IMG/VR virus record: IMGVR_UViG_3300009593_000010
Coordinates: 65,559-129,558 of that record
Reading direction: 5' to 3' (one strand)
Length of the DNA stretch: 64,000 nucleotides
Source: a virus
The notes under the pieces were generated by a model that saw nothing but the letters and a program-made list of their open reading frames with translations, was not told where the DNA came from and ran no database searches. A program made the translations under genes and the position numbers. This document shows positions 1 through 64,000 of the stretch, one piece after another; positions within the stretch are counted from its first letter, which is position 1; each line of letters starts with the position of its first letter.

Positions 1-102
1 ATTAGAGTGGGAGAACAGGAAGAAGTTGGTGGTTCAGATATGTGGGAAGCTGGTGTTAAGGCATATCCATACTTTATGAAAGGACATGGTGAGGAAAAAT
101 GA
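1..102 (+). CDS. 3' end of an upstream gene (partial); possibly terminase large subunit gp17 by position
   Basis: Frame 1 is open from base 1 to TGA at 100-102, overlapping the next ATG. gp17 normally precedes gp18. No diagnostic motif is visible. Confidence 0.3.
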   Translation: MRVGEQEEVGGSDMWEAGVKAYPYFMKGHGEEK

Positions 103-680
103 ATCAAAAAAATCTAATAATCCCTATGGAAAACATCGAAGATCATACAGATGACCTTAGAGAGTGGATATTAGACAACAGAAGTCAGATAGATAGGGAG
201 TTATGGGTAGACCCTTTCATACCTTATAATGTATTTAAACTACCACATCCTGCGTTCTTTGACTTATTTTTTGATATAAAAAATTCATTTTATGAGAAAG
301 CCGAAGCAATTGGGGCTCATAATTACATACAATACTACATACATGGATGGGTAAATATCTTTAATAAGGGAGATAGAATCCATTGGCACAACCATTGTAC
401 AGATGAAAGACCAGATATGTTTCATGGAGTCTATTGTGTAGACCCTGCTGGAGAGTCACATACTGAGTATAGAGACTTTGAGACAAAGGAAATAACAGAG
501 ACTATCACATCAAAACAAGGTAAAGGACACTTTGTATGTGATATGACTACTGATCATAGGTCATCTATAAACAATAGTGAAGAGCCAAGAATAACTATTG
601 CATTTGATATTATACCATATTTTGCATATGAGAGAAGTCACGAAGAACCTCAAGGAAAGCATTTCATTCCTTTTGTGTAA
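99..680 (+). CDS. 2OG-Fe(II) oxygenase-like protein (TIGR02466-like)
   Basis: WVNIFNKGDRIHWHNH, HGVYCV, distal H and RITIAFD double-stranded beta-helix pattern. Confidence 0.7.
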   Translation: MNQKNLIIPMENIEDHTDDLREWILDNRSQIDRELWVDPFIPYNVFKLPHPAFFDLFFDIKNSFYEKAEAIGAHNYIQYYIHGWVNIFNKGDRIHWHNHCTDERPDMFHGVYCVDPAGESHTEYRDFETKEITETITSKQGKGHFVCDMTTDHRSSINNSEEPRITIAFDIIPYFAYERSHEEPQGKHFIPFV

Positions 681-777
681 AGTGTAGAATGCAAGAATAC
701 TAAATAGATTATGACGAATTAAAATAATTTGGTTCGGCAATTAATGTTAACAATCACATTTTGGGAGATAAACTAAC

Positions 778-2781
778 ATGGCATTTCAAGTATCACCTGG
801 CGTACAGGTAAAAGAAATAGATGTTACCAATGTAGTCCCAGCGGTTTCCACTTCAACAGGTGGATATGCTGGTCACTTTAGTTGGGGCCCAGTTGATGAA
901 GTTAGAACTATAACCTCTGAAAAAGGATTAGCTCAAGTATTTGGTGAACCATCAGATACTAATACATCCAGAGAACATTTCTATAGTGTTGCATCTTTCT
1001 TAAAGTATGCTAATAATATAAAAGTTGTTCGTGCAAATACCACAAACTTGCTTAATGCAACAACTGGTGCATCTGGACTATTAGTAAAAAATGATACTCA
1101 CTGGTTTGAGACTTACTCTGATGGAAGTGGTACTGTAGGGGACTGGTGTGCTAAATACGCTGGTGACTTAGGTAATAGTTTGAAAGTTTCAATGTGTTCT
1201 GGTTCAGCTGCTTTTTCAGAAGCAAGTGTAACTACTACAAATGCAACTTCAAGTGTTGGTGACTCCAGTATTGGTGTTACTCTAGCTGAGAAGTTCGTTG
1301 TAGGAGATAAAGTAACTATCGCGGGAGACACAAGTGTCTACCAAGTTAGTGCTATTGCATTTGATTCTGGTTCGACAGGTGCTGGTGACCTAACCATTGC
1401 TATGGCTTCAGATTCTACTAAAAAAATACAGGTGGCGGTAGGAAGTGGTGTCAATGTTTCCAGAGAATGGGAATATGCATCTATTTTTGATATAGCCCCT
1501 GGCACATCACCTAATGCAACAAGTAAAGGTGCAACTCTTGATGAGATGCATATTGTTGTAGTAGACGAAGATGGGTCAATAACAGGTCAAGTTGGAGAAA
1601 TCCTTGAGACTTTTACTGGTCTTTCTAAAGCAAGTGATGCAAAAGATTCTTTTGGTGCAGGCAACTACTACAGAGATGTAACTAGAAATCAATCTAGTTA
1701 TATTTTATGGTTAGATCACAACACTAACCTATCTACATGTGGGGTAACTTTACAAAACTCTGGTTCTGGTCGTACTTTCAGTACACACAGTTTACCAGTC
1801 ACTAATAGTCTTACTAACGGAGACGATGGTAGAAATCCAACAACAGCACAGAAGAACACTGCTTACACAACTTATTTGGGTGATGCAGAAACACTAGATG
1901 TAGACTTCTTAATTGCAGGCCCTAATAATGCCGACAATGGAAGTGGGGTTGACAGTTCTACAGTCTCAGAAGCAACAACACACATTAACAATCTAATAAC
2001 CATTGCCGAGTCAAGAAAAGATTGTATCGTGGTTGCATCTCCGAGACGAGCAGATGTTGTCAATAACATAGGTTCTGAGCAAGTGGACATCGTAACACTA
2101 GCAAACACTATTACATCAAGTTCATATGCAATTATGGACTCTACATGGTTATATCTTTACGACAAGTATAACGACCAATACTGCTACATTCCAGCAAGTG
2201 GATCAACTGCGGGACTCATGGCTAGAACTGATCTAGTTAGAGATGCGTGGTATTCACCAGCAGGATTCAGCAGAGGTCAATACTTTGGAGTAACTAAACT
2301 TGCATTCAATCCTAATCAAGCAGAAAGGGACGAACTATACAAGAAGAGAGTTAACCCAGTAGTAACATTCCCAGGCGAGGGAACAGTATTGTTTGGAGAC
2401 AAAACAATGTTGAGTTCTCCAAGTGCATTTGATAGAATCAATGTACGAAGATTATTCATCGTATTAGAGAAAGCAATCTCAACTGCTGCCAAGTTCCAAC
2501 TCTTTGAATTCAATGATGCATTCACAAGAGCAAACTTTAGAGCAACAATTGAACCTTTCTTAAGGGCGGTGCAAGGACGAAGAGGTGTCGTAGATTTCCA
2601 AGTGGTTTGTGATGAAACAAACAACACACAGGCAATCATCGATGCTAACCAATTCCAAGCATCAATTTTCGTTAAACCTAATAAGTCAATCAACTTCATT
2701 ACACTTAACTTTGTGGCTGCAAGGTCTGGAGTACAGTTTGAAGAAGTTTATGGTGCGACTAACACATTAGCTGGGAGCTAG
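778..2781 (+). CDS. gp18: tail sheath protein
   Basis: MAFQVSPGVQVKEID N-terminus, FDRINVRRLF C-terminus, 667 aa, position before tail tube. Confidence 0.97.
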   Translation: MAFQVSPGVQVKEIDVTNVVPAVSTSTGGYAGHFSWGPVDEVRTITSEKGLAQVFGEPSDTNTSREHFYSVASFLKYANNIKVVRANTTNLLNATTGASGLLVKNDTHWFETYSDGSGTVGDWCAKYAGDLGNSLKVSMCSGSAAFSEASVTTTNATSSVGDSSIGVTLAEKFVVGDKVTIAGDTSVYQVSAIAFDSGSTGAGDLTIAMASDSTKKIQVAVGSGVNVSREWEYASIFDIAPGTSPNATSKGATLDEMHIVVVDEDGSITGQVGEILETFTGLSKASDAKDSFGAGNYYRDVTRNQSSYILWLDHNTNLSTCGVTLQNSGSGRTFSTHSLPVTNSLTNGDDGRNPTTAQKNTAYTTYLGDAETLDVDFLIAGPNNADNGSGVDSSTVSEATTHINNLITIAESRKDCIVVASPRRADVVNNIGSEQVDIVTLANTITSSSYAIMDSTWLYLYDKYNDQYCYIPASGSTAGLMARTDLVRDAWYSPAGFSRGQYFGVTKLAFNPNQAERDELYKKRVNPVVTFPGEGTVLFGDKTMLSSPSAFDRINVRRLFIVLEKAISTAAKFQLFEFNDAFTRANFRATIEPFLRAVQGRRGVVDFQVVCDETNNTQAIIDANQFQASIFVKPNKSINFITLNFVAARSGVQFEEVYGATNTLAGS

Positions 2782-2791
2782 GGAGTAAAAA

Positions 2792-3286
2792 ATGGCAACA
2801 ATAGATCAATTTAAAGCTCAACTAACTGCTGGTGGTGTTCGTTCAAATAGGTTCAAAGTCTTTATACCTCGTGTTGGTGATAAAGTAGAATTCTTAGTGA
2901 AGACTGCTGGAATACCAACTGAGGCAATAGGGATCATCGAAAGTAAATTTAGGGGTGCAACTCTTAAACTTGCTGGAGAAAGAACTTATGAAGACTGGAC
3001 AGTTACAGTTATAAATGATGTTGACTTTTCAATCAGAACAGGTATAGAAAATTGGATGAGTGAAATTATAGATAGAGACGCAGGTACAGGTGCAACTGAA
3101 CTCGACTATCTAGTATCTCGTGCGTCTGTTTCTCAACTTCACAGGGATGACAGTGTTTTAGCAACTTATGAGTTCTACAACATGTTCCCTACTAACTTAG
3201 GTGCAATTGCACTTGACATGGATACAGAAGAAGTACAGACTTACGATATTACATTTACTTACAGTCATTTTGAAAGAACAGTTTAA
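2792..3286 (+). CDS. gp19: tail tube protein
   Basis: IDQFKAQL, R-x-NRF, GERTYEDWTVTVIND, YNMFPT motifs; lies between gp18 and gp20. Confidence 0.93.
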   Translation: MATIDQFKAQLTAGGVRSNRFKVFIPRVGDKVEFLVKTAGIPTEAIGIIESKFRGATLKLAGERTYEDWTVTVINDVDFSIRTGIENWMSEIIDRDAGTGATELDYLVSRASVSQLHRDDSVLATYEFYNMFPTNLGAIALDMDTEEVQTYDITFTYSHFERTV

Positions 3287-3323
3287 TTAAACTGTACTTT
3301 TCGAGTGACCTAAATACTTTATT

Positions 3324-4853
3324 ATGGACATATTTGGATTTGAAATAAATCGGAAGAAAGAGAAGGCTGAACAAAAGAATGCACCTTCTTTTGTGGCCCC
3401 TCTGAACGATGATGGTGCTCAAGTAATTGAAGCATCACCATCTGGTAGTCAGTTTGCTGGTGGAATGGCACTTGGTCAATATATTGACATGGAAGGTGCT
3501 ATCAAGAGTGAGGTTGACCTCATTCAAAGATATCGTGCAATGTCACTCATTCCAGAAGTAGATGCAGCTATTGATGATGTAGTTCATGAGGCAATTTCCG
3601 TCAACGATCTCGACAATCCTGTTGGGATTAATCTGGATAGAGTTCCAGAATTATCAGAATCCATTAAGTCCACTATAAGGTCAGAATTTGGGGATGTCCT
3701 CTCCATGTTGAGATTTAATCACATGGGTGGGGATATTTTCAGAAAGTGGTATGTAGATGGTAGGATGTACTTCCATTTACTTACTGAAAAGGGTAATCCT
3801 AAGAAGGGTATTCAAGGGTTGAGATATATCGACCCAATGAAGATCAAAAAGATTAGGGAAGTCCATAAGAAGAAGGACGACAAAACAGGGGTCGAAATAA
3901 TCGACCATGTTGAAGAATACTTCCACTTTGCAGACGCAGGGTTTGACAAGACTGGTTCTAGTAACCAACAGATGTTAAAAATCTCTAAGGATGCAATAGT
4001 AATGACTACATCTGGAATGATGGATGCAAGTCGAACTCAGATAATTGGTTATTTACATAAAGCATTAAAGGCTGGTAATCAATTACAGATGATGGAAGAT
4101 GCACTTGTTATCTACAGGATATCAAGAGCCCCAGAACGAAGAATTTTCTATATAGATGTAGGGAATCTTCCGAAGGTGAAGGCAGAACAGTATCTACAAG
4201 ATACAATGACTAGGTACAAGAACAAACTAGTCTACAATGCTGACACAGGGGAAATCAGAGATGATCGAAGACATATGAGTATGTTAGAAGATTTCTGGTT
4301 GCCTAGAAGGGAAGGTGGTAGAGGAACAGAGATAACTACTCTGCCAGGCGGACAGAATCTAGGGGAGATAGAAGATATAATCTATTTCCAGAAGAAACTA
4401 TACAAAGCACTTAATGTGCCTATTAGTAGATTAGAGTCAGATCAACAGTTCTCATTAGGTAGAACAAGTGAGATCACTAGAGACGAAGTGAAGTTCTCTA
4501 GGTTTGTGGACAAGTTAAGACATAAGTTCTCTAACTTATTCTTGGACATTCTAAGAACTCAATTAGTTCTTAAAGGTATAATAACTACCGAAGAATGGGA
4601 AGAAATAAAAGAAGAGATTAGTTTTGACTTCCAGAAAGACTCACACTTTGTAGAAATGAAGGATGCTGAAATCTACAGAGAAAGGGTATCAACTCTTAGA
4701 GAGATGGATGAGTATGTAGGTAAATACTACTCAACCAACTGGATAAGGAAGAATATTCTTAGACAATCCGAAGAAGAGATTGTACAAATTGATAAAGAAA
4801 TTGAAAAGAATAAAGAAAATGACGATGGGGAAGGAGACGACCTCGACTATTAG
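3324..4853 (+). CDS. gp20: portal protein
   Basis: FRKWYVDGR, YRISRAPERRIFYIDVGNLPK, EDFWLPRREGGRGTEITTLPGG. Confidence 0.98.
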   Translation: MDIFGFEINRKKEKAEQKNAPSFVAPLNDDGAQVIEASPSGSQFAGGMALGQYIDMEGAIKSEVDLIQRYRAMSLIPEVDAAIDDVVHEAISVNDLDNPVGINLDRVPELSESIKSTIRSEFGDVLSMLRFNHMGGDIFRKWYVDGRMYFHLLTEKGNPKKGIQGLRYIDPMKIKKIREVHKKKDDKTGVEIIDHVEEYFHFADAGFDKTGSSNQQMLKISKDAIVMTTSGMMDASRTQIIGYLHKALKAGNQLQMMEDALVIYRISRAPERRIFYIDVGNLPKVKAEQYLQDTMTRYKNKLVYNADTGEIRDDRRHMSMLEDFWLPRREGGRGTEITTLPGGQNLGEIEDIIYFQKKLYKALNVPISRLESDQQFSLGRTSEITRDEVKFSRFVDKLRHKFSNLFLDILRTQLVLKGIITTEEWEEIKEEISFDFQKDSHFVEMKDAEIYRERVSTLREMDEYVGKYYSTNWIRKNILRQSEEEIVQIDKEIEKNKENDDGEGDDLDY

Positions 4854-4879
4854 AACCAAATTTTGGAGACTAAAATATT

Positions 4880-5065
4880 ATGGCAAATAACGAAAATATC
4901 ACTAAACTTATAAATTCAGTAGAGTCTGGAGACATGGTTGATGCATCTGCATCATTCCAAGCTGCAATGGTAGATAAACAAAAAGAAGCTATCGATCAGA
5001 AGAGATTGGATATCCAGATGAATTGGATGGAGAAAGGCACTGATGAAGTTCAAGGAACTAGTTAA
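4880..5065 (+). CDS. gp67: prohead core protein (gp67-like)
   Basis: Small protein directly after portal, as in T4-like gene order. Confidence 0.55.
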   Translation: MANNENITKLINSVESGDMVDASASFQAAMVDKQKEAIDQKRLDIQMNWMEKGTDEVQGTS

Positions 5066-5396
5066 GTCTTTAGACGAAGCCAAGTTTAAACTACCTCGTG
5101 GAGAGAAAGAGGTAGATTCTTATTTTGAGAAAGGTTCTAAGGGGAAGAGAGTACCTATAGTTATTTCTAAAAAAGGAAGTAAGTTCAAGGTCTATGTAGA
5201 TGGAAATGAACTTGCAATCTACAAAAGTGAGAAAGAGGCACGAAAGAATGCAAAACAACTACTTGCATTATTAGGTGAAGACCTCGATGAGTTTATAGAA
5301 CAGTTTAACATTGAGGACACTTTGGGGTTCTCAACTGGATTGGTTGGTAATCAGTCCTATAATGAACCAGAAGAAAAGGTTCACGAGATTAAGTAA
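5043..5396 (+). CDS. gp68: prohead core protein (gp68-like)
   Basis: Position between gp67 and gp21; MKFKEL...DE N-terminus. Confidence 0.5.
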   Translation: MKFKELVKSLDEAKFKLPRGEKEVDSYFEKGSKGKRVPIVISKKGSKFKVYVDGNELAIYKSEKEARKNAKQLLALLGEDLDEFIEQFNIEDTLGFSTGLVGNQSYNEPEEKVHEIK

Positions 5397-5407
5397 AGGA
5401 GACAATT

Positions 5408-6061
5408 ATGTTTTTAATGTCAGAATCAAGTTGTGATGAAGTAAGTTTAATCACAGAGACTACCAAGTCTGGTAAAAAAGAACAATATATCGAAGGAGTT
5501 TTCCTTCAAGCGAACATTAAGAACAGAAATGGTCGTGTTTACCCTATGGAAACGATGAGAAAAGAGGTAAAACGATATAATAAGGAATTCGTAAATAAAA
5601 AAAGAGCATATGGGGAACTGGGTCATCCAGAAGGCCCAACCATCAATTTAGAGAGGGTATCACACTTGATAACTGATCTTAAAGAAGATGGCAAGAATAA
5701 TTTTGTCGGTAAGGCAAAGATTCTCTCTACTCCAATGGGGAAAATAGTGGAAGGACTGTTGAATGATGGTGCAAAACTAGGCGTGTCCAGTAGGGGTATG
5801 GGTTCAATAGAACAAAAAGGAAGTGCTCAATATGTCCAAGACGACTTCATGCTTGCTACCGCAGCTGATATCGTTGCAGACCCTTCTGCACCAGATGCCT
5901 TCGTAGATGGTATCATGGAAGGTGTAGAGTGGGTTCAAGAGAACGGAATATTTAAAGCGAAACAGATCGAGTCTTGGAAAAGTCAGATTCGACAAACAAA
6001 ACAGCGTCATTTAAGTGAGAAAAAGTTTCAGATTATGTCTGACTTCTTCTCAAAATTATAA
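5408..6061 (+). CDS. gp21: prohead protease
   Basis: YIEGVFLQA, NRNGRVYP, GELGHP, LGVSSRGMGS, DIVADPSAPDAFV. Confidence 0.97.
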   Translation: MFLMSESSCDEVSLITETTKSGKKEQYIEGVFLQANIKNRNGRVYPMETMRKEVKRYNKEFVNKKRAYGELGHPEGPTINLERVSHLITDLKEDGKNNFVGKAKILSTPMGKIVEGLLNDGAKLGVSSRGMGSIEQKGSAQYVQDDFMLATAADIVADPSAPDAFVDGIMEGVEWVQENGIFKAKQIESWKSQIRQTKQRHLSEKKFQIMSDFFSKL

Positions 6062-6065
6062 AACT

Positions 6066-6073
6066 TATAAATA
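6066..6073 (+). promoter_or_regulatory. T4-type late promoter TATAAATA upstream of gp22
   Basis: Exact gp55 consensus in intergenic DNA, followed by hairpin AAGAACGAA-TTA-TTCGTTCTT. Confidence 0.75.
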
Positions 6074-6142
6074 CTACTCGAAAGAACGAATTATTCGTTC
6101 TTGTTTTAAAATAAGTAGGATTTTATTTAGGGGAAAATAGAT

Positions 6143-7459
6143 ATGTCAGAAGATATACAAAACGAAACTATTAGTGAGGACGGAACGAAAGCTCCTGTAC
6201 CTACAACTAGTGGTGCTGTAACCCCAGACTCAGATGCACCTAAGAAAGCAGTTGCTTCAGTTGATAAAGCTGGAGACGCAACTAAACCTTCTAAGAAGCG
6301 TAAAGGCGACAAAGATGGTGGAGACAAAGTTGCTCCTAAGCAAGAAGAGGTCGAGTCTGATGAGGAAGAAGTTGTAGTTGAAGAAATGACCAAAATGGAA
6401 GCACTTCGCTCTATGATTGAACACCTTAAAGGTCTGGAAAAAGCAGAAATCAAATCCCTCTATGCTGAAATGGTTAAAAAAGAAGAAGACGAAGATGATG
6501 AAGACGAAGACGATGAAGAAGTCGATGAGTCTACAAAAGCTGACCTTTTAAGAAAAATAGCCGAACATTTCAAAACAGAGGACGAAGATGTTGTTAAGGA
6601 ATCCTTAACTGCATTAACCGAAAAGAAAGTCAAAGAAGAAGATGACGATGACGAAGATGATTCAGAAGACGATGAGTCTGATGATGAAGTTGACGAAAAA
6701 GTCAAAAAGGAAGAAGTTGAAGTAGACATGTCTGCTGATATCGAAGCCCTTATTTCTGGTGAAGACGATCTTTCCGAAGAATTTCAAGCAAAGGCAAAAA
6801 CAATCTTTGAAGCTGCTGTTCAAGCAAAGGTAAAAGAAATACAAACTTCATTAGAAGAGTCTAATAACGAATCTGTTAAATCATTAACAGAAGAAGTTAA
6901 GGCTGATCTAGTAGAGAAAGTAGATTCTTTCTTATCTTATGTTGCAGAAGAGTGGGTTAAAGATAACGAACTTGCAATTGAGAGAGGACTTAAATCCGAA
7001 CTCACAGAAAATTTCATTACAGGTCTTAAAGACTTGTTTGAAGATCACTATGTTGAAGTACCTAACGAGAAGTTAGATGTAGTAGACGAACTTGCTGGTA
7101 GAATTGAAGACCTAGAGTCTAAATTAAACGAGGAAGTATCTAAGAACATCGACTTGTCAACTTCTAACGAAGAAATGGTAAAAAACGAAGTGGTTAGATC
7201 AGTGTCCAGTGACTTAACTGAAACTCAAGTTGAAAAACTAGGACAACTTATTGAAGATTTAGAATTCGGTGACGAATATAAATCTCAAGTACAAACTATA
7301 AAAGAATCTTATTTCAATGACTCTAAAGAGAAAGTGGAATTAGAAGAATCTATAGTAGAGCAGAACGGCGAACAAAATACTTCGACTGAGATTCAAGAGA
7401 ATCTTGACCCAAGTATGGCTGCTTACACTGCCGCAATCGGAAAAGTTAAACCTCTTTAA
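6143..7459 (+). CDS. gp22: prohead scaffolding protein
   Basis: Acidic; LSEEFQAKAKTIFEAAV, YVAEEW..DNELAIERGLKSE. Confidence 0.95.
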   Translation: MSEDIQNETISEDGTKAPVPTTSGAVTPDSDAPKKAVASVDKAGDATKPSKKRKGDKDGGDKVAPKQEEVESDEEEVVVEEMTKMEALRSMIEHLKGLEKAEIKSLYAEMVKKEEDEDDEDEDDEEVDESTKADLLRKIAEHFKTEDEDVVKESLTALTEKKVKEEDDDDEDDSEDDESDDEVDEKVKKEEVEVDMSADIEALISGEDDLSEEFQAKAKTIFEAAVQAKVKEIQTSLEESNNESVKSLTEEVKADLVEKVDSFLSYVAEEWVKDNELAIERGLKSELTENFITGLKDLFEDHYVEVPNEKLDVVDELAGRIEDLESKLNEEVSKNIDLSTSNEEMVKNEVVRSVSSDLTETQVEKLGQLIEDLEFGDEYKSQVQTIKESYFNDSKEKVELEESIVEQNGEQNTSTEIQENLDPSMAAYTAAIGKVKPL

Positions 7460-7533
7460 TTAGTGGTTGACTTTTTTAATATTAACTTTTCAAGTATAAA
7501 AACTTGTTAATCTAAAATAGGAAACACACAATT

Positions 7534-8844
7534 ATGTTTATGTCAGAATCCTTACAAGAAAAGTGGCAGCCAGTATTGAATCACGCCGATCTCCCAGAGA
7601 TCAGTGATCCGTACAAAAGAGCCGTTACTTCTGTAGTTTTAGAAAACCAAGAAAGAGCTTTAAACGAAGAAAGAGGATATATCTCTGAAGCTTCACCTGC
7701 CAACTCAGCAATGGGTGACGGAACTGGTGGAATTTCTAACTGGGATCCGATTCTTATCTCTTTGGTTAGACGATCTCTTCCAAACTTGGTAGCATATGAC
7801 ATCTGTGGTGTCCAACCTATGACTGGCCCTACTGGGTTAGTTTTCGCAATGAAAGCCCGTTACAACGATTCAACTTCAAGACTATCAATGACTGAAGCTA
7901 TGTTTAACGAAGCAGACTCAGACTTCTCTGGTGCTGGAACACAAGCAGGTACTGATCCATTTGGTGATGCAGCTGCTTATGCAACTGGTACTGGTATGAC
8001 GACTGCTGCAGGTGAAGCAAAGGGAGATGTTGAAGCATCTAACCCATTCGCTTCTATGGCTTTCACTATCGAAAAAGCAACTGTAACTGCAAAGACAAGA
8101 GCTCTTAAAGCAGAATACACAATCGAACTTGCACAAGACCTTAAAGCAATTCATGGTCTTGATGCTGAAACTGAACTTGCAAACATCTTGTCTGCTGAAA
8201 TCCTCGCGGAAATCAACAGAGAAGTAGTAAGAACAGTTAACCTTCAAGCAAAAACTGGTGCTCAAACTGGTACTGCTAATGCTGGTAGGTTCGACTTAGA
8301 TGTGGATTCTTCTGGTAGATGGTCTGTCGAGAAGTTCAAAGGTATGCTCTTCCATGTTGAAAGAGAAGCCAACACAATTGCAAGAGAATCAAGAAGAGGA
8401 AAAGGTAACTTTATCCTTTGTTCTTCTGATGTAGCATCTGCACTAGCTATGGCTGGTGTTCTTGACTACGCTCCTGCGTTGAACACGAACTTAGCAGTTG
8501 ATGATGCTGGTAACACTTTCGCTGGTGTTTTAAATGGTAAATATAAAGTTTATATTGACCCTTATTACACTCTTGATCCTGTTACTGGTCACAGTAACGA
8601 AGGTTACATGACTGTTGGATACAGAGGTTCAAATCCTTATGATGCTGGTGTATTCTACTGCCCGTATGTTCCATTACAAATGGTTCGTGCAGTTGGTGAA
8701 AACACTTTCCAACCTAAGATCGGTTTCAAAACCAGATACGGAATGATTTCTAATCCTTTCGTTGGTGCGACTCCTTCTGATGGTTTAGCGTCTGCTGGAA
8801 CTAACTTCTACTACAGAAAAGTCGAAATAGAAAATATTCTATAA
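7534..8844 (+). CDS. gp23: major capsid protein
   Basis: GVQPMTGPTGLVFAM, KTRALKAEYTIELAQDLKAIHGLDAE, FQPKIGFKTRYG. Confidence 0.99.
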   Translation: MFMSESLQEKWQPVLNHADLPEISDPYKRAVTSVVLENQERALNEERGYISEASPANSAMGDGTGGISNWDPILISLVRRSLPNLVAYDICGVQPMTGPTGLVFAMKARYNDSTSRLSMTEAMFNEADSDFSGAGTQAGTDPFGDAAAYATGTGMTTAAGEAKGDVEASNPFASMAFTIEKATVTAKTRALKAEYTIELAQDLKAIHGLDAETELANILSAEILAEINREVVRTVNLQAKTGAQTGTANAGRFDLDVDSSGRWSVEKFKGMLFHVEREANTIARESRRGKGNFILCSSDVASALAMAGVLDYAPALNTNLAVDDAGNTFAGVLNGKYKVYIDPYYTLDPVTGHSNEGYMTVGYRGSNPYDAGVFYCPYVPLQMVRAVGENTFQPKIGFKTRYGMISNPFVGATPSDGLASAGTNFYYRKVEIENIL

Positions 8845-8870
8845 TCTACTATTCTTAACAGAACGAGAAA

Positions 8871-8894
8871 GGGACTCCTAGAGTCCCTTTTTTT
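8871..8894 (+). terminator. rho-independent terminator after gp23
   Basis: GGGACTC-CTA-GAGTCCC followed by a T run. Confidence 0.9.
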
Positions 8895-8898
8895 ATGG

Positions 8899-8906
8899 TA
8901 TAAATA
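8899..8906 (+). promoter_or_regulatory. late promoter TATAAATA
   Basis: Exact consensus just after the terminator, upstream of 8964 (CA-rich leader and AGGAGG SD). Confidence 0.75.
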
Positions 8907-8963
8907 TATTATAGGGAAGTCAAGGGGACAACCCATACACACACAAACACACAGGAGGCCAAA

Positions 8964-9179
8964 ATGGCTGATTCAAAATCTGGGTTCGAGATCAGAGCCG
9001 ATTTACTTAATCAAGCACAAGGACTATTAGAAGGAAACATCTATAGGTCTAATGAAGCTATTGGTGTACACAATGACAACTATCCTAACGACAAAAAATG
9101 TTGTGGAAGTCAAATTGTAATGCCAGACGATGTAGTTAAAGTTGCAAGACAACTTAATGAATTCGTAAACGAGAAGTAG
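8964..9179 (+). CDS. hypothetical protein
   Basis: Strong AGGAGG SD, late promoter, normal codon usage. Confidence 0.7.
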   Translation: MADSKSGFEIRADLLNQAQGLLEGNIYRSNEAIGVHNDNYPNDKKCCGSQIVMPDDVVKVARQLNEFVNEK

Positions 9180-9210
9180 TTAACAACTCCTTTCCCACCT
9201 TACTTACTGT

Positions 9211-9218
9211 TATAAATA
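9211..9218 (+). promoter_or_regulatory. late promoter TATAAATA
   Basis: Exact consensus 7 nt before ATG 9226. Confidence 0.7.
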
Positions 9219-9225
9219 CTAATAT

Positions 9226-9408
9226 ATGAAACAATGGCATGGTGGGAAAGGTAGTATAAGACGAAAAGAAACTGGGACTCAGTATCAAGAGAACTGGGAT
9301 AAGATTTTTGGAAACGAGAAATCATGTGGTGGTACTCCAAGTGGATGGATACCAGAAGAAAAGTTTAAAAGAGATCGAACTGATTTCATAGAAGAGGAAG
9401 AAGAATAA
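9226..9408 (+). CDS. hypothetical protein
   Basis: ORF track; WHGGKGS..R motif; follows late promoter. Confidence 0.6.
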   Translation: MKQWHGGKGSIRRKETGTQYQENWDKIFGNEKSCGGTPSGWIPEEKFKRDRTDFIEEEEE

Positions 9409-9533
9409 TGGAACAACCAGACTGGTATATACATCTTGTACACTTCATATCAATAATAGGTCTTGCATTCTGTTCCTATAAAGTAGGAGAGTTGGTAGGA
9501 CGAAGAACAATAGAGGATAGAGATGGCCAATAG
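9408..9533 (+). CDS. small membrane protein (41 aa, not in ORF track)
   Basis: MEQPDWYIHLVHFISIIGLAFCSYKVGELVGRRTIEDRDGQ; TAATG coupling to upstream gene; one hydrophobic segment. Confidence 0.55.
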   Translation: MEQPDWYIHLVHFISIIGLAFCSYKVGELVGRRTIEDRDGQ

Positions 9534-10107
9534 AACAAGAACTGTTGATGTTGCTGAGTGGCAAAATACTACTCCAGCAAACCTTAGTTATCTTGCACCT
9601 ACTCAGTTTGAGTTGGTAGTTTCTAAGTTACCCAACACAAAATACTTTGCAACAGGTGCTAACATACCATCTGTAAGTGCATCTGCACTTAACCAACCTA
9701 CAACTCTAGGTATCGTTCCTAAGATGCCTGGCGATAAAGTAAACTTCGATGAGTTTACTGTAAACTTTATCATCGATGAGAATTTAGAGAACTGGACTGA
9801 ATTGTATAATTGGATTATATCAATTGCTCCAGGCTATGATACAAAGGACTATAGAACACTAACTGGTGCAAACGATAGGAGTAACCGACCATTTGATGGT
9901 AGTGGAGACCCTATGAAAATGTATTCTGATATGACTATGGTTATCACTACGGCTGCAAATAACCCTAACAGGTATGTTAGGTATCATGATTGTTTTCCTA
10001 CAAGTCTTGCATCTGTAGAGATGGATACTACATCTACATCTAACCCTTATGTTACTTGTACAGCATCATTTGCATTTACTTACTTTGAAATAGCAACCAC
10101 CTCATAA
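9523..10107 (+). CDS. gp3: tail completion / tube terminator-like protein
   Basis: YLAPTQF, FTVNFIIDENLENWTELYNWI, FPTSL, FAFTYFEI; precedes uvsY as in T4-like phages. Confidence 0.8.
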   Translation: MANRTRTVDVAEWQNTTPANLSYLAPTQFELVVSKLPNTKYFATGANIPSVSASALNQPTTLGIVPKMPGDKVNFDEFTVNFIIDENLENWTELYNWIISIAPGYDTKDYRTLTGANDRSNRPFDGSGDPMKMYSDMTMVITTAANNPNRYVRYHDCFPTSLASVEMDTTSTSNPYVTCTASFAFTYFEIATTS

Positions 10108-10112
10108 AAAGG

Positions 10113-10140
10113 TGGACAAATACCACTTTTGTGGTATAAT
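10113..10140 (+). promoter_or_regulatory. sigma70-type promoter, 16-bp spacer class (uvsY)
   Basis: TGGACA-N16-TATAAT with TGTG extension; ACAAA-N7-TTTGT inverted repeat. Confidence 0.65.
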
Positions 10141-10146
10141 AATATT

Positions 10147-10593
10147 ATGAACTTAGAACAAATTCAAGAGGAATGGAAGAAAGACTCTGTTATCGAGAAG
10201 ATAGATATGGATGTTTCTTCAATGGAGACTCCAAGACTCCATGCAAAATACCTAGAAGAACTCTCTTCTAAAAGACTTACCTATAAAAAATATGAAGTAG
10301 AATACAACAAACTACTTAAAAATAAGTGGTTATGGTTTACTGGCAAGATGGATTACGATCAAGTGGAGAGTCTAGGGTGGAACCAAGACCCATTTGATGG
10401 TTTAACTGTTCTTAAATCAGACTACCAATACTACTTTAATGCAGATGAAGACCTTACTAAACTCAAATTAAAGATGGAATATCTTGATGAGTGTATTAGT
10501 GTTTTAAAAGACATCCTAAATATTATTACTTGGAGACATCAATCAATCAAAAATGCAATAGATTGGTTGAAATTCACTAACCCAGCAGGTTAA
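10147..10593 (+). CDS. uvsY: recombination mediator UvsY
   Basis: MNLEQIQEEWKKDSVI, LHAKYL, WRHQSIKNAIDWLKF. Confidence 0.92.
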   Translation: MNLEQIQEEWKKDSVIEKIDMDVSSMETPRLHAKYLEELSSKRLTYKKYEVEYNKLLKNKWLWFTGKMDYDQVESLGWNQDPFDGLTVLKSDYQYYFNADEDLTKLKLKMEYLDECISVLKDILNIITWRHQSIKNAIDWLKFTNPAG

Positions 10594-10599
10594 TATATT

Positions 10600-11259
10600 A
10601 TGCCATCTTTTCTGAAACAACCTTTAGTAACAATACCAGATGCACTCTCACCAGAAGTTTGTGAAGAGTTAATTCATATTGGAAAGAATACACAACTGAG
10701 TCATGGTGCAATTGGGGCTGCAGATACACCAACATTTGAACAGAATTCTAGGAAGAGTGTAATTTCTTGGATACCAGATAATTGTGCATTACAAAATGGG
10801 ATGGAAATTCAAAAGGATATAATGTGGCCATTAGCAAATCAAGTCAATGATGACTACTTTGGTTTTGATTTGACATGGCACGAAGCAAATCAATTTACAA
10901 CCTATACTGCACCAGATGAACATTATGATTGGCATTGTGATGGACATTTTGAGTTGTATGGGGAGAACGAAACCCCAACTCCACATCCAGATGCTAAAGG
11001 GTTGTATCGAAAACTGTCATACAGTGTCATACTTTCCCATCCAGACGATTCAGAGGGTGGAGACTTTTCATGGATAGATTTTACTTCACTTAATCCTCAA
11101 ATGGATTGGGGTTTGATAGAGAATACAGTCCCAGCAAGTGCAAGAAATCAAGGAACAGTAATTTTCTTCCCTTCCTTTATGTATCATAAAGTGGGTAGAG
11201 TAAGCAGAGGAACACGACATTCGTTAGTAGGATGGATATCAGGCCCACGATTCAAATAA
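10600..11259 (+). CDS. 2OG-Fe(II) oxygenase (PKHD/prolyl-hydroxylase-like)
   Basis: HYDWHCD, RKLSYS, GGDF, FFPSFMYHKV, RHSLVGW. Confidence 0.9.
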   Translation: MPSFLKQPLVTIPDALSPEVCEELIHIGKNTQLSHGAIGAADTPTFEQNSRKSVISWIPDNCALQNGMEIQKDIMWPLANQVNDDYFGFDLTWHEANQFTTYTAPDEHYDWHCDGHFELYGENETPTPHPDAKGLYRKLSYSVILSHPDDSEGGDFSWIDFTSLNPQMDWGLIENTVPASARNQGTVIFFPSFMYHKVGRVSRGTRHSLVGWISGPRFK

Positions 11260-12665
11260 CCAAATTAGATAATACTTACTTGATGGTAAAGTCAGAAGAC
11301 GGAATCAATCGAGAATTGTCAGACTATTTCACTTTCCCAGTTCCTGGCGCAAAGTTCATGCCTTCTGTTAGAAACAGATATTGGGATGGAAACATTAGAT
11401 TATATTCATTAAGTGATGGTAAAATATACTCTGGATTGTTATATGCAGTTCAACAGTTTGCTAAGGATAGGGGATATCAATGTGAAGGATACCAGTGGGA
11501 AACAGAAGTTGAAGAGTCGAATCATATCGAAAACTTGGGATTACCTTTTGAAGTTAGGGATTACCAAAGAGAAGCTATTTCTGTTGGGATTAAGAATAAA
11601 CGATCCTTATTGGTATCACCTACTGCCAGTGGTAAGTCCCTTATTATATATGCTCTTGCACGACATTTTTTAAAGACTAATAAGAAAAGAGTATTAGTTA
11701 TTGTACCAACAACATCATTAGTAGAACAGATGGCAACAGATTTTGAGGATTATGGGTACACAAAACCCATTGATAAGATGTATGGTGGTAATAAAATTGG
11801 TGATACTGAGATAGTAGTTACTACATGGCAAACATTATCTAAGATGCCAAAATCATTTTACACTCATTTTGGTGCAGTCTTTGGAGATGAAGCACATCTC
11901 TTTAAGGCAAAAGTCCTATCTGGTATAATGAATAAGATGACACATATAGGTCATAGGATAGGAACTACTGGTACTTTGGATGATACTCAATGCAATAAAT
12001 TAGTATTAGAAGGTTTATTCGGCCCTACTCATTATGTCACAACTTCTGCTGATCTTATGGATGAGGGTGTTCTTGCAGAGTTAAATATACAATGTTTAGT
12101 CCTAAAGTACCCTAAAGAGGTATCTAAAATAGTATCCCAGATGGATTATCCCAGAGAAATGGAGTTTTTAGTCGATAATAAACGAAGGAATCGTTTTATT
12201 CGTAATTTAGTGCAAGATAGGGGTGGTAATACCCTTATTCTCTTCCAGTATGTAGAAAAACATGGAAAACAGTTATATGATGAGTTCCTACAACTAGGTG
12301 GTAACTTATTCTTCATATATGGTAAGACAGACACACTTGCACGAGAAGAGGCCAGAAAGATTATGGAGAAGTCTGAAAGTGCAACAATAATTGCATCTTA
12401 TGGAACTTTTTCTACTGGTATAAATATTGAGAACCTAGATAACATTGTCTTTGCATCACCATCTAAATCTAAGATTAGAATTTTACAATCCATCGGAAGA
12501 GTTTTAAGGAGAGGGAAGACTGCAAAGGCAACAGTATACGATATTGCAGATGATCTTTCTTTTGGCAGAAAGCACAATTATACCCTAAAACACTTTAAAG
12601 AAAGAATAAATACCTATAGTAAAGAGAAGTTTTCTTACACAATACACGACATAGAGTTTAAATGA
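11232..12665 (+). CDS. uvsW: DNA helicase UvsW
   Basis: WDGNIRLY, SPTASGKS, DEAH, QSIGRVLR. Confidence 0.96.
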   Translation: MDIRPTIQITKLDNTYLMVKSEDGINRELSDYFTFPVPGAKFMPSVRNRYWDGNIRLYSLSDGKIYSGLLYAVQQFAKDRGYQCEGYQWETEVEESNHIENLGLPFEVRDYQREAISVGIKNKRSLLVSPTASGKSLIIYALARHFLKTNKKRVLVIVPTTSLVEQMATDFEDYGYTKPIDKMYGGNKIGDTEIVVTTWQTLSKMPKSFYTHFGAVFGDEAHLFKAKVLSGIMNKMTHIGHRIGTTGTLDDTQCNKLVLEGLFGPTHYVTTSADLMDEGVLAELNIQCLVLKYPKEVSKIVSQMDYPREMEFLVDNKRRNRFIRNLVQDRGGNTLILFQYVEKHGKQLYDEFLQLGGNLFFIYGKTDTLAREEARKIMEKSESATIIASYGTFSTGINIENLDNIVFASPSKSKIRILQSIGRVLRRGKTAKATVYDIADDLSFGRKHNYTLKHFKERINTYSKEKFSYTIHDIEFK

Positions 12666-13135
12666 ATTACAAATACATAAGACTATCTACAGGTGAAAAT
12701 GTCATCTGTATTATAGAAAAGGTTGCACAAGGACAAGTCAATCTTGTAATGCCTATGATTGCAGACTTAGTTCCTTCTTTATTAGGTACAGGAACAGTAA
12801 TGAAACTCTCACCATTGATCCCCTATACAAAAGAATCAAGGATCACAGTAAACACATCAGATATAGTATACTCCTCAGAGATAACAGACCAGTTTGTTGA
12901 TTTCTATGATAAAGGGGTGAATGACTGGTTAAAGATTAGAGATGAATTGGGAATCGAAATCCGATCTCCTAAAGATGAATTGAGAGAAGCTAGAGGAATG
13001 AAAGAAATGTTACGAGAACATGCGTCTCGTTTCATTGAAAATGAATTAGGTGATGAACATAGGGACATGACCGATGAGGAACTAGAGATGGAGTTTAATG
13101 ATCTAATAGATTCAAAAGAGAAGATACTGCACTAA
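12662..13135 (+). CDS. hypothetical protein, Sm-like fold suspected
   Basis: YIRLSTGENVICII N-terminus similar to 47586; position between uvsW and gp55. Confidence 0.6.
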   Translation: MNYKYIRLSTGENVICIIEKVAQGQVNLVMPMIADLVPSLLGTGTVMKLSPLIPYTKESRITVNTSDIVYSSEITDQFVDFYDKGVNDWLKIRDELGIEIRSPKDELREARGMKEMLREHASRFIENELGDEHRDMTDEELEMEFNDLIDSKEKILH

Positions 13136-13171
13136 TTGCTATATCTATCCCTTTTCTAAAAGGACATTAAT

Positions 13172-13200
13172 ATTATATCATCAGACCTCAAGGCTGTCAA
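13172..13200 (-). promoter_or_regulatory. antisense sigma70 promoter
   Basis: Minus strand reads TTGACA-17 bp-TATAAT (plus strand attata 13172-77, tgtcaa 13195-200). Confidence 0.6.
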
Positions 13201-13233
13201 GTCTTTTTTTACTTAAATGTGAAAATACTTTAC

Positions 13234-13261
13234 TTGACAAATATCAATATTATGAGATAAT
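13234..13261 (+). promoter_or_regulatory. sigma70-type promoter, 16-bp spacer class (gp55)
   Basis: TTGACA-N16-GATAAT; ATG 6 nt downstream. Confidence 0.65.
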
Positions 13262-13267
13262 AAGCTT

Positions 13268-13819
13268 ATGACTGAGAAAAAGAAACCAGAACATTATGTA
13301 AACAATAAAGAGTTTACTGCAGCCATTACTGCACATAACATTGCAGTGAAAGAAGCAGTTAAAGCTGGAAAAGAACCACCTCGTGTAACTGAATATATTG
13401 GGGAGTGTATCTATAAGATTGCAACTAGGTTATCAACCAAACCAAACTTCATTAACTATTCCTATAGGGATGAAATGATTTGTGATGGTATTGAGAACTG
13501 TTTGCAGTATATAAACAACTTTAATCCAGAAAAATCTAGTAATGCTTTTGCATATATTACTCAGATCATATATTATGCATTTCTTCGTAGGATACAGAAA
13601 GAAAAGAAACAATCTGCAATCAAGCAGAAAGCAATTATGCAAGCAGGTGTATTATTCGATGCCGTAGGTACTATGGACGGAGATGATAGACAATACACTA
13701 ATTCATATGTAGACTTTCTTCAAGAGAACATGAACGAAGTGAACTATAAACCAAGAGGCAAAAAACCAAAAGAGAAATCTAGTAAAGGCGTAGAGAACTT
13801 TTATCAGTCCACCAAATAA
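13268..13819 (+). CDS. gp55: late sigma factor
   Basis: HYVNNKEF, YSYRDEMICDGIENC, NAFAYITQIIYYAFLRRIQKEKKQ. Confidence 0.97.
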   Translation: MTEKKKPEHYVNNKEFTAAITAHNIAVKEAVKAGKEPPRVTEYIGECIYKIATRLSTKPNFINYSYRDEMICDGIENCLQYINNFNPEKSSNAFAYITQIIYYAFLRRIQKEKKQSAIKQKAIMQAGVLFDAVGTMDGDDRQYTNSYVDFLQENMNEVNYKPRGKKPKEKSSKGVENFYQSTK

Positions 13820-14883
13820 TGAAGTTTGCAATTTTAAACGACACACATTGTGGTGTTCGTAATGACAATGTACAATTCCACGAATATCAAAGAAAATTCT
13901 ATGAGGATATATTCTTTCCTTATCTTTTAGAGAATGATATTAAGCATATCGTTCATCTGGGAGATTACTTTGATAAACGAACTGGAATTAATTTCCTATC
14001 ACTCCAAAAAAACAAAGAACACTTTATAGATCATCTAGTGAAGTATGATATATCTATGGACTTGATTCTCGGTAATCATGATCTATATTATAAGAATACA
14101 TCAGAGGTTAATAGTCCACAGTCCCTATTAGAAGGTAAAGCAAAAATAGAAATCTATGGTGATATTATTACTAAGGATTATGATGGACTACTTATAACAT
14201 TAGTGCCTTGGATTCATAGAAACAACATTGAAGAGACTGTAGAACACATTGAATTGACTAAAGGTCAAGTTGCAATGGGACACTTAGAAATTGAAGGTGC
14301 AATGATGATGCCAGGCTATTATAGTAGTCATGGTATGAACTTAGATACTTTCAAAAGGTTTGAACAAGTCTATAGTGGACACTTCCACACCAAATCAGAG
14401 ATGGGTAATTTAAGATACTTGGGTGCTCAAATGCAGTTCACATGGAACGACTTTGGTGATATTAAATCCTTCCACATCTATAATACAGACGATAGATCAA
14501 TTTTTCCAGTAGTAAACCCTATTACAATGTTTGAAAAGGTATTCTATGATGACAGTAAATGGGCATTAGAAGATATACAGGGAATGGAGTTCTCAGATTT
14601 AACAGATAAGTTTGTTAAGGTCATTGTACAAAGTAAAGACCAACCTTATTGGTTTGATATGTACATCGATAAAATAACAAAAGCAAATCCTATTGATTTA
14701 AAAATTGTGGAAGATCATGGGAATATAGATTTACTAAACGATGATGAAGCACTTGCAGATGCAGAAGACACATTAACAATTTTAACAAAACATATAGATC
14801 AAATGGAGATCAGTGGGGACAAAACAAAACTTGATACATTAATGAGGTCGTTATATACGGAAGCATTAGATACGAGTTTTTAG
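13819..14883 (+). CDS. gp47: recombination endonuclease subunit (Mre11-like)
   Basis: DTHCG, HLGDYFD, GNHD, GHLE, SGHFH metallophosphoesterase motifs. Confidence 0.96.
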   Translation: MKFAILNDTHCGVRNDNVQFHEYQRKFYEDIFFPYLLENDIKHIVHLGDYFDKRTGINFLSLQKNKEHFIDHLVKYDISMDLILGNHDLYYKNTSEVNSPQSLLEGKAKIEIYGDIITKDYDGLLITLVPWIHRNNIEETVEHIELTKGQVAMGHLEIEGAMMMPGYYSSHGMNLDTFKRFEQVYSGHFHTKSEMGNLRYLGAQMQFTWNDFGDIKSFHIYNTDDRSIFPVVNPITMFEKVFYDDSKWALEDIQGMEFSDLTDKFVKVIVQSKDQPYWFDMYIDKITKANPIDLKIVEDHGNIDLLNDDEALADAEDTLTILTKHIDQMEISGDKTKLDTLMRSLYTEALDTSF

Positions 14884-15119
14884 TGAAAAAAGAAATGACA
14901 AGTAATGAACACGGCATAGTTTATTCTGGTACATGGGAACAGGAAGGTCATACAGTATCTTTCATGTTAACAGAACAGGGTGATTGTAAAATAACAGAAG
15001 CTCACACATCTAGTAGATGGTCAAACAGAGGATATTCTTTGTCAAGAACAGTTAGTATTGATGATGCAATAGAGGAACAAGAACAATTGATAAAATTTGG
15101 TTATGATAAAGTTTCATAG
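14883..15119 (+). CDS. hypothetical protein
   Basis: GTG start coupled to gp47 stop; fills gap to gp46. Confidence 0.55.
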   Translation: MKKEMTSNEHGIVYSGTWEQEGHTVSFMLTEQGDCKITEAHTSSRWSNRGYSLSRTVSIDDAIEEQEQLIKFGYDKVS

Positions 15120-16815
15120 TGTAAGATATAAAAATTTTCTATCAACAGGTTCCCAATTTACAGAAGTCTATCTCGATAAGAGAAAGAGTTGTCTTGTAGT
15201 TGGAGAAAATGGTAGTGGTAAATCAACAATGTTGGATGCATTGTGTTTTGGTTTATTTGGTAAGGGATTTAGGAAAGTACCCAAAACTGCATTAATCAAT
15301 TCTGTTAATGGCAGAATGATGGTGGTTGAAGTAGAGTTTGGTATTGGTTCTAAACAGTATAAGATAGTCAGAGGTGCAAAACCTAATATCTTTGAAGTCT
15401 ATATGAATGATAGACTAATCAATCAAGATGCAAACATGAGAGATTACCAAGAGTATCTCGAAAAACAAATCCTAAAGATGAACTATAAGGCATTTACTCA
15501 AGTGGTTATACTTGGGTCTTCAACCTTTGTTCCTTTCATGCAAATGAATACAATAGATCGTAGGGGTATAATAGAAGATATTCTGGATATAAACATATTC
15601 TCTATCATGAATGACATCCTTAAACAAAGACAATCTGCTCTCAAAGTAGAACTTAAAGACTTAGATACAGAAATAAGAATCTCAGAAGATAGGATTGATA
15701 CTTATAAAAAACATATTAGTGCATTAGGGGATAGTAGACGAAACAAGATAAGAGATTTCAGACAATCTATTGAAAAATCAGAGAAAAATATCACCAAACT
15801 ACAAGAAGAATGTACTATTTTCATAGAAAAAGTAGAGGAACGACAGCTGGTGTCGTCTGATTTTGAGGAAATACAACATAAACTACAACATACTTTAGAC
15901 ATGGAGAAGAGATTATCGGATGCAAAACAACGAGGTAGGAAGGAAATTACCTTCTATGAAACCACAGATGAATGTCCCACCTGTCACCATGATCTGGAAG
16001 ACGAGTTCAAAAAATCCAAAATCCAGAAAGTCAGTGGAACAATATCTGATATTGAACAAGCACTACAAGAAATCGACCAAAACATTAAAGACATCAATAC
16101 CCAACTTGAAGATATCAAGTCTATACAAGAGGAAATTAATGGTATCAACAGAGACATATCTAAGAACCAGAATGAAATTTCAGCATCTCAACAATACATT
16201 ACTAAGATCACTACAGAAATTACCAAATTGGAAGAAGAGAAGAGTTCAGATGATACTACAAAGTTAGATGCAGAGAAGAAGGTATTAAAGAAACATGGTG
16301 AAGATAGAGAAGTTCATATAGATAGACGACATTACTTTGATCTTGCATCTTTCTTATTGAAGGATAGTGGTATTAAGACTAAGATTGTAAAACAGTATCT
16401 ACCAATCATGAATAAATTGATTAATAAGTATCTTGCATCTATGGAGTTTTTTATCCAGTTTGAATTGGACGAGAACTTTAATGAGACTATAAAGTCAAGA
16501 TATAGAGACGAGTTTAAATACGCAAACTTCTCAGAGGGTGAGAAAATGAGAATTGACCTTGCATTACTATTCACATGGAGAAGTGTTGCAAGAATGAAGA
16601 ATAGTGTTAATACTAACCTATTAATGCTGGATGAAGTGTTTGATAGTTCCCTCGATGAAGGTGGAACAGATGAATTTATGAAGATATTAACCACACTAGG
16701 ACAAGACACTAATGTGTTTATTATATCACATAAGGGTGATGTTTTGAACGAGAAGTTCAGACATGTAATGAAATTTGAGAAGGTAAAAAACTTTAGTAGG
16801 ATAGCAGAGACATGA
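15103..16815 (+). CDS. gp46: recombination ATPase subunit (Rad50-like)
   Basis: GENGSGKST, CPTC zinc hook, FSEGEKMRIDL, LDEVFDSSLD. Confidence 0.97.
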   Translation: MIKFHSVRYKNFLSTGSQFTEVYLDKRKSCLVVGENGSGKSTMLDALCFGLFGKGFRKVPKTALINSVNGRMMVVEVEFGIGSKQYKIVRGAKPNIFEVYMNDRLINQDANMRDYQEYLEKQILKMNYKAFTQVVILGSSTFVPFMQMNTIDRRGIIEDILDINIFSIMNDILKQRQSALKVELKDLDTEIRISEDRIDTYKKHISALGDSRRNKIRDFRQSIEKSEKNITKLQEECTIFIEKVEERQLVSSDFEEIQHKLQHTLDMEKRLSDAKQRGRKEITFYETTDECPTCHHDLEDEFKKSKIQKVSGTISDIEQALQEIDQNIKDINTQLEDIKSIQEEINGINRDISKNQNEISASQQYITKITTEITKLEEEKSSDDTTKLDAEKKVLKKHGEDREVHIDRRHYFDLASFLLKDSGIKTKIVKQYLPIMNKLINKYLASMEFFIQFELDENFNETIKSRYRDEFKYANFSEGEKMRIDLALLFTWRSVARMKNSVNTNLLMLDEVFDSSLDEGGTDEFMKILTTLGQDTNVFIISHKGDVLNEKFRHVMKFEKVKNFSRIAET

Positions 16816-17768
16816 TAGGTACTAAACATATAATGAGAGCTGATACAGAAAGAGAAAAGGAATTAGCAACGAGGGTAGATGTTGCACCAGAGACACAGGG
16901 AAGAGTAATATTACAATCACATTGTAGAACTGGACTGTATAAAGGGTGGCAAATGATAATGCATGGGTTAATAGAGAAAGACCCATACTCTGAATATTGG
17001 GATAAGTATAGGACAGATGCATTTAGACATATTCAAAATGCAATGGATGGATATCCATCTAGTTCTCAATACTTTGATCATATAAAAAACCCAGTAGAAC
17101 CATTAATAGGAATGGCACTTTCTACCTATGGTGGTGAAAATCCTTTTGGAACTAACTTTAAAGATATTGCAAAAGAGATTAAGACTCTAAAACACCAACC
17201 ACCTTTTGGAGTATTTGGTGCATTCAATGAATGGACTCTTCTGGACAGAGAAGAAATGAGAGATATTGGATATAAGTTTGTCAATCTACATCGTGCAAAC
17301 ATGAAAGATTGGTTCATATCTGGTCAACTTTCAATGGCAATTGGTATAAAAGGATGGCATGCATGGGATGATGAAGGGTCAGATTGGTTATTTAATAAGA
17401 GAAAATCACTATATGGTAAGTTAATAATTAACAAAGTTGCACTGCAAACCTTCTTTTATACAGTAGATAAGTATATGGATACCCTACCTTGTGATGCATA
17501 TGTGTGTTACGAGTCCTTACAGGGTGCTCCACAGGTGTTTATGGAAGAATGCAACTTTAGTGGTAATATACCATTATTAGGGGAAATTGATTCCGAAACC
17601 AGACAAATTAGCCACCCAAACAAGAAAACATATAATATCAAAGAGGGTGAGTATGGATCAGAGTATGTTGGATACCTTGCAATGAGTGAAGATGAATTTA
17701 ATGGACTATGGGATGAAACAAAACCTCATAATTATCACGATAAATATGGTATAAGTGGAATAGACTAA
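16812..17768 (+). CDS. hypothetical protein, possibly sulfotransferase-like (Stf0-type)
   Basis: HCRTG after a hydrophobic strand, VNLHRAN...IS and YESL resemble PAPS-binding motifs; divergent. Confidence 0.4.
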   Translation: MIGTKHIMRADTEREKELATRVDVAPETQGRVILQSHCRTGLYKGWQMIMHGLIEKDPYSEYWDKYRTDAFRHIQNAMDGYPSSSQYFDHIKNPVEPLIGMALSTYGGENPFGTNFKDIAKEIKTLKHQPPFGVFGAFNEWTLLDREEMRDIGYKFVNLHRANMKDWFISGQLSMAIGIKGWHAWDDEGSDWLFNKRKSLYGKLIINKVALQTFFYTVDKYMDTLPCDAYVCYESLQGAPQVFMEECNFSGNIPLLGEIDSETRQISHPNKKTYNIKEGEYGSEYVGYLAMSEDEFNGLWDETKPHNYHDKYGISGID

Positions 17769-18388
17769 TGGAACCGAAAAGAATTGATTTTATAGATGAA
17801 GATGGTGTTCTCTTATATGAGAATGTAGCATCTAAAGATCAATTAGAGAATTGGTATAATAGAATTAAGAGTTATGCTCAATTTAGACAAATGGGAACTG
17901 CATCCAAAGGTGATTTGAAACAAGCATGGGCATGGATGGCAAACTTTAACTCCGAAAAGATTATTGAGGAGATTAATAGTGACCCAACAATAAAATCTAA
18001 GGTTTCAGATGTGGATAAACAACTACCTCAAGGATTTTTAGTTTTGGAAGAAATATGGACAGTTATTTCTCTAAAGATTGATCATAAATTAGAAGTACAA
18101 CAACAGTATATCAATGCATTTAATCATGGAGATAATACTTGGGGACATACAGACTGGTATGACTATACAGTTATCTTTTATCCAAACCCAGAGTGGGATT
18201 CTCAAGTTATGGGTGGTGAAACATTATTCTTTAATGATGACTATGATTATATAAGATGTGCAGTTGCATGTAAGCCTGGAAATGTTGTAATCTTCAAAGG
18301 AGATATACCACATAAGGCTGGATTGGTTTCGAGGGAAACAAACCTTGCAAGACTATCAGTTGTATATCAATGTAAAGGTGAAATATGA
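17768..18388 (+). CDS. 2OG-Fe(II) oxygenase
   Basis: HTD, GGETLF, FKGDIPHKA, RLSVVY. Confidence 0.85.
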   Translation: MEPKRIDFIDEDGVLLYENVASKDQLENWYNRIKSYAQFRQMGTASKGDLKQAWAWMANFNSEKIIEEINSDPTIKSKVSDVDKQLPQGFLVLEEIWTVISLKIDHKLEVQQQYINAFNHGDNTWGHTDWYDYTVIFYPNPEWDSQVMGGETLFFNDDYDYIRCAVACKPGNVVIFKGDIPHKAGLVSRETNLARLSVVYQCKGEI

Positions 18389-19002
18389 AATTAATTGCAA
18401 AAGATGATACTACATTAAGAAGTGTAGCAAAGGTGTGGGACTTTGATAACCCACCAGAGAATTTATTAACTCTAAGGGACAAGTTAATTAATACCATGAC
18501 AGAAGAAGGTGGTATAGGATTGGCTGCACCACAATGTGGTGTCCCCTATCGAGTATTTGTAATGAGAGGTGAATCAGAAGAAGAATGTATGTTAATGGTC
18601 AATCCAGAAATTGTAGACCATTCAATTGAGACGAGTGGAATGGAAGAAGGTTGCCTAACAGGTGGACTAGAAGGTATCTTTGCCATTCTCACTCGACCCT
18701 CATCAATTCGTGCAAGGTGGCAAAATGAGAATGGTGATGTGCAAGAGTTGTCTTTTGGTGGATACTCTGCAAGATGTTTTCAACACGAATTAGATCATCT
18801 TAATGGTATACTCTTCGTTGATCACTGTAGTCATATAAAATTAGAGAGAGCAATTAAGAAAAAAGATAAGAGAAAAAAGAAATATGAACGATTTGTTAAG
18901 CAACTCCGACAGTTCTCAGCCGAAAATCTTGTACCTCAAGAATCTGTTGAGTCCGAAGGAGTGCAAACTTCTGATTCAGTACCACAAAGCAAATCAGAAT
19001 AA
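18385..19002 (+). CDS. def: peptide deformylase
   Basis: All three PDF motifs: GIGLAAPQ, EGCL, QHELDHLNG. Confidence 0.95.
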   Translation: MKLIAKDDTTLRSVAKVWDFDNPPENLLTLRDKLINTMTEEGGIGLAAPQCGVPYRVFVMRGESEEECMLMVNPEIVDHSIETSGMEEGCLTGGLEGIFAILTRPSSIRARWQNENGDVQELSFGGYSARCFQHELDHLNGILFVDHCSHIKLERAIKKKDKRKKKYERFVKQLRQFSAENLVPQESVESEGVQTSDSVPQSKSE

Positions 19003-19579
19003 AGTTACTTTTAATGATCCCGCGGGGCAATATAATGGTAGAAGGATACCTTTAGAAAGTATAAATAACTTAACAGTTAAAAGAATTATTGCCAAATATC
19101 AATATGATGTTTGTGCTGAAGTTTGGTCTGAAAGGAAAGAAAGAATCTATCCAGAACAGACTGAAATAATGCGATGGCCGATAGGTGTACCACAGGATAT
19201 GCATATCGATGTCATGGCTCGAGACGATGGCAAGTGTACGATCCCTTTTACGGATTTTGCATCCATCCTGTATCTCAACGATGACTTTGAGGGTGGTGAG
19301 ACCTACTTTGAAGGTGGTGAAGAAATTAAACCACAAGAGGGTATGGTTGCAGTCTTTGAAGGTATGAAGTATTGGCATGGAGTCAATGCAGCTACTGGAA
19401 AGGATAGATACACTGTTCCCATATGGTATACCACTGAGTGGAGAAATATGGAACTTCAAGATCATGGTGGCAAAGATAGACCTAGTGATTTATTTCGTGG
19501 GGTTATTGATGCTGGAGATGATGATACAGTAAGGTCTTGGTGGAAAGAAACCTATTTTCCACATGAAATTAAGGAATAG
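18884..19579 (+). CDS. 2OG-Fe(II) oxygenase (prolyl 4-hydroxylase-like)
   Basis: HID, ILYLNDDFEGGETYF, HGV, RYTVPIW. Confidence 0.88.
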   Translation: MNDLLSNSDSSQPKILYLKNLLSPKECKLLIQYHKANQNKVTFNDPAGQYNGRRIPLESINNLTVKRIIAKYQYDVCAEVWSERKERIYPEQTEIMRWPIGVPQDMHIDVMARDDGKCTIPFTDFASILYLNDDFEGGETYFEGGEEIKPQEGMVAVFEGMKYWHGVNAATGKDRYTVPIWYTTEWRNMELQDHGGKDRPSDLFRGVIDAGDDDTVRSWWKETYFPHEIKE

Positions 19580-19601
19580 GTTATTTAAAAGGAAGCAAAA
19601 T

Positions 19602-20213
19602 ATGAAAAAATTAGCAATATTAATTATGGGTCTTATGACTATGCCATTTATGGTACAAGCTGATGTAGATGGTCATGTGGGTTATACCTCAGACTATTTC
19701 TTTAGAGGTGTATCTCAAACGGCTGGACATGGGGCAGTTCAAGCAGGTTTAGAACTAGATAAAAATGGTTTCTATGTTGGTGCTTGGGGAAGTCAAGTTG
19801 ACTTCGGTGACGATTCATCATATGAGTACGACCTTTATGGTGGTTACAGTCTGTCAATATCAGACAATGCAGCCATAGATGTTGGAGTAATACAGTATCG
19901 ATACGATGGAGAAGGATACGACATGATAGAGGAAGTCTATGCAGTTGCATCTTACAGTGATCTTACAGTTGGATACTACAAGGATACAGATACAAAGGGT
20001 TCATTTATGAATGCAAAGTATGATATATCCAGATTCGTACCAGTTGTAGATGTTAGTCTTGAGTATGGAAACTTCGAAGGCGGGGACGACTATAAAGCAC
20101 TTAACATATCAAAAGATTTTGGTAAGTGGACTATAGGTTCTCAAATTTTGAGTGGTGCAATAGATGATCAGTTCTCTGATTCTGTTGCCGTATATTTCAA
20201 CTATAATATATAG
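19602..20213 (+). CDS. TorF/TIGR02001-like outer-membrane beta-barrel protein
   Basis: Signal peptide ending VQA; SDYFFRGVSQT...AVQAG, GFYVGAWGSQVDF, EYDLYGGY; aromatic C-terminal strand YFNYNI. Confidence 0.8.
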   Translation: MKKLAILIMGLMTMPFMVQADVDGHVGYTSDYFFRGVSQTAGHGAVQAGLELDKNGFYVGAWGSQVDFGDDSSYEYDLYGGYSLSISDNAAIDVGVIQYRYDGEGYDMIEEVYAVASYSDLTVGYYKDTDTKGSFMNAKYDISRFVPVVDVSLEYGNFEGGDDYKALNISKDFGKWTIGSQILSGAIDDQFSDSVAVYFNYNI

Positions 20214-20222
20214 AACATGCAT

Positions 20223-20248
20223 GGGACATCACCAAGTGATGGTGTCCC
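20223..20248 (+). other. GC-rich hairpin after porin gene
   Basis: GGGACATCA / TGGTGTCCC 9-bp stem; no U tail. Confidence 0.5.
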
Positions 20249-20266
20249 AACTTGAGTGGAGTAGAA

Positions 20267-20395
20267 GTGGAAACATTAATAAACATTTTAGACATACCAT
20301 TTACCCTCTTTCAATGGGGATTTAATATTGGTATATGGGCGGGTCTCATCTTTTATGTATGGACAGAGATTCAAGATTATTTAGAAAATAGGTAA
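20267..20395 (+). CDS. small membrane protein (42 aa, not in ORF track)
   Basis: GGAG SD and GTG start; METLINILDIPFTLFQWGFNIGIWAGLIFYVWTEIQDYLENR. Confidence 0.55.
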   Translation: METLINILDIPFTLFQWGFNIGIWAGLIFYVWTEIQDYLENR

Positions 20396-20400
20396 TATTT

Positions 20401-21105
20401 ATGATATATCTCAAGGGTATCAACTTAAAAAAAGCAAGAGAAGGTGTCCAGAGTATAATGAAATCTAAAAGTGATACTAATAGTATTGCTAAGATTGTAT
20501 TTGCATTTAATGGAAATTGTTTAGACAAAACCATTGATAAATGGACAGAGACACCTATGGGTCAAAGATACATGAATGGTGAAAGATTATGTGATCTATT
20601 CCCAGAAGGTAAAAATATGCCCAAAAAGTCATTGGGTTATGTACATTATGAATACCTAAACTACGACAAGATGGACGAGTTGAAGGTTAGAGTACCAATT
20701 AATAAAAATCTAATTACCAAAGATAAAGCTTTTGCAGATTGGAGTGTAGATTGTCATGACATAATGCACATCTTAACTGGATATGGTTCAGATGGTTTAG
20801 GTGAACTACTTAGAGCAGAGTACGAGATATCACAGAACTATATGCAAGGATGGAGATTAATTCTAACTGCATTCAAACTAAAGATGTTCTTTATAAACCC
20901 CTTAATGTTATATAGAATTAGACATATAATAAGAGAACCTAAAATTAGGGCCAAGAATTCTAACAACTTCCTCTTTCAAAATTGGTTTGATCTTCTCGAA
21001 GAAGATGTTGATTGGATACGAGCTAGGATATTAATGTTAGCCCCAACTGAGCATTATGAATTTCAACATCCTAGATTTGCACCTTTCATAGAATCACACT
21101 TCTGA
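20401..21105 (+). CDS. Coq4-like protein
   Basis: HDIMHILTGYGSDGLGE matches the Coq4 HDxxH(x)11E metal motif; SLGYVHYEYL upstream. Confidence 0.7.
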   Translation: MIYLKGINLKKAREGVQSIMKSKSDTNSIAKIVFAFNGNCLDKTIDKWTETPMGQRYMNGERLCDLFPEGKNMPKKSLGYVHYEYLNYDKMDELKVRVPINKNLITKDKAFADWSVDCHDIMHILTGYGSDGLGELLRAEYEISQNYMQGWRLILTAFKLKMFFINPLMLYRIRHIIREPKIRAKNSNNFLFQNWFDLLEEDVDWIRARILMLAPTEHYEFQHPRFAPFIESHF

Positions 21106-21183
21106 TAATCCAACAGCACGAGTGACCTTGTGCATCCTACCAGATTTCATAAGTCTATGAAATCTTTTACATAAATTTCTCAT
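21094..21183 (-). CDS. small basic peptide (29 aa, not in ORF track)
   Basis: MRNLCKRFHRLMKSGRMHKVTRAVGLSEV; preceded on the minus strand by TATATAATA. Confidence 0.45.
   Translation of the reverse strand: MRNLCKRFHRLMKSGRMHKVTRAVGLSEV
21142..21168 (+). terminator. rho-independent terminator
   Basis: AGATTTCATA-AGTC-TATGAAATCT 10-bp stem followed by TTT. Confidence 0.65.
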
Positions 21184-21201
21184 ACTATTATATATGACTT
21201 T

Positions 21202-21253
21202 GTGTCACACAAATGTCACATTTCCATTATCTCTCCATTCTCAGCATGTCACA
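21202..21253 (+). promoter_or_regulatory. Pho-box-like direct repeats
   Basis: TGTCACA at 21203, 21214 and 21247 (spacings 11 and 33 bp), immediately upstream of the -35 at 21259. Confidence 0.5.
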
Positions 21254-21258
21254 GTAAT

Positions 21259-21288
21259 TTGACTGTAGGGTACATTTTTTGATATAAT
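21259..21288 (+). promoter_or_regulatory. early-type promoter, 18-bp spacer class (tRNA-Asp)
   Basis: TTGACT-GTAGGGTACATTTTTTGA-TATAAT. Confidence 0.75.
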
Positions 21289-21315
21289 GTATCTAATGTG
21301 CAATGCAAAAATATC

Positions 21316-21392
21316 GGTCTGGTAGTTCAATTGGTTAGAATACTGCCCTGTCACGGCAGTGGTTGTGGGTTCGAGTCCCATCCAGATCGCCA
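21316..21392 (+). tRNA. trnD: tRNA-Asp(GTC)
   Basis: Cloverleaf: GGTCTGG/CCAGATC acceptor, CTGCC-CTGTCAC-GGCAG anticodon arm, TTCGAGT T loop, encoded CCA. Confidence 0.96.
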
Positions 21393-21400
21393 CATTCTTA

Positions 21401-21430
21401 TTGACTGTAGGGTACATAAAATTGTATAAT
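21401..21430 (+). promoter_or_regulatory. early-type promoter, 18-bp spacer class
   Basis: TTGACT-GTAGGGTACATAAAATTG-TATAAT; ATG 6 nt downstream. Confidence 0.8.
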
Positions 21431-21436
21431 AGGTAC

Positions 21437-23896
21437 ATGAGAGAAAACATCCCAAATATGGTAAATAGGAATCAAAAAGACAATCTTGCAAGACTCCTTG
21501 CATCAGAAGATTTAGTCATTGAACACAAAAAATGTCCTACTGCATACTTTGAATTGAAGGCAAGGAAACTTGTTTGTCCAATTCTTAAAGACGATATGTC
21601 GTCTAATCTTTATGACTTGTTTATGGGTCATGAAGTTGGTCATGCATTAAATACTCCAGAAGAAGGATGGCATTCTGCAGCTTCTAAAAAAGGTGCAAAA
21701 TATAGAGGATACCTTAATGTCCTAGAGGATGTTAGGATCGAAAAAGCAATCAAAGAAAAATATGCTGGACTTCGTAGATGTTTCTACGATGCATATAAAG
21801 AATTACATCATGATCTTGACTTCTTTGGAGTCAAAAAAATGAATGTAAATAAACTTGCATTTATCGATAGAATCAATCTTTATTTTAAAGTTGGTCACTC
21901 CTTAATGGTAGATTTCTCTCCAACAGAATTAAAAATAATCAACACTATAGCAACCAAAATGGATACTTGGGAAAAAGTTGTGATCATGGCAGATCACTTG
22001 TTTGAACTTTCCAAGTTAGAAGATGTTGAGCCTCAAGAACAACCAAACCCAATGCAAGTTCCACAATTTGACGATGAAGATGGTACTCCAGAATCAGACG
22101 ATGAATCTGAGTCTATGCCAATGGGTGGTGATGATGAAGAAAATGAAGAAGGTGAAGATGGTGAATCTTCATCTGGTAATGAACCTTCGGATGAAGATGC
22201 TGAAGGAGAATCAGATAGTTCAGAATCTTCGGATGAAAAAGATGAAGATGATAACACCACTGATGGTGAGGGTACTGAAAAATCAGATGAAGATGAACAA
22301 GTTGAATCATCTAAAGAAGGTGGTCAAGATGGTGGTGAGGCAAATGAGTCTATCACTGATAAGAATTCAAGAGAAAATGAGAAGGATTTCCTTCATGAAG
22401 ATAATGATACTACTTACGGCACTGATAACGAATACTACGAGTTAAATACTTCCAATTGGAAATTTCAAGATCATAAAGTTGGGTACAAACAAATCTTTGC
22501 AGATTTTGATAATTACTGGAATACTAATACTTATACAAATGAACAATACGATTCAGAGACAGACTCTTATGTAAGTGTAGGTCTTAACGATACTACTGAT
22601 GCAGAAAGATATGTTAATGAGTTTATGTCTCATAACCAAAAGATTGTCAATTACATGGCAAAAGAATTTGATATGAGAAAAGCTGCAGCAATGTACAAAA
22701 GATCAAGGTCTGCCAAGTCTGGTGAGATCGATATGAGTAAAATCCAAAACTACTTAATTAAAGATGATATCTTTAAAAGAGTTAACATCGTTCCAGATGG
22801 TAAAAATCATGGTATGATCATGTTGCTTGACTGGTCTGGATCAATGAGTGATTGCATTAAAGAAACAGTTGAACAATGTGTGATCCTTGCAATGTTTTGC
22901 AGAAGAGTTGGTATTCCTCATAGAGTTTATGCATTCAGTGATGCATACAACAAAAGAAATGGTAAAAGATTTCTTGGTCAAAAAATTTGGAATGAAGATG
23001 ATCAAAAATTAGAAGGTGAAGAAAGAACTGCCCAAAGTGATTTTCGTCATGAAGAAGCAAGAGCAGAAGTTAAAGCTGTTATTGAAAGAGGTGATGCTTA
23101 TGTTGGTAAAACAAGATTATTAGAATTCTTCTCAGACAAAATGAATAATAACGATTTCAAAAAAATGTTAGTCAATGTTTTCTGTGCAGTCGAATCAATG
23201 AATTATAGCAGAAGAAAAGGTGAGTTTGCAAATCCAATGTCTTATGCTCCAGATAACTACAGACTCGGTGGAACACCACTTGATGAAAGTTTACTGATAA
23301 TGAGAGATTACATTGTAGATTTCAAAATAAACTACAACCTTGATAAACTTCAATTCGTGACTCTTACAGATGGATCAAGTTTTGATGCTAATGGACTGAA
23401 CTACAAACATGGTAATTCAAAATTCCACGATAGAAAAGCAAGAAAAACTTACGAATACAATTCAAGATATGGTAGAAGGTATGGTGCCCTTAAAGGTTCT
23501 GGAACTGATACTTTACTTAACTGGATAGAAGATACCACTGGTGTTGATACAGTTGGGTTCTTTATTTGTGGTCAAGGGTACAGAGACTTTGATAGTGCTT
23601 GTAATCAGTTTTCAAAAATGGACTTGGATTACAGTGAAGAGTACGAAAGAAACCAAGAAGGTCATAAAATCTTCAAAAAAGAAGGTGGATACAAATTAGA
23701 ATGTGGGCCATTGTCTGGATACAAAGAGTTCTATCTTTTAAACAAAAAGAAAATGCAGATCGATACTGATGCAGACAACCTCAATGTAGAAGAGGGTGCA
23801 TCTAAACAAAAACTTAAAGGTGCAATGCTGAGAATGGGTAAAAACAAACTTGCTCAAAGAAAAATCCTTCAACACTTCATTAAGAAGGTTGCTTGA
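21437..23896 (+). CDS. metallopeptidase-like + vWA domain protein (CobT-like)
   Basis: HEVGH and NVLEDVRIE near N-terminus, acidic linker, LLDWSGSM MIDAS, GGTP, LTDG. Start moved from 21359, which lies inside the tRNA. Confidence 0.85.
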   Translation: MRENIPNMVNRNQKDNLARLLASEDLVIEHKKCPTAYFELKARKLVCPILKDDMSSNLYDLFMGHEVGHALNTPEEGWHSAASKKGAKYRGYLNVLEDVRIEKAIKEKYAGLRRCFYDAYKELHHDLDFFGVKKMNVNKLAFIDRINLYFKVGHSLMVDFSPTELKIINTIATKMDTWEKVVIMADHLFELSKLEDVEPQEQPNPMQVPQFDDEDGTPESDDESESMPMGGDDEENEEGEDGESSSGNEPSDEDAEGESDSSESSDEKDEDDNTTDGEGTEKSDEDEQVESSKEGGQDGGEANESITDKNSRENEKDFLHEDNDTTYGTDNEYYELNTSNWKFQDHKVGYKQIFADFDNYWNTNTYTNEQYDSETDSYVSVGLNDTTDAERYVNEFMSHNQKIVNYMAKEFDMRKAAAMYKRSRSAKSGEIDMSKIQNYLIKDDIFKRVNIVPDGKNHGMIMLLDWSGSMSDCIKETVEQCVILAMFCRRVGIPHRVYAFSDAYNKRNGKRFLGQKIWNEDDQKLEGEERTAQSDFRHEEARAEVKAVIERGDAYVGKTRLLEFFSDKMNNNDFKKMLVNVFCAVESMNYSRRKGEFANPMSYAPDNYRLGGTPLDESLLIMRDYIVDFKINYNLDKLQFVTLTDGSSFDANGLNYKHGNSKFHDRKARKTYEYNSRYGRRYGALKGSGTDTLLNWIEDTTGVDTVGFFICGQGYRDFDSACNQFSKMDLDYSEEYERNQEGHKIFKKEGGYKLECGPLSGYKEFYLLNKKKMQIDTDADNLNVEEGASKQKLKGAMLRMGKNKLAQRKILQHFIKKVA

Positions 23897-23897
23897 T

Positions 23898-23927
23898 TTG
23901 ACTGTAGGGTACATAAAAGTGTATAAT
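23898..23927 (+). promoter_or_regulatory. early-type promoter, 18-bp spacer class
   Basis: TTGACT-GTAGGGTACATAAAAGTG-TATAAT. Confidence 0.8.
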
Positions 23928-23962
23928 AGAAACATGAAAGATTATTTAAAAAAAGGAGAACT

Positions 23963-25156
23963 ATGAATTTAAATGCAAATCATTATAGGTTCTTAGATGC
24001 TTGTGCAGAACAAATGCCCGGCACTACGGAATTTAGTAAATCAACAGTGAGGAAAGTATGTGATACTGCTGGTATCCCATTCCCATCATGGTTGATTAGA
24101 AAACCCCAGTTTAAAGCTGGTTATGGTACTTACTCGATTGAGAGTATTGTTTCGGCGGGTTATACCTCAACTCCAGCAGTTGCAAATGCAACTCCAACAA
24201 CACCAAGTGTTGATGTGGTTCCTGTTCCACAGGCCCCAGTTGGGTTTAATGTTTTGGATGATAATATTAATATTATTCCTTCAAAGATTCCTAATTATGT
24301 CCCTTTTGGACATTTTAACGATTTAAAGAAAATCCTAAAATCTGGAATTTTCTTCCCAGTTTTCATAACTGGACTTTCTGGAAACGGAAAAACTTTAATG
24401 GTTGAACAATTATGTGCTCAAATCAGACGAGAACTTTTCAGAGTTAACTTTACAGAAGAAACTTGTGAAGATGATTTGATTGGTTCCAACACTTTGGTGA
24501 ATGGAAACATCATGTTTAGAGAAGGCCCAGTCCTTAAAGCAATGAGGAAAGGTGCTGTTCTTCTTCTTGATGAAGTCGATCTTGGTTCTAACAAGATCAT
24601 GTGCTTACAATCCATCTTGGAAGGTAAAGGATACTTAATCAAAAAGACTGGTGAAATGGTCGAACCTGCTGAGGGTTTCACAATTTGTGCAACTGCAAAT
24701 ACAAAAGGTAAAGGTTCTGAGGATGGAAGGTTCATAGGAACCAACATCTTGAATGAAGCATTCCTTGAAAGGTTTGCAATCACTTTGGAACAAGAATATC
24801 CACCAGTGAGAACTGAACAAAAAATTGTCAAGAAAGAATTTGAACTTCTGGATTGTGTGGATGATGAATTTGCAGAGAACCTAGTTAACTGGGCTGATGT
24901 AATCAGAAAATCCTTCTACGAAGGTGCAGTTGATGAAGTGATCTCAACTAGAAGACTGGTTCACATTGCAAAAGCATTCTCAATGTTCAATGACAAAATC
25001 AAAAGTATTGAGGTTTGTCTTAACAGATTTGATGATGATACTAAATCATCATTCGTTGATCTCTACACCAAAGTTGACGCTGGGGTGTTAGGATCGGATG
25101 AATCAGAGTTTGCCACTGATAATGTGGAAGGTGAAACAGACGATGACATTATCTAA
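23963..25156 (+). CDS. MoxR/CobS-like AAA+ ATPase
   Basis: GLSGNGKT Walker A, LLLDEVD Walker B, ATANTKG, LNEAFLERF, ISTRRL. Confidence 0.9.
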   Translation: MNLNANHYRFLDACAEQMPGTTEFSKSTVRKVCDTAGIPFPSWLIRKPQFKAGYGTYSIESIVSAGYTSTPAVANATPTTPSVDVVPVPQAPVGFNVLDDNINIIPSKIPNYVPFGHFNDLKKILKSGIFFPVFITGLSGNGKTLMVEQLCAQIRRELFRVNFTEETCEDDLIGSNTLVNGNIMFREGPVLKAMRKGAVLLLDEVDLGSNKIMCLQSILEGKGYLIKKTGEMVEPAEGFTICATANTKGKGSEDGRFIGTNILNEAFLERFAITLEQEYPPVRTEQKIVKKEFELLDCVDDEFAENLVNWADVIRKSFYEGAVDEVISTRRLVHIAKAFSMFNDKIKSIEVCLNRFDDDTKSSFVDLYTKVDAGVLGSDESEFATDNVEGETDDDII

Positions 25157-25346
25157 TAAGAGTTTCTCTCCTTCGGATTTGAACCAACTCTCTATAAAAG
25201 AGTTGGTCAAATTCGTTTATGGTGACGAAAAGGGATGGAAGTTTGCTGGTGATATAGCAACTTCTCAATATGGAATAGAGATTAATCGAACAAGATTAAT
25301 CACAAGTGCAGTGGAAAAAATCAATAATCCATATGCTAAGGATTGA
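25143..25346 (+). CDS. hypothetical protein
   Basis: In-frame ATG with AGGTG SD overlapping the AAA gene end. Confidence 0.5.
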   Translation: MTLSNKSFSPSDLNQLSIKELVKFVYGDEKGWKFAGDIATSQYGIEINRTRLITSAVEKINNPYAKD

Positions 25347-25351
25347 AGTTT

Positions 25352-25435
25352 ATGAAACATGAACAAGAATTAAAATATCTAGTCCTGTTTATTTTAGGAT
25401 TTTGCATCGGATACTGGTGCGGAATTAATATATGA
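25352..25435 (+). CDS. small hydrophobic peptide (27 aa, not in ORF track)
   Basis: MKHEQELKYLVLFILGFCIGYWCGINI; ATGA coupling to next gene. Confidence 0.4.
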   Translation: MKHEQELKYLVLFILGFCIGYWCGINI

Positions 25436-25686
25436 TGACAGAGTATTCAGATCGAGTTAGAAGGCATGCAGAAAGAATGGAAGCCGAAGAGTGGGGTAAA
25501 AAGGTAAAGTACCTTCTTGCTCAAAATGGACAGATCATTATTGAATTTAACAATGGTGATAAAAGAATTGAGAATACCAAGACTGGAGTACAGACTTGGG
25601 AAAGATCAGAAATATCAAGAGAATCTTTAATTGATAAGTTCGGAAGGATTATGACTGATATGAGTTCTGGAAAAAAAGATGATTAA
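25432..25686 (+). CDS. hypothetical protein
   Basis: ORF track; normal codon usage. Confidence 0.6.
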   Translation: MMTEYSDRVRRHAERMEAEEWGKKVKYLLAQNGQIIIEFNNGDKRIENTKTGVQTWERSEISRESLIDKFGRIMTDMSSGKKDD

Positions 25687-25691
25687 TAATA

Positions 25692-25787
25692 GGGGCTACG
25701 GCTCGGGTATGGGACAGGGAAACGAGAACAACAAGGTGGACACTTTTATATCAGCACTTGTGTTGAAACTGCTTTCCCATCCCACCA
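25692..25787 (+). ncRNA. candidate structured RNA with ACCA 3' end
   Basis: cUACGg hairpin, then a long stem GGGtATGGGA/TCCCATCCC and CAACAAGGTG/CACTTGTGTTG ending in ACCA. Confidence 0.35.
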
Positions 25788-25797
25788 GTTTTGAATT

Positions 25798-26100
25798 ATG
25801 AAACAGATAGAAATGAATTTAGGAAAAAAGAAACCAGTAAGTGGTGGAATTGATAAGATGGAATTTGCAATTGCTATTGATGCAAGTGGTCAAGGTACAT
25901 ACAATCTCTTAGGAACATATGAAGAGATCGAATTTTACTGTGACTCCAACAATCTTTGGGTGGATAGGTATTTAGATTATGTTGCCCCATCCACTGTAAG
26001 ACAAGGTTTTAATTATGTGGGGTCTGGAAAGAATCCATATGAATTGCAAAGAGGGTTTAATTATAATACCCACGAACCAATAGTAGACAACAGTTTTTAA
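25798..26100 (+). CDS. hypothetical protein
   Basis: ORF track. Confidence 0.6.
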   Translation: MKQIEMNLGKKKPVSGGIDKMEFAIAIDASGQGTYNLLGTYEEIEFYCDSNNLWVDRYLDYVAPSTVRQGFNYVGSGKNPYELQRGFNYNTHEPIVDNSF

Positions 26101-26126
26101 CATACCATGCAGATAAGGAAAATAAC

Positions 26127-26258
26127 ATGGAAAACATTGAAATGGAACATCAAGAACATCGTAATCGCTTTAATAGGAAAAAGGTCGATGATCAGAAGAA
26201 GGTGATTGAAGACCAGATCGAAAGGATTATGGAACTTTTATACAAGAAAGATGAATAG
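26127..26258 (+). CDS. small hypothetical protein (43 aa, not in ORF track)
   Basis: AAGGA SD; MENIEMEHQEHRNRFNRKKVDDQKKVIEDQIERIMELLYKKDE. Confidence 0.5.
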   Translation: MENIEMEHQEHRNRFNRKKVDDQKKVIEDQIERIMELLYKKDE

Positions 26259-27510
26259 TAAACCAGAAGCTTATCTTTATTTAATAACAATTACATTTTT
26301 AGATGGATTGATAAAATATTATTTGGGATGGCACAAATTAGATAGAGGACTCTATGATGATGGATACTTACATTCCTCAAAAGATAAAGAATTAATAAAA
26401 GATTTCACTAACCCAGACAATGAGGTTACAAGAAAAATAATTGCAGAAGGTACAGAAGAAGATATGGCATATATGGAATATTCCAGACTTCAAAAGGCCG
26501 ATGCAATAAGGAATCCACTTTGGTACAACAAGTCTCATGGTGGTGGGGTTAATTTAAAAAAACATGGGAATATAAAAATGATAGATGAACTATGGGAAGA
26601 TATAAAGGCTAAGAAGTATTTACAGGATACTCAAAGAGATATGGACGATATACTTAAATGTAGAAGATGGCAAACTAGGTTAACACCTCTCATTCCATCA
26701 CATGTTCAAGTTATCAATGATAAAATCGTTGCCCTAAACTACAACATGTCTACATGGGAACCAATAATTTTCCTTAAAGATTTTGACGGGCCAGGTAAAG
26801 ATTTGCTTTATCAAGGATGTCATACAACAGCAGCTGCAGAGAAAACAAAAAGAGTAGGCTCAATTCCTCAGCAACTAATTCCAAAAAAAGTTTGGAGTAA
26901 ACTAAGTGAGATGGAATTAAAAACTCTTTGTAAAAGATTAAATCCACAAATTGAAAAACCATCAGAACCAACATCACCAGATGAGGCTGCACAATGGATG
27001 GCAGACAACTGGGAAAAGAATGGTGTTTCTGTAGAAGCAGAATCAAACTTTGTTGAATTAGAAAAATGGGGATTTGAAAGATATACTATCAAAAGGTCTT
27101 TGATTCCAAAAGCAGAGAAACTAATTGCAAAATTAAGAGCAATCCCATCAGACCATATCCAAATTGATTATACTTCTGGAACAGATAAGAAACATTTAGA
27201 TGGGTTGGTTGCTGATGCAAAACGAGGAAAAACACACTCTATGGCATTTTCTTCTTCATGGTTTAAGATGGATGAAGTTTTAGCCTTCCTTCTTAGAAAT
27301 AAAAAGAAAAAGCAGAAAGATAGAATGAACTTTATTAAATTTTATATACACCATACTGATGCTATAAACAAATCAAAATGGCAAAAAGAGTATGGTGCTA
27401 AAATTCATGAAGAATTAACAGAATTGAATGATTATGCAAAAGAAGAATACGCGGTTGAATTTGATATTGAAGAACTTGCATTCACAAGACCAAACCCTAT
27501 TAAAATTTAA
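26251..27510 (+). CDS. GIY-YIG domain protein with long C-terminal extension
   Basis: YLY...YYLGWH...GYLHSS...E...WYN pattern of GIY-YIG nucleases. Confidence 0.6.
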   Translation: MNSKPEAYLYLITITFLDGLIKYYLGWHKLDRGLYDDGYLHSSKDKELIKDFTNPDNEVTRKIIAEGTEEDMAYMEYSRLQKADAIRNPLWYNKSHGGGVNLKKHGNIKMIDELWEDIKAKKYLQDTQRDMDDILKCRRWQTRLTPLIPSHVQVINDKIVALNYNMSTWEPIIFLKDFDGPGKDLLYQGCHTTAAAEKTKRVGSIPQQLIPKKVWSKLSEMELKTLCKRLNPQIEKPSEPTSPDEAAQWMADNWEKNGVSVEAESNFVELEKWGFERYTIKRSLIPKAEKLIAKLRAIPSDHIQIDYTSGTDKKHLDGLVADAKRGKTHSMAFSSSWFKMDEVLAFLLRNKKKKQKDRMNFIKFYIHHTDAINKSKWQKEYGAKIHEELTELNDYAKEEYAVEFDIEELAFTRPNPIKI

Positions 27511-27511
27511 C

Positions 27512-27539
27512 TTGACAGATAAGGAATCTGTAGTATACT
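27512..27539 (+). promoter_or_regulatory. sigma70-type promoter, 16-bp spacer class
   Basis: TTGACA-GATAAGGAATCTGTAG-TATACT; ACAGA-N7-TCTGT. Confidence 0.7.
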
Positions 27540-27546
27540 GAATAGT

Positions 27547-27846
27547 ATGAATATAGAAATTAACTATAAATTTAATGAAGACAACCTTTTGGGTGAAATT
27601 AAAGATTATGTCGATGAAACTTATTCCCAACATTATGGTGGTGGTAAGTATCAAGCAACAGATATGATTCTTGATTCTGGACATGGGGAAGGCTTTGCAA
27701 TCGGTAACATTATGAAGTACGCAATGAGGTATGGAAAAAAGGGTGGGAAGAATCGTCAAGATATTTTGAAGGTTGTTCACTATGCTTTGATCGCATTGCA
27801 TAACCACGATGAAACTATAAATGAGGTAAATCATGAATCTAAGTAG
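27547..27846 (+). CDS. DUF3310-like protein
   Basis: HY...Q..D.I...GFAIGNIMKYAMRYGKKGG...DILK..HY. Confidence 0.8.
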   Translation: MNIEINYKFNEDNLLGEIKDYVDETYSQHYGGGKYQATDMILDSGHGEGFAIGNIMKYAMRYGKKGGKNRQDILKVVHYALIALHNHDETINEVNHESK

Positions 27847-28498
27847 TGAAACTATTAACCTTTTACAAAACTTCGGTAGTATCAATTCTGGTATTACAGT
27901 AAAAGTTGGGAATGAATTGAAAACAATTAGTCCCATGAAGAATATATTTGGTAAGGCAACTATTGCTGAAGACTTTGATCGAGAGTTTTCAATTTATGAC
28001 TTATCAGAATTTTTAGCAACCATATCATTATTTGATACACCAACTTTCGATTTTGGTGACACTTCTGTGACTTTGAGTGGAGACTCTTCAAAAGCAGTTT
28101 ATAATTATGCTGATTCAGCAATGATAATTTCTCCAGAGAAAGATATCACTATGCCAAATCCAGAAATTATATTTGAACTTGATAAAGAAACTCTTACAAA
28201 AATGGTCAAAAGTTCTGCCGTACTATCTCTTCCAGACTTAGTGTTAGAATCTGATGGAACAGATGTAACCTTAACAGTTAAAGATCGTAAAAACTCTTCA
28301 ACTAATAAGTATGGAGTTAGAGTTGCTGATGGAGATAACAGTGTATATTCAATGAATTTTAAGATAGAGAATCTTAAAGTTGTATCAGACGATTATACAG
28401 TTTATGTATCATCTAAAGGTATCTCACACTTTGTTGCAGTCAACAAGGGTGTTGAATACTTTATTGCTTTGGAACCAGATTCAAAGTATGGTGTCTAA
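27833..28498 (+). CDS. gp45: sliding clamp
   Basis: LSSETINLLQNFGSINSGI, FSIYDLSEFL, YFIALEPDS. Confidence 0.95.
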   Translation: MNLSSETINLLQNFGSINSGITVKVGNELKTISPMKNIFGKATIAEDFDREFSIYDLSEFLATISLFDTPTFDFGDTSVTLSGDSSKAVYNYADSAMIISPEKDITMPNPEIIFELDKETLTKMVKSSAVLSLPDLVLESDGTDVTLTVKDRKNSSTNKYGVRVADGDNSVYSMNFKIENLKVVSDDYTVYVSSKGISHFVAVNKGVEYFIALEPDSKYGV

Positions 28499-28502
28499 GT
28501 CA

Positions 28503-28640
28503 TATAAATATGACTGTAGATACTAAGACATTGGTATTAAGGGATTTGCAATCAACTCTCATATCTAGGGATTGCATTCGTGCCTGAAAGGTGGGTTTCA
28601 GACATTTTACTAATAATGGAGTCGTAAAGACTAGGAAATT
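28503..28640 (+). ncRNA. late promoter plus multi-hairpin leader between gp45 and gp44
   Basis: TATAAATA at 28503, then stems ATACTAA/TTGGTAT, TGCAATC/GATTGCA, CTGAAA/TTTCAG, AGTC/GACT. Confidence 0.35.
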
Positions 28641-28645
28641 ATATT

Positions 28646-29575
28646 ATGAAAGACTTTTTATGGGTAGAAGAATATAGACCTCGTACAATCGAGGATTGTG
28701 TTCTGCCCTCTCAAATCAAACAAACCTTTTTTGATCTAAAGGATGAAATTCCAAACATGATTTTATCTGGTTCTGCTGGAACTGGAAAAACTACTGTTGC
28801 AAGAGCATTGTGTGATCAAATAGGTGCAGATATGATGTTCATCAATGGATCAGAGGAATCTGGTATTGATGTACTCAGAACCAAGATTAAAAACTTTGCC
28901 AGCACTGTGTCGTTACAGGGTGGGAACAAAGTTGTAATTATTGATGAAGCAGATTATCTAAATCCCCAATCAACTCAACCAGCCCTTCGTGGGTTCATCG
29001 AAGAATTTCACAAGAACTGTAGATTTATTCTTACTTGTAATTACAAGAACAGAATCATACAACCTCTACATTCTCGATGTACTGTAATAGACTTTAAGAT
29101 ACCATCTGAGGAAAGACCAAGACTTGCAAGTGTATTTCTTGCTAGGATTATGACAATACTAACTGAGGAAGGTATCAAATTTAATGTGGAAGTATTACAG
29201 GAATTGGTACTCAAGTTCTTTCCAGACTTTCGTAGAACGATAAACGAACTACAAAGATATTCTGTAAGTGGAGAAATCGATGTAGGTATTCTCACTAATG
29301 TTGCAGAAGAAAGTATGAGAGAATTATTGTCTCATGTTAAAACAAAAAGATTTACAGATATGAGAAAGTGGGTTGCACTGAATTCAGACAATGACCCAGT
29401 TATGTTATATCGTAAGTTATATGATACCTTGTATGATACAGTTGATAAATCTAGTATCCCACAAGCAGTATTGATCATTGCAGATTATCAATATAAATCT
29501 GCTTTCGTAGCAGACCAAGAGGTGAATCTGGTCGCATGTTTAACTGAATTAATGATGGAGTGTAAATTCAAATGA
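28646..29575 (+). CDS. gp44: clamp loader large subunit
   Basis: LWVEEYRPRTIEDC, GSAGTGKTT, IIDEAD, LHSRC, FPDFRR. Confidence 0.97.
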   Translation: MKDFLWVEEYRPRTIEDCVLPSQIKQTFFDLKDEIPNMILSGSAGTGKTTVARALCDQIGADMMFINGSEESGIDVLRTKIKNFASTVSLQGGNKVVIIDEADYLNPQSTQPALRGFIEEFHKNCRFILTCNYKNRIIQPLHSRCTVIDFKIPSEERPRLASVFLARIMTILTEEGIKFNVEVLQELVLKFFPDFRRTINELQRYSVSGEIDVGILTNVAEESMRELLSHVKTKRFTDMRKWVALNSDNDPVMLYRKLYDTLYDTVDKSSIPQAVLIIADYQYKSAFVADQEVNLVACLTELMMECKFK

Positions 29576-29730
29576 AAACTATTAGGAACCAAACTACTGG
29601 GGTAATTGAAAGAGTAAAAGATAATGTTGCATCTGAAAGGGTAAAAGGTAAATCACAGGCTTCGTCATTATCTGGTGGTTGGAAATATTGTTCTAAGGAA
29701 GAATGGAAGAAGGAAGTTCGTGATGTCTGA
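29572..29730 (+). CDS. small hypothetical protein (52 aa, not in ORF track)
   Basis: ATGA coupling; MKTIRNQTTGVIERVKD...GWKYCSKEEWKKEVRDV. Confidence 0.55.
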   Translation: MKTIRNQTTGVIERVKDNVASERVKGKSQASSLSGGWKYCSKEEWKKEVRDV

Positions 29731-29920
29731 TTGGGATTTATTATATTATGTTTGTTTTATAGGGGTTGTCGTTGGTGCCTATATACATGGACATAAGTTA
29801 GGAATTAAACAAGGTGCAGCCACAATGTATGAACACATATATTCACAAGGAACTAGAAAGAATGATGTAGTCATTGTTGAATTGGAATATGAGTCAAGGG
29901 CAAAAACCAAAGAATTTTAA
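29723..29920 (+). CDS. small membrane protein
   Basis: N-terminal hydrophobic segment followed by GHKLGIKQG. Confidence 0.55.
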   Translation: MSDWDLLYYVCFIGVVVGAYIHGHKLGIKQGAATMYEHIYSQGTRKNDVVIVELEYESRAKTKEF

Positions 29921-29921
29921 T

Positions 29922-30683
29922 ATGAAGAAGTTAACTTTAGAAAATGATTTCAATATAAGAATGAATCTGGGTATTGACTATAAATCAATGACAGGATGGT
30001 GTGTTGAAAACGAAAATCATCCAGCACTATCCCATCAAGAGGATGGTATACAAGTACCAAACCAATTTAGTGATACTCTTAGATCATATGTAAGGGGTGC
30101 AACTGAGGGATCAAATCCAGATGAACATGATTGTATCGATGATGAACAATCAAAAGAAATTCAATTCTACCAAACATACAATCCATTTACTTTTGGAATA
30201 CCTTGTTTTGCAGACTTGTATTGGGCATTGAACAAGTTCTTTTATGAACATGATCAAGTCAAAGAGGCTGGAGAACCATATTACATACATGGGTGGTTTA
30301 ATGTTTATCATTCAAAGGTGGGTGAAGAGGGTTACGATCATATTCCGTGGCACAGGCATTTACATACTTTACATCCTCATATCTATCATGGATTTTATTG
30401 TGCAAATGTACAACCATCTGAAACTTGGTATCGATACTCTGCCCAATCACCAGAAGAAGATATCGTTAAGATTCCAGACTATGATGATATGTTAATCTTC
30501 TCTCAGAGTGGATATGAACATTGTTCATCTGCATGGAAGGGTGAAGTTCCACGAGTAACAGTTGCATTTGATATTATGCCAGAATCAGTCTATCTTGGAC
30601 TCCAAGAGATAGGAGATTCAGATTATCATTGGAGTTTAGATAGTAAACAATACCAAGCAATACCATTTCCATATTTACCATGA
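29922..30683 (+). CDS. 2OG-Fe(II) oxygenase-like protein
   Basis: HGWFNVY, IPWHRH, HGFYC, HCSS, RVTVAFDI; same pattern as 99-680. Confidence 0.7.
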   Translation: MKKLTLENDFNIRMNLGIDYKSMTGWCVENENHPALSHQEDGIQVPNQFSDTLRSYVRGATEGSNPDEHDCIDDEQSKEIQFYQTYNPFTFGIPCFADLYWALNKFFYEHDQVKEAGEPYYIHGWFNVYHSKVGEEGYDHIPWHRHLHTLHPHIYHGFYCANVQPSETWYRYSAQSPEEDIVKIPDYDDMLIFSQSGYEHCSSAWKGEVPRVTVAFDIMPESVYLGLQEIGDSDYHWSLDSKQYQAIPFPYLP

Positions 30684-31945
30684 GATATTTTCAATACACA
30701 TTAAAAGATTTAGAAACCAATTCTGCAAGGAAAGAATTTAATTACATTACATTCTTTGCTGGTGGTGGTGGAAGTTCTTGTGCATATAAACTCTCTGGTG
30801 GTGATGTGAGGTATATGAATGAATTTCAACAGGTACATGTTGATACTTATCTTGCAAACTTCCCAAATACAGTTCATGAATGTAAAGACATTAAACAAGT
30901 GACTGGTAAAGATATATTAGAAATGACTGGACTCAAGAAAGGTGAATTAGATATTATGGATGGTTCACCACCATGTCCACCATTCTCAGTTGCTGGAACT
31001 AAACGAGAAGGTTGGGGAAAAGAGAAAGTTGCATATGGAATGAAACAACAAAACATAGAAGACCTTACATGGGAAATGATTAGGATTGCAGAAGAAGTAA
31101 TGCCTAAAGTTATCGTATGTGAAAATGTAAAAGGTCTATCAATGGACTATGCAAGAGATCATCTTATTAGGATGATAACAGATTTTGAAAAACTTGGGTA
31201 CTCAGTGACTTGGAAAGTTATGAAAGGACATGAACATGGAGTACCTCAGAAAAGAGAAAGGGTATTCATGGTTGGTGTTCGTGATGATGTACTAGATGCA
31301 ATTGGATTACCTTTTATGTGTTTAAGTGGATTGTTTCCAGAGGCAAGTGATGAAAGAATATCAATAGGTGAAGCAATAGATGATCTAATGCACGATGAAG
31401 AGAATATCTTTGTTGGTGCTGATCTTGAGACTGAAATGTTAAAATCATCTAAAGCACATTGGATAACTGGATTTGAAAAACATCCAGACCCAGACCTTGC
31501 ACATTGTGGCCCATGTGAAGGATTAGACCCAGTTCTAAAAAGGAAATCTAATGCAGCCTATATATCTATAGGTGATGATATTGTTGGGCCATGGTTTCAA
31601 GAACAAGTCAAGAATGGTCATGTAAAACCAGAAGATGCAAAACATTCTTATTACATGTCAAGGATTGTTCCAAAAACTCTTCCAGCACATTCATTAACTG
31701 AACAGGGTTGTCAACCAAAGTTTATGGGTGGTAATCATTTTCATTACAATGGTAGGAGAATATACACACCAAGAGAAATGGTAAGGTTAATGACTCTACC
31801 AAACGATTATAAAATGACTGGAGACATTAACGAGAAAGGTGCAAGGATAGGTTTAATGGTTGCACCATTGTGTCTACATTATCTAGTAGAACAAATAAAA
31901 GAACAGGTATTAACGCCATGGAATTTACTGCAAGAAAAGACTTAG
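30680..31945 (+). CDS. DNA (cytosine-5) methyltransferase
   Basis: FAGGGG (I), GSPPCPPFS (IV, catalytic PC), ENV (VI), PQKRERVF (VIII), R.YT.RE..RL..LP (IX), G..V.P (X). Confidence 0.93.
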   Translation: MRYFQYTLKDLETNSARKEFNYITFFAGGGGSSCAYKLSGGDVRYMNEFQQVHVDTYLANFPNTVHECKDIKQVTGKDILEMTGLKKGELDIMDGSPPCPPFSVAGTKREGWGKEKVAYGMKQQNIEDLTWEMIRIAEEVMPKVIVCENVKGLSMDYARDHLIRMITDFEKLGYSVTWKVMKGHEHGVPQKRERVFMVGVRDDVLDAIGLPFMCLSGLFPEASDERISIGEAIDDLMHDEENIFVGADLETEMLKSSKAHWITGFEKHPDPDLAHCGPCEGLDPVLKRKSNAAYISIGDDIVGPWFQEQVKNGHVKPEDAKHSYYMSRIVPKTLPAHSLTEQGCQPKFMGGNHFHYNGRRIYTPREMVRLMTLPNDYKMTGDINEKGARIGLMVAPLCLHYLVEQIKEQVLTPWNLLQEKT

Positions 31946-32919
31946 GTAAAAAAGAAACTCACGAAGGATTTAATGGTCAGTGGTTAGGGACATCTTCATA
32001 TGATGATGTAGTTAGTTCTATAGGAGTTGATGAAGAGATCATAAAGATTTATAAACCTTTTGCATCACTGGGAGAGAAACCTCTCCTTGCATGTATTGTT
32101 AAAGGTCTGTATAAGGGTGACACATATAAAGAAGTTAAAGATACTTTAATGTCTATCGATGATACTTCTACCATGAGAGCAAATGCATCAGGGCCTATCG
32201 ACCATAAAGAAATGGAAGATAAGGGTTTGGTTGAAGGTAAAGATTACAAACTCAGAACAAAGAATTCCTATTATCCACTGAAAAAGAATGGACAGTGGAA
32301 CATGATTGCAGAAGCAAATGCAATTCATTCAGTCTTTGCTGGTTATAAACGAGGTAGATTCACAGGTATGATAGGATTATCTAACTGGTGTGAGAAGAAA
32401 TCTAATGTAGATAAGTGGGAAAAGATGAAAAAGATTGCACAGGTTAATGAGATTGCACTTAAAAAAGGTTGTCCAGATATCTGGAAACTACAAAGAACAT
32501 ATGCAGATGAATGTATTGATGAACAATATCAATTAGGTGGAGCTCCAATTACAACTCTATCTGCAAACAAATATACTACTGGTGGAACTCAAAAGATGTC
32601 TGCACATGTAGATGGTAAAGATTTAGAATTTGGTATGACTACAATGTGTGTTTTCAGAGAAGGTAATTTTGGTGGGGCATACTTATGTTTCCCAAGATAT
32701 GGAATTGCCATTGAGGCAGATGATGGTGATGTGCTGATTGCAGATTCAAATGAGATACATGGAGTCACTCCTATCACTGGAGAAGGTATAAGGTTATCTT
32801 GTGTTGCATATTGTTCAACTGATGTTGCAACTAAAGGTAGAGGTGGTAAACCAGAAAAACCTATTGGTCAACATGCAAACAAAAAACAGAATAGAGGAAC
32901 ATTAGGAGACTTCTTATGA
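31918..32919 (+). CDS. TET/JBP-family 2OG-Fe(II) dioxygenase
   Basis: AHVDGKD, GGAYLCFPRYGIAI...GDVLIADSNEIHGVTPI, RLSCVAY; directly after the C5-MTase. Confidence 0.8.
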   Translation: MEFTARKDLGKKETHEGFNGQWLGTSSYDDVVSSIGVDEEIIKIYKPFASLGEKPLLACIVKGLYKGDTYKEVKDTLMSIDDTSTMRANASGPIDHKEMEDKGLVEGKDYKLRTKNSYYPLKKNGQWNMIAEANAIHSVFAGYKRGRFTGMIGLSNWCEKKSNVDKWEKMKKIAQVNEIALKKGCPDIWKLQRTYADECIDEQYQLGGAPITTLSANKYTTGGTQKMSAHVDGKDLEFGMTTMCVFREGNFGGAYLCFPRYGIAIEADDGDVLIADSNEIHGVTPITGEGIRLSCVAYCSTDVATKGRGGKPEKPIGQHANKKQNRGTLGDFL

Positions 32920-33620
32920 AAATAGTAATTACAGGTTCTAGGGGATTTATAGGAACATACTTACTAAGTGCTTTAGATAAACATGAAATTGTAGAATGGG
33001 ATAGAAAATTAGATAGGGATATAAAAAATTTCTACCTTGAAGGTGATGAAGATTTTGTTATTCATCTTGCTGGATTAATCTCACCAAGAGATTCTATTAA
33101 TGAACCACATGATTACTGGTTGCAAAATGTAGAATACAGTAAAAAACTATTTGATGTATGTAAAGATGTTCCAATGGTTTATGCTTCAAGTGCAGCTGCA
33201 AAAGAATATTGGAGAAGTCCATATGGAACAACTAAAAAAGTTTTAGAAACACTTGCACATAAAGGTCATGTTGGATTAAGATTTGAAAGTATCTATGGTG
33301 ATGGTGCATCAGACATAGGATTAATAACTAGAATCAAAAATGGAACTATTAAGTATCATACAAATCATATAAGAGACTTTGTTCATATAGATGATATCAT
33401 AAATTCTATCTTATTGTTTATAGAACAAGGAACACGAGATAAACTACCATATTATGAAGTTGGAACTGGTAAAGAACATTTAGTTTCAGATGTAGTAAAA
33501 CATTTCGGAGTAGATGTTCCAGAAAAAGAAGGGGACAATATTGAAATATTTCGTAGTGTTGCAGATACAACAGAAATAGAAAAGTTAGGTTGGAAAGCGG
33601 AGAAGAGTGTTTATGATTGA
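32916..33620 (+). CDS. NAD-dependent epimerase/dehydratase
   Basis: ITGSRGFIG, HLAG, YASSAA, YGTTK, RDFVHIDD. Confidence 0.9.
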   Translation: MKIVITGSRGFIGTYLLSALDKHEIVEWDRKLDRDIKNFYLEGDEDFVIHLAGLISPRDSINEPHDYWLQNVEYSKKLFDVCKDVPMVYASSAAAKEYWRSPYGTTKKVLETLAHKGHVGLRFESIYGDGASDIGLITRIKNGTIKYHTNHIRDFVHIDDIINSILLFIEQGTRDKLPYYEVGTGKEHLVSDVVKHFGVDVPEKEGDNIEIFRSVADTTEIEKLGWKAEKSVYD

Positions 33621-34431
33621 TTTAGTTATATGTACATTTAAGAGATTGGATAAACAGATTACTCTGGGAAATATTCCAGAGAAGTTTAGAGATAATGTAA
33701 CTCTTGTAGTCCAACCACAAGAGGAAGAAGAAGCAAAAAAAGTTCATTCTAATATATTTGTTCTTAATGGGGATAATATTGGATATGCAAAAACTATCGA
33801 ACAGACAACAAAAGAATTTGCAGTAAATCGTAATAATCATTTTTGGTTGTTTGATGATGATTTAACTTTTAGATTCAATGAGGAAATAGAAGTAGGGGTC
33901 AAGGGAAAGAAACATAAATTTACAGAACAACATTTTGAACAAATGTTAATAGAAATTGAAAAAGAATTAGACTCTGGAATGATGCATGGTGCATTAGGAA
34001 CAACTTGGGTATTTCCTTGGGGCAAACTTCCATATGTTGAAAACAGTAGAATGTGTGGAAATAAAATCTACAATAAAGACCTTGCAAAAGTCTGGAACGA
34101 TATTGACTGGGTTGGATGTTGTGGTGCAGAAGATTTCTTTGTAAACATACAATTATTAACTATGGGATATTCAAACAAGGTATGGTATAATTATGTTATT
34201 GATCCCGGCCACAGTTATCAAGATGGTGGTTGTTCTGATTATAGAGATTTAGAATACCACAATAAAGCATGTAAAGACCTTGCAGAATTATATCCACAGT
34301 TTACTAGACTTAAAACTAATATTCAAAAGTCTGGGCCTTGGAAGGGTGTAGAAAAATTAGGAGTTCATGTGCAATGGAAAAAAGCATATGAATCATCAAA
34401 GGTCTCGACAATAACAGATTTTATGGTATAA
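33613..34431 (+). CDS. glycosyltransferase (GT-A fold, TET-associated type)
   Basis: ICTFKR, FDDD (DxD), AEDF; follows TET/JBP and epimerase. Confidence 0.75.
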   Translation: MIDLVICTFKRLDKQITLGNIPEKFRDNVTLVVQPQEEEEAKKVHSNIFVLNGDNIGYAKTIEQTTKEFAVNRNNHFWLFDDDLTFRFNEEIEVGVKGKKHKFTEQHFEQMLIEIEKELDSGMMHGALGTTWVFPWGKLPYVENSRMCGNKIYNKDLAKVWNDIDWVGCCGAEDFFVNIQLLTMGYSNKVWYNYVIDPGHSYQDGGCSDYRDLEYHNKACKDLAELYPQFTRLKTNIQKSGPWKGVEKLGVHVQWKKAYESSKVSTITDFMV

Positions 34432-34432
34432 T
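34405..34432 (+). promoter_or_regulatory. sigma70-type promoter, 16-bp spacer class
   Basis: TCGACA-N16-TATAAT with extended -10 TG; ATG 6 nt downstream. Confidence 0.5.
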
Positions 34433-34438
34433 AGATAT

Positions 34439-34609
34439 ATGAACTCAACAAACGAAAACATTCTTCAAATTATTCAATCATTTAAACTTCTTAATCCAGA
34501 GGATCAAGAAGTAGTTTTAAAGACTTTACAGAATGTAAAGACAGATTCAAATCATTTTAAAAAAGATATTGATTCTTATCGTGCAAAGTTAGTAAGGTCT
34601 ACTAAGTAA
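34439..34609 (+). CDS. small hypothetical protein (56 aa, not in ORF track)
   Basis: MNSTNENILQIIQSF...AKLVRSTK; TAATG coupling to gp62. Confidence 0.55.
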   Translation: MNSTNENILQIIQSFKLLNPEDQEVVLKTLQNVKTDSNHFKKDIDSYRAKLVRSTK

Positions 34610-34986
34610 TGAACCCATTTGATTATGTCAATGCATTGACCTTCACTAAGAAGGACATTATGGTTGACAGACAAGCAGAACGAGAGTACGCTCCCTTTAT
34701 CACAAACAGGACACTTTCGTACCACCAAGATTGCATCATGTATGCAAACGAAATAAATCGTAGACACCACCTAGATTCTCGTCTACAATTCCATTATTTC
34801 CTAAATACTCTAAGAAAACGAAAAAGGTTTGCCAAATGGATCAAACCAAATGTTTTGGAAGATATGAAGGTTATCCAATCATATTATGGATGTTCTAAAT
34901 CTAAGGCAGAAGAATACTTAAATATTCTTTCTTCTGAACAGATTGTAGAACTTAATGAGAGAATGAAAAAAGGTGGGAGACAATAA
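34609..34986 (+). CDS. gp62: clamp loader small subunit
   Basis: NPFDYVNAL, YAPFITNRTLS, LQFHYFLNTLRKRKRFAKWIK. Confidence 0.95.
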   Translation: MNPFDYVNALTFTKKDIMVDRQAEREYAPFITNRTLSYHQDCIMYANEINRRHHLDSRLQFHYFLNTLRKRKRFAKWIKPNVLEDMKVIQSYYGCSKSKAEEYLNILSSEQIVELNERMKKGGRQ

Positions 34987-34989
34987 AAA

Positions 34990-35388
34990 ATGAGTTACGA
35001 CCTCTCCGACATGGTAGAGGTAGAGTTGAAGGAATCCGATGACTTTCTAAAAGTCAAAGAGACATTAACAAGAATTGGTGTTGCATCTCGGAAAGAGAAG
35101 ATACTCTATCAATCGTGTCATATATTACACAAACGCGGGAAATACTATCTCGTACATTTTAAAGAATTATTTGCCTTAGATGGTAAAGATTCTTCTATAA
35201 CTGAGTCCGATTTAGGACGAAGGAATGCAATATCAAAGTTATTACAGGAGTGGGGACTGTTAAAAGTCATTAGTAATAACATCGAAAGTCCAATGGCTCC
35301 AATGAGTCAGATCAAGGTTCTTCCATACAAAGATAAAGAAGAGTGGGAACTAGTACCAAAGTACAACATTGGTGTAGTTAACAAGTAA
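34990..35388 (+). CDS. regA: translational repressor RegA
   Basis: DDFLKVKETLTRIGVAS, LYQSCHILHKRGKYYLVHFKELFALDG. Confidence 0.98.
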   Translation: MSYDLSDMVEVELKESDDFLKVKETLTRIGVASRKEKILYQSCHILHKRGKYYLVHFKELFALDGKDSSITESDLGRRNAISKLLQEWGLLKVISNNIESPMAPMSQIKVLPYKDKEEWELVPKYNIGVVNK

Positions 35389-35401
35389 GGGGGGATGCCT
35401 T

Positions 35402-36325
35402 ATGGCATTACTGAAATTCAACGACACATATAAAGGGGTGACGAATTCTCCTACTATGGAAATTAAGAATAGAACTATGAGTAAGATATTCAAACTAAAA
35501 GAAGTAGAAAGAAGAGTTTTATTTGCAGAGTTTGCTCAAGCTGCATATTGGAATAGTGCAAAAGCAAAGACCTTTGGTAAGTCAAAGGGTATGACTGCAC
35601 ATACCTTAATCGACATAGAAGGTGCTCAGGTGCATGTATGGCACTCTAATGAGGACTTAATTATAGGTGCAAGGGGTACAGAACCCACAGAAATGAATGA
35701 CATTTATGCAGATTTAGAAGTATTTAAAGACGATGCATTTACAGGTGTAGGACAAATACATCAAGGTTTCAGAGAAGAAGTAGATAAGGTCTGGGACAAA
35801 GTATTTGGAAGAGTAAACAAATACGGAATGAAAGGTAAGGTTGCAAAGAAAATGTGGGTATGTGGTCATTCACTAGGTGGTGCAATGGCAACCCTTATTG
35901 CATCCAGACTAGAATATAATGCAAAAGAAAAATTTAATAATGGTATGGAGTTAGTACATTCACCAATCAATGGTTGGGATGTTGATACTCTTTACACATA
36001 TGGTTCACCAAGAGTTGGTGGCCCTGTGTTCTCGAAATGGTGTGATAAACATTTAAACCATCAAAGATTCGTGAACAATAACGATGTTGTACCTTGTGTA
36101 CCATCTGTTCTCAGATGGAAACATAATGGTAATTGTAAGTATATAATGAGTACAGGTGAAGTAACAAATCTAGGTCGATGGTCTATGAAGAGAATCAAAG
36201 ACAAGGGTTGGAGTTTACTAACTACCATCATCAAAGGAAGATTAGATATCGTTGCCGATCATAATATACAAGATTACATTGATCATTTAACCAACGATAT
36301 GGAAATAAAACAAGTACAGAGGTAG
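35402..36325 (+). CDS. class 3 lipase
   Basis: RGTE, HQGF, GHSLGGA nucleophile elbow, TYGSPRVG, DVVPCVP, H..DY. Confidence 0.9.
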   Translation: MALLKFNDTYKGVTNSPTMEIKNRTMSKIFKLKEVERRVLFAEFAQAAYWNSAKAKTFGKSKGMTAHTLIDIEGAQVHVWHSNEDLIIGARGTEPTEMNDIYADLEVFKDDAFTGVGQIHQGFREEVDKVWDKVFGRVNKYGMKGKVAKKMWVCGHSLGGAMATLIASRLEYNAKEKFNNGMELVHSPINGWDVDTLYTYGSPRVGGPVFSKWCDKHLNHQRFVNNNDVVPCVPSVLRWKHNGNCKYIMSTGEVTNLGRWSMKRIKDKGWSLLTTIIKGRLDIVADHNIQDYIDHLTNDMEIKQVQR

Positions 36326-36329
36326 TAAC

Positions 36330-36668
36330 ATGTATATGTTACTCATCCTCGCACTCAAGAGTATTCTCTCGACAGTTATAGGTTCAACATTTTACAAATG
36401 GTTCCAGTCAACTAAGGTTGGAGTTTGGTTTCAGCTTAAGGTGAACAAATTCATGGAATATTTGTCAACTAAATATGATATAGAGATTACCAAGAAAGAC
36501 GCAAAGTGGAGACAAGATTATCCATTACTTGCAGATAGGGTCGATAAACTAGAATCTATGGCACATCCTAAATGTGGATTAGATGGTTTCGATGGTTATC
36601 AACCTCTTGTTAATCGAATTGAAAAACTTGAACAGGAACTTAAAAATGTCAAAAAAGGAAAAACCTAA
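36330..36668 (+). CDS. hypothetical protein
   Basis: ORF track; hydrophobic N-terminus and coiled-coil C-terminus. Confidence 0.6.
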   Translation: MYMLLILALKSILSTVIGSTFYKWFQSTKVGVWFQLKVNKFMEYLSTKYDIEITKKDAKWRQDYPLLADRVDKLESMAHPKCGLDGFDGYQPLVNRIEKLEQELKNVKKGKT

Positions 36669-37662
36669 TCATTATGTCGTTGGAAGATGGACTTCTAACT
36701 GGCACCAACTTAAACTATTTCTAACAGTCTTATTCAAAAGACTAGATACTTCAAAGAACGAATCTCAACACGAATTTGGTGATGCAGTCACAATGTTCTT
36801 TGGTATTGGAGAACAACAAGGCCGTGGAATTGCATTCAAATGGGCAACTGCACAACCACCTCAGGCAAAAAATATTACTGATGGTCATTGGTATGCAGAT
36901 ACAGAACTGTTAGAAGATTTCGATGCATTAAAAAAGTATAAGAAGAATACACTTGGTAAACGATATCAAGAATTTTTTCAATACTACAACGATTACATGA
37001 ATAAGAAGTTGGGTATTAATAAATGGATACCACAAGTATCAATGCATAGGAGATCCGCAGAGATGTTAGAAGCAGACCAAAGAAAATCTTTCTTAGGTCA
37101 AACTGCAAATGAAAAGAATACCAAGTCCTTTGATAATAAAAAGGATGACCCATTGAATATTGGATTGAACCCTGCTGTTGTAAACTACTATCTTACATCA
37201 CCTACAGTACATCCTCATATGAAAAGAGATGTACAAAGACTGGGAATGATGAAGGCAGTTAGGAAAAGAATGGGAGATCGTTTCTTTGGAATCCATGATT
37301 TATATCATGTACTACTTGGAGTTGGTAGAGACCAACTTGGAGAGATGTGTATTCAATGTAAGAATGCTGTTGACTCTGGATTGTATGGATTACATCTAGT
37401 GACATGGTTAGAAGCATGTAGAGAAGCAGTAATACATTTATCATTAACTCCATTCAAAATTAGAAAAGAAGCATATAGACTTGCAAAACTATCAGAGGAT
37501 TTATTAGTTCAAGACTATAAAAAACTATTAAAGGTTGATGTTGATAAGATTCGTAAAGACCTCAACATACAAGAAAACAAAATCTATCAAGACTTTTGTG
37601 GGGTGACTCACGAGAATGATTTACCAAAAGGTAAGTATAGAGTAGGAGAATATGGTATTTAA
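36646..37662 (+). CDS. second Coq4-like protein
   Basis: HDLYHVLLGVGRDQLGE (HDxxH(x)11E); NTLGKRYQEF upstream. Confidence 0.65.
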   Translation: MSKKEKPNHYVVGRWTSNWHQLKLFLTVLFKRLDTSKNESQHEFGDAVTMFFGIGEQQGRGIAFKWATAQPPQAKNITDGHWYADTELLEDFDALKKYKKNTLGKRYQEFFQYYNDYMNKKLGINKWIPQVSMHRRSAEMLEADQRKSFLGQTANEKNTKSFDNKKDDPLNIGLNPAVVNYYLTSPTVHPHMKRDVQRLGMMKAVRKRMGDRFFGIHDLYHVLLGVGRDQLGEMCIQCKNAVDSGLYGLHLVTWLEACREAVIHLSLTPFKIRKEAYRLAKLSEDLLVQDYKKLLKVDVDKIRKDLNIQENKIYQDFCGVTHENDLPKGKYRVGEYGI

Positions 37663-37684
37663 GGGTTCTTAAAATCCTAAATGT

Positions 37685-37692
37685 TATAAATA
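37685..37692 (+). promoter_or_regulatory. late promoter TATAAATA
   Basis: Exact consensus in intergenic DNA. Confidence 0.7.
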
Positions 37693-37710
37693 AGACTACT
37701 GAGTGAAATT

Positions 37711-37944
37711 ATGTCTGTAAAATGGAAACCAGATAGTATCGAAGTCCTTCGGGGCGTAAGAGGTACTACTTCGAGAAAAGTGAGATTCCCAATAGCGGGA
37801 GTTAAGACTTCGGAGCTGTTGGAACTTGTTAACAAGAGTAAAGAGGATTGTAAACCCATTGAGCGTAAGCGAAGAGGGAAGGCGATCAAGGAACTCGATA
37901 AACGGAGAAAACTGTATGGACTTTCTAAAAGAAAGACTGTCTGA
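37711..37944 (+). CDS. basic hypothetical protein overlapping a candidate structured RNA
   Basis: 77-aa ORF after a late promoter, but rich in codons rare elsewhere (CGG, GCG, TCG). Confidence 0.45.
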   Translation: MSVKWKPDSIEVLRGVRGTTSRKVRFPIAGVKTSELLELVNKSKEDCKPIERKRRGKAIKELDKRRKLYGLSKRKTV

Positions 37945-38074
37945 GGTTTCGACTTTAGATGGCGGTGTCATTTTGGCACTTAGTCTAGGTATCCTGTTTC
38001 TAGGCCCTATATTGAAATATTTAGCATATGCTGGTGTTTTATATGGTGCATGGAAAATGCTTAAAAAAGGATAA
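37916..38074 (+). CDS. small membrane protein (52 aa)
   Basis: GGAG SD at 37904; MDFLKERLSEVSTLDGGVILALSLGILFLGPILKYLAYAGVLYGAWKMLKKG. Confidence 0.7.
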   Translation: MDFLKERLSEVSTLDGGVILALSLGILFLGPILKYLAYAGVLYGAWKMLKKG

Positions 38075-38158
38075 TCCTATGCTTTGATGGAGAGAAGAAC
38101 CCATCCACAAAAACAAAAAGGAGAATTCCGTATAGGATACTTCCTTCATCGATTTTTC

Positions 38159-38187
38159 AAACCCACAGGAATGTGGGTTTTTTTTTT
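38159..38187 (+). terminator. rho-independent terminator
   Basis: AAACCCACA-GGAA-TGTGGGTTT followed by a T run. Confidence 0.9.
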
Positions 38188-38218
38188 GATAGAAAAACAT
38201 AAATGAAAGGTCAAAAAA

Positions 38219-38226
38219 TATAAATA
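38219..38226 (+). promoter_or_regulatory. late promoter TATAAATA heading the curli-like operon
   Basis: Exact consensus between terminator and AGGAG SD of 38248. Confidence 0.75.
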
Positions 38227-38247
38227 CTAGAGTAATTAGGAGATATC

Positions 38248-38562
38248 ATGGACTTTGTACAATTTCTGAGTGATGTGGGAGTCCCAATTGGCGGTGCAGT
38301 AGTCATGGGGTTCTTTATATTTTTAGTATTAAAACAGATACTAGATGGACTGGTGGATACAATAAAAACCCTTACTGGGTTTGCAAAAATGCTTGAAGAT
38401 CGTGCCCGAGTGGGTTGTAATGAGTTAGTTAAGATTGACTTGTTGGTTTCGTCTGCATTAGAACTTACTCCACCAATTGATAGGATTGCTCGTGCAGAGA
38501 ATTACAGGACTAATGAGAAAGGTGAACCTCAGAATGTCAAACTTGATGTGAGGAGAGACTAA
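38248..38562 (+). CDS. small single-TM protein (YvrJ/BhlA-like)
   Basis: DVGVPIGGAVVMGFFIFLVLK TM segment followed by amphipathic helix. Confidence 0.6.
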   Translation: MDFVQFLSDVGVPIGGAVVMGFFIFLVLKQILDGLVDTIKTLTGFAKMLEDRARVGCNELVKIDLLVSSALELTPPIDRIARAENYRTNEKGEPQNVKLDVRRD

Positions 38563-38876
38563 TGGAAGAATTAGCAGCTGCTATATCAGAATTTGGTTTC
38601 CCAGTGGTCATGGCTGGTGGGATGGGGTATTTTATATACTTTGTATGGAAGTTTGTTGTAGACAAATTAGAACCAGAGTTAGACACTATGCACCTTGCAC
38701 TTATAAAGTGTATTGATGCAAATAGAATGTTAGATAATGACATGATAAGACTCCAACAGAAAGTGCAAGTGGTCTTGGAGTATCGAGAAAGACAGAACAT
38801 GTTGGAAGATGCAGAAGAAAAAGAGGCACTAGCAGAGGTAAGAAAGAATGAAAAGAAAGGAAAAAATCCTAAGTAG
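38562..38876 (+). CDS. small single-TM coiled-coil protein, paralogue of 38248
   Basis: ISEFGFPVVMAGGMGYFIYFVWK; same architecture as 38248; TAATG coupling. Confidence 0.6.
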   Translation: MEELAAAISEFGFPVVMAGGMGYFIYFVWKFVVDKLEPELDTMHLALIKCIDANRMLDNDMIRLQQKVQVVLEYRERQNMLEDAEEKEALAEVRKNEKKGKNPK

Positions 38877-39354
38877 TATATTCATATTAGTTGTTTTATT
38901 TTTACATGCATCTAATGTGTATTCAGACGAGATAGTACATAAGTTCAAATCTCCAAGTTTTAGTGGAGTAGGAACTTCTGCACATTATCTTACAATCGAT
39001 TCACAAGAACAGGGTCGAAGAGAGGCAATCAAGTCAGATATAGAAGCTGCACTATTGGCTGCAAAGAGAGAAGAAGATAACAGTACACTTGCTAAATTTA
39101 TTAGAAATCTGGAGAGCAGAATTTATTCCCAACTTTCTAAACAATTAGTTGAGTCACTATTCTCTGGAGATGGTGCATCATTTGGTAGTTTCATGTTAGA
39201 AGGTAGTACAATAACATACCAAGTACAACCTTGTGATAATCCAGCTGCATGTACTGTAGGTGAAGATGTAATTGTAATGACAATTACAGCTGAGGACGGA
39301 ACAGTCACCTCTATAACTATTCCAATAGGAAGTGGAAACTGGGGAACTGGTTAG
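38848..39354 (+). CDS. csgF: curli assembly protein CsgF-like
   Basis: Signal peptide, then EIVHKFKSPSFSG, L.I..QE, F..NLESRIYSQLS..L, DGT.T.ITIP; directly before csgG. Confidence 0.8.
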   Translation: MKRKEKILSSIFILVVLFLHASNVYSDEIVHKFKSPSFSGVGTSAHYLTIDSQEQGRREAIKSDIEAALLAAKREEDNSTLAKFIRNLESRIYSQLSKQLVESLFSGDGASFGSFMLEGSTITYQVQPCDNPAACTVGEDVIVMTITAEDGTVTSITIPIGSGNWGTG

Positions 39355-40338
39355 GTGAATGTTAAACTTTTATCGTCATTAGCACTATTAGTCATCCTTA
39401 CAACAGGGTGTGCTAGTATTCCCAGCACAAGAGATTCATGCACCAAAATAGTCATGAAAGAATTCGGAATCTGCGTGGAAGAACCAGTAAGTTTGGAATT
39501 ACCCACACACGAGAAATTAAAACAATTACCACCAGCGGAAAAACAACCAGTAGTTGCAGTCTATTCATTCTTGGATAAGACTGGTCAAAGGAAACAGAAA
39601 GATGGTGCTGCTCTCTTTTCTACAGCAGTAACACAAGGTGCAGAAACAATGTTAATAGATGCATTGAAAACTGCTGGAGATGGGACATGGTTTAGAGTAG
39701 TTGAGAGAGTTGGTATAGATCACTTAACTAGAGAAAGACAAATTGTAAAATCAACCAGACAGTCATTGGAAGAACCTACAGGGTTAGCTCCTTTGTTGTT
39801 TGCTGGGATGATTTTAGAGGGTGGTATCGTAGGCTTCGATACGAACCTAGAGACAGGCGGTAGGGGTGCAAGAACATTAGGTGTTGGTGCTCAGAACGCA
39901 TATAGAAAGGATGTTGTCACAATATCCCTTCGAGCAGTTAGTACATTGACTGGAGAAATATTACTTAATGTACAGACAACTAAATCGATTTTGGCAGTCG
40001 CAAGCGGTTATGATGTCTTTAAATTTATCGATATGGATACTCAACTAATTGAGGTTGAGGATGGAATGACTGAGAATGAAAGTGTAACCAGAAGTGTTCG
40101 ATCTGCGATTGAACAAGCTGTTTACGAATTAATTCTTCAAGGTGAGGAGAGAGATTTTTGGAAAATCAGTTGGGCAATACCAGAAAGTAAGATTAAAGAA
40201 GGTATTAACGAAATTATGGAAGATGTAGAAATTGAAGTAATTACCGAAGAAGATATAATAGAAGTTGATCCACCAGATGAGTTACCATTAGGTATCCCAA
40301 ATGTGGATGAAAAAACCCTCGAAGAAATACGAGGATAG
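39355..40338 (+). CDS. csgG: curli secretion channel CsgG-like lipoprotein
   Basis: Lipobox LTTGC; VAVYSFLDKTGQRK, FSTAVTQGA, WFRVVER.G...L..ERQI, EGGIVGFDTN..TGG.GAR. Confidence 0.92.
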   Translation: MNVKLLSSLALLVILTTGCASIPSTRDSCTKIVMKEFGICVEEPVSLELPTHEKLKQLPPAEKQPVVAVYSFLDKTGQRKQKDGAALFSTAVTQGAETMLIDALKTAGDGTWFRVVERVGIDHLTRERQIVKSTRQSLEEPTGLAPLLFAGMILEGGIVGFDTNLETGGRGARTLGVGAQNAYRKDVVTISLRAVSTLTGEILLNVQTTKSILAVASGYDVFKFIDMDTQLIEVEDGMTENESVTRSVRSAIEQAVYELILQGEERDFWKISWAIPESKIKEGINEIMEDVEIEVITEEDIIEVDPPDELPLGIPNVDEKTLEEIRG

Positions 40339-40348
40339 AGGATAAGAA

Positions 40349-41074
40349 ATGAATAACTTCAAAAAAATAGTTATGATGTTATTATTGAGTCCTATGGCAG
40401 TGTTTGGTGCAGTCACAACAGATAATGAAATTGCTTTACAGCAAGTTGGTGATACCCTAACACTTACAATTGACCAAATCGGATATGGCAACAAGTTGGG
40501 TGGTACAATATCATCTGGAGTTGTTGGAAGTGATTGGATATTAACAGGTACAAGTTTAAATGTTAATATTGATATGATCGGAAACAGCAACCAAATCTTC
40601 GGGCCAACCATCTTAGATAGTTCTACATTATCAGTCACAATGACTGGTTCTAGTAATATCTGGGATTGGACTGTTGGTGCTTCTGGAAGTGCAGATTCAA
40701 GTAATTTACTTGCTGCTATAACTGGTTCATCAAACACATTCGATATCGATTGGGGTGCAGCTGCATCAGCTGAAAGGTTAGATATGGATTTAGATATTAT
40801 TGGAAGTTCCAATGTATTTACAATCGATTGGGAGTCAGATGATATTGACTGGAATGTTGATATTACAGGTGATTCAAATGATGTTTTAACTCACATATCT
40901 GATGGTGCTTACCATGAATTTAAACTAGATCACACTGGAGACAGTGGAAACATTGACATTATAATGTCAAGTGGAACATGTTCTGGAATATCTTCGTGTA
41001 AGTCTACTATTGATATAGACTCGACAAGTGATAATGCTACAATTACAATTAATCAAAAAGATACTGGGGATTAA
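40349..41074 (+). CDS. curlin-like secreted beta-solenoid protein
   Basis: Signal peptide; DNEIALQQVG..LTLTIDQIGYGN and repeated x-I-x-G-x-x-N units. Confidence 0.7.
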   Translation: MNNFKKIVMMLLLSPMAVFGAVTTDNEIALQQVGDTLTLTIDQIGYGNKLGGTISSGVVGSDWILTGTSLNVNIDMIGNSNQIFGPTILDSSTLSVTMTGSSNIWDWTVGASGSADSSNLLAAITGSSNTFDIDWGAAASAERLDMDLDIIGSSNVFTIDWESDDIDWNVDITGDSNDVLTHISDGAYHEFKLDHTGDSGNIDIIMSSGTCSGISSCKSTIDIDSTSDNATITINQKDTGD

Positions 41075-42194
41075 TCTCCTTCTACTATCTTTTGGTTCTT
41101 TCGTATATGCAGACTCCATAATAGGAGACATCACTGAACATAAAGGTAGTGGGGGATTAACCAGACAATCTGGGGAATCCCTAACTACTGCTGTGGATGT
41201 AGATATCGAGTCGTTAGACCATATCGAGACTGCAAATGGTAGGATGAAGATAAAGTTTGTTGATGATACAAACCTATCTTTAACTGAGCATACAGAAGTT
41301 ACGATAGACGAATATTATTTTGATCCAAATCCATCAAAGTCAAAGATGACAATGAGATTTGTATCTGGAACTGCAAGGTTCTCTACTGGTAAATTGGGAT
41401 TAGTTCCTAGAGAGAATATTGTAATTCAAACTCCAACTGCAACCATTGGTGTGCGTGGAACAGATTTCACAACCACAGTGGATGAATTGGGAAGAAGCTT
41501 AGTGTTGTTGCTACCAGACGGCAAGTGTGAGTTTCCAATTTTGGGTGAATGTAAACCAAGTGGTGAAATTACAGTAACAAATGAAGGTGGAACTGTAAGT
41601 TTAACTGAGGCATATCAAGCAACTATGGTTGCAAGTATTGCTACACCACCAATTCAACCCATAGTAATGGATAACATAAATGTATCCATGATAAACAATA
41701 TGTTTATCGTAAGTCCACCTCAAAAGATTGTTGATGCACAAGAAGAACAATCTGATAGTGGAGATTCTTCTCAAGTTAGTTTATTAGACTTTACTGATTT
41801 AGATTTTGATGCACTAGAAGAAGATTGGGAAGGTGAAGACGATTTAGAATTTACAGAACTCGATATTGATCTCCTCGATGTCGATTTCTTACAAGATGTG
41901 TTGGTCACACTAGAGGCAATCGATGTTTTAAGTCGATCGCGAGGTGGTGGTGGTGGAGATCAAGGGGACATTGTTGGTACAACTGTAGGGTTTGATAAAG
42001 AGACCCAGTACAATACCATCATTGATCAAGGTGCTGGAGAAATCTGGTTCTATAGAGAGGTCAATGGTGTGATAAGTATCAGAATACCAATAACGACACA
42101 ATTAACATTGGACAGTGAAAATGAAGGGAAGAAAAATACTATTATTGTTGGGGATGGTCAGTCTGTTCTCATCACAATCCGTCAGAGCGGGTGA
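41028..42194 (+). CDS. FecR-domain protein
   Basis: Signal peptide; D.IETANGRMKIKFVDDT.LSL...T, TPTATIGVRGTDF; acidic C-terminal region. Confidence 0.88.
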   Translation: MIMLQLQLIKKILGINLLLLSFGSFVYADSIIGDITEHKGSGGLTRQSGESLTTAVDVDIESLDHIETANGRMKIKFVDDTNLSLTEHTEVTIDEYYFDPNPSKSKMTMRFVSGTARFSTGKLGLVPRENIVIQTPTATIGVRGTDFTTTVDELGRSLVLLLPDGKCEFPILGECKPSGEITVTNEGGTVSLTEAYQATMVASIATPPIQPIVMDNINVSMINNMFIVSPPQKIVDAQEEQSDSGDSSQVSLLDFTDLDFDALEEDWEGEDDLEFTELDIDLLDVDFLQDVLVTLEAIDVLSRSRGGGGGDQGDIVGTTVGFDKETQYNTIIDQGAGEIWFYREVNGVISIRIPITTQLTLDSENEGKKNTIIVGDGQSVLITIRQSG

Positions 42195-42930
42195 TAACGA
42201 AATAAAGATTGAACAATTATCATCAGATGGTGATAATTTAGTTCTTTTAATAGATCAGATCGGACATGACAATACAGTCGATTTTACTATAGATCATGCC
42301 TCTAATGAGATTGAAATAAAACAGACAGGTCAAAACAATATCATTTCTTATGTCTCTTACTGGGGTTCTGGTAAGAATTGGGGTGGAGATTTAGATGGGT
42401 CTGGTAATGACCTATACTTTGAACAATTAAATACTTTAGGTTCAGAAACAAATAGAATTGGATTCCACATTCCAGGCGATAACAATACACTTAAAATAGG
42501 ACAAGGTTGTACTTTCAATAGTATGGCTGATGTTTCATGTGGTGATAACTCATCATCAGAATATGGTGGTCATACATCAAATATAGATATCCATTCAGAC
42601 AATGTGACTATAAAAGGTGGTCAACAAACAGGATCAGGCAGTGCAGAACATGATGCAAAAGCATACTTCTATGGTGCAGATAATTCTTCTTTCTTCTATA
42701 GACAAATGGGTAATGGAGATAAGACACTAACATATGTTACCTACCAAGACAATAGTGAGGGAACAGTCCACCAACGAGGAGATGGTGATCATACTGCAAC
42801 AATAACATTAACTGGATCACAACCTACCACTTTAAACCTAAATCAAAATTCATCAACCAACCAGACATATTCACTATCACAAAATTGTCAGACCTCTGGT
42901 GGGTGTTCAGTCACAGTAACGCAGAACTAA
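42115..42930 (+). CDS. curlin-associated repeat protein
   Basis: Signal peptide; DNEIKIEQ, IDQIGHDN, IKQTGQNN, YRQMGNGD, VHQRGDGDH repeats. Confidence 0.72.
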   Translation: MKMKGRKILLLLGMVSLFSSQSVRAGDNEIKIEQLSSDGDNLVLLIDQIGHDNTVDFTIDHASNEIEIKQTGQNNIISYVSYWGSGKNWGGDLDGSGNDLYFEQLNTLGSETNRIGFHIPGDNNTLKIGQGCTFNSMADVSCGDNSSSEYGGHTSNIDIHSDNVTIKGGQQTGSGSAEHDAKAYFYGADNSSFFYRQMGNGDKTLTYVTYQDNSEGTVHQRGDGDHTATITLTGSQPTTLNLNQNSSTNQTYSLSQNCQTSGGCSVTVTQN

Positions 42931-44817
42931 ATGGGTAAATTCCTAACATCCTTCTGGATGGTCATTTTAGTTCTAGGTGGATTAACAACTCTTAGAATTG
43001 CAGACCCAGAGCCAATACAAAAGTTGCGAAATATAAATTTCGATTACTACCTTACATCTAAAGAAACTACCACTTCAAGTGACATTGTACTACTTGATGT
43101 TGCAGAAAGTAGTTTAGAACTCAAAGGTCAATATCCATTTCCCAGAACAGAATGGGCTCAAATGATTTCAGATTTAAGAAATGCAAATGCTGGAATGATT
43201 GGATTTACAGTAATGTATCCAGAAATTGATAGGTTTGGGGGTGATGAGGTTTTCGTCTCGTGGGTTAATGGTAATGGTATCATTTTATCCCAGACTTCAT
43301 CACCTAAAGGTAGGAGTGATATTGCACCATTTGTAGGAACTGCCGTCTTAGGGGATGGAGACCCATATAATTTTGCATATGAATATCAAGGTGTAGTCAC
43401 TAACATTCCAAAACTAGAAGAAGCTGCATGGGGTGTTGGTATGTTAAATTCTGCACCAGAGGTGGATGGAATCGTAAGACGAATACCTTTAGTCACTCAA
43501 GTTAATAATCAATTATATCCAAGTTTCCCTATGGAAGTTATTCGTGCAACTCAACAGAATAAAGGATACACCATGAAGGTAGAACCTTCTGGGATAGAGA
43601 ATTTTAGAATACCACCTTATGAACCAGTGGTGACAGATGAAACTGGTAGTTTATATGTAGACTGGTCTAAGTCTTTTCCTCGACATGAGTACGGGCAACC
43701 ACTTCCCAATCTTGAGGGACGAACAGTGATTGTTGGTTTGACAGCAGAGGGCATAGTTCCCATTGTTTCGAGTCCGATGGGTGGGGTGTATCCTCATGAT
43801 ATTCAGGCATCTGCGATTCAGACAATATTGGATGGGGTCTCCATTTCTCGTCCTTATTGGGGTTCCCTTCTGGAAATAGTTTTAACTCTAATTGGGTCTC
43901 TGGTCTTGGTATTTTCGATTTATCGATTCTCCGTTTTAACATCTGCACTCGTCTCCGGCCTTGTCGTTGCTGGTGTAGGTTTCTTGCCCTTGTTCTTCTG
44001 GACTTCATCAAGTTTCCTTATTGATTTAACATTCCCAATTATAACACTAATACTCATATTTAGTCAATCGAGTTTTAATAACTTCTATGTACAGTTCAAA
44101 TTAAGACAACAAATTAAAGGTCAGTTTGGTACTTACCTATCACCAGACATGGTAGACATGCTGGTCAAAGACCCATCATTAATGAAACTAGGTGGGGATA
44201 GAAAAGAGATGACATTCTTATTCGCAGACATTGTAGGGTTCACTCCTATAAGCGAGTCTTATATGAAGAGGGATGATCCAGAAGGTTTAGTAGAACTTAT
44301 CAATATGTTCTTAGATAGAATGACAAAGGTTATTCTCAAAAATGGTGGAACCATCGACAAGTATATGGGCGATTGTATCATGGCTTTCTGGAATGCTCCT
44401 CTACCATGTGAAGATCATGCAACTTTAGCAGTTAAAACTGCAATGGAAATAGAATTACTTACGGAACAAATGAATAAAGAGATTAAAGAGTCTGGATTAG
44501 AATTACCACCAGTGGTTATTGGTACAGGTATTAATACTGGCCCATGTATCGTAGGAAATATGGGAAGTGAATCCAGATTTGATTATTCAGTGGTCGGCGA
44601 TGCTGTGAATCTGGGTGCTAGATTAGAAGTACAAACTAGGACATATGATACACCTATCCTACTATCTGAATACACTTACATGCAATCTGATGTACCTTGT
44701 AAAGAACTTGACACTATTAAGGTAAAGGGTAAGGATGAACCAGTTAAAATATTTGCACCATTGTTTGAAATGCCTTTTGGGAATAGAAAAGAAGTACGGA
44801 AGTTAATTAAAACTTGA
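42931..44817 (+). CDS. CHASE2-domain class III adenylate cyclase
   Basis: DIVLLDV..SSL...GQYPFPR, DGIVRRIPL, three TM helices, FLFADIVGFT, DKYMGDCIMAFWNAP, DYSVVGDAVNLGARLE. Confidence 0.95.
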   Translation: MGKFLTSFWMVILVLGGLTTLRIADPEPIQKLRNINFDYYLTSKETTTSSDIVLLDVAESSLELKGQYPFPRTEWAQMISDLRNANAGMIGFTVMYPEIDRFGGDEVFVSWVNGNGIILSQTSSPKGRSDIAPFVGTAVLGDGDPYNFAYEYQGVVTNIPKLEEAAWGVGMLNSAPEVDGIVRRIPLVTQVNNQLYPSFPMEVIRATQQNKGYTMKVEPSGIENFRIPPYEPVVTDETGSLYVDWSKSFPRHEYGQPLPNLEGRTVIVGLTAEGIVPIVSSPMGGVYPHDIQASAIQTILDGVSISRPYWGSLLEIVLTLIGSLVLVFSIYRFSVLTSALVSGLVVAGVGFLPLFFWTSSSFLIDLTFPIITLILIFSQSSFNNFYVQFKLRQQIKGQFGTYLSPDMVDMLVKDPSLMKLGGDRKEMTFLFADIVGFTPISESYMKRDDPEGLVELINMFLDRMTKVILKNGGTIDKYMGDCIMAFWNAPLPCEDHATLAVKTAMEIELLTEQMNKEIKESGLELPPVVIGTGINTGPCIVGNMGSESRFDYSVVGDAVNLGARLEVQTRTYDTPILLSEYTYMQSDVPCKELDTIKVKGKDEPVKIFAPLFEMPFGNRKEVRKLIKT

Positions 44818-44841
44818 CAGATCAAGAATCTGTAGTATACT
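44814..44841 (+). promoter_or_regulatory. sigma70-type promoter, 16-bp spacer class
   Basis: TTGACA-GATCAAGAATCTGTAG-TATACT; ACAGA-N7-TCTGT. Confidence 0.7.
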
Positions 44842-44852
44842 GGTAAGTATAA

Positions 44853-44984
44853 ATGATAAAAGTAAAAGACCCTCTACTTGAATTTAGATTAGGTAGTCTA
44901 AAAAGAGCAGAGAAGAGAGCAAAAAATCCAGAATTTAAAGAATTGTGGAAAAATATTGCAAAAAACTTGAAAAATAAGGATTAG
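44853..44984 (+). CDS. small basic protein (43 aa, not in ORF track)
   Basis: MIKVKDPLLEFRLGSLKRAEKRAKNPEFKELWKNIAKNLKNKD. Confidence 0.5.
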   Translation: MIKVKDPLLEFRLGSLKRAEKRAKNPEFKELWKNIAKNLKNKD

Positions 44985-45000
44985 TCCTTATATATAATAG

Positions 45001-45085
45001 TAGGTATTAAGAAATACCTATTTTAGAAGACTTGCCCATTTTTGGGGAGTCATATAACAACCTTGCTTAACAGGAGGCAATTATG
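45001..45085 (+). promoter_or_regulatory. ROSE-like RNA thermometer in hsp20 leader
   Basis: Two upstream hairpins, then CTTGCT-TAAC-AGGAG pairing the SD with a bulged G. Confidence 0.6.
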
Positions 45086-45544
45086 GTCAAATTAACGACT
45101 AATGATCTATTCGATCAAATGTGGAGAAGGTCTTCTCCATACACAATAGGGTTTGATAACATCTTTGAAGATTTAAAGTTTGTATCAAACAATCAACAAC
45201 CCTCATATCCACCTTACAATATCGTAAAGAAAAGTGATGAACTATTCTTAATCGAAATTGCAGTGGCAGGATTCGGAGAAGATGATCTGGATATCGAAGT
45301 TCAAGAAAACGAACTTAGAGTGACAGGTGAGATTCTCGATGAAGAGGAATCAGATGAAAATATCCATAAAGGTATTGCAAATAGAAAATTCAGAAGAATC
45401 TTCAAACTTGCAGAAGACCTTGTGGTTAATTCTCCATCATTAAAGAATGGAATGCTAAGTATTCCATGTGAGAGGATAATACCAGAGGAAAAGAAAGCAA
45501 GAAAACTAGAGATAGTAGATACTGCTGAATTTTTATCAGAATAA
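45083..45544 (+). CDS. hsp20: small heat shock protein (IbpA-like)
   Basis: YPPYNI, IEIAVAGF, HKGIANRKFRR.F.LA, L.NGML.I. Confidence 0.96.
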   Translation: MVKLTTNDLFDQMWRRSSPYTIGFDNIFEDLKFVSNNQQPSYPPYNIVKKSDELFLIEIAVAGFGEDDLDIEVQENELRVTGEILDEEESDENIHKGIANRKFRRIFKLAEDLVVNSPSLKNGMLSIPCERIIPEEKKARKLEIVDTAEFLSE

Positions 45545-45557
45545 GAGGATTTTTCCC

Positions 45558-45590
45558 TTGACAAATCTCCATTCTGTGGTATTATAAATA
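45558..45590 (+). promoter_or_regulatory. overlapping 16-bp-spacer promoter and late TATAAATA
   Basis: TTGACA-N16-TATTAT plus TATAAATA at 45583. Confidence 0.6.
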
Positions 45591-45627
45591 TAACTATGAA
45601 ATTAATTAAATATCGCAGAGTGGAGCT

Positions 45628-46575
45628 ATGTCAACAATAACAGAAGAAACAACATATTCAACCCCAACGGATGTACAACCAAAACATCAATCAATTCCTT
45701 CTATGGAATTTCACAACAGAACAGATGATAATTTTGAAATGATACATTCACATTCAGCCTTTCTAGGTAAGAAAGTAATCGTATTTGGATTGCCTGGCGC
45801 ATTTACACCAACTTGTTCAACACAACAAGTACCAGCATACGAAGACATGTATGATAAATTTATCGATGAAGGAATCGATGAAGTTTATGTCACCTCAGTC
45901 AATGATGGTTTCGTCATGAAATCATGGTTAGAATCACTGGGGATAACCAAAGTTAAACCTCTATCAGATGGTAGTGGTGCATTTGCAAGAGCAATGGGTA
46001 TGTTAGTTGCAAAGGATAATTTAGGATTTGGAATGAGATCATGGAGATATTCTATGATGATCGATGATGGAATTATTCAACACTTTAATGCAGAACCTGG
46101 CCTGACAGATAATTGTCAAGACGATCCATACGGGCAATCTATTCCAGAGGTAATTTTAGAACAAATAAAACAAGACAAAGTTATGACCCCATATGATACT
46201 CTACCCAGAGGAATTGGAACAGAGGATCACATGGAACTGATAGGTCAACCAACTCCACAACACGAACCTACATTTGAAAAGGGGAGTTTACATGGTGACT
46301 CAACAATCGATCACAAAACAAATATACACGATCTAATAGGGGATGCTCAAATTAATGATGTAACCTTTGGATTAGTAGAAACTTATTTATTAGACAATGG
46401 ACTCACTGATGAATGGGTTCAAGAATATAATGAGATGGTGCAACAATTACCAGCATTTAATCTCGAAGAAACTCAATCAACTGAACATGATGAATCTGAT
46501 GACTTAGAGGATGCAAAGAAAGTTGAAGAGGGTATACCAAGTGGAACCACATCAAGTGGATCACTAGGTATATAA
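45628..46575 (+). CDS. peroxiredoxin (Prx5/type II) with C-terminal extension
   Basis: FGLPGAFTPTCS, SVNDGFVMKSW, FGMRSWRYSM. Confidence 0.92.
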   Translation: MSTITEETTYSTPTDVQPKHQSIPSMEFHNRTDDNFEMIHSHSAFLGKKVIVFGLPGAFTPTCSTQQVPAYEDMYDKFIDEGIDEVYVTSVNDGFVMKSWLESLGITKVKPLSDGSGAFARAMGMLVAKDNLGFGMRSWRYSMMIDDGIIQHFNAEPGLTDNCQDDPYGQSIPEVILEQIKQDKVMTPYDTLPRGIGTEDHMELIGQPTPQHEPTFEKGSLHGDSTIDHKTNIHDLIGDAQINDVTFGLVETYLLDNGLTDEWVQEYNEMVQQLPAFNLEETQSTEHDESDDLEDAKKVEEGIPSGTTSSGSLGI

Positions 46576-46601
46576 TTTAATAATGATAAGAGGACTATAT
46601 T

Positions 46602-46859
46602 ATGTCATTTTGGAAAAGCATAGTTGACTTTTTTAACGAACCAGTTCAGGCTCCTACTCCTAAACCACAATCAAAAGTGGCCAAGAAAGTTGCTAAAAAG
46701 ACTGCACCAGTTGAAACAAAAGTCACAAGAACATCAAAGGCAAATCTAGGTAAACTTACTAAACTTCAATTAGAGAAGAAAGGTAGGGAACTAGGTATTG
46801 AAATTGATCGTAGAAAATTAAAAGCTACCCTAGTGAACGAAGTTTACAAGGCACAATAA
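46602..46859 (+). CDS. hypothetical protein with Rho-N-like C-terminus
   Basis: LTKLQLEKKGRELGIEIDRRKLKATLV. Confidence 0.6.
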   Translation: MSFWKSIVDFFNEPVQAPTPKPQSKVAKKVAKKTAPVETKVTRTSKANLGKLTKLQLEKKGRELGIEIDRRKLKATLVNEVYKAQ

Positions 46860-47165
46860 ATGAATCTCCCAGATTACAAAATTGTTGTTAATCAACAAGG
46901 CGAACAGGGAATTGAAATTTGTGAAGGGAATTATACAGGGGTTGTTTTCACCTATGGTAAGGTTGAATTCATACCTAAAGAGGAATCAGAACAACCCAGT
47001 ATAAATTTTAGTCGTGCTGTCAGAGCATGTCCAGAAGAACTTAGAGAATCCATATCAGAGGATAAAGAATTTAATCAACTGATGGGAGATATTCTAGTCC
47101 AACTATTAGAACAGGAAGGCGATAACGCCGTGGAACTATTAAGAGATGAATCTACAGAAACTTAA
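46860..47165 (+). CDS. hypothetical protein
   Basis: ORF track; GNYTGVVFTYGKV. Confidence 0.65.
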   Translation: MNLPDYKIVVNQQGEQGIEICEGNYTGVVFTYGKVEFIPKEESEQPSINFSRAVRACPEELRESISEDKEFNQLMGDILVQLLEQEGDNAVELLRDESTET

Positions 47166-47586
47166 AGAAGAAATCATAAGAGACGAAGGTGTCGTTTATG
47201 AAATTTATAAAGATCATTTGGGGTATCCTACATTTGGCATAGGTCATTTAGTTAAGGATGGAGACCCAGAACAGGGACAAGAGGTTGGAACACCAGTATC
47301 AAAAGAAAGATGCGATGAAGTGTTTGAACATGATTGTGCAGAACACATACAAGAGTGTAAAAATTTATTTACAGAACTGGATTCATATCCAGATGATGTA
47401 CAAAGAGTATTGGTCAATATGACCTTTAATATGGGAGTCACAAGACTATCGAAGTTTAAAAACTTTGGAGCTGCAATAAGATCGAATGATTGGAAAAAGG
47501 CTGCAGTCGAAGGTCGTGATTCTCGTTGGTATAATCAAGTAACCAATCGTGCAGAACGATTAATGGTAATGTTAGAGAATATATAA
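47146..47586 (+). CDS. T4-type lysozyme
   Basis: DEG...IYKD.LGYPTFGIGHL catalytic E/D/T pattern; NMTFNMG; DSRWYNQV.NRA.RL. Confidence 0.92.
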   Translation: MNLQKLKEEIIRDEGVVYEIYKDHLGYPTFGIGHLVKDGDPEQGQEVGTPVSKERCDEVFEHDCAEHIQECKNLFTELDSYPDDVQRVLVNMTFNMGVTRLSKFKNFGAAIRSNDWKKAAVEGRDSRWYNQVTNRAERLMVMLENI

Positions 47587-47909
47587 TGAAAAGTGAAGTA
47601 AAATTATTCCAGTTTGTGACTGGAGAAAATGTAGTTGGTGAGATAGAGATGAATAACTTCTCTTCTGATGCAATTGTCACAGTAAAGAACCCTTTATTTG
47701 TAGTTGCACAACCAACAGAAGATGGAAAGAGTGTTTCAATTCAATTGATGCCTTATTCCAATCTTGCAAAGGATAATACCATTGAGGTGGTATTCAAAAA
47801 TGTAGTGTGGTATTCAACTCCAGAAGATAGACTTGCAAATCAATATGCACAGATATTTTCTACAATAGTTAAACCATCACCAGAACAAACTAAGATAGTG
47901 TCATCATGA
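47586..47909 (+). CDS. hypothetical protein, Sm-like fold suspected
   Basis: LFQFVTGENVVGEI...VKNPL...LMPYS; similar to 12662. Confidence 0.6.
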   Translation: MKSEVKLFQFVTGENVVGEIEMNNFSSDAIVTVKNPLFVVAQPTEDGKSVSIQLMPYSNLAKDNTIEVVFKNVVWYSTPEDRLANQYAQIFSTIVKPSPEQTKIVSS

Positions 47910-48133
47910 GTAGAGAATATAGAGACGAAATCCTTAAAGCAACTAAATTAAGGTATGAAAGTGAAATACTATCTTCTAAAGTAAATATTGATATTATATT
48001 GTCAAATGCACAAGGTGTTGCAGAACATCCAGATTTCATAGCAACAGTTGATGTTGAACTAGATAGAATTGCAAGTGCAGAAGATAAACTTGCAGTTATA
48101 AAAAATCATTTTACTCCACCTAAGATACCATAA
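47906..48133 (+). CDS. hypothetical protein
   Basis: NAQGVAEHPDFIATVD; coupled start. Confidence 0.6.
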   Translation: MSREYRDEILKATKLRYESEILSSKVNIDIILSNAQGVAEHPDFIATVDVELDRIASAEDKLAVIKNHFTPPKIP

Positions 48134-48138
48134 ACCCC

Positions 48139-48166
48139 TTGACAGATAGCAGTTCTGTAGTATAAT
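48139..48166 (+). promoter_or_regulatory. sigma70-type promoter, 16-bp spacer class (gp43)
   Basis: TTGACA-GATAGCAGTTCTGTAG-TATAAT; ACAGA-N7-TCTGT. Confidence 0.75.
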
Positions 48167-48173
48167 AGGTACT

Positions 48174-50660
48174 ATGCACTTTTATACTAATGTTTCACGA
48201 TATAAGAACCTAATCCTTGTTCGAGAGTTCAAGGATGGGAAGAACACTCCTAGAAAGATTGAGTATAAACCTACTCTATATCTTCCAACCAACAAAGATA
48301 GTTCATTCAGAAGTATCTCTGGGCAAAACCTAGAACCTAAAAAGTTCAATAGCATTTCTTATACAAGACCCTTCATCCACAAATATGCTGATGTTGAGGG
48401 TTTTGATATACATGGGTTTGACAGATATGAATATACATGGGTGTCTGATACATTTAAAAATGATATTGAATGGAGTATGAGAAACATCAAGATAATGAAT
48501 CTTGATATTGAGTGTGAATGTGAATATGGATTCCCAGAACCAACTCTTGCACCAGAACCAATTAATGCAATAACCTTTAAGATGTTTGGTCAACCTACCA
48601 AGTATGTTTTTGGTACTCAAGAATGGGAACATGGGGATGAAAATATCCAATACTTTCATTGTCAGAATGAAGTGCATCTTCTTAAAACTTTCATAGAAGA
48701 ATATCGTAAAGTTATGCCAGATATTATTACTGGTTGGAATGTTGATACTTTTGATATTACATATTTAATGAATCGTATCACTAAGGTAATTGATGAAAGG
48801 ACTGCAAATCAACTCAGCCCTTGGGCAATAACTTCAAGTAGGGAATGGGAAACTTTTGGAAACAAACAACAATCCTACAACCTTGTAGGAGTTGAGACGA
48901 TAGACTACCTTAAACTATACAGAAACTTTACTTTCAAAAATAGAGATTCTTATAAACTGGAAAACATTTCCCAGATAGAATTGGGAACTGGTAAGATAGA
49001 TTATTCAGAGTTTGGTGCAATGCATCTATTCTATAAAGAGAACTATCAAAAGTTCTTAGAATATAATGTTCGTGATGTTGATCTAGTAGAACAACTTGAT
49101 AATAAGTTGGGTCTTATGGGACTAATGTGTCAGATGGCATATACTGCAAAGTGTAATTATTCAGATACATTTGGTATGGTTAAGTATTGGGATATTCTTA
49201 TATACAATCGTTTAAGACAACAGAATATTATGGTTCCACCTAAACCTCATGGGAATAAGAGTTCTAAGTTTATTGGTGCGTATGTCAAAGACCCACAAGT
49301 TGGTTTACATGAATGGGTTATGTCTTTTGATTTGAATTCACTATATCCTCATTTGATTATGCAGTACAATATTAGTCCAGAGACTATGCATAAGAGAAGT
49401 CAAGTTGGTGGTTATGGTGTTGATGCATTCTTAAACAAACAAGTTGAAGTGACTGGTAGTGCAACTATATGTCCAAATGGTGCAAGATTTAATAAGAATA
49501 AACAAGGGTTCCTTCCAGAGATACTTGAGTCTTTATATGATGAAAGGGTAATTTGGAAGAATAAGATGCTTGAATATCAAAAAGAATTTCAAGATACTCA
49601 AGACCAGAGTAGAAAAAATGAGTTAAATCGTGAGATTGCAATTGCACACAACAACCAGATGGTAAGAAAGATTGCATTGAACTCTGCATATGGTGCTATG
49701 GGTAATCAGTGGTTTAGATATTTTGATCTAAAACTTGCAGAGGCAGTAACAACAAGTGGTCAACTTGCAATTAAGTGGGTAGAGAAAGCAGTTAACCAGT
49801 GGTTAAATGGATTACTCAAAACAGATGATGTAGATTATGTTATTGCAATCGATACAGATTCTATCTATGTAAGGTTTGATGAAGTAATTAAAAAGGTTAA
49901 TCCACCAGACCCACTTCAATTTCTGGATGATATATCCATTAAACATTTTGAACAGGTTGTTATTAAAGATGCATATCAAGAACTTGCAGAATATACCAAC
50001 GCATACAAGAACAAGATGCAGATGGGTAGAGAAATTATTGCAGACAAGGGAATTTGGACTGCAAAGAAAAGATATATTCTTAATGTTCTCGACAATGAAG
50101 GTGTCAGATTAAAAGAACCTAAACTCAAGATGATGGGTATTGAAACTGCAAAGACTTCAACACCTCAGTGGGTTCGTGATAAACTCGAAGATGCACTTAA
50201 AGTTGTAATGTTGGGTGATGAAAATGCAATTCATACTTTTGTAAATGAGGCAAGAGAACAGTTTAGAAAATTACCAGTTGGTGATATTGCTTTCCCTCGT
50301 TCAGTAAATGGACTTGTTGAATATTCTAATCCCAAAACAATCTATAACAAATCTACACCAATGCATGTTAGAGCATCTTTATTATTTAATCATTATCTTA
50401 AAGAGAATAACCTTTTAAATGTTCATCCAAGTATTCAATCTGGTGAGAAAATTAGATTTGTACATCTAAAAATACCAAATCCAATTCAAGAGAATGTCAT
50501 AGGTTTTATAAATACTTTACCAGAGGAGTTTGATTTGGATAACTACCTTGATTATGATAAACAATTTGATAAATCTTTCATCGAACCACTAAAACTTATA
50601 CTTGAGAAGATCGGATGGTCAACAGAACCACAATCTTCCTTAGAGGATTTTTTTGGTTGA
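48174..50660 (+). CDS. gp43: family B DNA polymerase
   Basis: DIE exonuclease, TGWN...FD, SFDLNSLYP, K..LNSAYG, DTDS, KKRY. Confidence 0.98.
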   Translation: MHFYTNVSRYKNLILVREFKDGKNTPRKIEYKPTLYLPTNKDSSFRSISGQNLEPKKFNSISYTRPFIHKYADVEGFDIHGFDRYEYTWVSDTFKNDIEWSMRNIKIMNLDIECECEYGFPEPTLAPEPINAITFKMFGQPTKYVFGTQEWEHGDENIQYFHCQNEVHLLKTFIEEYRKVMPDIITGWNVDTFDITYLMNRITKVIDERTANQLSPWAITSSREWETFGNKQQSYNLVGVETIDYLKLYRNFTFKNRDSYKLENISQIELGTGKIDYSEFGAMHLFYKENYQKFLEYNVRDVDLVEQLDNKLGLMGLMCQMAYTAKCNYSDTFGMVKYWDILIYNRLRQQNIMVPPKPHGNKSSKFIGAYVKDPQVGLHEWVMSFDLNSLYPHLIMQYNISPETMHKRSQVGGYGVDAFLNKQVEVTGSATICPNGARFNKNKQGFLPEILESLYDERVIWKNKMLEYQKEFQDTQDQSRKNELNREIAIAHNNQMVRKIALNSAYGAMGNQWFRYFDLKLAEAVTTSGQLAIKWVEKAVNQWLNGLLKTDDVDYVIAIDTDSIYVRFDEVIKKVNPPDPLQFLDDISIKHFEQVVIKDAYQELAEYTNAYKNKMQMGREIIADKGIWTAKKRYILNVLDNEGVRLKEPKLKMMGIETAKTSTPQWVRDKLEDALKVVMLGDENAIHTFVNEAREQFRKLPVGDIAFPRSVNGLVEYSNPKTIYNKSTPMHVRASLLFNHYLKENNLLNVHPSIQSGEKIRFVHLKIPNPIQENVIGFINTLPEEFDLDNYLDYDKQFDKSFIEPLKLILEKIGWSTEPQSSLEDFFG

Positions 50661-50702
50661 CAATAATGTCTCTCCTTTAATACTTAACAAAAGGAGAGAA
50701 TT

Positions 50703-51260
50703 ATGTATGAGTATAGAGTAAAAGTAGAAAGAGTTGTTGATGGCGATACTGTTGATGTTGATATCGATTTAGGCTTTGGAGTTCAACTAAATGATGAACG
50801 AGTTAGAATAATGGGAATAGATACGCCAGAGAGTCGAACTTCTGATAAGGTAGAAAAAGTATTTGGTAAAGCTGCAAAACAAGCATTAGTAGATATGTTG
50901 GGTGAAACTGCAATCTTAAAAACACAAATTAACAGAGATGGTGAAGACATGAAAGGAAAATTCGGAAGAATTCTCGGTGACTTTACTGTTGAACATAATG
51001 GTGTAATGAAAGGTGTGACAGAAGCACTAATAGAAGATGGACATGCAGTTCCATATTTCGGTGGGTCTAAAGATGATACTCAAGCACAACATATGATTAA
51101 TCGTAAAAGATTGATTGATGAAGGTTTGGTTGAAATGTCTTATGAAGATGCTGGTGTTGTGCAAGAACCTTCTGTATCAGAAGAGTTGCAAGCAGAGTTA
51201 GAACCAATAGACACTATGCATGCCCCAGTTGACGCAAACGGAAGTCCAGTCGAAGAATAA
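50703..51260 (+). CDS. thermonuclease (SNase) family protein
   Basis: RVVDGDTVDV, VRIMGIDTPE, GKFGRILG. Confidence 0.9.
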   Translation: MYEYRVKVERVVDGDTVDVDIDLGFGVQLNDERVRIMGIDTPESRTSDKVEKVFGKAAKQALVDMLGETAILKTQINRDGEDMKGKFGRILGDFTVEHNGVMKGVTEALIEDGHAVPYFGGSKDDTQAQHMINRKRLIDEGLVEMSYEDAGVVQEPSVSEELQAELEPIDTMHAPVDANGSPVEE

Positions 51261-51264
51261 AGAC

Positions 51265-51292
51265 TTGACAGATGGGAGTTTCGTAGTATAAT
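51265..51292 (+). promoter_or_regulatory. sigma70-type promoter, 16-bp spacer class (uvsX)
   Basis: TTGACA-GATGGGAGTTTCGTAG-TATAAT. Confidence 0.7.
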
Positions 51293-51324
51293 AGATATAT
51301 TACTGAAAAATTTGAGACTATATT

Positions 51325-52383
51325 ATGGATTTATTAAAAGACCTTGCAAAAGCAAGTGGAAATGACTTAGCAGGAAAAGTATCTGATGGAATCGTGGCAG
51401 GTGATGTCGATGGTTATTTGGATACTGGTTCCTATATTTTAAATGCACTAGTAAGTGGTAGTATCTACAAGGGGATTCCCTCTAATAAGATTACTGCACT
51501 TGCTGGTGAATCTGCAACAGGTAAGACCTTCTTTGCACTAGGAATTTGTCAAAAGTTCCTTCAAGATAACCCAAAAGGTAATATCGTTTACTTTGAATCG
51601 GAATCTGCATTAACCAGAGAAATCATAGAAGAAAGAGGTATAGATTCCTCTCGTGTTCTATTGGTTCCAGTGACTACAATAGAAGAGTTCAGAACTCAAG
51701 CAGTTAACATCATAGATGAATATGATAAACAAAAAGGAGAAGATGAAAAACTTCTATTTGTTTTAGATTCACTTGGTATGTTATCAACCAACAAAGAAAC
51801 CCAAGACATAGCATCTGGAAAAGATGTTAGGGATATGACCAAAGCACAAGTTATCAAAGGAACATTTAGAGTGTTAACTTTGAAACTTGGAAGAGTAGGT
51901 ATTCCAATGATTGTGACAAATCACACATATGATGTGATTGGTTCCATGTTTCCACAAAAGGAAATGGGTGGTGGAAGTGGTCTCAAATACGCAGCTTCAT
52001 CTATTGTCTATCTTTCCAAAAGGAAAGAGAAGGATGGAACCACAGTCATTGGTAATGTGATTCATTGTAAGAATCAAAAATCAAGACTCACAGTAGAGAA
52101 CAAGATGGTTGATGTATTATTAACTTATGATAAAGGTTTATCAAAGTATTATGGTCTTCTTGATCTTGCAATCAAGTATAATATCTTTAAACAGGTATCG
52201 ACAAGAATTGAACTTCCAGATGGTAAAACACAATTTGGAAAAACTATCAACAACAATCCAGAGACTTATTTCACACCAGAAATCTTAGATCAATTGGATG
52301 AATGTGCTCAGAAAGAATTCAAGTATGGAACTTTTCAACAAGAGATCATTGACGAAGAAACTGGTGAAGTAATTGCAGACTAG
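51325..52383 (+). CDS. uvsX: RecA-like recombinase
   Basis: [40 protein letters not shown]. Confidence 0.96.
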
Positions 52384-53752
52384 ATTAGAACTATTAATAT
52401 TAAAGAATCTATTTACTGAGGATGAATTTTCTCGTAAAGTAATTCCATATATTAAAACAGATTTCTTTTCTGAACGAGAGGAGAGATTAGTATTTGATCA
52501 GATTAGGTCATACTTCGATAAGTATAACGAATGTCCTACCCATGAAGCATTAACTATTCAAATGAATGAGACTAGTGGTCTTAATCAAGATGAATTGAAT
52601 AGTGCAAATGGAGTAGTTAATCAATGTAAGTTATCTAAAGAAGATACACCACAAGAATTCTTAATAGACGAGACTGAGAAGTGGTGTAAAGATCGTGCAG
52701 TTTATAATGCAGTTATGGATTCAATTACAATACTGGATAAGGACTCTAAGAGGGAGAAAGGTGAGATTCCAGACATCCTTAAAGAAGCACTTGCAGTATC
52801 TTTTGATGCACATATTGGTCACGACTTCTTAGATGATTCTGAGAATAGATTTGATTTCTATAATACAGAAGAAGATAAACTACCATTTGATCTTGATCTA
52901 TTAAACAAGATCACTAAGGGTGGATTACCCAATAAGACTCTGAACATTTGTATGGCTGGAACAGGGGTTGGTAAATCTCTATTCATGTGTCATTGTGCAG
53001 CTAACAATCTAATGATGGGTAAGAATGTACTTTATATTACATTAGAAATGGCAGAAGAGAAGATTGCAGAAAGAGTAGATGCAAATCTATTGAATGTTCC
53101 TATTCAACAACTTGCTGATCTTCCAAAGGATATGTACAATAAAAAGATCAAAGGTATCCGAGAGAAAACTACAGGTAAGTTGATTGTTAAAGAATATCCA
53201 ACTGCATCTGCAAATACAGGACACTTTAGACATCTATTACAAGAGTTAAATCTCAAGAAAGATTTCAAACCAGACATCATCTATATTGATTACTTAAACA
53301 TTTGTGGTTCATTTAGAATGAGAATGGGTGGTAGTGTTAACTCTTACATCTTAGTTAAGAGTATTGCAGAAGAACTCAGAGGACTTGCTGTAGAGTTTAA
53401 TCTACCAATAGTATCTGCAACACAAACAAACAGAACTGGATTCGTATCTACAGATGTAGGTCTGGAAGATACATCAGAATCATTTGGATTACCAGCAACA
53501 GCAGACTTGATGTTTGCATTGATATCTACAGAAGAACTTGAAGAGTTAGATCAGATGATGGTAAAACAATTGAAGAATCGTTATAATGATCTATCATACT
53601 ACAGAAGATTTGTAATTGGTGTAGATCGTTCAAGAATGAAATTGTATGATGTAGAACAATCTGCACAGGATGATTTACATGATGTTAATGTCATGGATTC
53701 ATCAGATACAGGTAAAAGGATTAAATCAGAAACATCTGATTGGGACATATAA
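52373..53752 (+). CDS. gp41: replicative DNA helicase
   Basis: [48 protein letters not shown]. Confidence 0.97.
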
Positions 53753-54426
53753 TGGGACAAAATCCAAAAATAGTAGAAGGTAAGAAACTTGAAGTAAATC
53801 TAATCGATGCAGTTGAGCATGATATTACTATTAAAGAAAGACAAATTATTCATACCTTTCAAGCACCACCAGATATCATGAAATTAAATGAAAGAATAGT
53901 TGAAATAATTCATGAAGAAGATGGAAAAGGAGTAGGAACCAGTGATACCATCAATGCAAATGTATCTCTATTCACAGGATGGAAAACCTTTGAACCAGAA
54001 GAATTCCAAATATTAATGGAATGGGGTGGTGCATGTATCCAAGAGGTTTCTAGGTCAAGATTTTCCATAGAAATTCTTCCAATTTATACCCATTGTTGGG
54101 GTATGAAATATAATGATGGAGATTGCACTCCAGCACATGGCCATTTTCCATCTCTCTGGAGTTGGACATATTATCCAAAAGTAGATGATAATACCAGTCC
54201 TCTACAAATATGTAGTAGTTTAGAAGGTCTGGAAAAGACAGAAAGGTTGGATAGTAAGAGATTTGATCAAAATCCAGCATTATCCATAACACCAAAAACA
54301 GGACAATTAGTCCTATTTCAATCCCACATATACCACCAAGTTCCATTGGTGGAAGGTCAATACGACAGATATTGTGTTGCTGCAAATGCATCTCATGATC
54401 TCTGGAGAGACGATCAACCATTTTAG
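53752..54426 (+). CDS. 2OG-Fe(II) oxygenase-like protein (TIGR02466-like)
   Basis: WGMKYNDGD.TPAHGH, WSWTYY, LVLFQSHIYHQV, RYCVAAN. Confidence 0.8.
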   Translation: MGQNPKIVEGKKLEVNLIDAVEHDITIKERQIIHTFQAPPDIMKLNERIVEIIHEEDGKGVGTSDTINANVSLFTGWKTFEPEEFQILMEWGGACIQEVSRSRFSIEILPIYTHCWGMKYNDGDCTPAHGHFPSLWSWTYYPKVDDNTSPLQICSSLEGLEKTERLDSKRFDQNPALSITPKTGQLVLFQSHIYHQVPLVEGQYDRYCVAANASHDLWRDDQPF

Positions 54427-54430
54427 GTTA

Positions 54431-54506
54431 GGGGCTGTAGCTCAGTAGGGAGAGCGACTGGTTTGCATCCAGTAGGTCGTAGGTTCGATTCCTATCAGCT
54501 CCACCA
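54431..54506 (+). tRNA. trnA: tRNA-Ala(TGC)
   Basis: GGGGCTG/CAGCTCC acceptor with G3:U70, ACTGG-TTTGCAT-CCAGT anticodon arm, TTCGATT T loop, encoded CCA. Confidence 0.97.
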
Positions 54507-54523
54507 AAATTCATCAAATAAGT

Positions 54524-54553
54524 TTGACACTAGGGTACATAAAAGTGTATAAT
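54524..54553 (+). promoter_or_regulatory. early-type promoter, 18-bp spacer class
   Basis: TTGACA-CTAGGGTACATAAAAGTG-TATAAT. Confidence 0.8.
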
Positions 54554-54748
54554 GTATACATAGATGGAAAAAAGTATCAAGAAATTAACCAAAAAAGTCG
54601 TGGGTTCGTTGCCCATCCACCTTAGAGTTGGAACCAAAAGATTAGTAACCCTAATTGAGGCAGACAAAATTGGTTTGATACCAGTCCTAACTTCGACGCC
54701 TTTGATGTGGTCTCTCAAGTTAGGGCTGAATTTCAACTTATTTAAGAC

Positions 54749-54850
54749 ATGAGAGTTCCAAGAGCAAAAAAGGAAGTTATTAACTCTCTATCAAGGAAAG
54801 AAAAAAAGAAGAACAAAAAACTCTCAAATAAGAGAGTTCGTAAATTATGA
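54749..54850 (+). CDS. small basic peptide (33 aa, not in ORF track)
   Basis: MRVPRAKKEVINSLSRKEKKKNKKLSNKRVRKL; ATGA coupling to 54847. Confidence 0.45.
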   Translation: MRVPRAKKEVINSLSRKEKKKNKKLSNKRVRKL

Positions 54851-55056
54851 ATAAATTGGTTGTATCAAAAAACGGAATTCCAAGAGATATCATTCTCAAT
54901 TCAAAGGAATGTCAGTTGATTTCTGATAAAACAAATATCAATGCATCATGGGATTTATGTTGTAAGTCCATAAAATCAAGGACAGGATTAGACATTATCG
55001 GAAATTTTGATCTAGTATCAGTAACTATTGAAGGAAATACATGGCCTCTACACTAA
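54847..55056 (+). CDS. hypothetical protein
   Basis: ORF track. Confidence 0.6.
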   Translation: MNKLVVSKNGIPRDIILNSKECQLISDKTNINASWDLCCKSIKSRTGLDIIGNFDLVSVTIEGNTWPLH

Positions 55057-55262
55057 CATATTTAAAGGAAATTACAGTTTGGGATAAGTGTGATTTTAAT
55101 GTCCCAAATCATACCTATATTTTTGATGAAAAAGGTAAGAATGTTGGGTATATAAAAACAGGGACAAAGGAAGAAATATTCTTCCCAAAACCATCTATCC
55201 AGTTCTCTAAGGCAAGACGAAGGTTCATAAAACTTGACAGAGGGGTACATAAAATTGTATAA
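55041..55262 (+). CDS. hypothetical protein
   Basis: AAGGA SD; KEITVWD...VPNHTY...F.K.RR.F. Confidence 0.65.
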   Translation: MASTLTYLKEITVWDKCDFNVPNHTYIFDEKGKNVGYIKTGTKEEIFFPKPSIQFSKARRRFIKLDRGVHKIV

Positions 55263-55263
55263 T
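55234..55263 (+). promoter_or_regulatory. early-type promoter, 18-bp spacer class
   Basis: TTGACA-GAGGGGTACATAAAATTG-TATAAT. Confidence 0.8.
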
Positions 55264-55301
55264 ACTTGTATGGTAAATAATTTTTTAATAAGGAGAAAAT
55301 A

Positions 55302-55577
55302 GTGAAAAATATTATTAATGGTATAAACGGAATCGATAACATGACAGATTTAAATGTCATAATTTCGGTGATAAAATCGAAACAAAAATCACTTAGGGCA
55401 TCTAACAATGCAGTTGCTAAAGCTGGGTTTTCAGTTGGTGATAAAGTTATAATTGATGGAAGACATGGTGACATGAACGGAGTGATCACCAAAATAAACA
55501 GAACAAGAGCAATTTGCTCAATTGGTGATGCTGGAATGTCATACAATGTTCCATTTTCAATAATGAGGGCTGCATAA
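55302..55577 (+). CDS. hypothetical protein, SH3/KOW-like C-terminus
   Basis: AAGGAG SD, GTG start; FSVGDKV...G.ITKINRTRA...YNVPFS. Confidence 0.7.
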   Translation: MKNIINGINGIDNMTDLNVIISVIKSKQKSLRASNNAVAKAGFSVGDKVIIDGRHGDMNGVITKINRTRAICSIGDAGMSYNVPFSIMRAA

Positions 55578-55963
55578 TGGCACAATATCCAAATTTAAAT
55601 GATCTAAATGTCGATGACGACATGAAGGTGGCATTAGGAAAAATGCAAGATAAGATGATCGATGATTACAATAGATTCATGCCTTTAACTGGTAGTGATA
55701 GTAAATGTAAAGTAAGAACAGACATGAGGAAAAGATATGCAAACGGATTTGCATATTCCAAAGGTCAGAAGTATCTTAAAGTCATATCGATAGATAATCA
55801 AACAAGTGTCTTACACTTCATAAATTTAGGAAATCCTAACTTTAAAGTTGGAGACATTTTGAAATCTGCTGGATGGTCAACACCAGCATTAAACAAAGCA
55901 AGGGGTAATATCTTTGATGATCATTATCCAATAAACTGGACTGGAGCGGTCTACTTAACATGA
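55577..55963 (+). CDS. hypothetical protein
   Basis: GQKYLKVI, GDILKSAGWSTPALNKARGNIF. Confidence 0.7.
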   Translation: MAQYPNLNDLNVDDDMKVALGKMQDKMIDDYNRFMPLTGSDSKCKVRTDMRKRYANGFAYSKGQKYLKVISIDNQTSVLHFINLGNPNFKVGDILKSAGWSTPALNKARGNIFDDHYPINWTGAVYLT

Positions 55964-56124
55964 CTTTCTCAGAATATTGCAAACTCATGTATGATGAAAA
56001 TTGCAGAGAAAGGTGGGTTCACAATCAAGTCCCATATGCTAATGTTTCAGAGTATGTAAACTTTGGAAGTAACAGGAAATTTCTTAAAGATAAATTTAAG
56101 GAATCAATTTTAAAAAATGAATGA
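55960..56124 (+). CDS. small hypothetical protein (54 aa, not in ORF track)
   Basis: ATGA coupling at both ends; MTFSEYCKLMYDENCRER. Confidence 0.55.
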   Translation: MTFSEYCKLMYDENCRERWVHNQVPYANVSEYVNFGSNRKFLKDKFKESILKNE

Positions 56125-56641
56125 AGTACAGGTAACAAAAGTGAAAAGAGTTTTTATAGACATGGATGGAGTTTTAACTGATTTTGTCGGTGGAGTTTCT
56201 CAAATGATAGGGATGCCTATGACGAATGATGATAAAGGTCATTCTGAGTATGATAAAAGAAAACAAGAACTAACAGATAAAAGGTTGTTTAGAAATCTAC
56301 CACCTATGCCCGATATGTGGGAATTGATAGGTTATCTAAAACACACTGGACTTCCTCTTGAAATACTAACTGCAGCTGGATATATAAACAGAGAGTTGGT
56401 AGTTTGGGATAAGAACGAGTGGGTTAAACAATTTGTAGACCCTACAATCGTTACAACTTGTGTTTATAGTGGTAGTGAGAAAGCAGTTTTTGCAAAGAAA
56501 GGACATGTTCTAATTGATGATAGGCAAAAGAATGTGGACTGTTGGGTTGCAGCTGGTGGAATTGGAATAGTCCACAAAACTGCACGAGATACTATTTCAG
56601 AAATGAAAAGATTACGAAATAATTTACAGGTAGTGGGGTAA
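56117..56641 (+). CDS. HAD-superfamily 5'(3')-nucleotidase-like protein
   Basis: FIDMDGVLTDF, ILTA, K..W, LIDD. Confidence 0.88.
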   Translation: MNEVQVTKVKRVFIDMDGVLTDFVGGVSQMIGMPMTNDDKGHSEYDKRKQELTDKRLFRNLPPMPDMWELIGYLKHTGLPLEILTAAGYINRELVVWDKNEWVKQFVDPTIVTTCVYSGSEKAVFAKKGHVLIDDRQKNVDCWVAAGGIGIVHKTARDTISEMKRLRNNLQVVG

Positions 56642-56646
56642 TTTCT

Positions 56647-56805
56647 ATGTTTAGTCAGTATAAATACTATGGTGAGGTTGAAAACTTTCCTAAAGTTGGG
56701 GAAGATTTCTTACCTTATTTGAAGTGGCGTGAAAGTCAAAAACGGGCCAGAAGAAATAAATGGTCATTAATTATAATAGTGGGTGCAATTTTATTGTTGG
56801 TATAA
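56647..56805 (+). CDS. small protein with C-terminal TM segment (52 aa, not in ORF track)
   Basis: MFSQYKYYGEVENF...WSLIIIVGAILLLV; TAATG coupling to next gene. Confidence 0.45.
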   Translation: MFSQYKYYGEVENFPKVGEDFLPYLKWRESQKRARRNKWSLIIIVGAILLLV

Positions 56806-57005
56806 TGAGTAAACATGATAGTTCCATAGACAAAGGTGTCTTAATAGGACATACAGTCGTAGATATCCTTCAACGCAAAGTCGAGTTGAAGAAGGAACTT
56901 ATACACCTAAGAAAACTCCACATAAACGAAGAAAGACAAAAGAAACTAGAAGATAAACTAGCAGAGTATGATGATTATCTTCACAAACACAGATTACAAA
57001 AATGA
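56805..57005 (+). CDS. small coiled-coil protein
   Basis: In-frame ATG of ORF 56760; coupled start. Confidence 0.55.
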   Translation: MSKHDSSIDKGVLIGHTVVDILQRKVELKKELIHLRKLHINEERQKKLEDKLAEYDDYLHKHRLQK

Positions 57006-57102
57006 GACCCAGTGGAGTCGTATGGGTAAAAATAGAGTCGATTGGCGTCCTTCCGCTGTAAGTAGATAATCTCCACATTAACCTACACAGTAAATTGCCA
57101 CT

Positions 57103-57131
57103 AAGGGAACAATGCATTGTTCCCTTTTTTT
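57103..57131 (+). terminator. rho-independent terminator
   Basis: AAGGGAACAAT-GC-ATTGTTCCCTT followed by a T run. Confidence 0.88.
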
Positions 57132-57136
57132 ATATG

Positions 57137-57144
57137 TATAAATA
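57137..57144 (+). promoter_or_regulatory. late promoter TATAAATA
   Basis: Exact consensus 5 nt before ATG 57150. Confidence 0.75.
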
Positions 57145-57149
57145 GTATT

Positions 57150-59435
57150 ATGCAAACATTAAAATCATTTCAAGAATTTCAAGAGGATTTAAATGTCTTT
57201 GGACATGATAAACCATTACCACCTAAAAAGCAAAAAAAACTTGAGGGAGATAAAGGTGTATTCAAAGACTTTGATATTGAAGGATGGAAGTCCAGACCAT
57301 TCCCAGCCAACGACAGTGAAGAAGTAATCAAAGAACTTCGTATACTACAATCTATGGTTGCAGATCGTGACATGGAAGTTGCACGAGAGTTTATGTTCGA
57401 GGTAGATAAGAAGATAAAGGCACCATTTAAAAGGTATTTTAAACAGAATGACCTAGACCTAAACCTCATTGATGATGCTAAAAAGATCATAGATGATGCA
57501 TCACCAATCATTCTTGAACTCAAACAGTCATATAATAGAATAAGACCATATGCTCTTGCAAGTAAATTAAACTTTGAAAGGAAACTTGCATTCACTATTT
57601 CCCCACTAAAATCTGCAAACTCACCATCATATCCATCTGGACATGCAACACAAGGCAGACTTATGGCAAAGTACCTTGCATCTAAAGTTGATCTAAGACA
57701 TCGTATGGATATCATGAAACTAGGTGACTATGTTGGTCAATCTAGGATGTTAGGTGGTGTTCACTATCCATCTGATACAGATTTCGGTAAACAACTAGCA
57801 GATTCACTATTTAATTACTTGACAGTTAACAAAGAATCATTTAAAATGAACTCATTTAAACAATTAAGTGAGGGTATGATTATGGAAGTAGCAGGTGGTT
57901 TGGCAGGAAGTTCTTTATTTGATAGAGATAACAAAGAAAGATTTATAAAATTAACAGACAGTGGTAAACTGGTCGATACACAAGGTAATGAACTATCTGT
58001 AGATAAAGATTTATGGAAGATCATGAAGAAACAATTACAAGATGCAGAAAGTTGGGATGAATTAAAACCTAAATGGACTAATTTTAAGTCTGCATTTGGA
58101 GTTTCTCTTGGTAGTGTAGCAAAAGGATTAAATGATATGTCTGGTGGTAAGGGTGGTGGTAAAGGCCCATCTGGTGAAGACTGGGAAGCAATGATTGTAC
58201 TTGGCCAATTTAAAAAGGGTGATAAGAATTTTGTAGGTACTCCAGAATGGGATAGAATTGAACCTAAAGGATTCTGGGATGATGATTATAACAGAGAAAC
58301 AGCACTTAAACTTGCAGATGCATTTGATGATGCTGGATTTCCAAACATGTATCAAACTGGAAGTGGAAAAGGTGGTGTACCATTAACTAAAAATTGGAAA
58401 GAATGGGGTGGTACAAATGCAACACCAAAGACTGATTTGAAATCTGCTGAACGAAGAATATCACTTAAAAAGAAAGGTGGTTCACAGGTCATGAGTGCAA
58501 AGAAATTTGAAGCTGCTGCAACCTTCGAAGCTGCAAAGGTAATCATGGGTGAAAATCATCCTAAAGAAGCATCAGATATGGTAGACACCATGCAGAAAAT
58601 GGTATTAGCATTTGATGAAAAGATTGATAAGAAACTTGGAGTCGTTGATGCAAAGACTGGTGCATATAAAGGTGGTGTGGATGATTTAGAAAAATCAAAA
58701 TCAAAAGACCCTATCACTATAGCACATAAAAAGAAAATGGCAGAGATACGAAAGAATGGTAGAGAATTAGATAAGAAAATGTCAGCATTATTTATGAAGA
58801 ATCCCAAGTTTAAACAGTCTTTTGTTTTTGAGGCTGCAACTGGTCAACAAAAATTTGGAGATGCATCAAGTTCTCGTGCAGATGTTATGATAGAATTTGA
58901 TGTTAATAAACAAAAAATTAATTTAAACCAACCTCTGAAAACTTTAAATGATGTTGAGAAATTGGCAACAAAATATGCACTTTACTTTGCATTTAAGTCT
59001 ACAGGTGGTTCTTCACCTTATATGTCACTTCGTGGAAATGTTTACGATAATCCAGATAAGGCACTTGCAAAACAAAAGAAAATGTTATCTAATAGTCATG
59101 AACCAATGACACTTAATGGTATTCTAACAGAAGGTCTTAAACAGGAAGATGTTGGAAGAAAAGTATTACATGAAGGTTATGTAGAACAATTAGATGAATG
59201 GGGAATGTTAGATAAGGTCAAGAAAGGATTGAGTTCTATTGCAAAGAAAGTAAGAGACAAGTTTCAAAAGATGTGGAAATGGATGAAGGATAAAATTAAT
59301 GCTTCATTTGATTGGATAAAGAAACAAGGTAAAAAGATGTTAAGTGCTTTGCAACAGTTCTTTGGTAAGGTACTTGATAAATGTAATCTGACTCCAAAGA
59401 GTGGAGCTCCAGAATTGTTTAGTGAGAAAGCATAA
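57150..59435 (+). CDS. PAP2-family phosphatase fused to a PD-(D/E)xK-like domain
   Basis: K..YNRIRP, PSYPSGHA, SR..GGVHYPSD (PAP2 motifs); GEDWE...PKTD...ISLK in the second half. Confidence 0.75.
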   Translation: MQTLKSFQEFQEDLNVFGHDKPLPPKKQKKLEGDKGVFKDFDIEGWKSRPFPANDSEEVIKELRILQSMVADRDMEVAREFMFEVDKKIKAPFKRYFKQNDLDLNLIDDAKKIIDDASPIILELKQSYNRIRPYALASKLNFERKLAFTISPLKSANSPSYPSGHATQGRLMAKYLASKVDLRHRMDIMKLGDYVGQSRMLGGVHYPSDTDFGKQLADSLFNYLTVNKESFKMNSFKQLSEGMIMEVAGGLAGSSLFDRDNKERFIKLTDSGKLVDTQGNELSVDKDLWKIMKKQLQDAESWDELKPKWTNFKSAFGVSLGSVAKGLNDMSGGKGGGKGPSGEDWEAMIVLGQFKKGDKNFVGTPEWDRIEPKGFWDDDYNRETALKLADAFDDAGFPNMYQTGSGKGGVPLTKNWKEWGGTNATPKTDLKSAERRISLKKKGGSQVMSAKKFEAAATFEAAKVIMGENHPKEASDMVDTMQKMVLAFDEKIDKKLGVVDAKTGAYKGGVDDLEKSKSKDPITIAHKKKMAEIRKNGRELDKKMSALFMKNPKFKQSFVFEAATGQQKFGDASSSRADVMIEFDVNKQKINLNQPLKTLNDVEKLATKYALYFAFKSTGGSSPYMSLRGNVYDNPDKALAKQKKMLSNSHEPMTLNGILTEGLKQEDVGRKVLHEGYVEQLDEWGMLDKVKKGLSSIAKKVRDKFQKMWKWMKDKINASFDWIKKQGKKMLSALQQFFGKVLDKCNLTPKSGAPELFSEKA

Positions 59436-60649
59436 TGGCTGGTGCAAAGAATCTACATTTAGAACATATCGAAGATGAGATATTCAACGATGGTATTGAT
59501 GGTGCAAGAGGTGCTATAAACTTTATCAGATCACTAAGGGATATGTTAGTCTCTAGTGCAAAAACCTCAATAAATGTCACTGTAAAGTGGGACGGGGCTC
59601 CAGCAGTATTTGTTGGTGAACATCCAGAAACAGGTAAATTTCTGGTTGCAAAGAAAAGTATATTTGCAAAGAAACAAGAATACTACACCACACATGCAGA
59701 GATAGATGATAAGTTGTCTGGAGACCTTGCAGATAAGTTTAAAGCATGTTTAGATAACTTCAAAGACTTAGGAATCAAGGGAATCATACAAGGGGACTTA
59801 ATGTTCGTTAAGGGTGATCTCAAGAAAGAAAAGATTGATGGTGTTCAATACGATACCTTCGGGCCAAATACAATCATCTATGCAGTACCTTCTACATCTA
59901 AACTTGCAACTACAATGAGAAATGCACAAGTTGGTGTTGTCTGGCATACGACATATACAGGTGATACCCTAGAAGACATGACTGCATCTTTTGGTGTTGA
60001 CATCTCTGGTCTTAGAAAGACATCTAAGGTATGGATGAACGATGCAGAGTACACAGATGTATCTGGAACTGCAACCTTTACCCAAAAAGATAGTGCAGAG
60101 ATAACCAGATTAATGTCCAGAACAGGAAAAGTATTTCGGAAAATTAAGAAAATTCCACTCGATAAATTTCTGGAGCTGCAGAAGAGTATGCCACAGGGTG
60201 CAACATACAAAACCTACCACAACAGTGTAGTTCGTGAAGGACAAGATTTACTTAGATTGAACTATAAAAAACATGCAGACGGATACTTCAAATTTGCAGA
60301 GATGAAATTGAAGAAAGAGGTTGATAAAGCAAAGTCCAAGAAAGGAAAAGATACCAAGACAAAGAACATGAATACATATTTAACAAGTATCAGAAAAAAT
60401 TTGGTTCTATTAAAAACCATAGTCGAATTTCAGGCATTAATCAACTATGCAAAAACTAAGATACTATATAAAGTGAACAATGCAAAGCAACTTACATCTA
60501 CATTTGTTAAAACAGATAATGGATTTGATGTTGTTGCACCAGAAGGATTCGTTGCAATAGACAACGATTTAGGTGGTGCAGTGAAACTGGTCGATAGAAT
60601 GGAGTTCAGTTTCAATAATTTCACTGCTGCAAAAGCATGGGATAAATAA
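59435..60649 (+). CDS. DUF6267-like putative ligase/nucleotidyltransferase-fold protein
   Basis: HLEHIED, TVKWDGAPA (KxDG), QGDLMF, PEGFVA, KLVDRMEFS. Confidence 0.65.
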   Translation: MAGAKNLHLEHIEDEIFNDGIDGARGAINFIRSLRDMLVSSAKTSINVTVKWDGAPAVFVGEHPETGKFLVAKKSIFAKKQEYYTTHAEIDDKLSGDLADKFKACLDNFKDLGIKGIIQGDLMFVKGDLKKEKIDGVQYDTFGPNTIIYAVPSTSKLATTMRNAQVGVVWHTTYTGDTLEDMTASFGVDISGLRKTSKVWMNDAEYTDVSGTATFTQKDSAEITRLMSRTGKVFRKIKKIPLDKFLELQKSMPQGATYKTYHNSVVREGQDLLRLNYKKHADGYFKFAEMKLKKEVDKAKSKKGKDTKTKNMNTYLTSIRKNLVLLKTIVEFQALINYAKTKILYKVNNAKQLTSTFVKTDNGFDVVAPEGFVAIDNDLGGAVKLVDRMEFSFNNFTAAKAWDK

Positions 60650-60665
60650 ATAATGAGGATATATT

Positions 60666-61856
60666 ATGGAACAACCAGTCAGACAGACCCTAGAGGGGTT
60701 TCTTAGAGAAGGGAACGACCCAACACTTCCAAAGGAATATGAACATCCCCTACAACAAATGAGTAGGGAAAACATCCATTGGGATGGAAAAACTGTGTGG
60801 GAATACTCCCATCCTACCTTTGTATCACCATCAAGGAAAACATTTCTAACAATAGCCAGAAAGGCAGGACATTCATCCTGTAGAAAAGCACTTGCACTAT
60901 CCAACAAAGAACATGGTGATGATTGGCACTGGATGGAAGGCCCCAATAGAGAACCATCAAGATGGTTATCTTCTGATGATTATTGGACATTAATTGATGA
61001 AGTTCATCAAGAGAATCCAGATGAAAAGAAATTTGCAAAGAAACTTAGAACATGGACTAAAGATATTCTACCATCTCATATTACTTTTGATCCAGCAAGA
61101 GGTGATTCATGGATTGATGAAAAAACAGCAAAATTTCTAGGCCCATGTTTTGCATGGAGAATTGAACAGGATAATGGATTACCAGATCAGTTTGGACATA
61201 ATTGTTCATATACTATTCCACTAGTATGTACTGATTTTTTTAAGGACTGGAAAAAAGTTATGGTAATTAGGGAGCCTTGGGATAGATTTGTATCTGGATT
61301 AATTACAGAATTGGATATGGGGTTTTATACGCCTTGGTTTACTAATCACCAACATAGAAGTAAGAAACTCTGGGAAGAGTCTTACCTTAGAATGAAAAGA
61401 TTGTTGCTGTGGTCAGAACCAGAACATCTACTTTTTGGAAACTCAGAAGGGCCACAAACTGATCACACCTTCCCACTATCTAATTGGACTTGGAATGGTA
61501 AATCAATATTTGATGTTTATGATGAATTTATCCCATGTGATCATGAATTAGAGATGGTTTTAAGAGGCCAAGAAGTTGAGAACTGGGGTGCAGATGAGGA
61601 TAGTATTAAGAAAGGTAGTAGTATGATAAGGAAACTACAACTATGTGGTCTTTTATCAAAAGAAATTGACGATGGTAGTTCTGGAGATCGATCTCACGAT
61701 CAGTGGCAACATACGAATGTGACTCCACCAAACAGAAGAATGATGATGGACGAATTAATACAAGACCCAGATATGGAAGAATGGTTTAAAAGATGTCGTG
61801 AAATAGTTCAAAATGACATAGATGCAATAGAAATTAACAAAAGTAAGTTTGTTTAA
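60666..61856 (+). CDS. sulfotransferase-family-like protein
   Basis: IARKAGHSS (5'-PSB-like) and VIREPWDRFVSG (3'-PB-like). Confidence 0.6.
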   Translation: MEQPVRQTLEGFLREGNDPTLPKEYEHPLQQMSRENIHWDGKTVWEYSHPTFVSPSRKTFLTIARKAGHSSCRKALALSNKEHGDDWHWMEGPNREPSRWLSSDDYWTLIDEVHQENPDEKKFAKKLRTWTKDILPSHITFDPARGDSWIDEKTAKFLGPCFAWRIEQDNGLPDQFGHNCSYTIPLVCTDFFKDWKKVMVIREPWDRFVSGLITELDMGFYTPWFTNHQHRSKKLWEESYLRMKRLLLWSEPEHLLFGNSEGPQTDHTFPLSNWTWNGKSIFDVYDEFIPCDHELEMVLRGQEVENWGADEDSIKKGSSMIRKLQLCGLLSKEIDDGSSGDRSHDQWQHTNVTPPNRRMMMDELIQDPDMEEWFKRCREIVQNDIDAIEINKSKFV

Positions 61857-61872
61857 ATCATAAATACTGTTT

Positions 61873-62532
61873 ATGAAAACCTTTAAAGATATTACAGAGG
61901 TGAAATCCGAGACTGCTGTATTTGCATTCGGAAGATTCAACCCACCTACAGTCGGACATTTAAAACTTGCAAATAGGGTTAAACATGTTGCTGGTGTTAA
62001 AGGAGATGCATTTATCTATACAGGGTTTACACAAGATGCTAAGAAAAATCCATTGTCTTATAGGGATAAGATAAAATTCATGAAGGCAATGTTCGCATCC
62101 TCAAAAGTCACAGTAGAGGACACAAATGCACGAACAGTATTTGATGTGGTGACTGATTTATACAATCAAGGATATAGATCAGTGAAAATGGTTGCTGGTT
62201 CAGACAGAATAAAAGAATTTGAAAACCTACTAACCAAATATAATAATGTTAAAGGTAGACATGGATTCTACAACTTCAAGGAACTTTATGTAGTTTCTGC
62301 TGGGGAAAGAGACCCAGATGCAGAAGGAGTTGAAGGTATGAGTGCTTCTAAGATGAGAGCACTTGCAGCTAATGGTGATATGAAAGCATTTATGTTATCA
62401 TTACCAAGAGGATTCAGAATGGGGAAACAATTATACAAAGCAGTAAGAAAGGGTATGGGAGTGACAGAAGAATTTAACTTTTTACCAGATTATATGAGGG
62501 AAGACATTGGACAAGAAATACGAACTTCTTAA
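61873..62532 (+). CDS. cytidyltransferase-like HxGH nucleotidyltransferase
   Basis: FAFGRFNPPTVGH, KNPLS, VAGSDR, SAGERDPDAEG..GMSASKMR; preceded by CATAAATA. Confidence 0.88.
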   Translation: MKTFKDITEVKSETAVFAFGRFNPPTVGHLKLANRVKHVAGVKGDAFIYTGFTQDAKKNPLSYRDKIKFMKAMFASSKVTVEDTNARTVFDVVTDLYNQGYRSVKMVAGSDRIKEFENLLTKYNNVKGRHGFYNFKELYVVSAGERDPDAEGVEGMSASKMRALAANGDMKAFMLSLPRGFRMGKQLYKAVRKGMGVTEEFNFLPDYMREDIGQEIRTS

Positions 62533-64000
62533 AGAAGGTATAAATGATGTAGGAATCTTTAAGGCGGTGTTCATGGCAGGAGGGCCTGGTTCTGGAAAGA
62601 GTGCAGTTGCAAATAAACTTGCACTCCAAGCTATGGGACTCAAGAATGTAAACTCAGATGTTGCATTTGAAACTGGACTAAAGAAAGCAAATCTTTCTCT
62701 AAAAATGCCCTCAGATGAAGAAGAACAAAGAAATGCAGTTAGAGATCATGCAAAGGCATTAACTGCAAAACAAGAGGGATTATACCTTAAAGGTAGATTG
62801 GGTCTTATCGTTGACTCCACTGCAAGAGATGTTAAAAAGGTAATAGAACAAAACAAACTACTCAAAAAACTTGGTTACGAAACTGCAATGGTATTCGTTA
62901 ATACTGAGTTAGAAACTGCATTAGATAGAAACAGACAAAGAGCAAGAAGTATTCCAGACAAGATAGTCAAGGATTCTCATGCAACAGTTCGTGCAAATAT
63001 GGGTAAACTTCAAACAGTTTTCGGAAGAAGAAATTTTTTCATCATTGACAATGATGGTGATATGAAAGATTTAGAAAGAAATACAACTAAGATGTACTCT
63101 AGGGTGAAAACCTTTACATCTACCCTACCAGATAATAAAATGGTTAATGCATGGAAGACTGCATTGACAATGGATGCAGTAGATTTGGCTGCAGAGACAA
63201 TCCCCACATTACCTACCTTTGATGAAGAGGTAACACCAGACCAAAAAGATGCAATAGATGATCTTCTAAAATACCAATTTAGAAGGCATTATGAAGGTGT
63301 GAATACAGATAGAATAAAAAAACAACACGATAGAGAGGACGAGACATCCAAAAGAGAGAAGGAAACAGACAAAGAAAAAGAAGTCAGAGATCGAGAAAGA
63401 GACGACAAAGAAAAAAGGATCAAGAGAGATCGAGAAAGAGCATCTGCCGTTAAGAGAGACCAAGATCAAAAAAGAAACGAAGTATCTGATTCTGTCTTAG
63501 CAACTAAAGAAAAGATTTATAAAGACCTCAAGAAAAGAACTAAGTTCTTTAAAGATACCTATGGTGACAAATATAAAGAAGTCATGCATGGTACTGCTAT
63601 GAACATGGCAAAGAAACAACATGAGGTTGCAGAAGGTAATTATACAACTGAACTATCCAGACAACTTGCAATAGAAGCATTGAGTATGACTCAAAGAAGA
63701 GCAATCGGAATGAGAATGAGACGAATGGCCAAGAAGATGGCAAAGAAAAGACTTCGTAATAAGAAAAGAATGAAGAGTAAAGATCAGTTAGTTGCAAAAG
63801 CAAACAAGTGGGCAAGGGATAAACTTGCCAAAAAGATGACTGGTGGGAAGTCACTAAATACTTTACCTATAGCAATGAGAGTTTCAATAGGTAAGAAATT
63901 AGATAATAAACAGGCTGCAATCAAAAAACTTGCAAAGAAAATGCTACCCAAAGTACGAAAGGGTGAGGTTGAAAGACTAAAAAGGTTTAGACAACAACAA
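62507..64000 (+). CDS. P-loop kinase (AAA_33/zeta-like) fused to charged and basic modules; partial, runs off the window (not in ORF track)
   Basis: GAGG SD and TTG start; I translated it open to 64000: EGINDVGIFKAVFMAGGPGSGKS, NSD..FE, VDST, VNT.LETAL.RN..R.R. Confidence 0.85.
   Translation, partial: MDKKYELLKEGINDVGIFKAVFMAGGPGSGKSAVANKLALQAMGLKNVNSDVAFETGLKKANLSLKMPSDEEEQRNAVRDHAKALTAKQEGLYLKGRLGLIVDSTARDVKKVIEQNKLLKKLGYETAMVFVNTELETALDRNRQRARSIPDKIVKDSHATVRANMGKLQTVFGRRNFFIIDNDGDMKDLERNTTKMYSRVKTFTSTLPDNKMVNAWKTALTMDAVDLAAETIPTLPTFDEEVTPDQKDAIDDLLKYQFRRHYEGVNTDRIKKQHDREDETSKREKETDKEKEVRDRERDDKEKRIKRDRERASAVKRDQDQKRNEVSDSVLATKEKIYKDLKKRTKFFKDTYGDKYKEVMHGTAMNMAKKQHEVAEGNYTTELSRQLAIEALSMTQRRAIGMRMRRMAKKMAKKRLRNKKRMKSKDQLVAKANKWARDKLAKKMTGGKSLNTLPIAMRVSIGKKLDNKQAAIKKLAKKMLPKVRKGEVERLKRFRQQQ

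Follow-up and report, generated by a model that had tools for sequence, protein, structure and literature searches.

By what mechanism T4-like phages that have neither MotA nor AsiA put their pre-replicative genes in order has been called unclear in a review (PMC2984593). In the genome considered here, that of an uncultured marine T4-like virus (record IMGVR_UViG_3300009593_000010, 129.6 kb, CheckV completeness ~71%), the question takes a concrete form: do sigma-70-like promoters with 18-bp and 16-bp spacers constitute two regulated classes, and by which feature would they be told apart? The original prediction had listed 13 such sites in the window, the 64,000-nt stretch at positions 65,559 to 129,558 of the record, and had suggested that spacer geometry is read in a switch other than that of MotA and AsiA. 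Positions below are those of the window unless given as genome positions. Gene functions were assigned from PHROGs, and gp43 by tblastn.

Two promoter architectures and their genes

Rechecking of the coordinates recovered all 13 sites with the predicted hexamers and spacers, and GGGTACAT is indeed present inside each of the five 18-bp sites. With four sites elsewhere in the genome, the whole 129.6-kb record holds seven class A promoters, named for an 18-bp spacer plus a GGTRC box (TTGAC-N5-GGTRC-N9-TATAAT), and ten class B promoters with a 16-bp spacer (TTGACA[A/G]AT and a TG-type -10). The hexamers match at 11-12 of 12 positions at all 17 sites.

Class A promoters:
21259..21288, + strand: TTGACT, 18-bp spacer with GGGTACAT, TATAAT; precedes tRNA-Asp (21316-21392)
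21401..21430, + strand: precedes a cobT-like ORF (21437-23896), ATG 6 nt past the -10
23898..23927, + strand: precedes a putatively leaderless 10-codon uORF, then cobS (23963-25156) and small ORFs
54524..54553, + strand: directly 3' of tRNA-Ala; heads small ORFs without assigned function (62, 69 and 73 aa)
55234..55263, + strand: precedes a putatively leaderless 10-codon uORF, then ORFs of 91, 128 and 54 aa and an NT5C-type nucleotidase
Genome 4819, + strand: outside the 13 noted sites
Genome 26996, - strand: outside the 13 noted sites

Class B promoters:
10113..10140, + strand: TGGACA, 16-bp spacer, TGTGG-TATAAT; uvsY at 10147, 6 nt past the -10
13234..13261, + strand: late sigma factor gp55 at 13268, 6 nt past the -10
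27512..27539, + strand: DUF3310 ORF (99 aa) at 27547, 7 nt past the -10, then gp45 and gp44
34405..34432, + strand: 56-aa ORF at 34439, 6 nt past the -10, then gp62 and RegA
44814..44841, + strand: 240 nt ahead of hsp20 (45083-45544)
45558..45585, + strand: precedes peroxiredoxin; -10 is TATTAT, overlapped by a late-type TATAAATA at 45583-45590
48139..48166, + strand: 12/12 match; gp43 DNA polymerase at 48174, 7 nt past the -10
51265..51292, + strand: 12/12 match; precedes uvsX (51325), then a 459-aa ORF
Genome 8577: followed by gp33
Genome 740: followed by RNase H

The octamer GGGTACAT occurs seven times genome-wide, each time within a TTGAC-N5-box-N9-TATAAT promoter. The class A box, GGT(A/G)C(A), lies at about -26 to -21 and is followed by a mostly A/T tract and a near-perfect TATAAT; it is the sole conserved G/C island of the spacer, with an information content equal to that of the hexamers in sequence logos. 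In class B the -10 is of the extended TG type, its hexamer is looser (GATAAT, TAAAAT, TATACT) and the discriminator is without C; G+C accounts for 1.96 of the 6 discriminator positions in class A and for 1.00 in class B.

Both spacer lengths exceed chance. At a hexamer match of >=11/12 on the + strand, ten 16-bp and six 18-bp sites were seen, against 1.7 +/- 1.2 and 1.7 +/- 1.3, respectively, in 200 dinucleotide shuffles. The 17-bp spacer is at chance level (3 seen, 1.6 in shuffles), and all three of its sites lie within coding sequence. The same bimodality was obtained upstream of gene starts at >=10/12 with the antisense strand as control: the sense-strand tally was ten sites at 16 bp, seven at 18 bp and none at 17 bp. 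No convincing sense promoter with a 17-bp spacer was found in the whole record, in line with what had been stated for the 13 sense sites. On the antisense strand, one perfect match does have this spacing:

13172..13200, - strand: divergent antisense promoter, 12/12 match, 17-bp spacer, TGn

No ORF follows this promoter, the frame closing after MSF, and its counterparts in relatives mostly have TACCCT as the -10. The description of the two spacer lengths as non-canonical went too far. Sigma-70 spacers span 15-19 nt with an optimum of 17 (PMC9303308), so that 16 and 18 bp are suboptimal but inside the accepted range, which may not be that of the host.

The classes were confirmed to sort by function. 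The first identifiable gene belongs to the T4 core of replication, recombination or late transcription at 8/10 class B promoters and at 0/7 of class A (hypergeometric p ~0.002). Among the predicted class B genes, UvsY, gp55, gp45, gp62, Hsp20, peroxiredoxin and UvsX were upheld by PHROGs and gp43 by tblastn, although gp45 and gp62 are not the first genes at 27512 and 34405, where the DUF3310 and 56-aa ORFs intervene. Class A overall precedes a tRNA, cobT/cobS and operons of small unknown ORFs, the cobT-like ORF and cobS being the vWA/AAA pair expected there.

Start codons provide a further constraint. An ATG stands exactly 6 nt past the -10 in 45/84 class A and 31/61 class B unique sequences (76/145), where chance would give ~2% per offset; this fixed offset is therefore an independent anchor for the -10 register, and hence for the spacer lengths. 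The predicted +1 should lie 7 nt past the -10 in both classes and would very often be the A of the start codon. Transcripts from these starts would be leaderless mRNAs or carry leaderless uORFs of 10-11 codons. The cobT-like ORF is probably leaderless, because its ATG is 6 nt past the -10 of the 21401 promoter.

Conservation among relatives

Relatives were surveyed as five related records (413 kb; pattern counts against a reversed-pattern control) and as a wider set of ~685 kb of clade DNA, consisting of related IMG/VR loci and the present genome. These relatives are divergent, with 75-84% amino-acid identity in CobS, and both classes keep their geometry and their downstream genes clade-wide, in dozens of relatives. 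In the five records, TTGACA-N16-KANAAT gave 27 matches versus 2 in the control, and TTGACN-N18-KANAAT gave 28, with the box in 25 of them. TTGACA-N17-KANAAT gave 6 matches versus 2 reversed; the six include at least one instance of the conserved divergent site (G001:44089), and none of them fits the consensus of either class.

In the ~685 kb, TTGAC, GGTRC and TANAAT separated by gaps of 5 and 9 nt were found in 46 unique sequences and every other gap combination tried gave 0, while TTGACA[AG]A promoters numbered 33 unique at 16 bp versus 2 at 17 bp; such clade counts overstate independence, because the unique sequences are evolutionarily related. Upstream of cobT the spacer is 18 bp in 44/46 matches, and upstream of cobS in 16/16. 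The DUF3310/gp45 unit has 16 bp in 24/33 matches, eight others counting those sites a second time at 19 bp, and upstream of gp55 there are 11 matches at 16 bp. No orthologous gene switched class among the relatives' loci compared.

Flanks and A/T tract vary freely across divergent relatives, whereas box, hexamers and spacing are fixed. Some relatives have kept the box although the -35 has decayed to TTGCAT, and in one genome (G001) five of seven boxes read GGGTGC, a concerted variant. The spacer is 17 bp in more distant relatives such as HTVC008M and cyanomyovirus-like contigs. Genes that have 16 bp within the clade have 17 bp outside it (45 gp43-upstream matches, HTVC008M, a sister clade).

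How the classes might be told apart

The statement that MotA and AsiA are not recognisable was borne out: six-frame searches of the ~71%-complete record with PF09010, PF09158 and PF09114 (AsiA, MotCF, MotA_activ) gave nothing at E <= 1. A screen of ~60 proteins yielded gp33, gp55, RegA and a weak Zn-ribbon match but no other recognisable DNA-binding regulator, and a regulator could be missing or unseen because of this incompleteness. The phage does encode gp55, gp33 and gp45, and late motifs TATAAATA precede structural genes elsewhere in the genome.

We put at about even the chance that these are two rigid sigma-70-type classes whose identity is set by elements at fixed positions and which serve separately regulated pre-replicative gene sets. 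Both would be used by the host's primary, sigma-70-type RNA polymerase; the sequence elements would confer class identity, with spacer length as a rigid corollary. Recognition of the GGTRC box would fall to a trans-acting partner, whether an early protein of the phage or a lineage-specific contact of the polymerase. If gene content and the parallels in T4 and cyanophages are a guide, class A (tRNAs, cobT/cobS and small genes of take-over type) would be immediate-early, and class B (replication, recombination and gp33/gp55/gp45) delayed-early or middle-like. The two could also fire together, since both look factor-independent by E. coli rules.

It is also conceivable, if unlikely, that there is no regulatory distinction and that the classes are two lineages of strong constitutive pre-replicative promoters, produced by descent, duplication or gene conversion of cassettes and by module history. 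Class A copies are nearly identical over ~30 bp within the genome, at four class A sites the distance between the beginning of the -35 and the main start codon is exactly 68 nt, as in a cassette, and PeSL cassettes are known in T4-type phages (PMC4122927). Against this stand the constancy of box, hexamers and spacing in divergent relatives whose flanks and A/T tracts vary, and the fact that orthologous genes never changed class. Moreover, the upstream stem-loops that define half of a PeSL are inconsistent here, and the absence of 17 bp is left without a reason.

Doubtful, too, for this clade of abundant marine phages, is a geometry-built switch in place of MotA/AsiA, in which 18-bp/GGTRC and 16-bp/TG promoters would be used as the state of template or polymerase changes, spacer length and box together forming a temporal code. 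Candidate agents would be superhelicity, a small unrecognised early protein or the modification state of the G/C box, and genes for a C5-methylase, a TET/JBP oxygenase and a TET-associated glycosyltransferase are present in the phage.

In its strict form, with spacer length itself as the discriminator and an early phage protein or a modified or remodelled polymerase shifting the preferred -35/-10 distance from 18 to 16 bp in place of MotA/AsiA, the proposal appears distinctly unlikely. The strict bimodality without 17-bp sense promoters and the failure to find MotA and AsiA are consistent with it, as is the concerted change from 17 bp in outgroups to 16 bp in the clade for the same genes, which suggests changed reading machinery. 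That change could equally reflect the polymerase of another host, however, the screened proteins yielded no candidate factor, and an unmodified sigma-70 holoenzyme can use both 16 and 18 bp (PMC9303308). What stands of the proposed switch is two discrete, function-sorted classes found clade-wide; spacer length as its signal does not, being wholly confounded with class-specific elements (box, -35 and TG elements, discriminators), and since the classes differ in these as well, the signal does not have to lie in length by itself.

We consider very unlikely a factor-free twist sensor, in which 18-bp promoters would be favoured on highly negatively supercoiled and 16-bp promoters on relaxed DNA, giving opposite responses during infection: a published model with data has short spacers up on relaxation and long ones at highly negative supercoiling, but 16-nt spacers are, according to that same source, the case where the model fails (PMC9303308). 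The 17-bp spacer, which is neutral to topology, is used by neither class, and the discriminator is richer in G/C in class A and taken as A/T-only in class B. In E. coli, such a difference in discriminator G/C points the same way as the effect of the spacer on the response to supercoiling. Yet an invariant GGTRC box at one position is left unexplained by a twist sensor, and replication genes are needed before replication can relax the template.

With class identity set by fixed-position elements or otherwise, the promoter grammar is real and conserved, and apparently so far undescribed. It gives a widespread uncultured clade an explicit set of rules (two fixed-geometry classes, a defined box and predicted +1 positions, with many transcripts probably leaderless) and thereby brings an immediate gain for the annotation of operons and start codons. 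It also offers a rare natural case in which to ask whether spacer length is a regulatory signal.

Comparison with known promoter systems

T4 early promoters have a consensus extending beyond the sigma-70 elements, the 'uber' UP/-35/TGn/-10 promoter (Hinton 2010, PMC2988021). The promoters described here resemble them in being of sigma-70 type with excellent hexamers and extra conserved positions ahead of early and tRNA-type genes; they differ in that the extra information, in class A, is a single G/C box whose place in an obligatory 18-bp spacer is fixed. T4 middle promoters have, instead of the -35, a MotA box, (a/t)(a/t)(a/t)TGCTTtA, with its centre at -30 and 12 +/- 1 bp from the -10 (PMC2988021). 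Class B would likewise be a second pre-replicative class on replication, recombination and late-factor genes, with a retained and often TGn-type -10, but it keeps a consensus TTGACA at 16 bp. A MotA/AsiA-type middle promoter was rejected for both classes, which retain TTGAC(A) and show no TGCTT in the aligned sites, motA and asiA not having been found in the ~71%-complete record. Nor are the 13 sites T4-type late promoters, which carry TATAAATA at the -10 and no -35; a TATAAATA overlap is seen at 45558 only.

The T4-like cyanomyoviruses Syn9 and S-PM2, and RB49, are without motA and asiA and have sigma-70-like promoters before homologues of T4 early and middle genes, together with NATAAATA late promoters; at some genes early and late promoters overlap (PMC2984593). 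The peroxiredoxin promoter at 45558/45583 is such an early/late overlap. Cyanophage-like relatives differ in that 67/99 unique matches have 17-bp spacers, and the upstream regions of Syn9 small genes carry a recurring GTGACA...GTGTCCAC-like element, unlike the TTGAC and GGTRC found here. Doron et al. are said to have described in 2016 (ISME J) that Syn9 early genes use a novel element and its middle genes host-like promoters. Published procedures for finding the middle and late promoters of cyanophages did not work on pelagimyophages (PMC7029224), and the annotation of Melnitz was confined to "early" BPROM hits (PMC9004378).

The supercoiling sensitivity that depends on spacer length (Forquet et al. 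2022, PMC9303308) would offer a physical route to differential use of 16 and 18 bp, but it is a statistical, genome-wide effect in E. coli and Dickeya promoters and involves no conserved spacer box (PMC9303308). Class A also recalls MerR-type promoters, in which a factor-binding sequence sits inside an over-long spacer, centred near -24. In those promoters, however, the site is a dyad and the spacer measures 19-20 bp, whereas class A combines an asymmetric box with 18 bp. No conserved dyad emerged, as the strongest inverted repeats of class A and class B spacers only equalled those of column-permuted controls; a MerR-type promoter was thus rejected.

The PeSL cassettes of T4-type phages (PMC2839356, PMC4122927) are similar in being highly conserved early-promoter cassettes repeated within a genome. 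A PeSL stem-loop was not supported, as only 3 of 17 upstream segments (10113, 13234 and genome 740), and none in class A, fold at z <= -2.5 versus shuffles. The box and geometry described here differ from PeSL in being conserved across genomes, beyond the copies within one.

Two promoter classes and their genomic setting

The viral record is linear (129,558 bp, 36% G+C), with the window as its second half, and its completeness is ~71% according to CheckV. It carries a T4-like gene set (UvsY, gp55, gp45, gp62, gp43, UvsX, gp33, RegA and RNase H), and CobT/CobS, Hsp20 and a peroxiredoxin are also encoded. Structural genes are preceded by TATAAATA(CT) late promoters, and an Rfam search returned two tRNAs and nothing else. 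Among the matches listed, no phage record exceeds 47% identity to the gp43 polymerase, the best being cyanomyoviruses and the OM43 phage Melnitz. IMG/VR contigs exist at 75% and at ~53% gp43 identity, and IMG/VR also has more than 40 contigs with a CobS that is 75-84% identical. Host assignment via the ammonium-transporter gene was rejected as too weak, with matches of just 53-61% to diverse Gammaproteobacteria and others.

All 13 promoters of the original prediction, five of class A and eight of class B, were found in the window when the sites were read in the sequence. Class A, whose 18-bp spacer holds a GGTRC box, has the consensus TTGAC(A/T)-nnr-GGGTACAT-(A/T tract)-TATAAT. The octamer GGGTACAT is present in seven copies genome-wide, every one within a class A promoter. 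Class B, with a 16-bp spacer and a TG-type -10, has 10 copies in the genome.

Promoters at whole-record (genome) coordinates
genome 4819, + strand: class A promoter beyond the window, with a GGGTACAT copy
genome 26996, - strand: class A promoter beyond the window, with a GGGTACAT copy
genome 740: class B promoter heading RNase H
genome 8577: class B promoter heading gp33

The + strand was scanned for matches at ≥11/12 hexamer positions, with shuffled sequences as control. Spacers of 16 bp gave 10 matches (1.7 ± 1.2 in shuffles) and spacers of 18 bp gave six (1.7 ± 1.3); the three matches at 17 bp were at chance level and all within coding sequence. On the sense strand 5' of gene starts, at ≥10/12 positions, there were ten sites at 16 bp, seven at 18 bp and none at 17 bp. 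Calling the spacers non-canonical was too strong, since 16 and 18 bp fall within the accepted sigma-70 range of 15-19 nt, with 17 as the optimum (PMC9303308). The unusual feature of the spacer set is its complete avoidance of that optimum.

Between gp44 and gp62 (window 30680-34431) lie genes for a C5-cytosine methylase, a TET/JBP oxygenase, an epimerase and a TET-associated glycosyltransferase, probably a cytosine hypermodification cassette. The tetranucleotide ACGT is absent from the whole genome (~125 expected from ACG, CGT and CG counts) and likewise from the 38 kb covered in the 75% relatives. The 418 kb of CobS-clade loci hold 23 copies where 293 would be expected; in outgroups the depletion is only mild. 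CCGG (6 versus 26) and GATC (0.58) are also low in the genome. This scarcity looks like strong restriction-site avoidance or a modification-linked constraint.

Conservation in the clade and state in outgroups

Related records were surveyed in a set of five (413 kb) with a reversed-pattern control. TTGACA-N16-KANAAT matched 27 times versus 2 in the control, and TTGACA-N17-KANAAT six times versus 2; none of these six conforms to the consensus of either class, and a conserved divergent antisense site accounts for at least one. With the 18-bp pattern the five records gave 28 matches, of which 25 contain the box. When related loci and this genome were taken together (~685 kb of clade DNA), TTGAC...GGTRC...TANAAT with gaps of 5 and 9 nt yielded 46 unique sequences and the other tested gap combinations none, while TTGACA[AG]A promoters numbered 33 unique sequences at 16 bp versus 2 at 17 bp. 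A variable-gap scan across IMG/VR gave mostly unrelated generic promoters among the matches listed, so spacer geometry was assessed on the clade loci.

Promoter class stays constant for orthologous genes. Spacers of 18 bp account for 44/46 matches upstream of cobT and 16/16 upstream of cobS; spacers of 16 bp account for 11 matches upstream of gp55 and 24/33 at the DUF3310/gp45 unit, where eight of the others count those sites a second time with a 19-bp spacing. In sequence logos the GGTRC box holds as much information as the hexamers, and it is kept where the -35 degenerates to TTGCAT. In the relative G001, five of seven boxes read GGGTGC, a concerted variant within one genome.

Spacers of 17 bp precede gp43, uvsX and gp55 in the ~53% gp43 clade, in HTVC008M and in cyanophage-like contigs, which indicates that the 16-bp state is derived in the present clade. 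The sister-clade contig G006 has 18-bp promoters at 3209, 13261 and 37053 (-), and its gp43-type promoters have 17 bp. Its boxes differ and are G/C-rich (TGCGGTGCGCC, TGCCTCCGC and TGCCCTATGC); they occupy the same spacer position as the class A box and directly follow TTGACA(A/C)TGC. This small sample from one contig hints that a long spacer with a G/C box predates the particular box. In HTVC008M (L124, 17400-23200), the promoters of cobT, cobS and one small ORF share the -10 TGATAGGAT (TAGGAT), and those of gp55, gp43 and denV share TGATATAAT (TATAAT -10). Both sets have the same 17-bp spacing and differ in the -10, so a two-class split coded in the -10 may exist there too.

Start-site geometry and other promoter-like sites

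Across the clade, an ATG lies exactly 6 nt past the -10 hexamer in 45/84 unique class A sequences and 31/61 of class B, against a chance rate of ~2% per offset. This fixed offset indicates that the -10 hexamers are correctly placed and the spacer lengths real, and that one start-site geometry is common to both classes. In this genome uvsY, gp55, the DUF3310 ORF, a 56-aa ORF, gp43 and cobT start 6-7 nt after the -10, with their ATGs (10147, 13268, 27547, 34439, 48174 and 21437) at or adjoining the predicted transcription start. Judging from ATG position, leaderless starts would be widespread in the clade. The same 6-7 nt arrangement was seen in the 53% gp43 clade and some cyanophage-like contigs. 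Three class A promoters open predicted leaderless uORFs of 10-11 codons, whose stop codon overlaps the main start (ATGA, TAGTG); in four class A promoters the distance between the -35 start and the main start codon is exactly 68 nt.

Predicted class A uORFs
window 23934-23966: uORF
window 55270-55304: uORF
genome 26960-26925, - strand: uORF

A perfect promoter with a 17-bp spacer and TGn lies at window 13172-13200 (-), divergent from the gp55 promoter and with no ORF after it. Many relatives have counterparts, in which the -10 is mostly TACCCT and the predicted transcript start ATGTATCGTGGGAAAAGAGAG is conserved; the site is a candidate source of an antisense or small RNA. Another antisense site, with an 18-bp spacer (TTGACTAAATATGAGTAT..TATAAT), lies at window 44038-44067 (-) inside an adenylate-cyclase-like gene and is kept in the relatives G001 and G004; it may be a genuine antisense promoter, or may be kept by constraint on the coding sequence.

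Possible regulation of the classes and comparison with known systems

The proposed sorting by gene function was borne out. The first identifiable gene of the unit is a T4-core gene (replication, recombination or late transcription) in 8/10 class B versus 0/7 class A units (hypergeometric p ~0.002); class A units begin with tRNA-Asp, cobT, cobS or small ORFs without a family match. ORFs of class A operons include ones of 62, 69, 73, 76, 77, 91, 114 and 128 aa. With gp33, gp55 and gp45 under its control, class B would have to act before late transcription. The most economical reading, drawn by analogy with T4 (PMC2988021) and with Syn9, would make class A immediate-early and class B delayed-early/middle. 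MotA and AsiA are not recognisable, as originally reported, and their profile models gave no match in the record (~71% complete).

We hypothesize that the two classes are sigma-70 promoters defined by their sequence and regulated differently, with a putative trans-acting reader of the box, and give this about an even chance of being correct. Among ~60 proteins compared with PHROGs and Pfam there was no recognisable DNA-binding candidate for the reader, and one Atlas look-up gave a low-confidence model and no lead. Within the operon headed by the class A promoter at genome 4819, the stretch at genome 6579-7222 (L273) encodes a 110-aa SET-domain protein (PF00856, E = 8e-12) and a 102-aa Zn-ribbon protein with a weak match to a PHROG family annotated as transcriptional regulator. 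That the classes merely reflect cassette descent, with no regulatory difference, is unlikely.

In class A the box is accompanied by an A/T tract, a TATAAT that is nearly perfect and a discriminator in which C recurs at alternating positions. Class B pairs an extended -35 (TTGACA-A/G-AT) with an extended -10 of the TG type; its hexamers are looser and its discriminator is A/T(G). The G+C content of the discriminator is 1.96 of 6 in class A versus 1.00 of 6 in class B. With such class-specific elements, spacer length is perfectly confounded with sequence. Spacer geometry is a possible signal; that a phage factor or modified RNA polymerase reads its length seems improbable. A supercoiling twist sensor distinguishing the two lengths could draw on published physics (PMC9303308) but leaves the box without explanation, and we consider it more doubtful still. 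A dyad ACAGA-N7-TCTGT, found in five class B sites of this genome, was rejected as a general class B feature: inverted repeats in class B spacers of the clade score 3.08 versus 3.11 in column-permuted controls, and the gp43 promoter of the nearest relatives lacks the dyad. A PeSL reading was dropped because stem-loops upstream of promoters were inconsistent, and a special GTAC site because GTAC is just mildly under-represented (0.70).

The two-class promoter grammar itself is robustly documented at the sequence level. No published description of it was found, and a literature text search for the box gave primer noise only. For Melnitz (PMC9004378) and the pelagimyophages (PMC7029224), only "early" BPROM promoters are described, and in the latter motif transfer failed. 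Phage promoter classes serving host RNA polymerase are a known kind of system; this particular grammar was found nowhere described. At window 45558-45590, 5' of peroxiredoxin, a class B -10 (TATTAT) is overlapped by the late motif TATAAATA, an overlap kept in relatives; the predicted promoter is of a dual early/late type, resembling the dual promoters described for RB49 and S-PM2. Just 5' of the tRNA-Asp class A promoter (window 21203-21253), TGTCACA occurs in three copies within 50 bp, of eight across the whole window, and ATGTCACAGTAA also lies 5' of the equivalent promoter in the relative L097. GTGACA-containing elements are present in the upstream regions of Syn9 small genes.

Follow-up and report, generated by a model that had tools for sequence, protein, structure and literature searches.

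A probable subclass II-type cytosine hypermodification cassette, predicted to act after replication, in the variable gp44-gp62 island of a marine T4-like phage

The pre-replicative route of phage T4 relies on the dCMP hydroxymethylase gp42 together with alpha- and beta-glucosyltransferases of the GT-B type. Other phages carry pairs of a cytosine-C5 methyltransferase (C5-MT) and a TET dioxygenase that act on GpC and have glycosyltransferase (GT) and epimerase genes as neighbours; 5mC was detected from phage TET-linked methyltransferases in E. coli, P-loop kinase clusters were described among these loci, and the contig maps (Fig. 2 legend) include redoxin and DNA polymerase genes (Burke 2021, PMC8256090). 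In the class termed subclass II, an epimerase-GT pair adjoins the methyltransferase and the 5mYOX dioxygenase; GT activity was epimerase-dependent and placed Hex, HexNAc or HexA on 5hmC in E. coli, the GT-A motif shared by phage enzymes and JGT is R...DDD...EDY/F, and the published Epimerase57/69 and GT57/69 measure 234 and 272 aa, the epimerases having MoeE5 (6kv9/6kvc) and TM0509 (4zrm) as top PDB hits (Pyle 2023, bioRxiv 10.1101/2023.12.21.572611). Two further systems are relevant here: the phage T-dioxygenases of 5mYOX clade C, which have no immediate C5-MT neighbour (PMC13229309), and CmoX, a carboxymethyltransferase with a GC target motif, whose Arg-350 contacts the carboxymethyl group and is needed for activity, the R350N variant being dead; its donor Cx-SAM is made by E. 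coli (PMC12783734).

In this work, we analyzed a 64,000-nt stretch of DNA (the window) from IMG/VR record IMGVR_UViG_3300009593_000010. The source is a 129.6-kb near-genome, about 71% complete, of a marine Melnitz/Mosig-like, T4-like myovirus. Its gp44-gp62 interval holds four abutting or overlapping genes of the + strand (30680-34431), for a C5-methyltransferase, a TET/JBP dioxygenase, an epimerase and a glycosyltransferase, within the following arrangement:

28646..29575, + strand: gp44, large subunit of the clamp loader, bounding the slot on the left (PF00004; PF21328 Gp44_lid; phrog_168, E 2e-124)
29675..29920, + strand: small conserved ORF of 81 aa with one hydrophobic helix, resident in the slot
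29922..30683, + strand: ORF269/253 (ORF269 below), 253 aa, putative divergent protein of Fe(II)/2OG-oxygenase fold, PF13759-like (structure model, family alignment)
30680..31945, + strand: DNA cytosine-C5 methyltransferase (MT), 421 aa (PF00145, E 3.8e-48)
31870..32919, + strand: TET/JBP (5mYOX) Fe/2OG dioxygenase (TET), likely start ATG 31918 (PF12851)
32916..33620, + strand: NAD-dependent UDP-sugar 4-epimerase-like extended SDR (EPI), 234 aa (PF01370, E 2.2e-18; phrog_540)
33613..34431, + strand: putative GT-A 'TET-associated' DNA glycosyltransferase (GT), 272 aa (PF20691; phrog_842, E 2.4e-29)
34439..34609, + strand: small ORF of 56 aa, unrelated to any ORF in the slots of other loci
34609..34986, + strand: gp62, small subunit of the clamp loader, bounding the slot on the right (PF16790; phrog_225, E 4.5e-39)

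The regA gene follows downstream of gp62. Neighbouring genes overlap by 4 nt (ORF269/MT), 28-76 nt (MT/TET), 4 nt (TET/EPI) and 8 nt (EPI/GT); TET probably starts at ATG 31918, in line with the starts of its relatives, and the 272 aa of GT are counted from ATG 33613, GTG 33607 being an alternative start. MT, TET, EPI and GT all exceed the Pfam cut-offs and have their catalytic residues intact, which bears out an earlier note that had described four overlapping ORFs with intact motifs, and the positions of gp44 and gp62 agree with its statement that they separate the clamp-loader genes. The further claim that the cassette was inserted there stands relative to T4 only, the slot being a standing variable island in this lineage. 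As the order MT-TET-EPI-GT is found again in at least 10 independent IMG/VR contigs, a chance arrangement is not an issue. A scan of the region for promoters and terminators returned no more sites than shuffled sequence, the only strong one, and the best of the region, being a promoter-like site at 34405-34432 (11/12 matches with extended TG) ahead of the 56-aa ORF and gp62.

The comparison with subclass II is close. In the clusters of this class (Burke contigs 57 and 69; Pyle contigs 32, 57, 69, 91 and 92), the four enzyme types of the window are found in identical order; in the window the C5-MT adjoins the 5mYOX/TET gene, an epimerase-GT pair is present and the GT carries an R...DDD...EDF motif. 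The epimerase and GT of contigs 57/69 are identical in length to those of the window (234 and 272 aa), and their epimerases share the structural neighbours MoeE5 and TM0509 with our EPI model; it is by their length, motifs and structural neighbours, together with synteny, and not by sequence identity to the tested contigs, that the window proteins are placed in the tested clades. Loci L006 and L009 are moreover flanked by redoxin and DNA polymerase genes, like the Burke contig maps. The window differs from subclass II in its setting: the cassette lies between gp44 and gp62 and follows a resident gene for a predicted 2OG oxygenase. The closest cultured phage is Methylophilales phage Melnitz (MZ577095-98), like the window's phage a marine T4-like member of the Kyanoviridae with curli-type genes. 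Its MT and TET are 55% and 52% identical to those of the window and their genes also overlap, but in Melnitz the pair stands alone and elsewhere in the genome, and the published annotation names just a 'methylase'.

With respect to the second half of the cassette, EPI has its NAD site GxxGxxG at G7/G10/G13 and the residues S92 and Y103-x3-K107, all of them invariant or nearly so in 42 homologues. The structure model (pLDDT 95.7) has a two-domain epimerase fold with a TM score of 0.87 to MoeE5, and its best PDB matches are 4-epimerases of UDP-GlcNAc, UDP-GlcA and UDP-Glc. EPI is some 70-100 residues shorter than the solved enzymes, and it has more than 100 short homologues. None of the NCBIfam equivalog cut-offs was reached. 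On the strength of its motifs and predicted fold, EPI is a compact UDP-sugar 4-epimerase-like extended SDR. No protein among 50,697 cultured phage records exceeded 39% identity to it; compact epimerases also occur in cyanophage and pelagiphage genomes away from MT-TET, as in Mosig (39% identity). The GT scores 31.2 bits against PF20691 (TAGT), which exceeds the cut-off of 27.5 by only 3.7 bits, and R11, D81-D82-D83 and E173-D174-F175 are retained across the alignment, a motif that points to the GT-A type. A sequence search of the PDB with GT gave nothing significant, and no relative above 30% identity was found among the cultured phage records. Its family phrog_842 includes GTs, at about 29% identity, beside the dCMP hydroxymethylase of T-even-like Klebsiella phages.

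In this lineage, the slot between gp44 and gp62 is a variable island for DNA modification, where the tailoring genes that follow MT-TET can be swapped. The backbone reads gp45-gp44-small ORF-ORF269-MT-TET ... gp62-regA, and the tailoring modules comprise a kinase; one or two TAGTs; a GT8 protein with a T4-type alpha-GT and a cytidylyltransferase; or an epimerase with a TAGT. Among the 17 complete slots of the lineage plus that of the window, the last combination occurs in the window only. The MT-TET-kinase slots of related marine T4-like phages share the backbone with the window (MT 80-91%, TET 59-83% identical), but in place of epimerase and TAGT they have a P-loop kinase, which is PF18751 in L107, and an unknown protein. 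L015/L016 have a DNA polymerase of only 54% identity, yet their epimerase and glycosyltransferase reach 90% and 79% identity to EPI and GT, a contrast that suggests transfer of the module; judged by these identities, the probable source of the epimerase-GT half is a marine T4-like phage of distant kinship. The pair would thus travel between lineages as a unit.

Upstream of the cassette, the 81-aa ORF has no Pfam match, although tblastn matches of 46-74% identity occupy the same position in 31/31 related loci. ORF269, described in the earlier note as another 2OG oxygenase, matches neither Pfam nor PHROG families, nor any of the 50,697 phage records. Its AlphaFold (AF2) model, of moderate confidence (pLDDT 68.7, pTM 0.73), does match Fe/2OG oxygenases in the PDB and only these (SnoN best, 7e-6; 3bvc, 2rg4, PHD2 and ABH2), in agreement with the description. 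Weak matches to PF13759 (2OG-FeII_Oxy_5) appear in 2/25 family members (E 0.028), its Atlas features point to PF13759 clusters (0.95), and in this marine-only family of about 255 aa H144-x-H146, H200 and R211 are invariant and may act as ligands. ORF269 is therefore best described as a predicted, divergent protein of Fe/2OG-oxygenase fold. It occurs in 31/31 loci of the lineage, with or without MT-TET, and is absent from L005-L012 and from all loci found via GT; it is therefore a resident of the lineage and not part of the mobile cassette, and its membership in the latter was rejected. Homology to the Fe2OG dioxygenase in the same slot of pelagiphage Mosig was also considered and is unsupported (hhalign probability 0.7%). 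ORF269 heads each version of the island, including those with glycosyltransferases and no MT-TET (L091, L098 and L117). That it might be a new kind of DNA-base-modifying oxygenase, supplying or editing the hydroxyl handle for the swappable tailoring genes, is a speculation to which we give a low probability; if it were true, the island would be a two-oxygenase system that goes beyond the published MT-TET pathway alone.

Several other readings of the cassette need to be weighed, and they turn on what the methyltransferase, the dioxygenase and the glycosyltransferase act upon. MT exceeds the TIGR00675 cut-off (150 bits vs 100.65) and has motifs FAGGGG (I), SPPC with Cys99 (IV), ENV (VI) and QxRxR (VIII), yet its best PDB match is CmoX of Synechococcus phage S-B43 (SpCmoX, 8YF3, PMC12783734; E 2e-71), M.HhaI being far weaker (1.6e-15). 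SpCmoX also has the SPPC motif, and its GC target is that of the published TET-linked methyltransferases, so MT could be taken for a carboxymethyltransferase that makes 5-carboxymethylcytosine as the handle for the downstream enzymes. However, motif X of MT reads G-L instead of the canonical G-N, a deviation common to 5 TET-linked relatives: in the alignment of 'RIGLMVAPL' with the 'RVGRMVPPL' of CmoX, Leu stands in MT and in 5/5 of these relatives at the position of the essential CmoX Arg-350 and of M.HhaI Asn-304. The stretch from about residue 245 to 350, which contains a Cys/His-rich insert, does not align with SpCmoX. In addition, the 129.6-kb record (about 71% complete) has no match to CmoA (TIGR00740), there is no CmoY partner, the slot has no amide ligase, and phage TET-linked methyltransferases yielded 5mC in E. 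coli (Burke 2021, PMC8256090), a host that produces Cx-SAM (PMC12783734). We therefore rejected the carboxymethylation reading, on the grounds of the Leu in place of Arg350 and of the missing CmoA, as extremely improbable; profile and motifs place MT, a sister of CmoX, among the C5-methyltransferases of the TET-linked clade. The residue at the Leu/Arg/Asn position of motif X is enough to tell TET-linked methylases and CmoX carboxymethylases apart from their sequences, which helps to annotate metagenomic homologues by the thousand.

A second alternative is that the dioxygenase acts on thymine and the GT makes a base-J-like glycosyl-5hmU, MT being an independent anti-restriction methylase. According to the literature, most metavirome 5mYOX genes come without a C5-MT and are predicted or shown T-dioxygenases; besides, the GT-A enzymes resemble trypanosome JGT, and distant GT relatives (35-39% identity) adjoin divergent TET genes with no detectable MT. 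In the window and in more than 20 related loci, on the contrary, the C5-MT and TET genes overlap and remain paired (59-91% identity), unlike phage T-dioxygenase clusters, which have no immediately neighbouring C5-MT (PMC13229309), and every GT of at least 49% identity is linked to MT-TET where upstream sequence is present. A thymine target is thus very unlikely, and hardly more can be said for the idea that MT-TET ends at 5mC or 5hmC, with EPI and GT glycosylating something other than DNA, for instance the host envelope or a virion protein. About 65% of the GT contigs in an HMM search had no neighbouring base-modification gene (Pyle 2023, bioRxiv 10.1101/2023.12.21.572611), the compact epimerases of cyanophages and pelagiphages such as Mosig have no MT-TET nearby, and Melnitz has MT-TET alone, all of which would fit this idea. 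Against it, the GT is a TAGT family member with the DNA-GT motif, its gene overlaps that of the epimerase in one co-oriented block with MT-TET, the close relatives (at least 49% identity) are all MT-TET linked where upstream sequence is present, and 5hmC in DNA was modified by subclass II pairs of equal size (Pyle 2023). As for TET itself, a sequence search of the PDB gave nothing significant, but the protein lies above the Tet_JBP gathering cut-off (PF12851, 45.6 bits vs 34.9; 47.4 bits in the genome search), and its HxD...H triad and 2OG Arg (H246-x-D248, H297 and R308) are invariant in 5 relatives, so that it does not cluster outside TET/JBP.

Taken together, the gene identities, intact catalytic residues and conserved synteny obtained here, and the match to the published class, indicate that the cassette is very probably a post-replicative cytosine hypermodification pathway of the subclass II type. 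As regards activity, target motif, sugar identity and protective role, we infer that (i) the C5-MTase would methylate cytosines of the phage DNA, probably in a GpC context as in the characterised relatives, (ii) TET/5mYOX would oxidise 5mC to 5hmC, (iii) the compact SDR epimerase would turn a host UDP-sugar into its 4-epimer, and (iv) the GT-A enzyme would place that sugar, possibly more than once, on the 5-hydroxymethyl group, the resulting glycosyl-5hmC shielding the genome from host nucleases. The earlier note had proposed post-replicative conversion of C to 5mC and 5hmC, followed by glycosylation with a sugar that depends on the adjacent epimerase, and each of these elements matches pathways that have been rebuilt experimentally. 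The sugar may or may not be other than glucose, as the note supposed, the published relatives having yielded hexose, HexNAc or hexuronate. The predicted end product is of the same class as that of T4, glycosylated 5hmC protecting phage DNA. In contrast to T4, hydroxymethylation is predicted to take place on the polymer and to be sequence-specific, the GT is predicted to be of the GT-A and not the GT-B type, and the donor sugar would be remodelled by the putative epimerase. The absence of the dCMP hydroxymethylase route, also claimed in the note, agrees with our search for ThyA/dCMP-hydroxymethylase homologues (PF00303), which found none in the 129.6-kb record; as this is about 71% complete, the rest of the genome may encode a pre-replicative route. 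We also considered a k-mer signature of GpC protection. Palindromes containing GC[C/T] are not depleted in the 129.6-kb genome (O/E 0.61-1.84), whereas 17/39 other C-containing palindromes have an O/E below 0.5 (Mann-Whitney p = 0.003, Fisher p = 0.029). AGCT (1.26) and GGCC (2.29) are, however, spared just as much in lineage relatives (48 kb) without MT-TET in the slot; the sparing therefore gives no support for GpC protection, and the signature was rejected.

The idea of such a pathway is not new, since the gene set was described and rebuilt in E. coli between 2021 and 2023. The locus leaves the known mechanism unchanged and is a well-placed natural example of a recently described family of DNA hypermodification, in which a defined phage backbone and a fixed genomic slot can be assigned to the pathway. 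Comparison of the versions of this island may help to pick modules for testing new DNA glycans.

The 129,558-bp IMG/VR record, of which the window is the 3′ half, is linear and ~71% complete, and comes from a marine T4-like myovirus; among cultured phages, two Kyanoviridae, Methylophilales phage Melnitz and Pelagibacter phage Mosig, are closest to it. Every gene of the region lies on the + strand, and the slot between the clamp-loader genes gp44 and gp62 is organized as follows.

Genes of the gp44-gp62 slot (window coordinates)
28646-29575, + strand, gp44, left border of the slot
29675-29920, + strand, small conserved ORF
29922-30683, + strand, 253-aa ORF
30680-31945, + strand, C5-cytosine methyltransferase (MT)
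31870 or 31918-32919, + strand, TET/JBP dioxygenase (TET)
32916-33620, + strand, NAD epimerase, 234 aa (EPI)
33613-34431, + strand, TAGT-family glycosyltransferase (GT)
between GT and gp62, + strand, 56-aa ORF
34609-34986, + strand, gp62, right border of the slot

Successive cassette genes (MT to GT) overlap by 4 to 76 nt, and all four encoded proteins exceed the curated Pfam cut-offs. Together with the gene order and the catalytic motifs, these matches confirm the four-gene cassette that an earlier note had placed between gp44 and gp62. The methyltransferase contains motifs I, IV (SPPC, Cys99), VI (ENV) and VIII, and TET residues H246-x-D248, H297 and R308 do not vary across five relatives. 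Across 42 homologues of EPI, GxxGxxG, Ser92 and Tyr103-x3-Lys107 show little or no variation; the EPI length of 234 aa is a trait of the family, since more than 100 clusters measure 230-260 aa, and the EPI model (pLDDT 95.7) can be superposed, with TM values reaching 0.88, on 4-epimerases of UDP-GlcNAc, UDP-GlcA and UDP-Glc. The GT motifs R11, DDD and EDF correspond to the set described for phage GT-A DNA glycosyltransferases and the trypanosome JGT (Pyle et al. 2023, bioRxiv 10.1101/2023.12.21.572611).

Phage C5-MT/TET pairs convert cytosine to 5mC and then to 5hmC after replication, mainly at GpC[C/T], and have GTs beside them, joined in contigs 57 and 69 by an NAD epimerase (Burke et al. 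2021, PMC8256090). Clusters in which an epimerase-GT pair adjoins MT/5mYOX were named subclass II, and several were rebuilt in E. coli, where GT activity needed the cognate epimerase with one exception and the products on 5hmC were mono- or disaccharides of hexose, HexNAc or hexuronate (bioRxiv 10.1101/2023.12.21.572611). The same study lists 234 aa for Epimerase57/69 and 272 aa for GT57/69 (supplementary tables), with MoeE5 (6kv9, 6kvc) and TM0509 (4zrm) as top PDB neighbours of the epimerases; the enzyme lengths and epimerase neighbours of the window's cassette are the same. Furthermore, peroxiredoxin and DNA polymerase genes flank relatives of the cassette, and Figure 2 of Burke et al. (PMC8256090) shows genes of these two types. 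Because lengths, PDB neighbours and these flanks match the published clusters, we file the locus as a putative member of subclass II. The hypermodification reading of the earlier note thus gains support by close analogy with pathways rebuilt in E. coli, and the cassette is a further example of a pathway already described. No ThyA-family hydroxymethylase was found in the ~71% complete record. The fold-search values of EPI lie numerically near those of Epimerase57, a hexuronate producer, which is only a hint.

The nearest solved structure to the methyltransferase, 8YF3 (E 2e-71), belongs to SpCmoX, a phage enzyme that carboxymethylates DNA cytosine with carboxy-SAM as cofactor; its specificity depends on Arg-350, equivalent to Asn-304 of M.HhaI, and its R350N mutant is inactive (PMC12783734). 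In our alignment, the window's MT and five TET-linked relatives have Leu at this position, a proposed sequence marker for telling methylases from CmoX, and no CmoA was found in the 129.6-kb record (~71% complete). Given both observations, MT is a sister of CmoX that most likely uses SAM. The GC motif needed by SpCmoX (PMC12783734) is in line with reports that TET-linked methylases prefer GpC. The variable region of MT (window 31400-31720, residues about 245-350) has a Cys/His-rich insert (HC-x-PC ... C), present also in relatives L006, L007 and L011 and absent from Melnitz, L009 and CmoX, which may be a small metal-binding element.

We also considered whether palindrome usage in the 129.6-kb genome reveals a protective GpC[C/T] modification. 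GC[C/T] palindromes are spared, while many others are wholly avoided: ACGT has 0 sites against about 136 expected, and AGATCT, AGTACT, GGTACC, TCTAGA and GTGCAC have 0 each against 22-30 expected. However, AGCT and GGCC are equally spared in relatives that carry the upstream oxygenase gene (the lineage) in a slot lacking MT-TET, and the sparing is therefore not evidence for modification. The absence of ACGT and other palindromes looks like avoidance of host restriction, and may hint at the host. Neither 207 kb of lineage relatives nor a 10-kb piece of Mosig contains ACGT, which is present in Melnitz; CpG is strongly depleted in the genome (rho 0.37). GATC has an O/E of 0.02 in lineage relatives (L089-L119) versus 0.56 (332 sites) in the present record, a contrast suggesting that this phage has another host or is protected in another way from enzymes that cut GATC.

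The 253-aa ORF preceding MT, which the earlier note had called a 2OG oxygenase, matches neither Pfam nor PHROG, and belongs to a marine-metagenome protein family whose members measure about 255 aa and share invariant His, His and Arg residues. Three lines agree with that call: PDB matches of its model are exclusively Fe/2OG oxygenases, two family members match PF13759 weakly, and its protein-language-model features lie close to those of PF13759 clusters. These point to a putative, divergent PF13759-like 2OG oxygenase.

Searching IMG/VR with GT, the order MT-TET-EPI-GT was recovered in 10 loci, MT-TET-GT without epimerase in two, and GT-gp62-regA in one partial locus, in settings after gp43, from peroxiredoxin to gp43, or from gp44 to gp62. 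In L015/L016, EPI and GT are 90% and 79% identical to those of the window and the DNA polymerase only 54%, which points to a probable transfer of the EPI-GT tailoring module between lineages. In L009 a 196-aa methyltransferase-like ORF (4918-5508; weak phrog_6564 and phrog_22502 matches) stands between EPI and GT and may further tailor the sugar. The cultured OM43 phage Melnitz (MZ577095.1, 2758-4942) has an MT-TET pair, annotated as "modification methylase" (gene 04) and "hypothetical protein" (gene 05); its paper treats only a methylase, and Melnitz DNA may contain 5hmC.

The search with the upstream oxygenase gave gp45-gp44-small ORF-oxygenase in 31/31 loci, followed directly in 22 by MT-TET, or the start of MT (MT 80-91%, TET 59-83% identical to the window's). 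What precedes gp62 differs between loci: an unknown protein, which matched no Pfam family, alongside a nucleotide kinase of the P-loop type (PF18751); one or two TAGTs; GT8, a T4-type DNA alpha-glucosyltransferase (PF11440, E 1.7e-73) and a cytidylyltransferase; or four unknown proteins. Across 17 complete slots and the window's own, the epimerase-TAGT pair occurs only in the latter. Where MT-TET is missing, the slot encodes a Tsp45I-type restriction enzyme along with a TAGT and a DruA-like protein; an FkbM methyltransferase along with a GT-B; or else an N6/N4 DNA methylase. The Tsp45I-type type II enzyme (PF06300, E 1.7e-66) and DruA-like (PF14236) genes of these slots (L091:6756-7523, L091:9653-10780, L098:6000-7127, L117:9181-10326) adjoin glycosyltransferases and a cytidylyltransferase. 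In two relatives the T4-type DNA alpha-glucosyltransferase follows MT-TET (L094:5754-6959, L106:9774-10943), and these slots join the post-replicative 5hmC route with a T-even-type GT-B enzyme.

Follow-up and report, generated by a model that had tools for sequence, protein, structure and literature searches.

In the csgBAC/csgDEFG system of E. coli, CsgE is the periplasmic gate and CsgF serves surface nucleation; the alphaproteobacterial curli variants lack CsgC, CsgD and CsgE. SAR11 and OM43 bacteria are among the most abundant marine cells, and we know of no curli genes of their own in either group. A curli/cyclase module has been described in SAR11 and OM43 phages (Zaragoza-Solas 2020; Buchholz 2022; Wittmers 2022, PMC9599517). 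Specifically, CsgF, CsgG, CsgA/B, FecR, a second CsgA/B and a cyclase were reported in myo- and podo-pelagiphages, the two leading genes were labelled histidine kinases, FecR was taken for an iron regulator, and superinfection defence was listed among the proposed roles; module transcripts were present in metatranscriptomes, while the CHASE2 domain and promoters went unmentioned (PMC9599517). Melnitz-infected cells showed no clumping, csgA and csgB were stated to be missing, and arguments were drawn from synteny and from an additional domain in CsgF (Buchholz et al., PMC9004378). The module was placed in a variable stretch that separates the replication genes from the structural ones (PMC7029224), and in GenBank the Melnitz genes are labelled CsgF, CsgG, curlin-associated repeat protein, FecR domain protein and adenylate/guanylate cyclase. 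From bacteria, the extracytoplasmic FecR-domain protein SMc02177 of the S. meliloti CyaD1/SMc02177/NsrA system was placed in the same cAMP (Clr) regulon, and a cyclase without CHASE2 was constitutively active (PMC5498481). A Burkholderia biofilm operon consists of an RR, a LysM+FecR protein and a CHASE2 kinase (PMC5192318).

The window analysed here, 64,000 nucleotides of a 129.6-kb virus record, derives from an ocean T4-like phage and shares eight genes and their order with the pelagiphage type VIII module (Wittmers 2022), HTVC008M and Melnitz, with nothing different in kind. The gene combination is therefore already known, and the window represents another uncultured member; nor does it open the phage-curli question, because the literature already poses it. 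The sequence-only reading had implied novelty beyond csgF/csgG in marine T4-like phages, which is not tenable since PMC9599517 (2022) already reports FecR, the cyclase and the fibre genes in this very arrangement. What is added here is that the leading genes lack kinase features, that FecR appears to be a periplasmic CHASE2 partner, that the late promoter is conserved in the T4-like subset, and that bacterial precedent ties FecR-CHASE2 sensor pairs to outer-membrane transporters. These annotation corrections narrow which experiments are worthwhile. The module genes are real and intact, and they abut or overlap as was first noticed; they had been counted as seven, in a list that itself named eight, and eight is the correct number. 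The features are as follows.

13268..13819, plus strand: gp55-type late sigma factor (phrog_234 'late sigma transcription factor', 5.3e-60)
38159..38190, plus strand: terminator-like hairpin and T-run, a 9-pair stem AAACCCACAGGAATGTGGGTTT followed by the T-run, closing the upstream unit
38219..38226, plus strand: T4-type late promoter box TATAAATA, exact match
38248..38562, plus strand: small bitopic membrane protein 1, 104 aa (phrog_18771, 3e-19)
38562..38876, plus strand: small bitopic membrane protein 2 (phrog_18771, 9e-24)
38848..39354, plus strand: CsgF-like secreted protein, 168 aa (Pfam CsgF 5.5e-11; phrog_35372 9e-37)
39355..40338, plus strand: CsgG outer-membrane lipoprotein channel, 327 aa, with an acidic C-terminal extension (Pfam CsgG 5e-49)
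40349..41074, plus strand: curlin-like beta-solenoid 1, 241 aa, with signal peptide (AF2 model; orthologue Curlin_rpt matches)
41028..42194, plus strand: secreted FecR-domain protein, 388 aa (Pfam FecR 6.7e-13, residues 65-165; phrog_37870 2.8e-63)
42115..42930, plus strand: curlin-like beta-solenoid 2, about 270 aa, with signal peptide (homology to solenoid 1; AF2 model)
42931..44817, plus strand: membrane CHASE2 class III adenylate cyclase, 628 aa (Pfam CHASE2 5.1e-32, Guanylate_cyc 6.5e-18)

Both the terminator and the exact late promoter noticed upstream of the module were recovered. The box TATAAATA lies 22 nt ahead of the first ATG with AGGAG in between, and its 12 copies in the window are all on the coding strand, with 6.8 expected over both strands. 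In orthologous loci it was found at most 150 nt from the first gene in 29 of 66 distinct upstream regions (expected 0.019 per 150 nt), and in many of these loci a hairpin-plus-T-run element stands directly ahead of it too. This indicates conservation of the late promoter in the T4-like subset of loci. As in a T4-type late unit, the box stands at the head of the gene series, and the window also encodes a gp55 sigma as its predicted trans-acting factor; the late-promoter reading was thereby upheld.

The order TM1-TM2-CsgF-CsgG-Cur1-FecR-Cur2-AC was kept in 80 IMG/VR contigs, in HTVC008M and Melnitz, and also in 12 mis-binned MAG contigs, while a further 20 contigs with this order were reached from distant members of the TM family. 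Overall, some 100 contigs of uncultured marine phages share this arrangement, with protein identities of 31-47% to HTVC008M and Melnitz and of up to 83% to uncultured contigs. The synteny survey that had been named as a check thus placed the module in phage contigs, and no bacterial locus examined paired FecR-CHASE2 with CsgG.

The CsgF-like and CsgG-like identities, including the lipobox, stood up to profile searches. CsgF scored 43.2 bits against a Pfam cut-off of 25.8 and carries an N-terminal hydrophobic leader; phmmer gave no match between the phage CsgF and solved CsgF chains, so that the assignment comes from the profile alone. CsgG scored 166.9 bits (cut-off 20.8) and matched E. coli CsgG structures at 4.2e-39 over residues 51-271. 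Its leader, MNVKLLSSLALLVILTTG-C, ends in LTTGC and fits the lipoprotein pattern, which was present in 35 of 64 CsgG orthologues, a count limited by start-codon calls. In all 64 orthologues the loop A-x-FSTAV-x-Q was invariant. Compared with the Tyr/Asn/Phe constriction of E. coli CsgG, the Phe was likewise invariant among the 64, whereas the Asn ahead of it is replaced by Leu, Met or Ser, and the Tyr was unaligned. Unlike E. coli csgBAC/csgDEFG, the 129.6-kb record yielded no match to CsgE or CsgC, in agreement with the first impression that neither is recognisable.

As in bacterial curli, the CsgG lipoprotein channel and CsgF are accompanied by two paralogous curlin-repeat subunits with signal peptides. 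The AF2 model of solenoid 1 (pLDDT 83.9, pTM 0.77) consists of strand-turn-strand rungs, and its top structural matches were all beta-helices: the best solved ones were SufD-type beta-helices, with CsgA not on top, and the best viral ones were 'Curlin associated' phage proteins (TM 0.77). Solenoid 2 is homologous to solenoid 1 (hhalign probability 99.5%, E 2e-23) and was modelled with pLDDT 82.0. Its profile gave E. coli CsgA 8enq (E 0.0024) and CsgA 8c50 (0.027) as top PDB matches, and a structural search of 48,161 chains ranked Pontibacter CsgA 8c50 first (Z 19.3, rmsd 8.8 over 202 residues). Structure prediction, named beforehand as a check, therefore returned a beta-solenoid for both proteins. 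Curlin_rpt was matched by 24 of 32 solenoid 1 orthologues and by 21 of 37 solenoid 2 orthologues (best 2e-9). The window's own two ORFs had no Pfam match above cut-off, the best Curlin_rpt score being 14 bits against 20.7; all five sub-threshold Curlin_rpt matches in the 129.6-kb record fell inside these ORFs. Of the proposed curlin-like identity, kinship at the family level thus held through the orthologues, while a Curlin_rpt match of the ORFs themselves above cut-off did not. These models and matches support both proteins being beta-solenoids akin to curlin repeats at family level. In contrast to bacterial curli subunits, they carry a conserved Cys pair, present in both, and Curlin_rpt is only weakly recognisable; to our knowledge, E. 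coli CsgA has no Cys. Virion decoration by the solenoids, as had been suggested, is improbable: each begins with a short, hydrophobic leader resembling a signal peptide, which would take it out of the cytoplasm, where virions assemble.

The FecR (49.3 bits, cut-off 24), CHASE2 and Guanylate_cyc domains all exceeded their Pfam curated cut-offs, as had been anticipated from the sequence. The FecR protein comprises a hydrophobic leader, the FecR domain, an acidic linker and a small C-terminal domain. We considered a FecR-type anti-sigma factor and rejected it: the only hydrophobic element is a cleavable-looking leader, and there is neither an N-terminal anti-sigma domain nor an internal TM segment. 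The protein is more like the FecR-domain proteins that are secreted as partners of CHASE2 sensors (PMC5498481, PMC5192318). In contrast to the annotation of Wittmers 2022, it most probably partners the CHASE2 sensor from the periplasm, and we do not regard it as an anti-sigma iron regulator. In the cyclase, CHASE2 spans residues 21-325 and Guanylate_cyc residues 425-604, and the four hydrophobic segments (3-21, 312-330, 339-357 and 360-378) predict a TM helix, a periplasmic CHASE2 domain, three further TM helices and a cytoplasmic cyclase. Matches to bacterial cyclase structures reached 1.4e-35. When aligned to CyaB, Cya2 and CyaC, the catalytic set was complete, with both metal Asp, the substrate Lys and the transition-state Asn and Arg in place (D433, K477, D481, R549, N560, R564), and D433, K477, D481, R549 and R564 were invariant among 37 orthologues; Lys and Ser at the specificity positions indicate ATP as substrate. 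The 71%-complete record encodes no cNMP-binding receiver. The cyclase was missing from 9 of 48 loci with enough downstream sequence, and the sensor is therefore not obligatory for the secretion part. The idea that this phage keeps the substrates and a periplasm-to-cytoplasm sensor beside the pore survives, as do the gene identities.

The two leading genes encode paralogues of about 100 aa each that align with one another. Small protein 1 has an N-terminal TM helix, with a single hydrophobic segment at residues 10-28, and a helical tail ending in RRD; a Pfam search assigned it to no family, and it was found in 82 of 82 related loci. Small protein 2 occurred among 50,697 phage records only in HTVC008M and Melnitz, both carriers of the module, and, with a single exception, every locus examined showed the pair linked to the module. 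The histidine kinase label (PMC9599517) does not fit proteins of this length: a search allowing E values up to 1 found a kinase domain in none of the 44 family members, an invariant His is lacking, and small protein 1 has no His at all. In a language-model atlas only unnamed viral clusters were retrieved, the nearest named families being YvrJ (0.87) and the holin family BhlA (0.85), both under the tool's own threshold of 0.9. We infer that the small bitopic proteins are inner-membrane partners of the module rather than histidine kinases.

Taken together, we consider it reasonably probable (about 0.6) that the locus is one more type VIII (curli-like) secretion module of the kind found in HTVC023P-type podophages and in the marine T4-like myophages that infect SAR11 and OM43, exporting the solenoids with FecR-CHASE2 sensing. 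The eight genes would be transcribed together, late in infection. The lipoprotein CsgG would form the outer-membrane channel and, judging from family membership, CsgF would cap it. Sec would carry the two curlin-repeat paralogues over the inner membrane and CsgG would let them out of the cell, where they would fold or polymerise in beta-solenoid form, possibly as amyloid fibres; if so exported, they would equip the infected cell with a surface structure that the host has no means of making itself. The FecR-domain protein and the CHASE2 cyclase would act as a bacterial-type sensor pair, FecR reporting the periplasmic or outer-membrane state to CHASE2 and thereby setting cytoplasmic cAMP synthesis. 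Coating, aggregation and a coupling of envelope state to cAMP could be the resulting functions. Unlike bacterial curli, the phage genes form a single predicted operon under a putative phage late promoter and are joined to the sensor pair and two small membrane proteins. A surface secretion installed late, possibly with fibres and cAMP signalling, could alter aggregation, superinfection, gene exchange and particle formation.

Conceivably, CsgG and CsgF have been repurposed as a gated outer-membrane pore, either for lysis timing in a pinholin- or secretin-like manner or for solute entry, with the other genes as regulators (Buchholz et al. 2022). The reported lack of clumping, the extra CsgF domain and the synteny arguments (PMC9004378) are in line with this, as are the predicted late control through TATAAATA, the absence of the periplasmic gate CsgE from the record and the two single-pass proteins that open the operon, with YvrJ and BhlA as sub-threshold neighbours. 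We nevertheless judge such a pore improbable: despite the statement that csgA and csgB are missing (PMC9004378), the operon includes two conserved, signal-bearing curlin-type solenoids, kept in nearly every copy, which a bare pore would not need. Moreover, the invariant FSTAV loop is expected of a working polypeptide channel, and the atlas scores remain below 0.9. A different fate for the solenoids would be secretion via CsgG as a non-amyloid coat or adhesin that masks receptors, blocks superinfection or binds particles, rather than as aggregating curli fibres. The models do look like capped, monomeric beta-helices with conserved Cys pairs, adhesins and two-partner-secretion domains stand beside CsgA among the nearest solved structures, and such a coat would suit both the absence of clumping in culture (PMC9004378) and a role in superinfection defence (PMC9599517). 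Stacking subunits are, however, favoured by the orthologue Curlin_rpt matches and the CsgA top match; the two paralogues mirror the major/nucleator pair CsgA/CsgB, and CsgF is retained in every related locus. This makes a coat or adhesin an unlikely outcome as well. That the module is a mere passenger, a recently transferred bacterial cassette without a role in infection, could be argued from its variable region (PMC7029224) and from the missing curli genes of cultured hosts. It is highly improbable in view of the intact frames, the invariant catalytic and channel residues, the order kept at 30-80% protein identity on more than 100 contigs from two virus families (including those of PMC9599517), and the acquisition of what appears to be a phage-type late promoter.

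Within the preferred reading of a secretion module with sensing, the sensor pair appears to have bacterial antecedents. FecR directly precedes a CHASE2 cyclase in five bacterial loci (L095, L097, L099, L100 and L104) and, with an intervening gene, in a sixth (L098), and a ShlB-type outer-membrane transporter adjoins FecR in seven bacterial loci, the order in L098 being FecR-ShlB-CHASE2-cyclase. By gene order, then, FecR followed by a CHASE2 cyclase seems to be a pre-existing bacterial sensor pair, sometimes located beside a ShlB-type transporter. By analogy with NsrA and CyaD1/CyaK of S. meliloti and with the FecR-ShlB-CHASE2-cyclase arrangement, we may speculate, with rather little confidence, that FecR/CHASE2 pairs are general reporters of outer-membrane pores. 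The phage pair would then sense CsgG/CsgF load or blockage, or contact between fibre and cell, and signal through cAMP, with the small bitopic proteins as an inner-membrane link, possibly to lysis timing. If this were true, the phage would carry an autonomous secrete-and-sense surface organelle instead of a borrowed biofilm gene set. As in S. meliloti CyaD1/SMc02177/NsrA and Burkholderia BiofilmReg, an extracytoplasmic FecR-domain protein is encoded directly ahead of a CHASE2 membrane sensor. The bacterial systems and the phage also have in common a connection with an outer-membrane beta-barrel and with behaviour at the surface or in biofilms, the partner being CsgG/CsgF in the phage versus NsrA or a ShlB-type transporter in bacteria. 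Bacterial FecR relatives share about 29% identity with the phage protein over the FecR domain, and it is a class III cyclase that provides the output in S. meliloti, in the six bacterial loci found here and in the phage.

Between positions 38159 and 44817, eight tightly packed ORFs were read on the + strand, encoding two small bitopic membrane proteins (TM1 and TM2), CsgF, CsgG, a curlin-like protein (Cur1, solenoid 1), a FecR protein, a second curlin-like protein (Cur2, solenoid 2) and a CHASE2 cyclase. The sequence-only reading had spoken of seven ORFs but listed eight, and our ORF calls agreed with its list and not with its count. The terminator and exact late promoter that it had placed at 38219 were found as well, the former as a hairpin with a T-run and the latter as an exact copy of the T4-type late promoter box TATAAATA.

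Features of the module and its control (window positions)
13268-13819: gp55-type late sigma factor (phrog_234, 5.3e-60)
38159-38190, + strand: hairpin and T-run, upstream of the module
38219-38226, + strand: late promoter box, exact TATAAATA, followed by AGGAG and then the ORFs
38248-38562, + strand: TM1
38562-38876, + strand: TM2
40349-41074, + strand: Cur1
41028-42194, + strand: FecR protein
42115-42930, + strand: Cur2
42931-44817, + strand: CHASE2 cyclase

HMM searches bore out the domain assignments of the sequence-only reading, with five Pfam domains above the curated cut-offs: CsgF (5.5e-11), CsgG (5e-49), FecR (6.7e-13), CHASE2 (5.1e-32) and the class III cyclase domain (6.5e-18). PHROGs families exist for six of the eight module proteins, none with an assigned function. 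Neither CsgE nor CsgC was matched in the whole virus record (129,558 bases, estimated 71% complete, with the window as its second half), in line with the sequence-only reading, which had recognised neither. The window holds 12 copies of TATAAATA, all on the coding strand, where 6.8 would be expected over both strands. Furthermore, 29 of 66 distinct upstream regions have an exact copy within 150 nt 5′ of the first gene, ∼20 times background, and a hairpin with a T-run is often found directly 5′ of it; loci without the box probably include non-T4 phages. A run guessed to be RNA gave two contigs, which covered 38343-38802 only and were not counted as evidence.

The 80 viral contigs retrieved by means of CsgG all kept the order TM1-TM2-CsgF-CsgG-Cur1-FecR-Cur2-cyclase as far as they extend, and the synteny proposed for survey in the sequence-only reading also held in two cultured marine phages, Pelagibacter phage HTVC008M and Methylophilales phage Melnitz, whose GenBank records name most parts of the module. 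Among these 82 loci, TM1, TM2, CsgF and CsgG were each present in 82, Cur1 in 78, FecR in 74, Cur2 in 67 and the cyclase in 50. Where at least 5.5 kb of sequence lay 3′ of FecR, the cyclase was found in 39 of 48 loci, and nine lacked it. Extra genes (1.3-3.7 kb) separated FecR from the cyclase in L046, L047, L050, L051, L053, L055, L067 and L075, including ∼500-aa ORFs without a Pfam family and a ferredoxin-reductase-like gene. Twelve full-module contigs (L083-L094) resided in MAGs labelled Saprospirales, Synechococcus, Sphingobacteriales, Rhodobacterales, Pelagibacter, Planctomycetaceae, Maricaulis, Neomarinimicrobiota and others; these appear to be phage contigs that were wrongly binned with bacteria, and the Sphingobacteriales-labelled one is 142 kb, the size of a phage genome.

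This system is already known. Zaragoza-Solas et al. (2020) reported that pelagimyophages carry CsgF and CsgG together with three co-occurring genes, and they put forward 'sibling capture' (PMC7029224). Buchholz et al. (2022) reported the CsgF/CsgG set also in Melnitz, where they observed no clumping, and suggested a pore that times lysis (PMC9004378). Wittmers et al. (2022) found all of the module in both podo- and myo-pelagiphages, listing one or two genes for 'histidine kinases' and those for CsgF, CsgG, CsgA/B, FecR, another CsgA/B and an adenylate cyclase; they charted it over the global ocean virome, with transcripts also reported; CHASE2, promoters, signal peptides and membrane topology are not mentioned in their paper (PMC9599517). 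The central inference of the sequence-only reading was therefore already in print. Its observation is confirmed and its interpretation supported, and the present analysis adds three refinements to a known system: the TM proteins show no kinase features, the FecR protein is recast, and FecR-CHASE2 emerges as a bacterial unit.

TM1 and TM2 (104 aa each) are paralogues, as indicated by their alignment and shared family (phrog_18771), and each has one N-terminal hydrophobic helix. The histidine kinase label of PMC9599517 found no support: the proteins are only ∼100 aa long, kinase domains were matched by none of 44 family members even at E values up to 1, and the family alignment has no invariant histidine. 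Their neighbours in the protein atlas were unnamed viral clusters only. With 986 clusters at 50% identity, this is a large family, and among 50,697 phage records only HTVC008M and Melnitz contain it. In genomic contexts drawn from viral contigs only, distant members sat 5′ of CsgF in 19 of 19 loci and also in L143. The TM family is thus tied to the module. One 72-kb viral record (L142, L144-L146) has the rest of the module inverted relative to the TM pair; it also carries a curlin-like gene of ∼600 aa, and its FecR, represented by two short weak matches in separate frames, may be broken. On a 79-kb T4-like phage fragment (L141:2844-8682, estimated 23% complete), which lacks CsgG, the TM pair lies directly 5′ of a 305-aa ORF followed by gp23. 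This ORF had a weak Pfam match only and is possibly, by its position, a scaffold protein. The same fragment has a Sir2-family gene upstream and a caspase-domain (Peptidase_C14) gene directly after the major capsid gene.

CsgG matched the solved E. coli channel at 4e-39 and has a leader with LTTGC at its end. The loop A-x-FSTAV-x-Q occurs unchanged in 64 orthologues, the Asn of the E. coli constriction being replaced. A very acidic C-terminal extension (40165-40338) runs ∼55 residues past the CsgG domain, beyond the region that aligns with the solved E. coli protein, and it differs in length between orthologues, which are 267 to 352 aa long overall. When CsgF was compared with the PDB by phmmer, the polyubiquitin matches obtained were spurious.

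Neither curlin-like ORF alone had a Pfam match. Nevertheless, four lines of sequence evidence place both among the predicted curlins. In orthologues gathered from 80 related viral contigs, Curlin_rpt was matched by 24 of 32 for Cur1 and 21 of 37 for Cur2 (best E 2e-9); the two families are mutually homologous (hhalign probability 99.5%, E 2e-23); the top two PDB matches of the Cur2 family profile were E. coli CsgA (8enq, E 0.0024) and Pontibacter CsgA (8c50, 0.027); and all five sub-threshold Curlin_rpt matches from a six-frame scan of the whole record fell inside these ORFs. The AlphaFold models were confident (pLDDT 83.9, pTM 0.77 for solenoid 1; pLDDT 82.0, pTM 0.80 for solenoid 2) and all-beta, with stacked strand-turn-strand rungs. 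Pontibacter CsgA was the best match of the solenoid 2 model among 48,161 solved chains, with a Z of 19.3 but an rmsd of 8.8 over 202 residues. For the solenoid 1 model, the best solved matches were SufD-type and other beta-helices (Z 17.4 downward) and the best viral ones were proteins named 'Curlin associated' in UniProt (TM 0.77-0.79). Given these models and their matches, both proteins are predicted to be beta-solenoids, the fold on which the sequence-only reading had let its case depend. Foldseek returned nothing for solenoid 1 against the PDB at E ≤ 0.001, and its profile matched retinol-binding proteins alone among PDB sequences, which we judged to be chance. Both families share a DNE motif directly after the leader and a conserved Cys pair near the C-terminus; to our knowledge, E. 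coli CsgA has no cysteines.

The FecR protein has a leader peptide and lacks both a cytoplasmic domain and an internal TM helix, and it is therefore not an anti-sigma iron regulator. Its C-terminal domain was also considered as a curlin repeat; hhalign detected likeness in the signal peptides only, and a PDB profile search was uninformative. A homologue search with this protein yielded more than 6,800 marine, phage-type matches, with no bacterial context among them. The viral FecR profile, searched against one genome per species, gave matches of two kinds: the 12 full-module phage contigs in marine MAGs noted above (L083-L094) and 20 true bacterial loci. Among the 20, a CHASE2 cyclase follows FecR in six, a ShlB/FhaC-type outer-membrane transporter adjoins FecR in seven, and none contains CsgG or CsgF. 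One of the 20, in a gammaproteobacterial MAG (L098:517-5807), has three genes in the order FecR-ShlB-CHASE2-cyclase, where the first product contains two FecR domains, the second is a ShlB/POTRA_2 outer-membrane transporter and the third a CHASE2 adenylate cyclase. A FecR gene with a CHASE2 cyclase gene after it forms an independent unit in bacteria, in agreement with published experiments. In S. meliloti, CHASE2 cyclases raise cAMP upon a protein signal sensed via the outer-membrane barrel NsrA (PMC13001267), the same cAMP/Clr pathway has the extracytoplasmic FecR-domain protein SMc02177 among its targets, and CyaD1 without CHASE2 is constitutively active (PMC5498481); a Burkholderia operon required for biofilm encodes a response regulator, a LysM+FecR protein and a CHASE2 kinase (PMC5192318). 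Further pairs of ShlB and FecR were present in loci from Gallionellaceae and Nitrosomonadales (L102, L105, L107, L109, L110, L114).

The phage cyclase has four hydrophobic segments, by which CHASE2 would be periplasmic and the catalytic domain cytoplasmic. Among solved structures, those closest to it come from bacterial class III cyclases, namely a Cya2-derived chimera (1.4e-35), P. aeruginosa CyaB and Spirulina CyaC. Every one of 37 orthologues has the two metal aspartates, the substrate lysine and both arginines, with Ser, Thr or Asp at the second specificity position; these residues argue for an active, IIIb-like adenylate cyclase. No cNMP_binding match, as of a phage-encoded cAMP receiver, was present in the virus record, and a search for an alternative CHASE2 output in cyclase-less module copies gave just unknown proteins and a ferredoxin-reductase-like gene.

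We favor a function as a fibre or coat plus sensor, with a probability of roughly 0.6. The module genes would be co-transcribed late, CsgF, the solenoids and the FecR protein would be exported by Sec, the solenoids would be secreted via CsgG, and the FecR protein would signal to CHASE2, setting the cAMP output. Decoration of virions, as envisaged in the sequence-only reading, seems unlikely since the solenoids carry predicted export leaders and would be exported. That the module acts as a pore and nothing else is improbable, and we likewise doubt that it builds a coat of a non-amyloid kind; that it is a mere passenger cassette is very improbable.

Just 5′ of the module (35402-37662) lie a class 3 lipase/esterase (phrog_21992) and a 359-aa ORF without a PHROG match, and a further TATAAATA at 37685 precedes two small overlapping ORFs. 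On the other side (44814-46575), a sigma-70-type promoter close to consensus (TTGACA, 16 nt, TATACT) overlaps the stop codon of the cyclase gene. Next come a 43-aa ORF, an Hsp20 gene (45083-45544) and another TATAAATA at 45583, 3′ of which a peroxiredoxin is fused to a long acidic tail (45628-46575).
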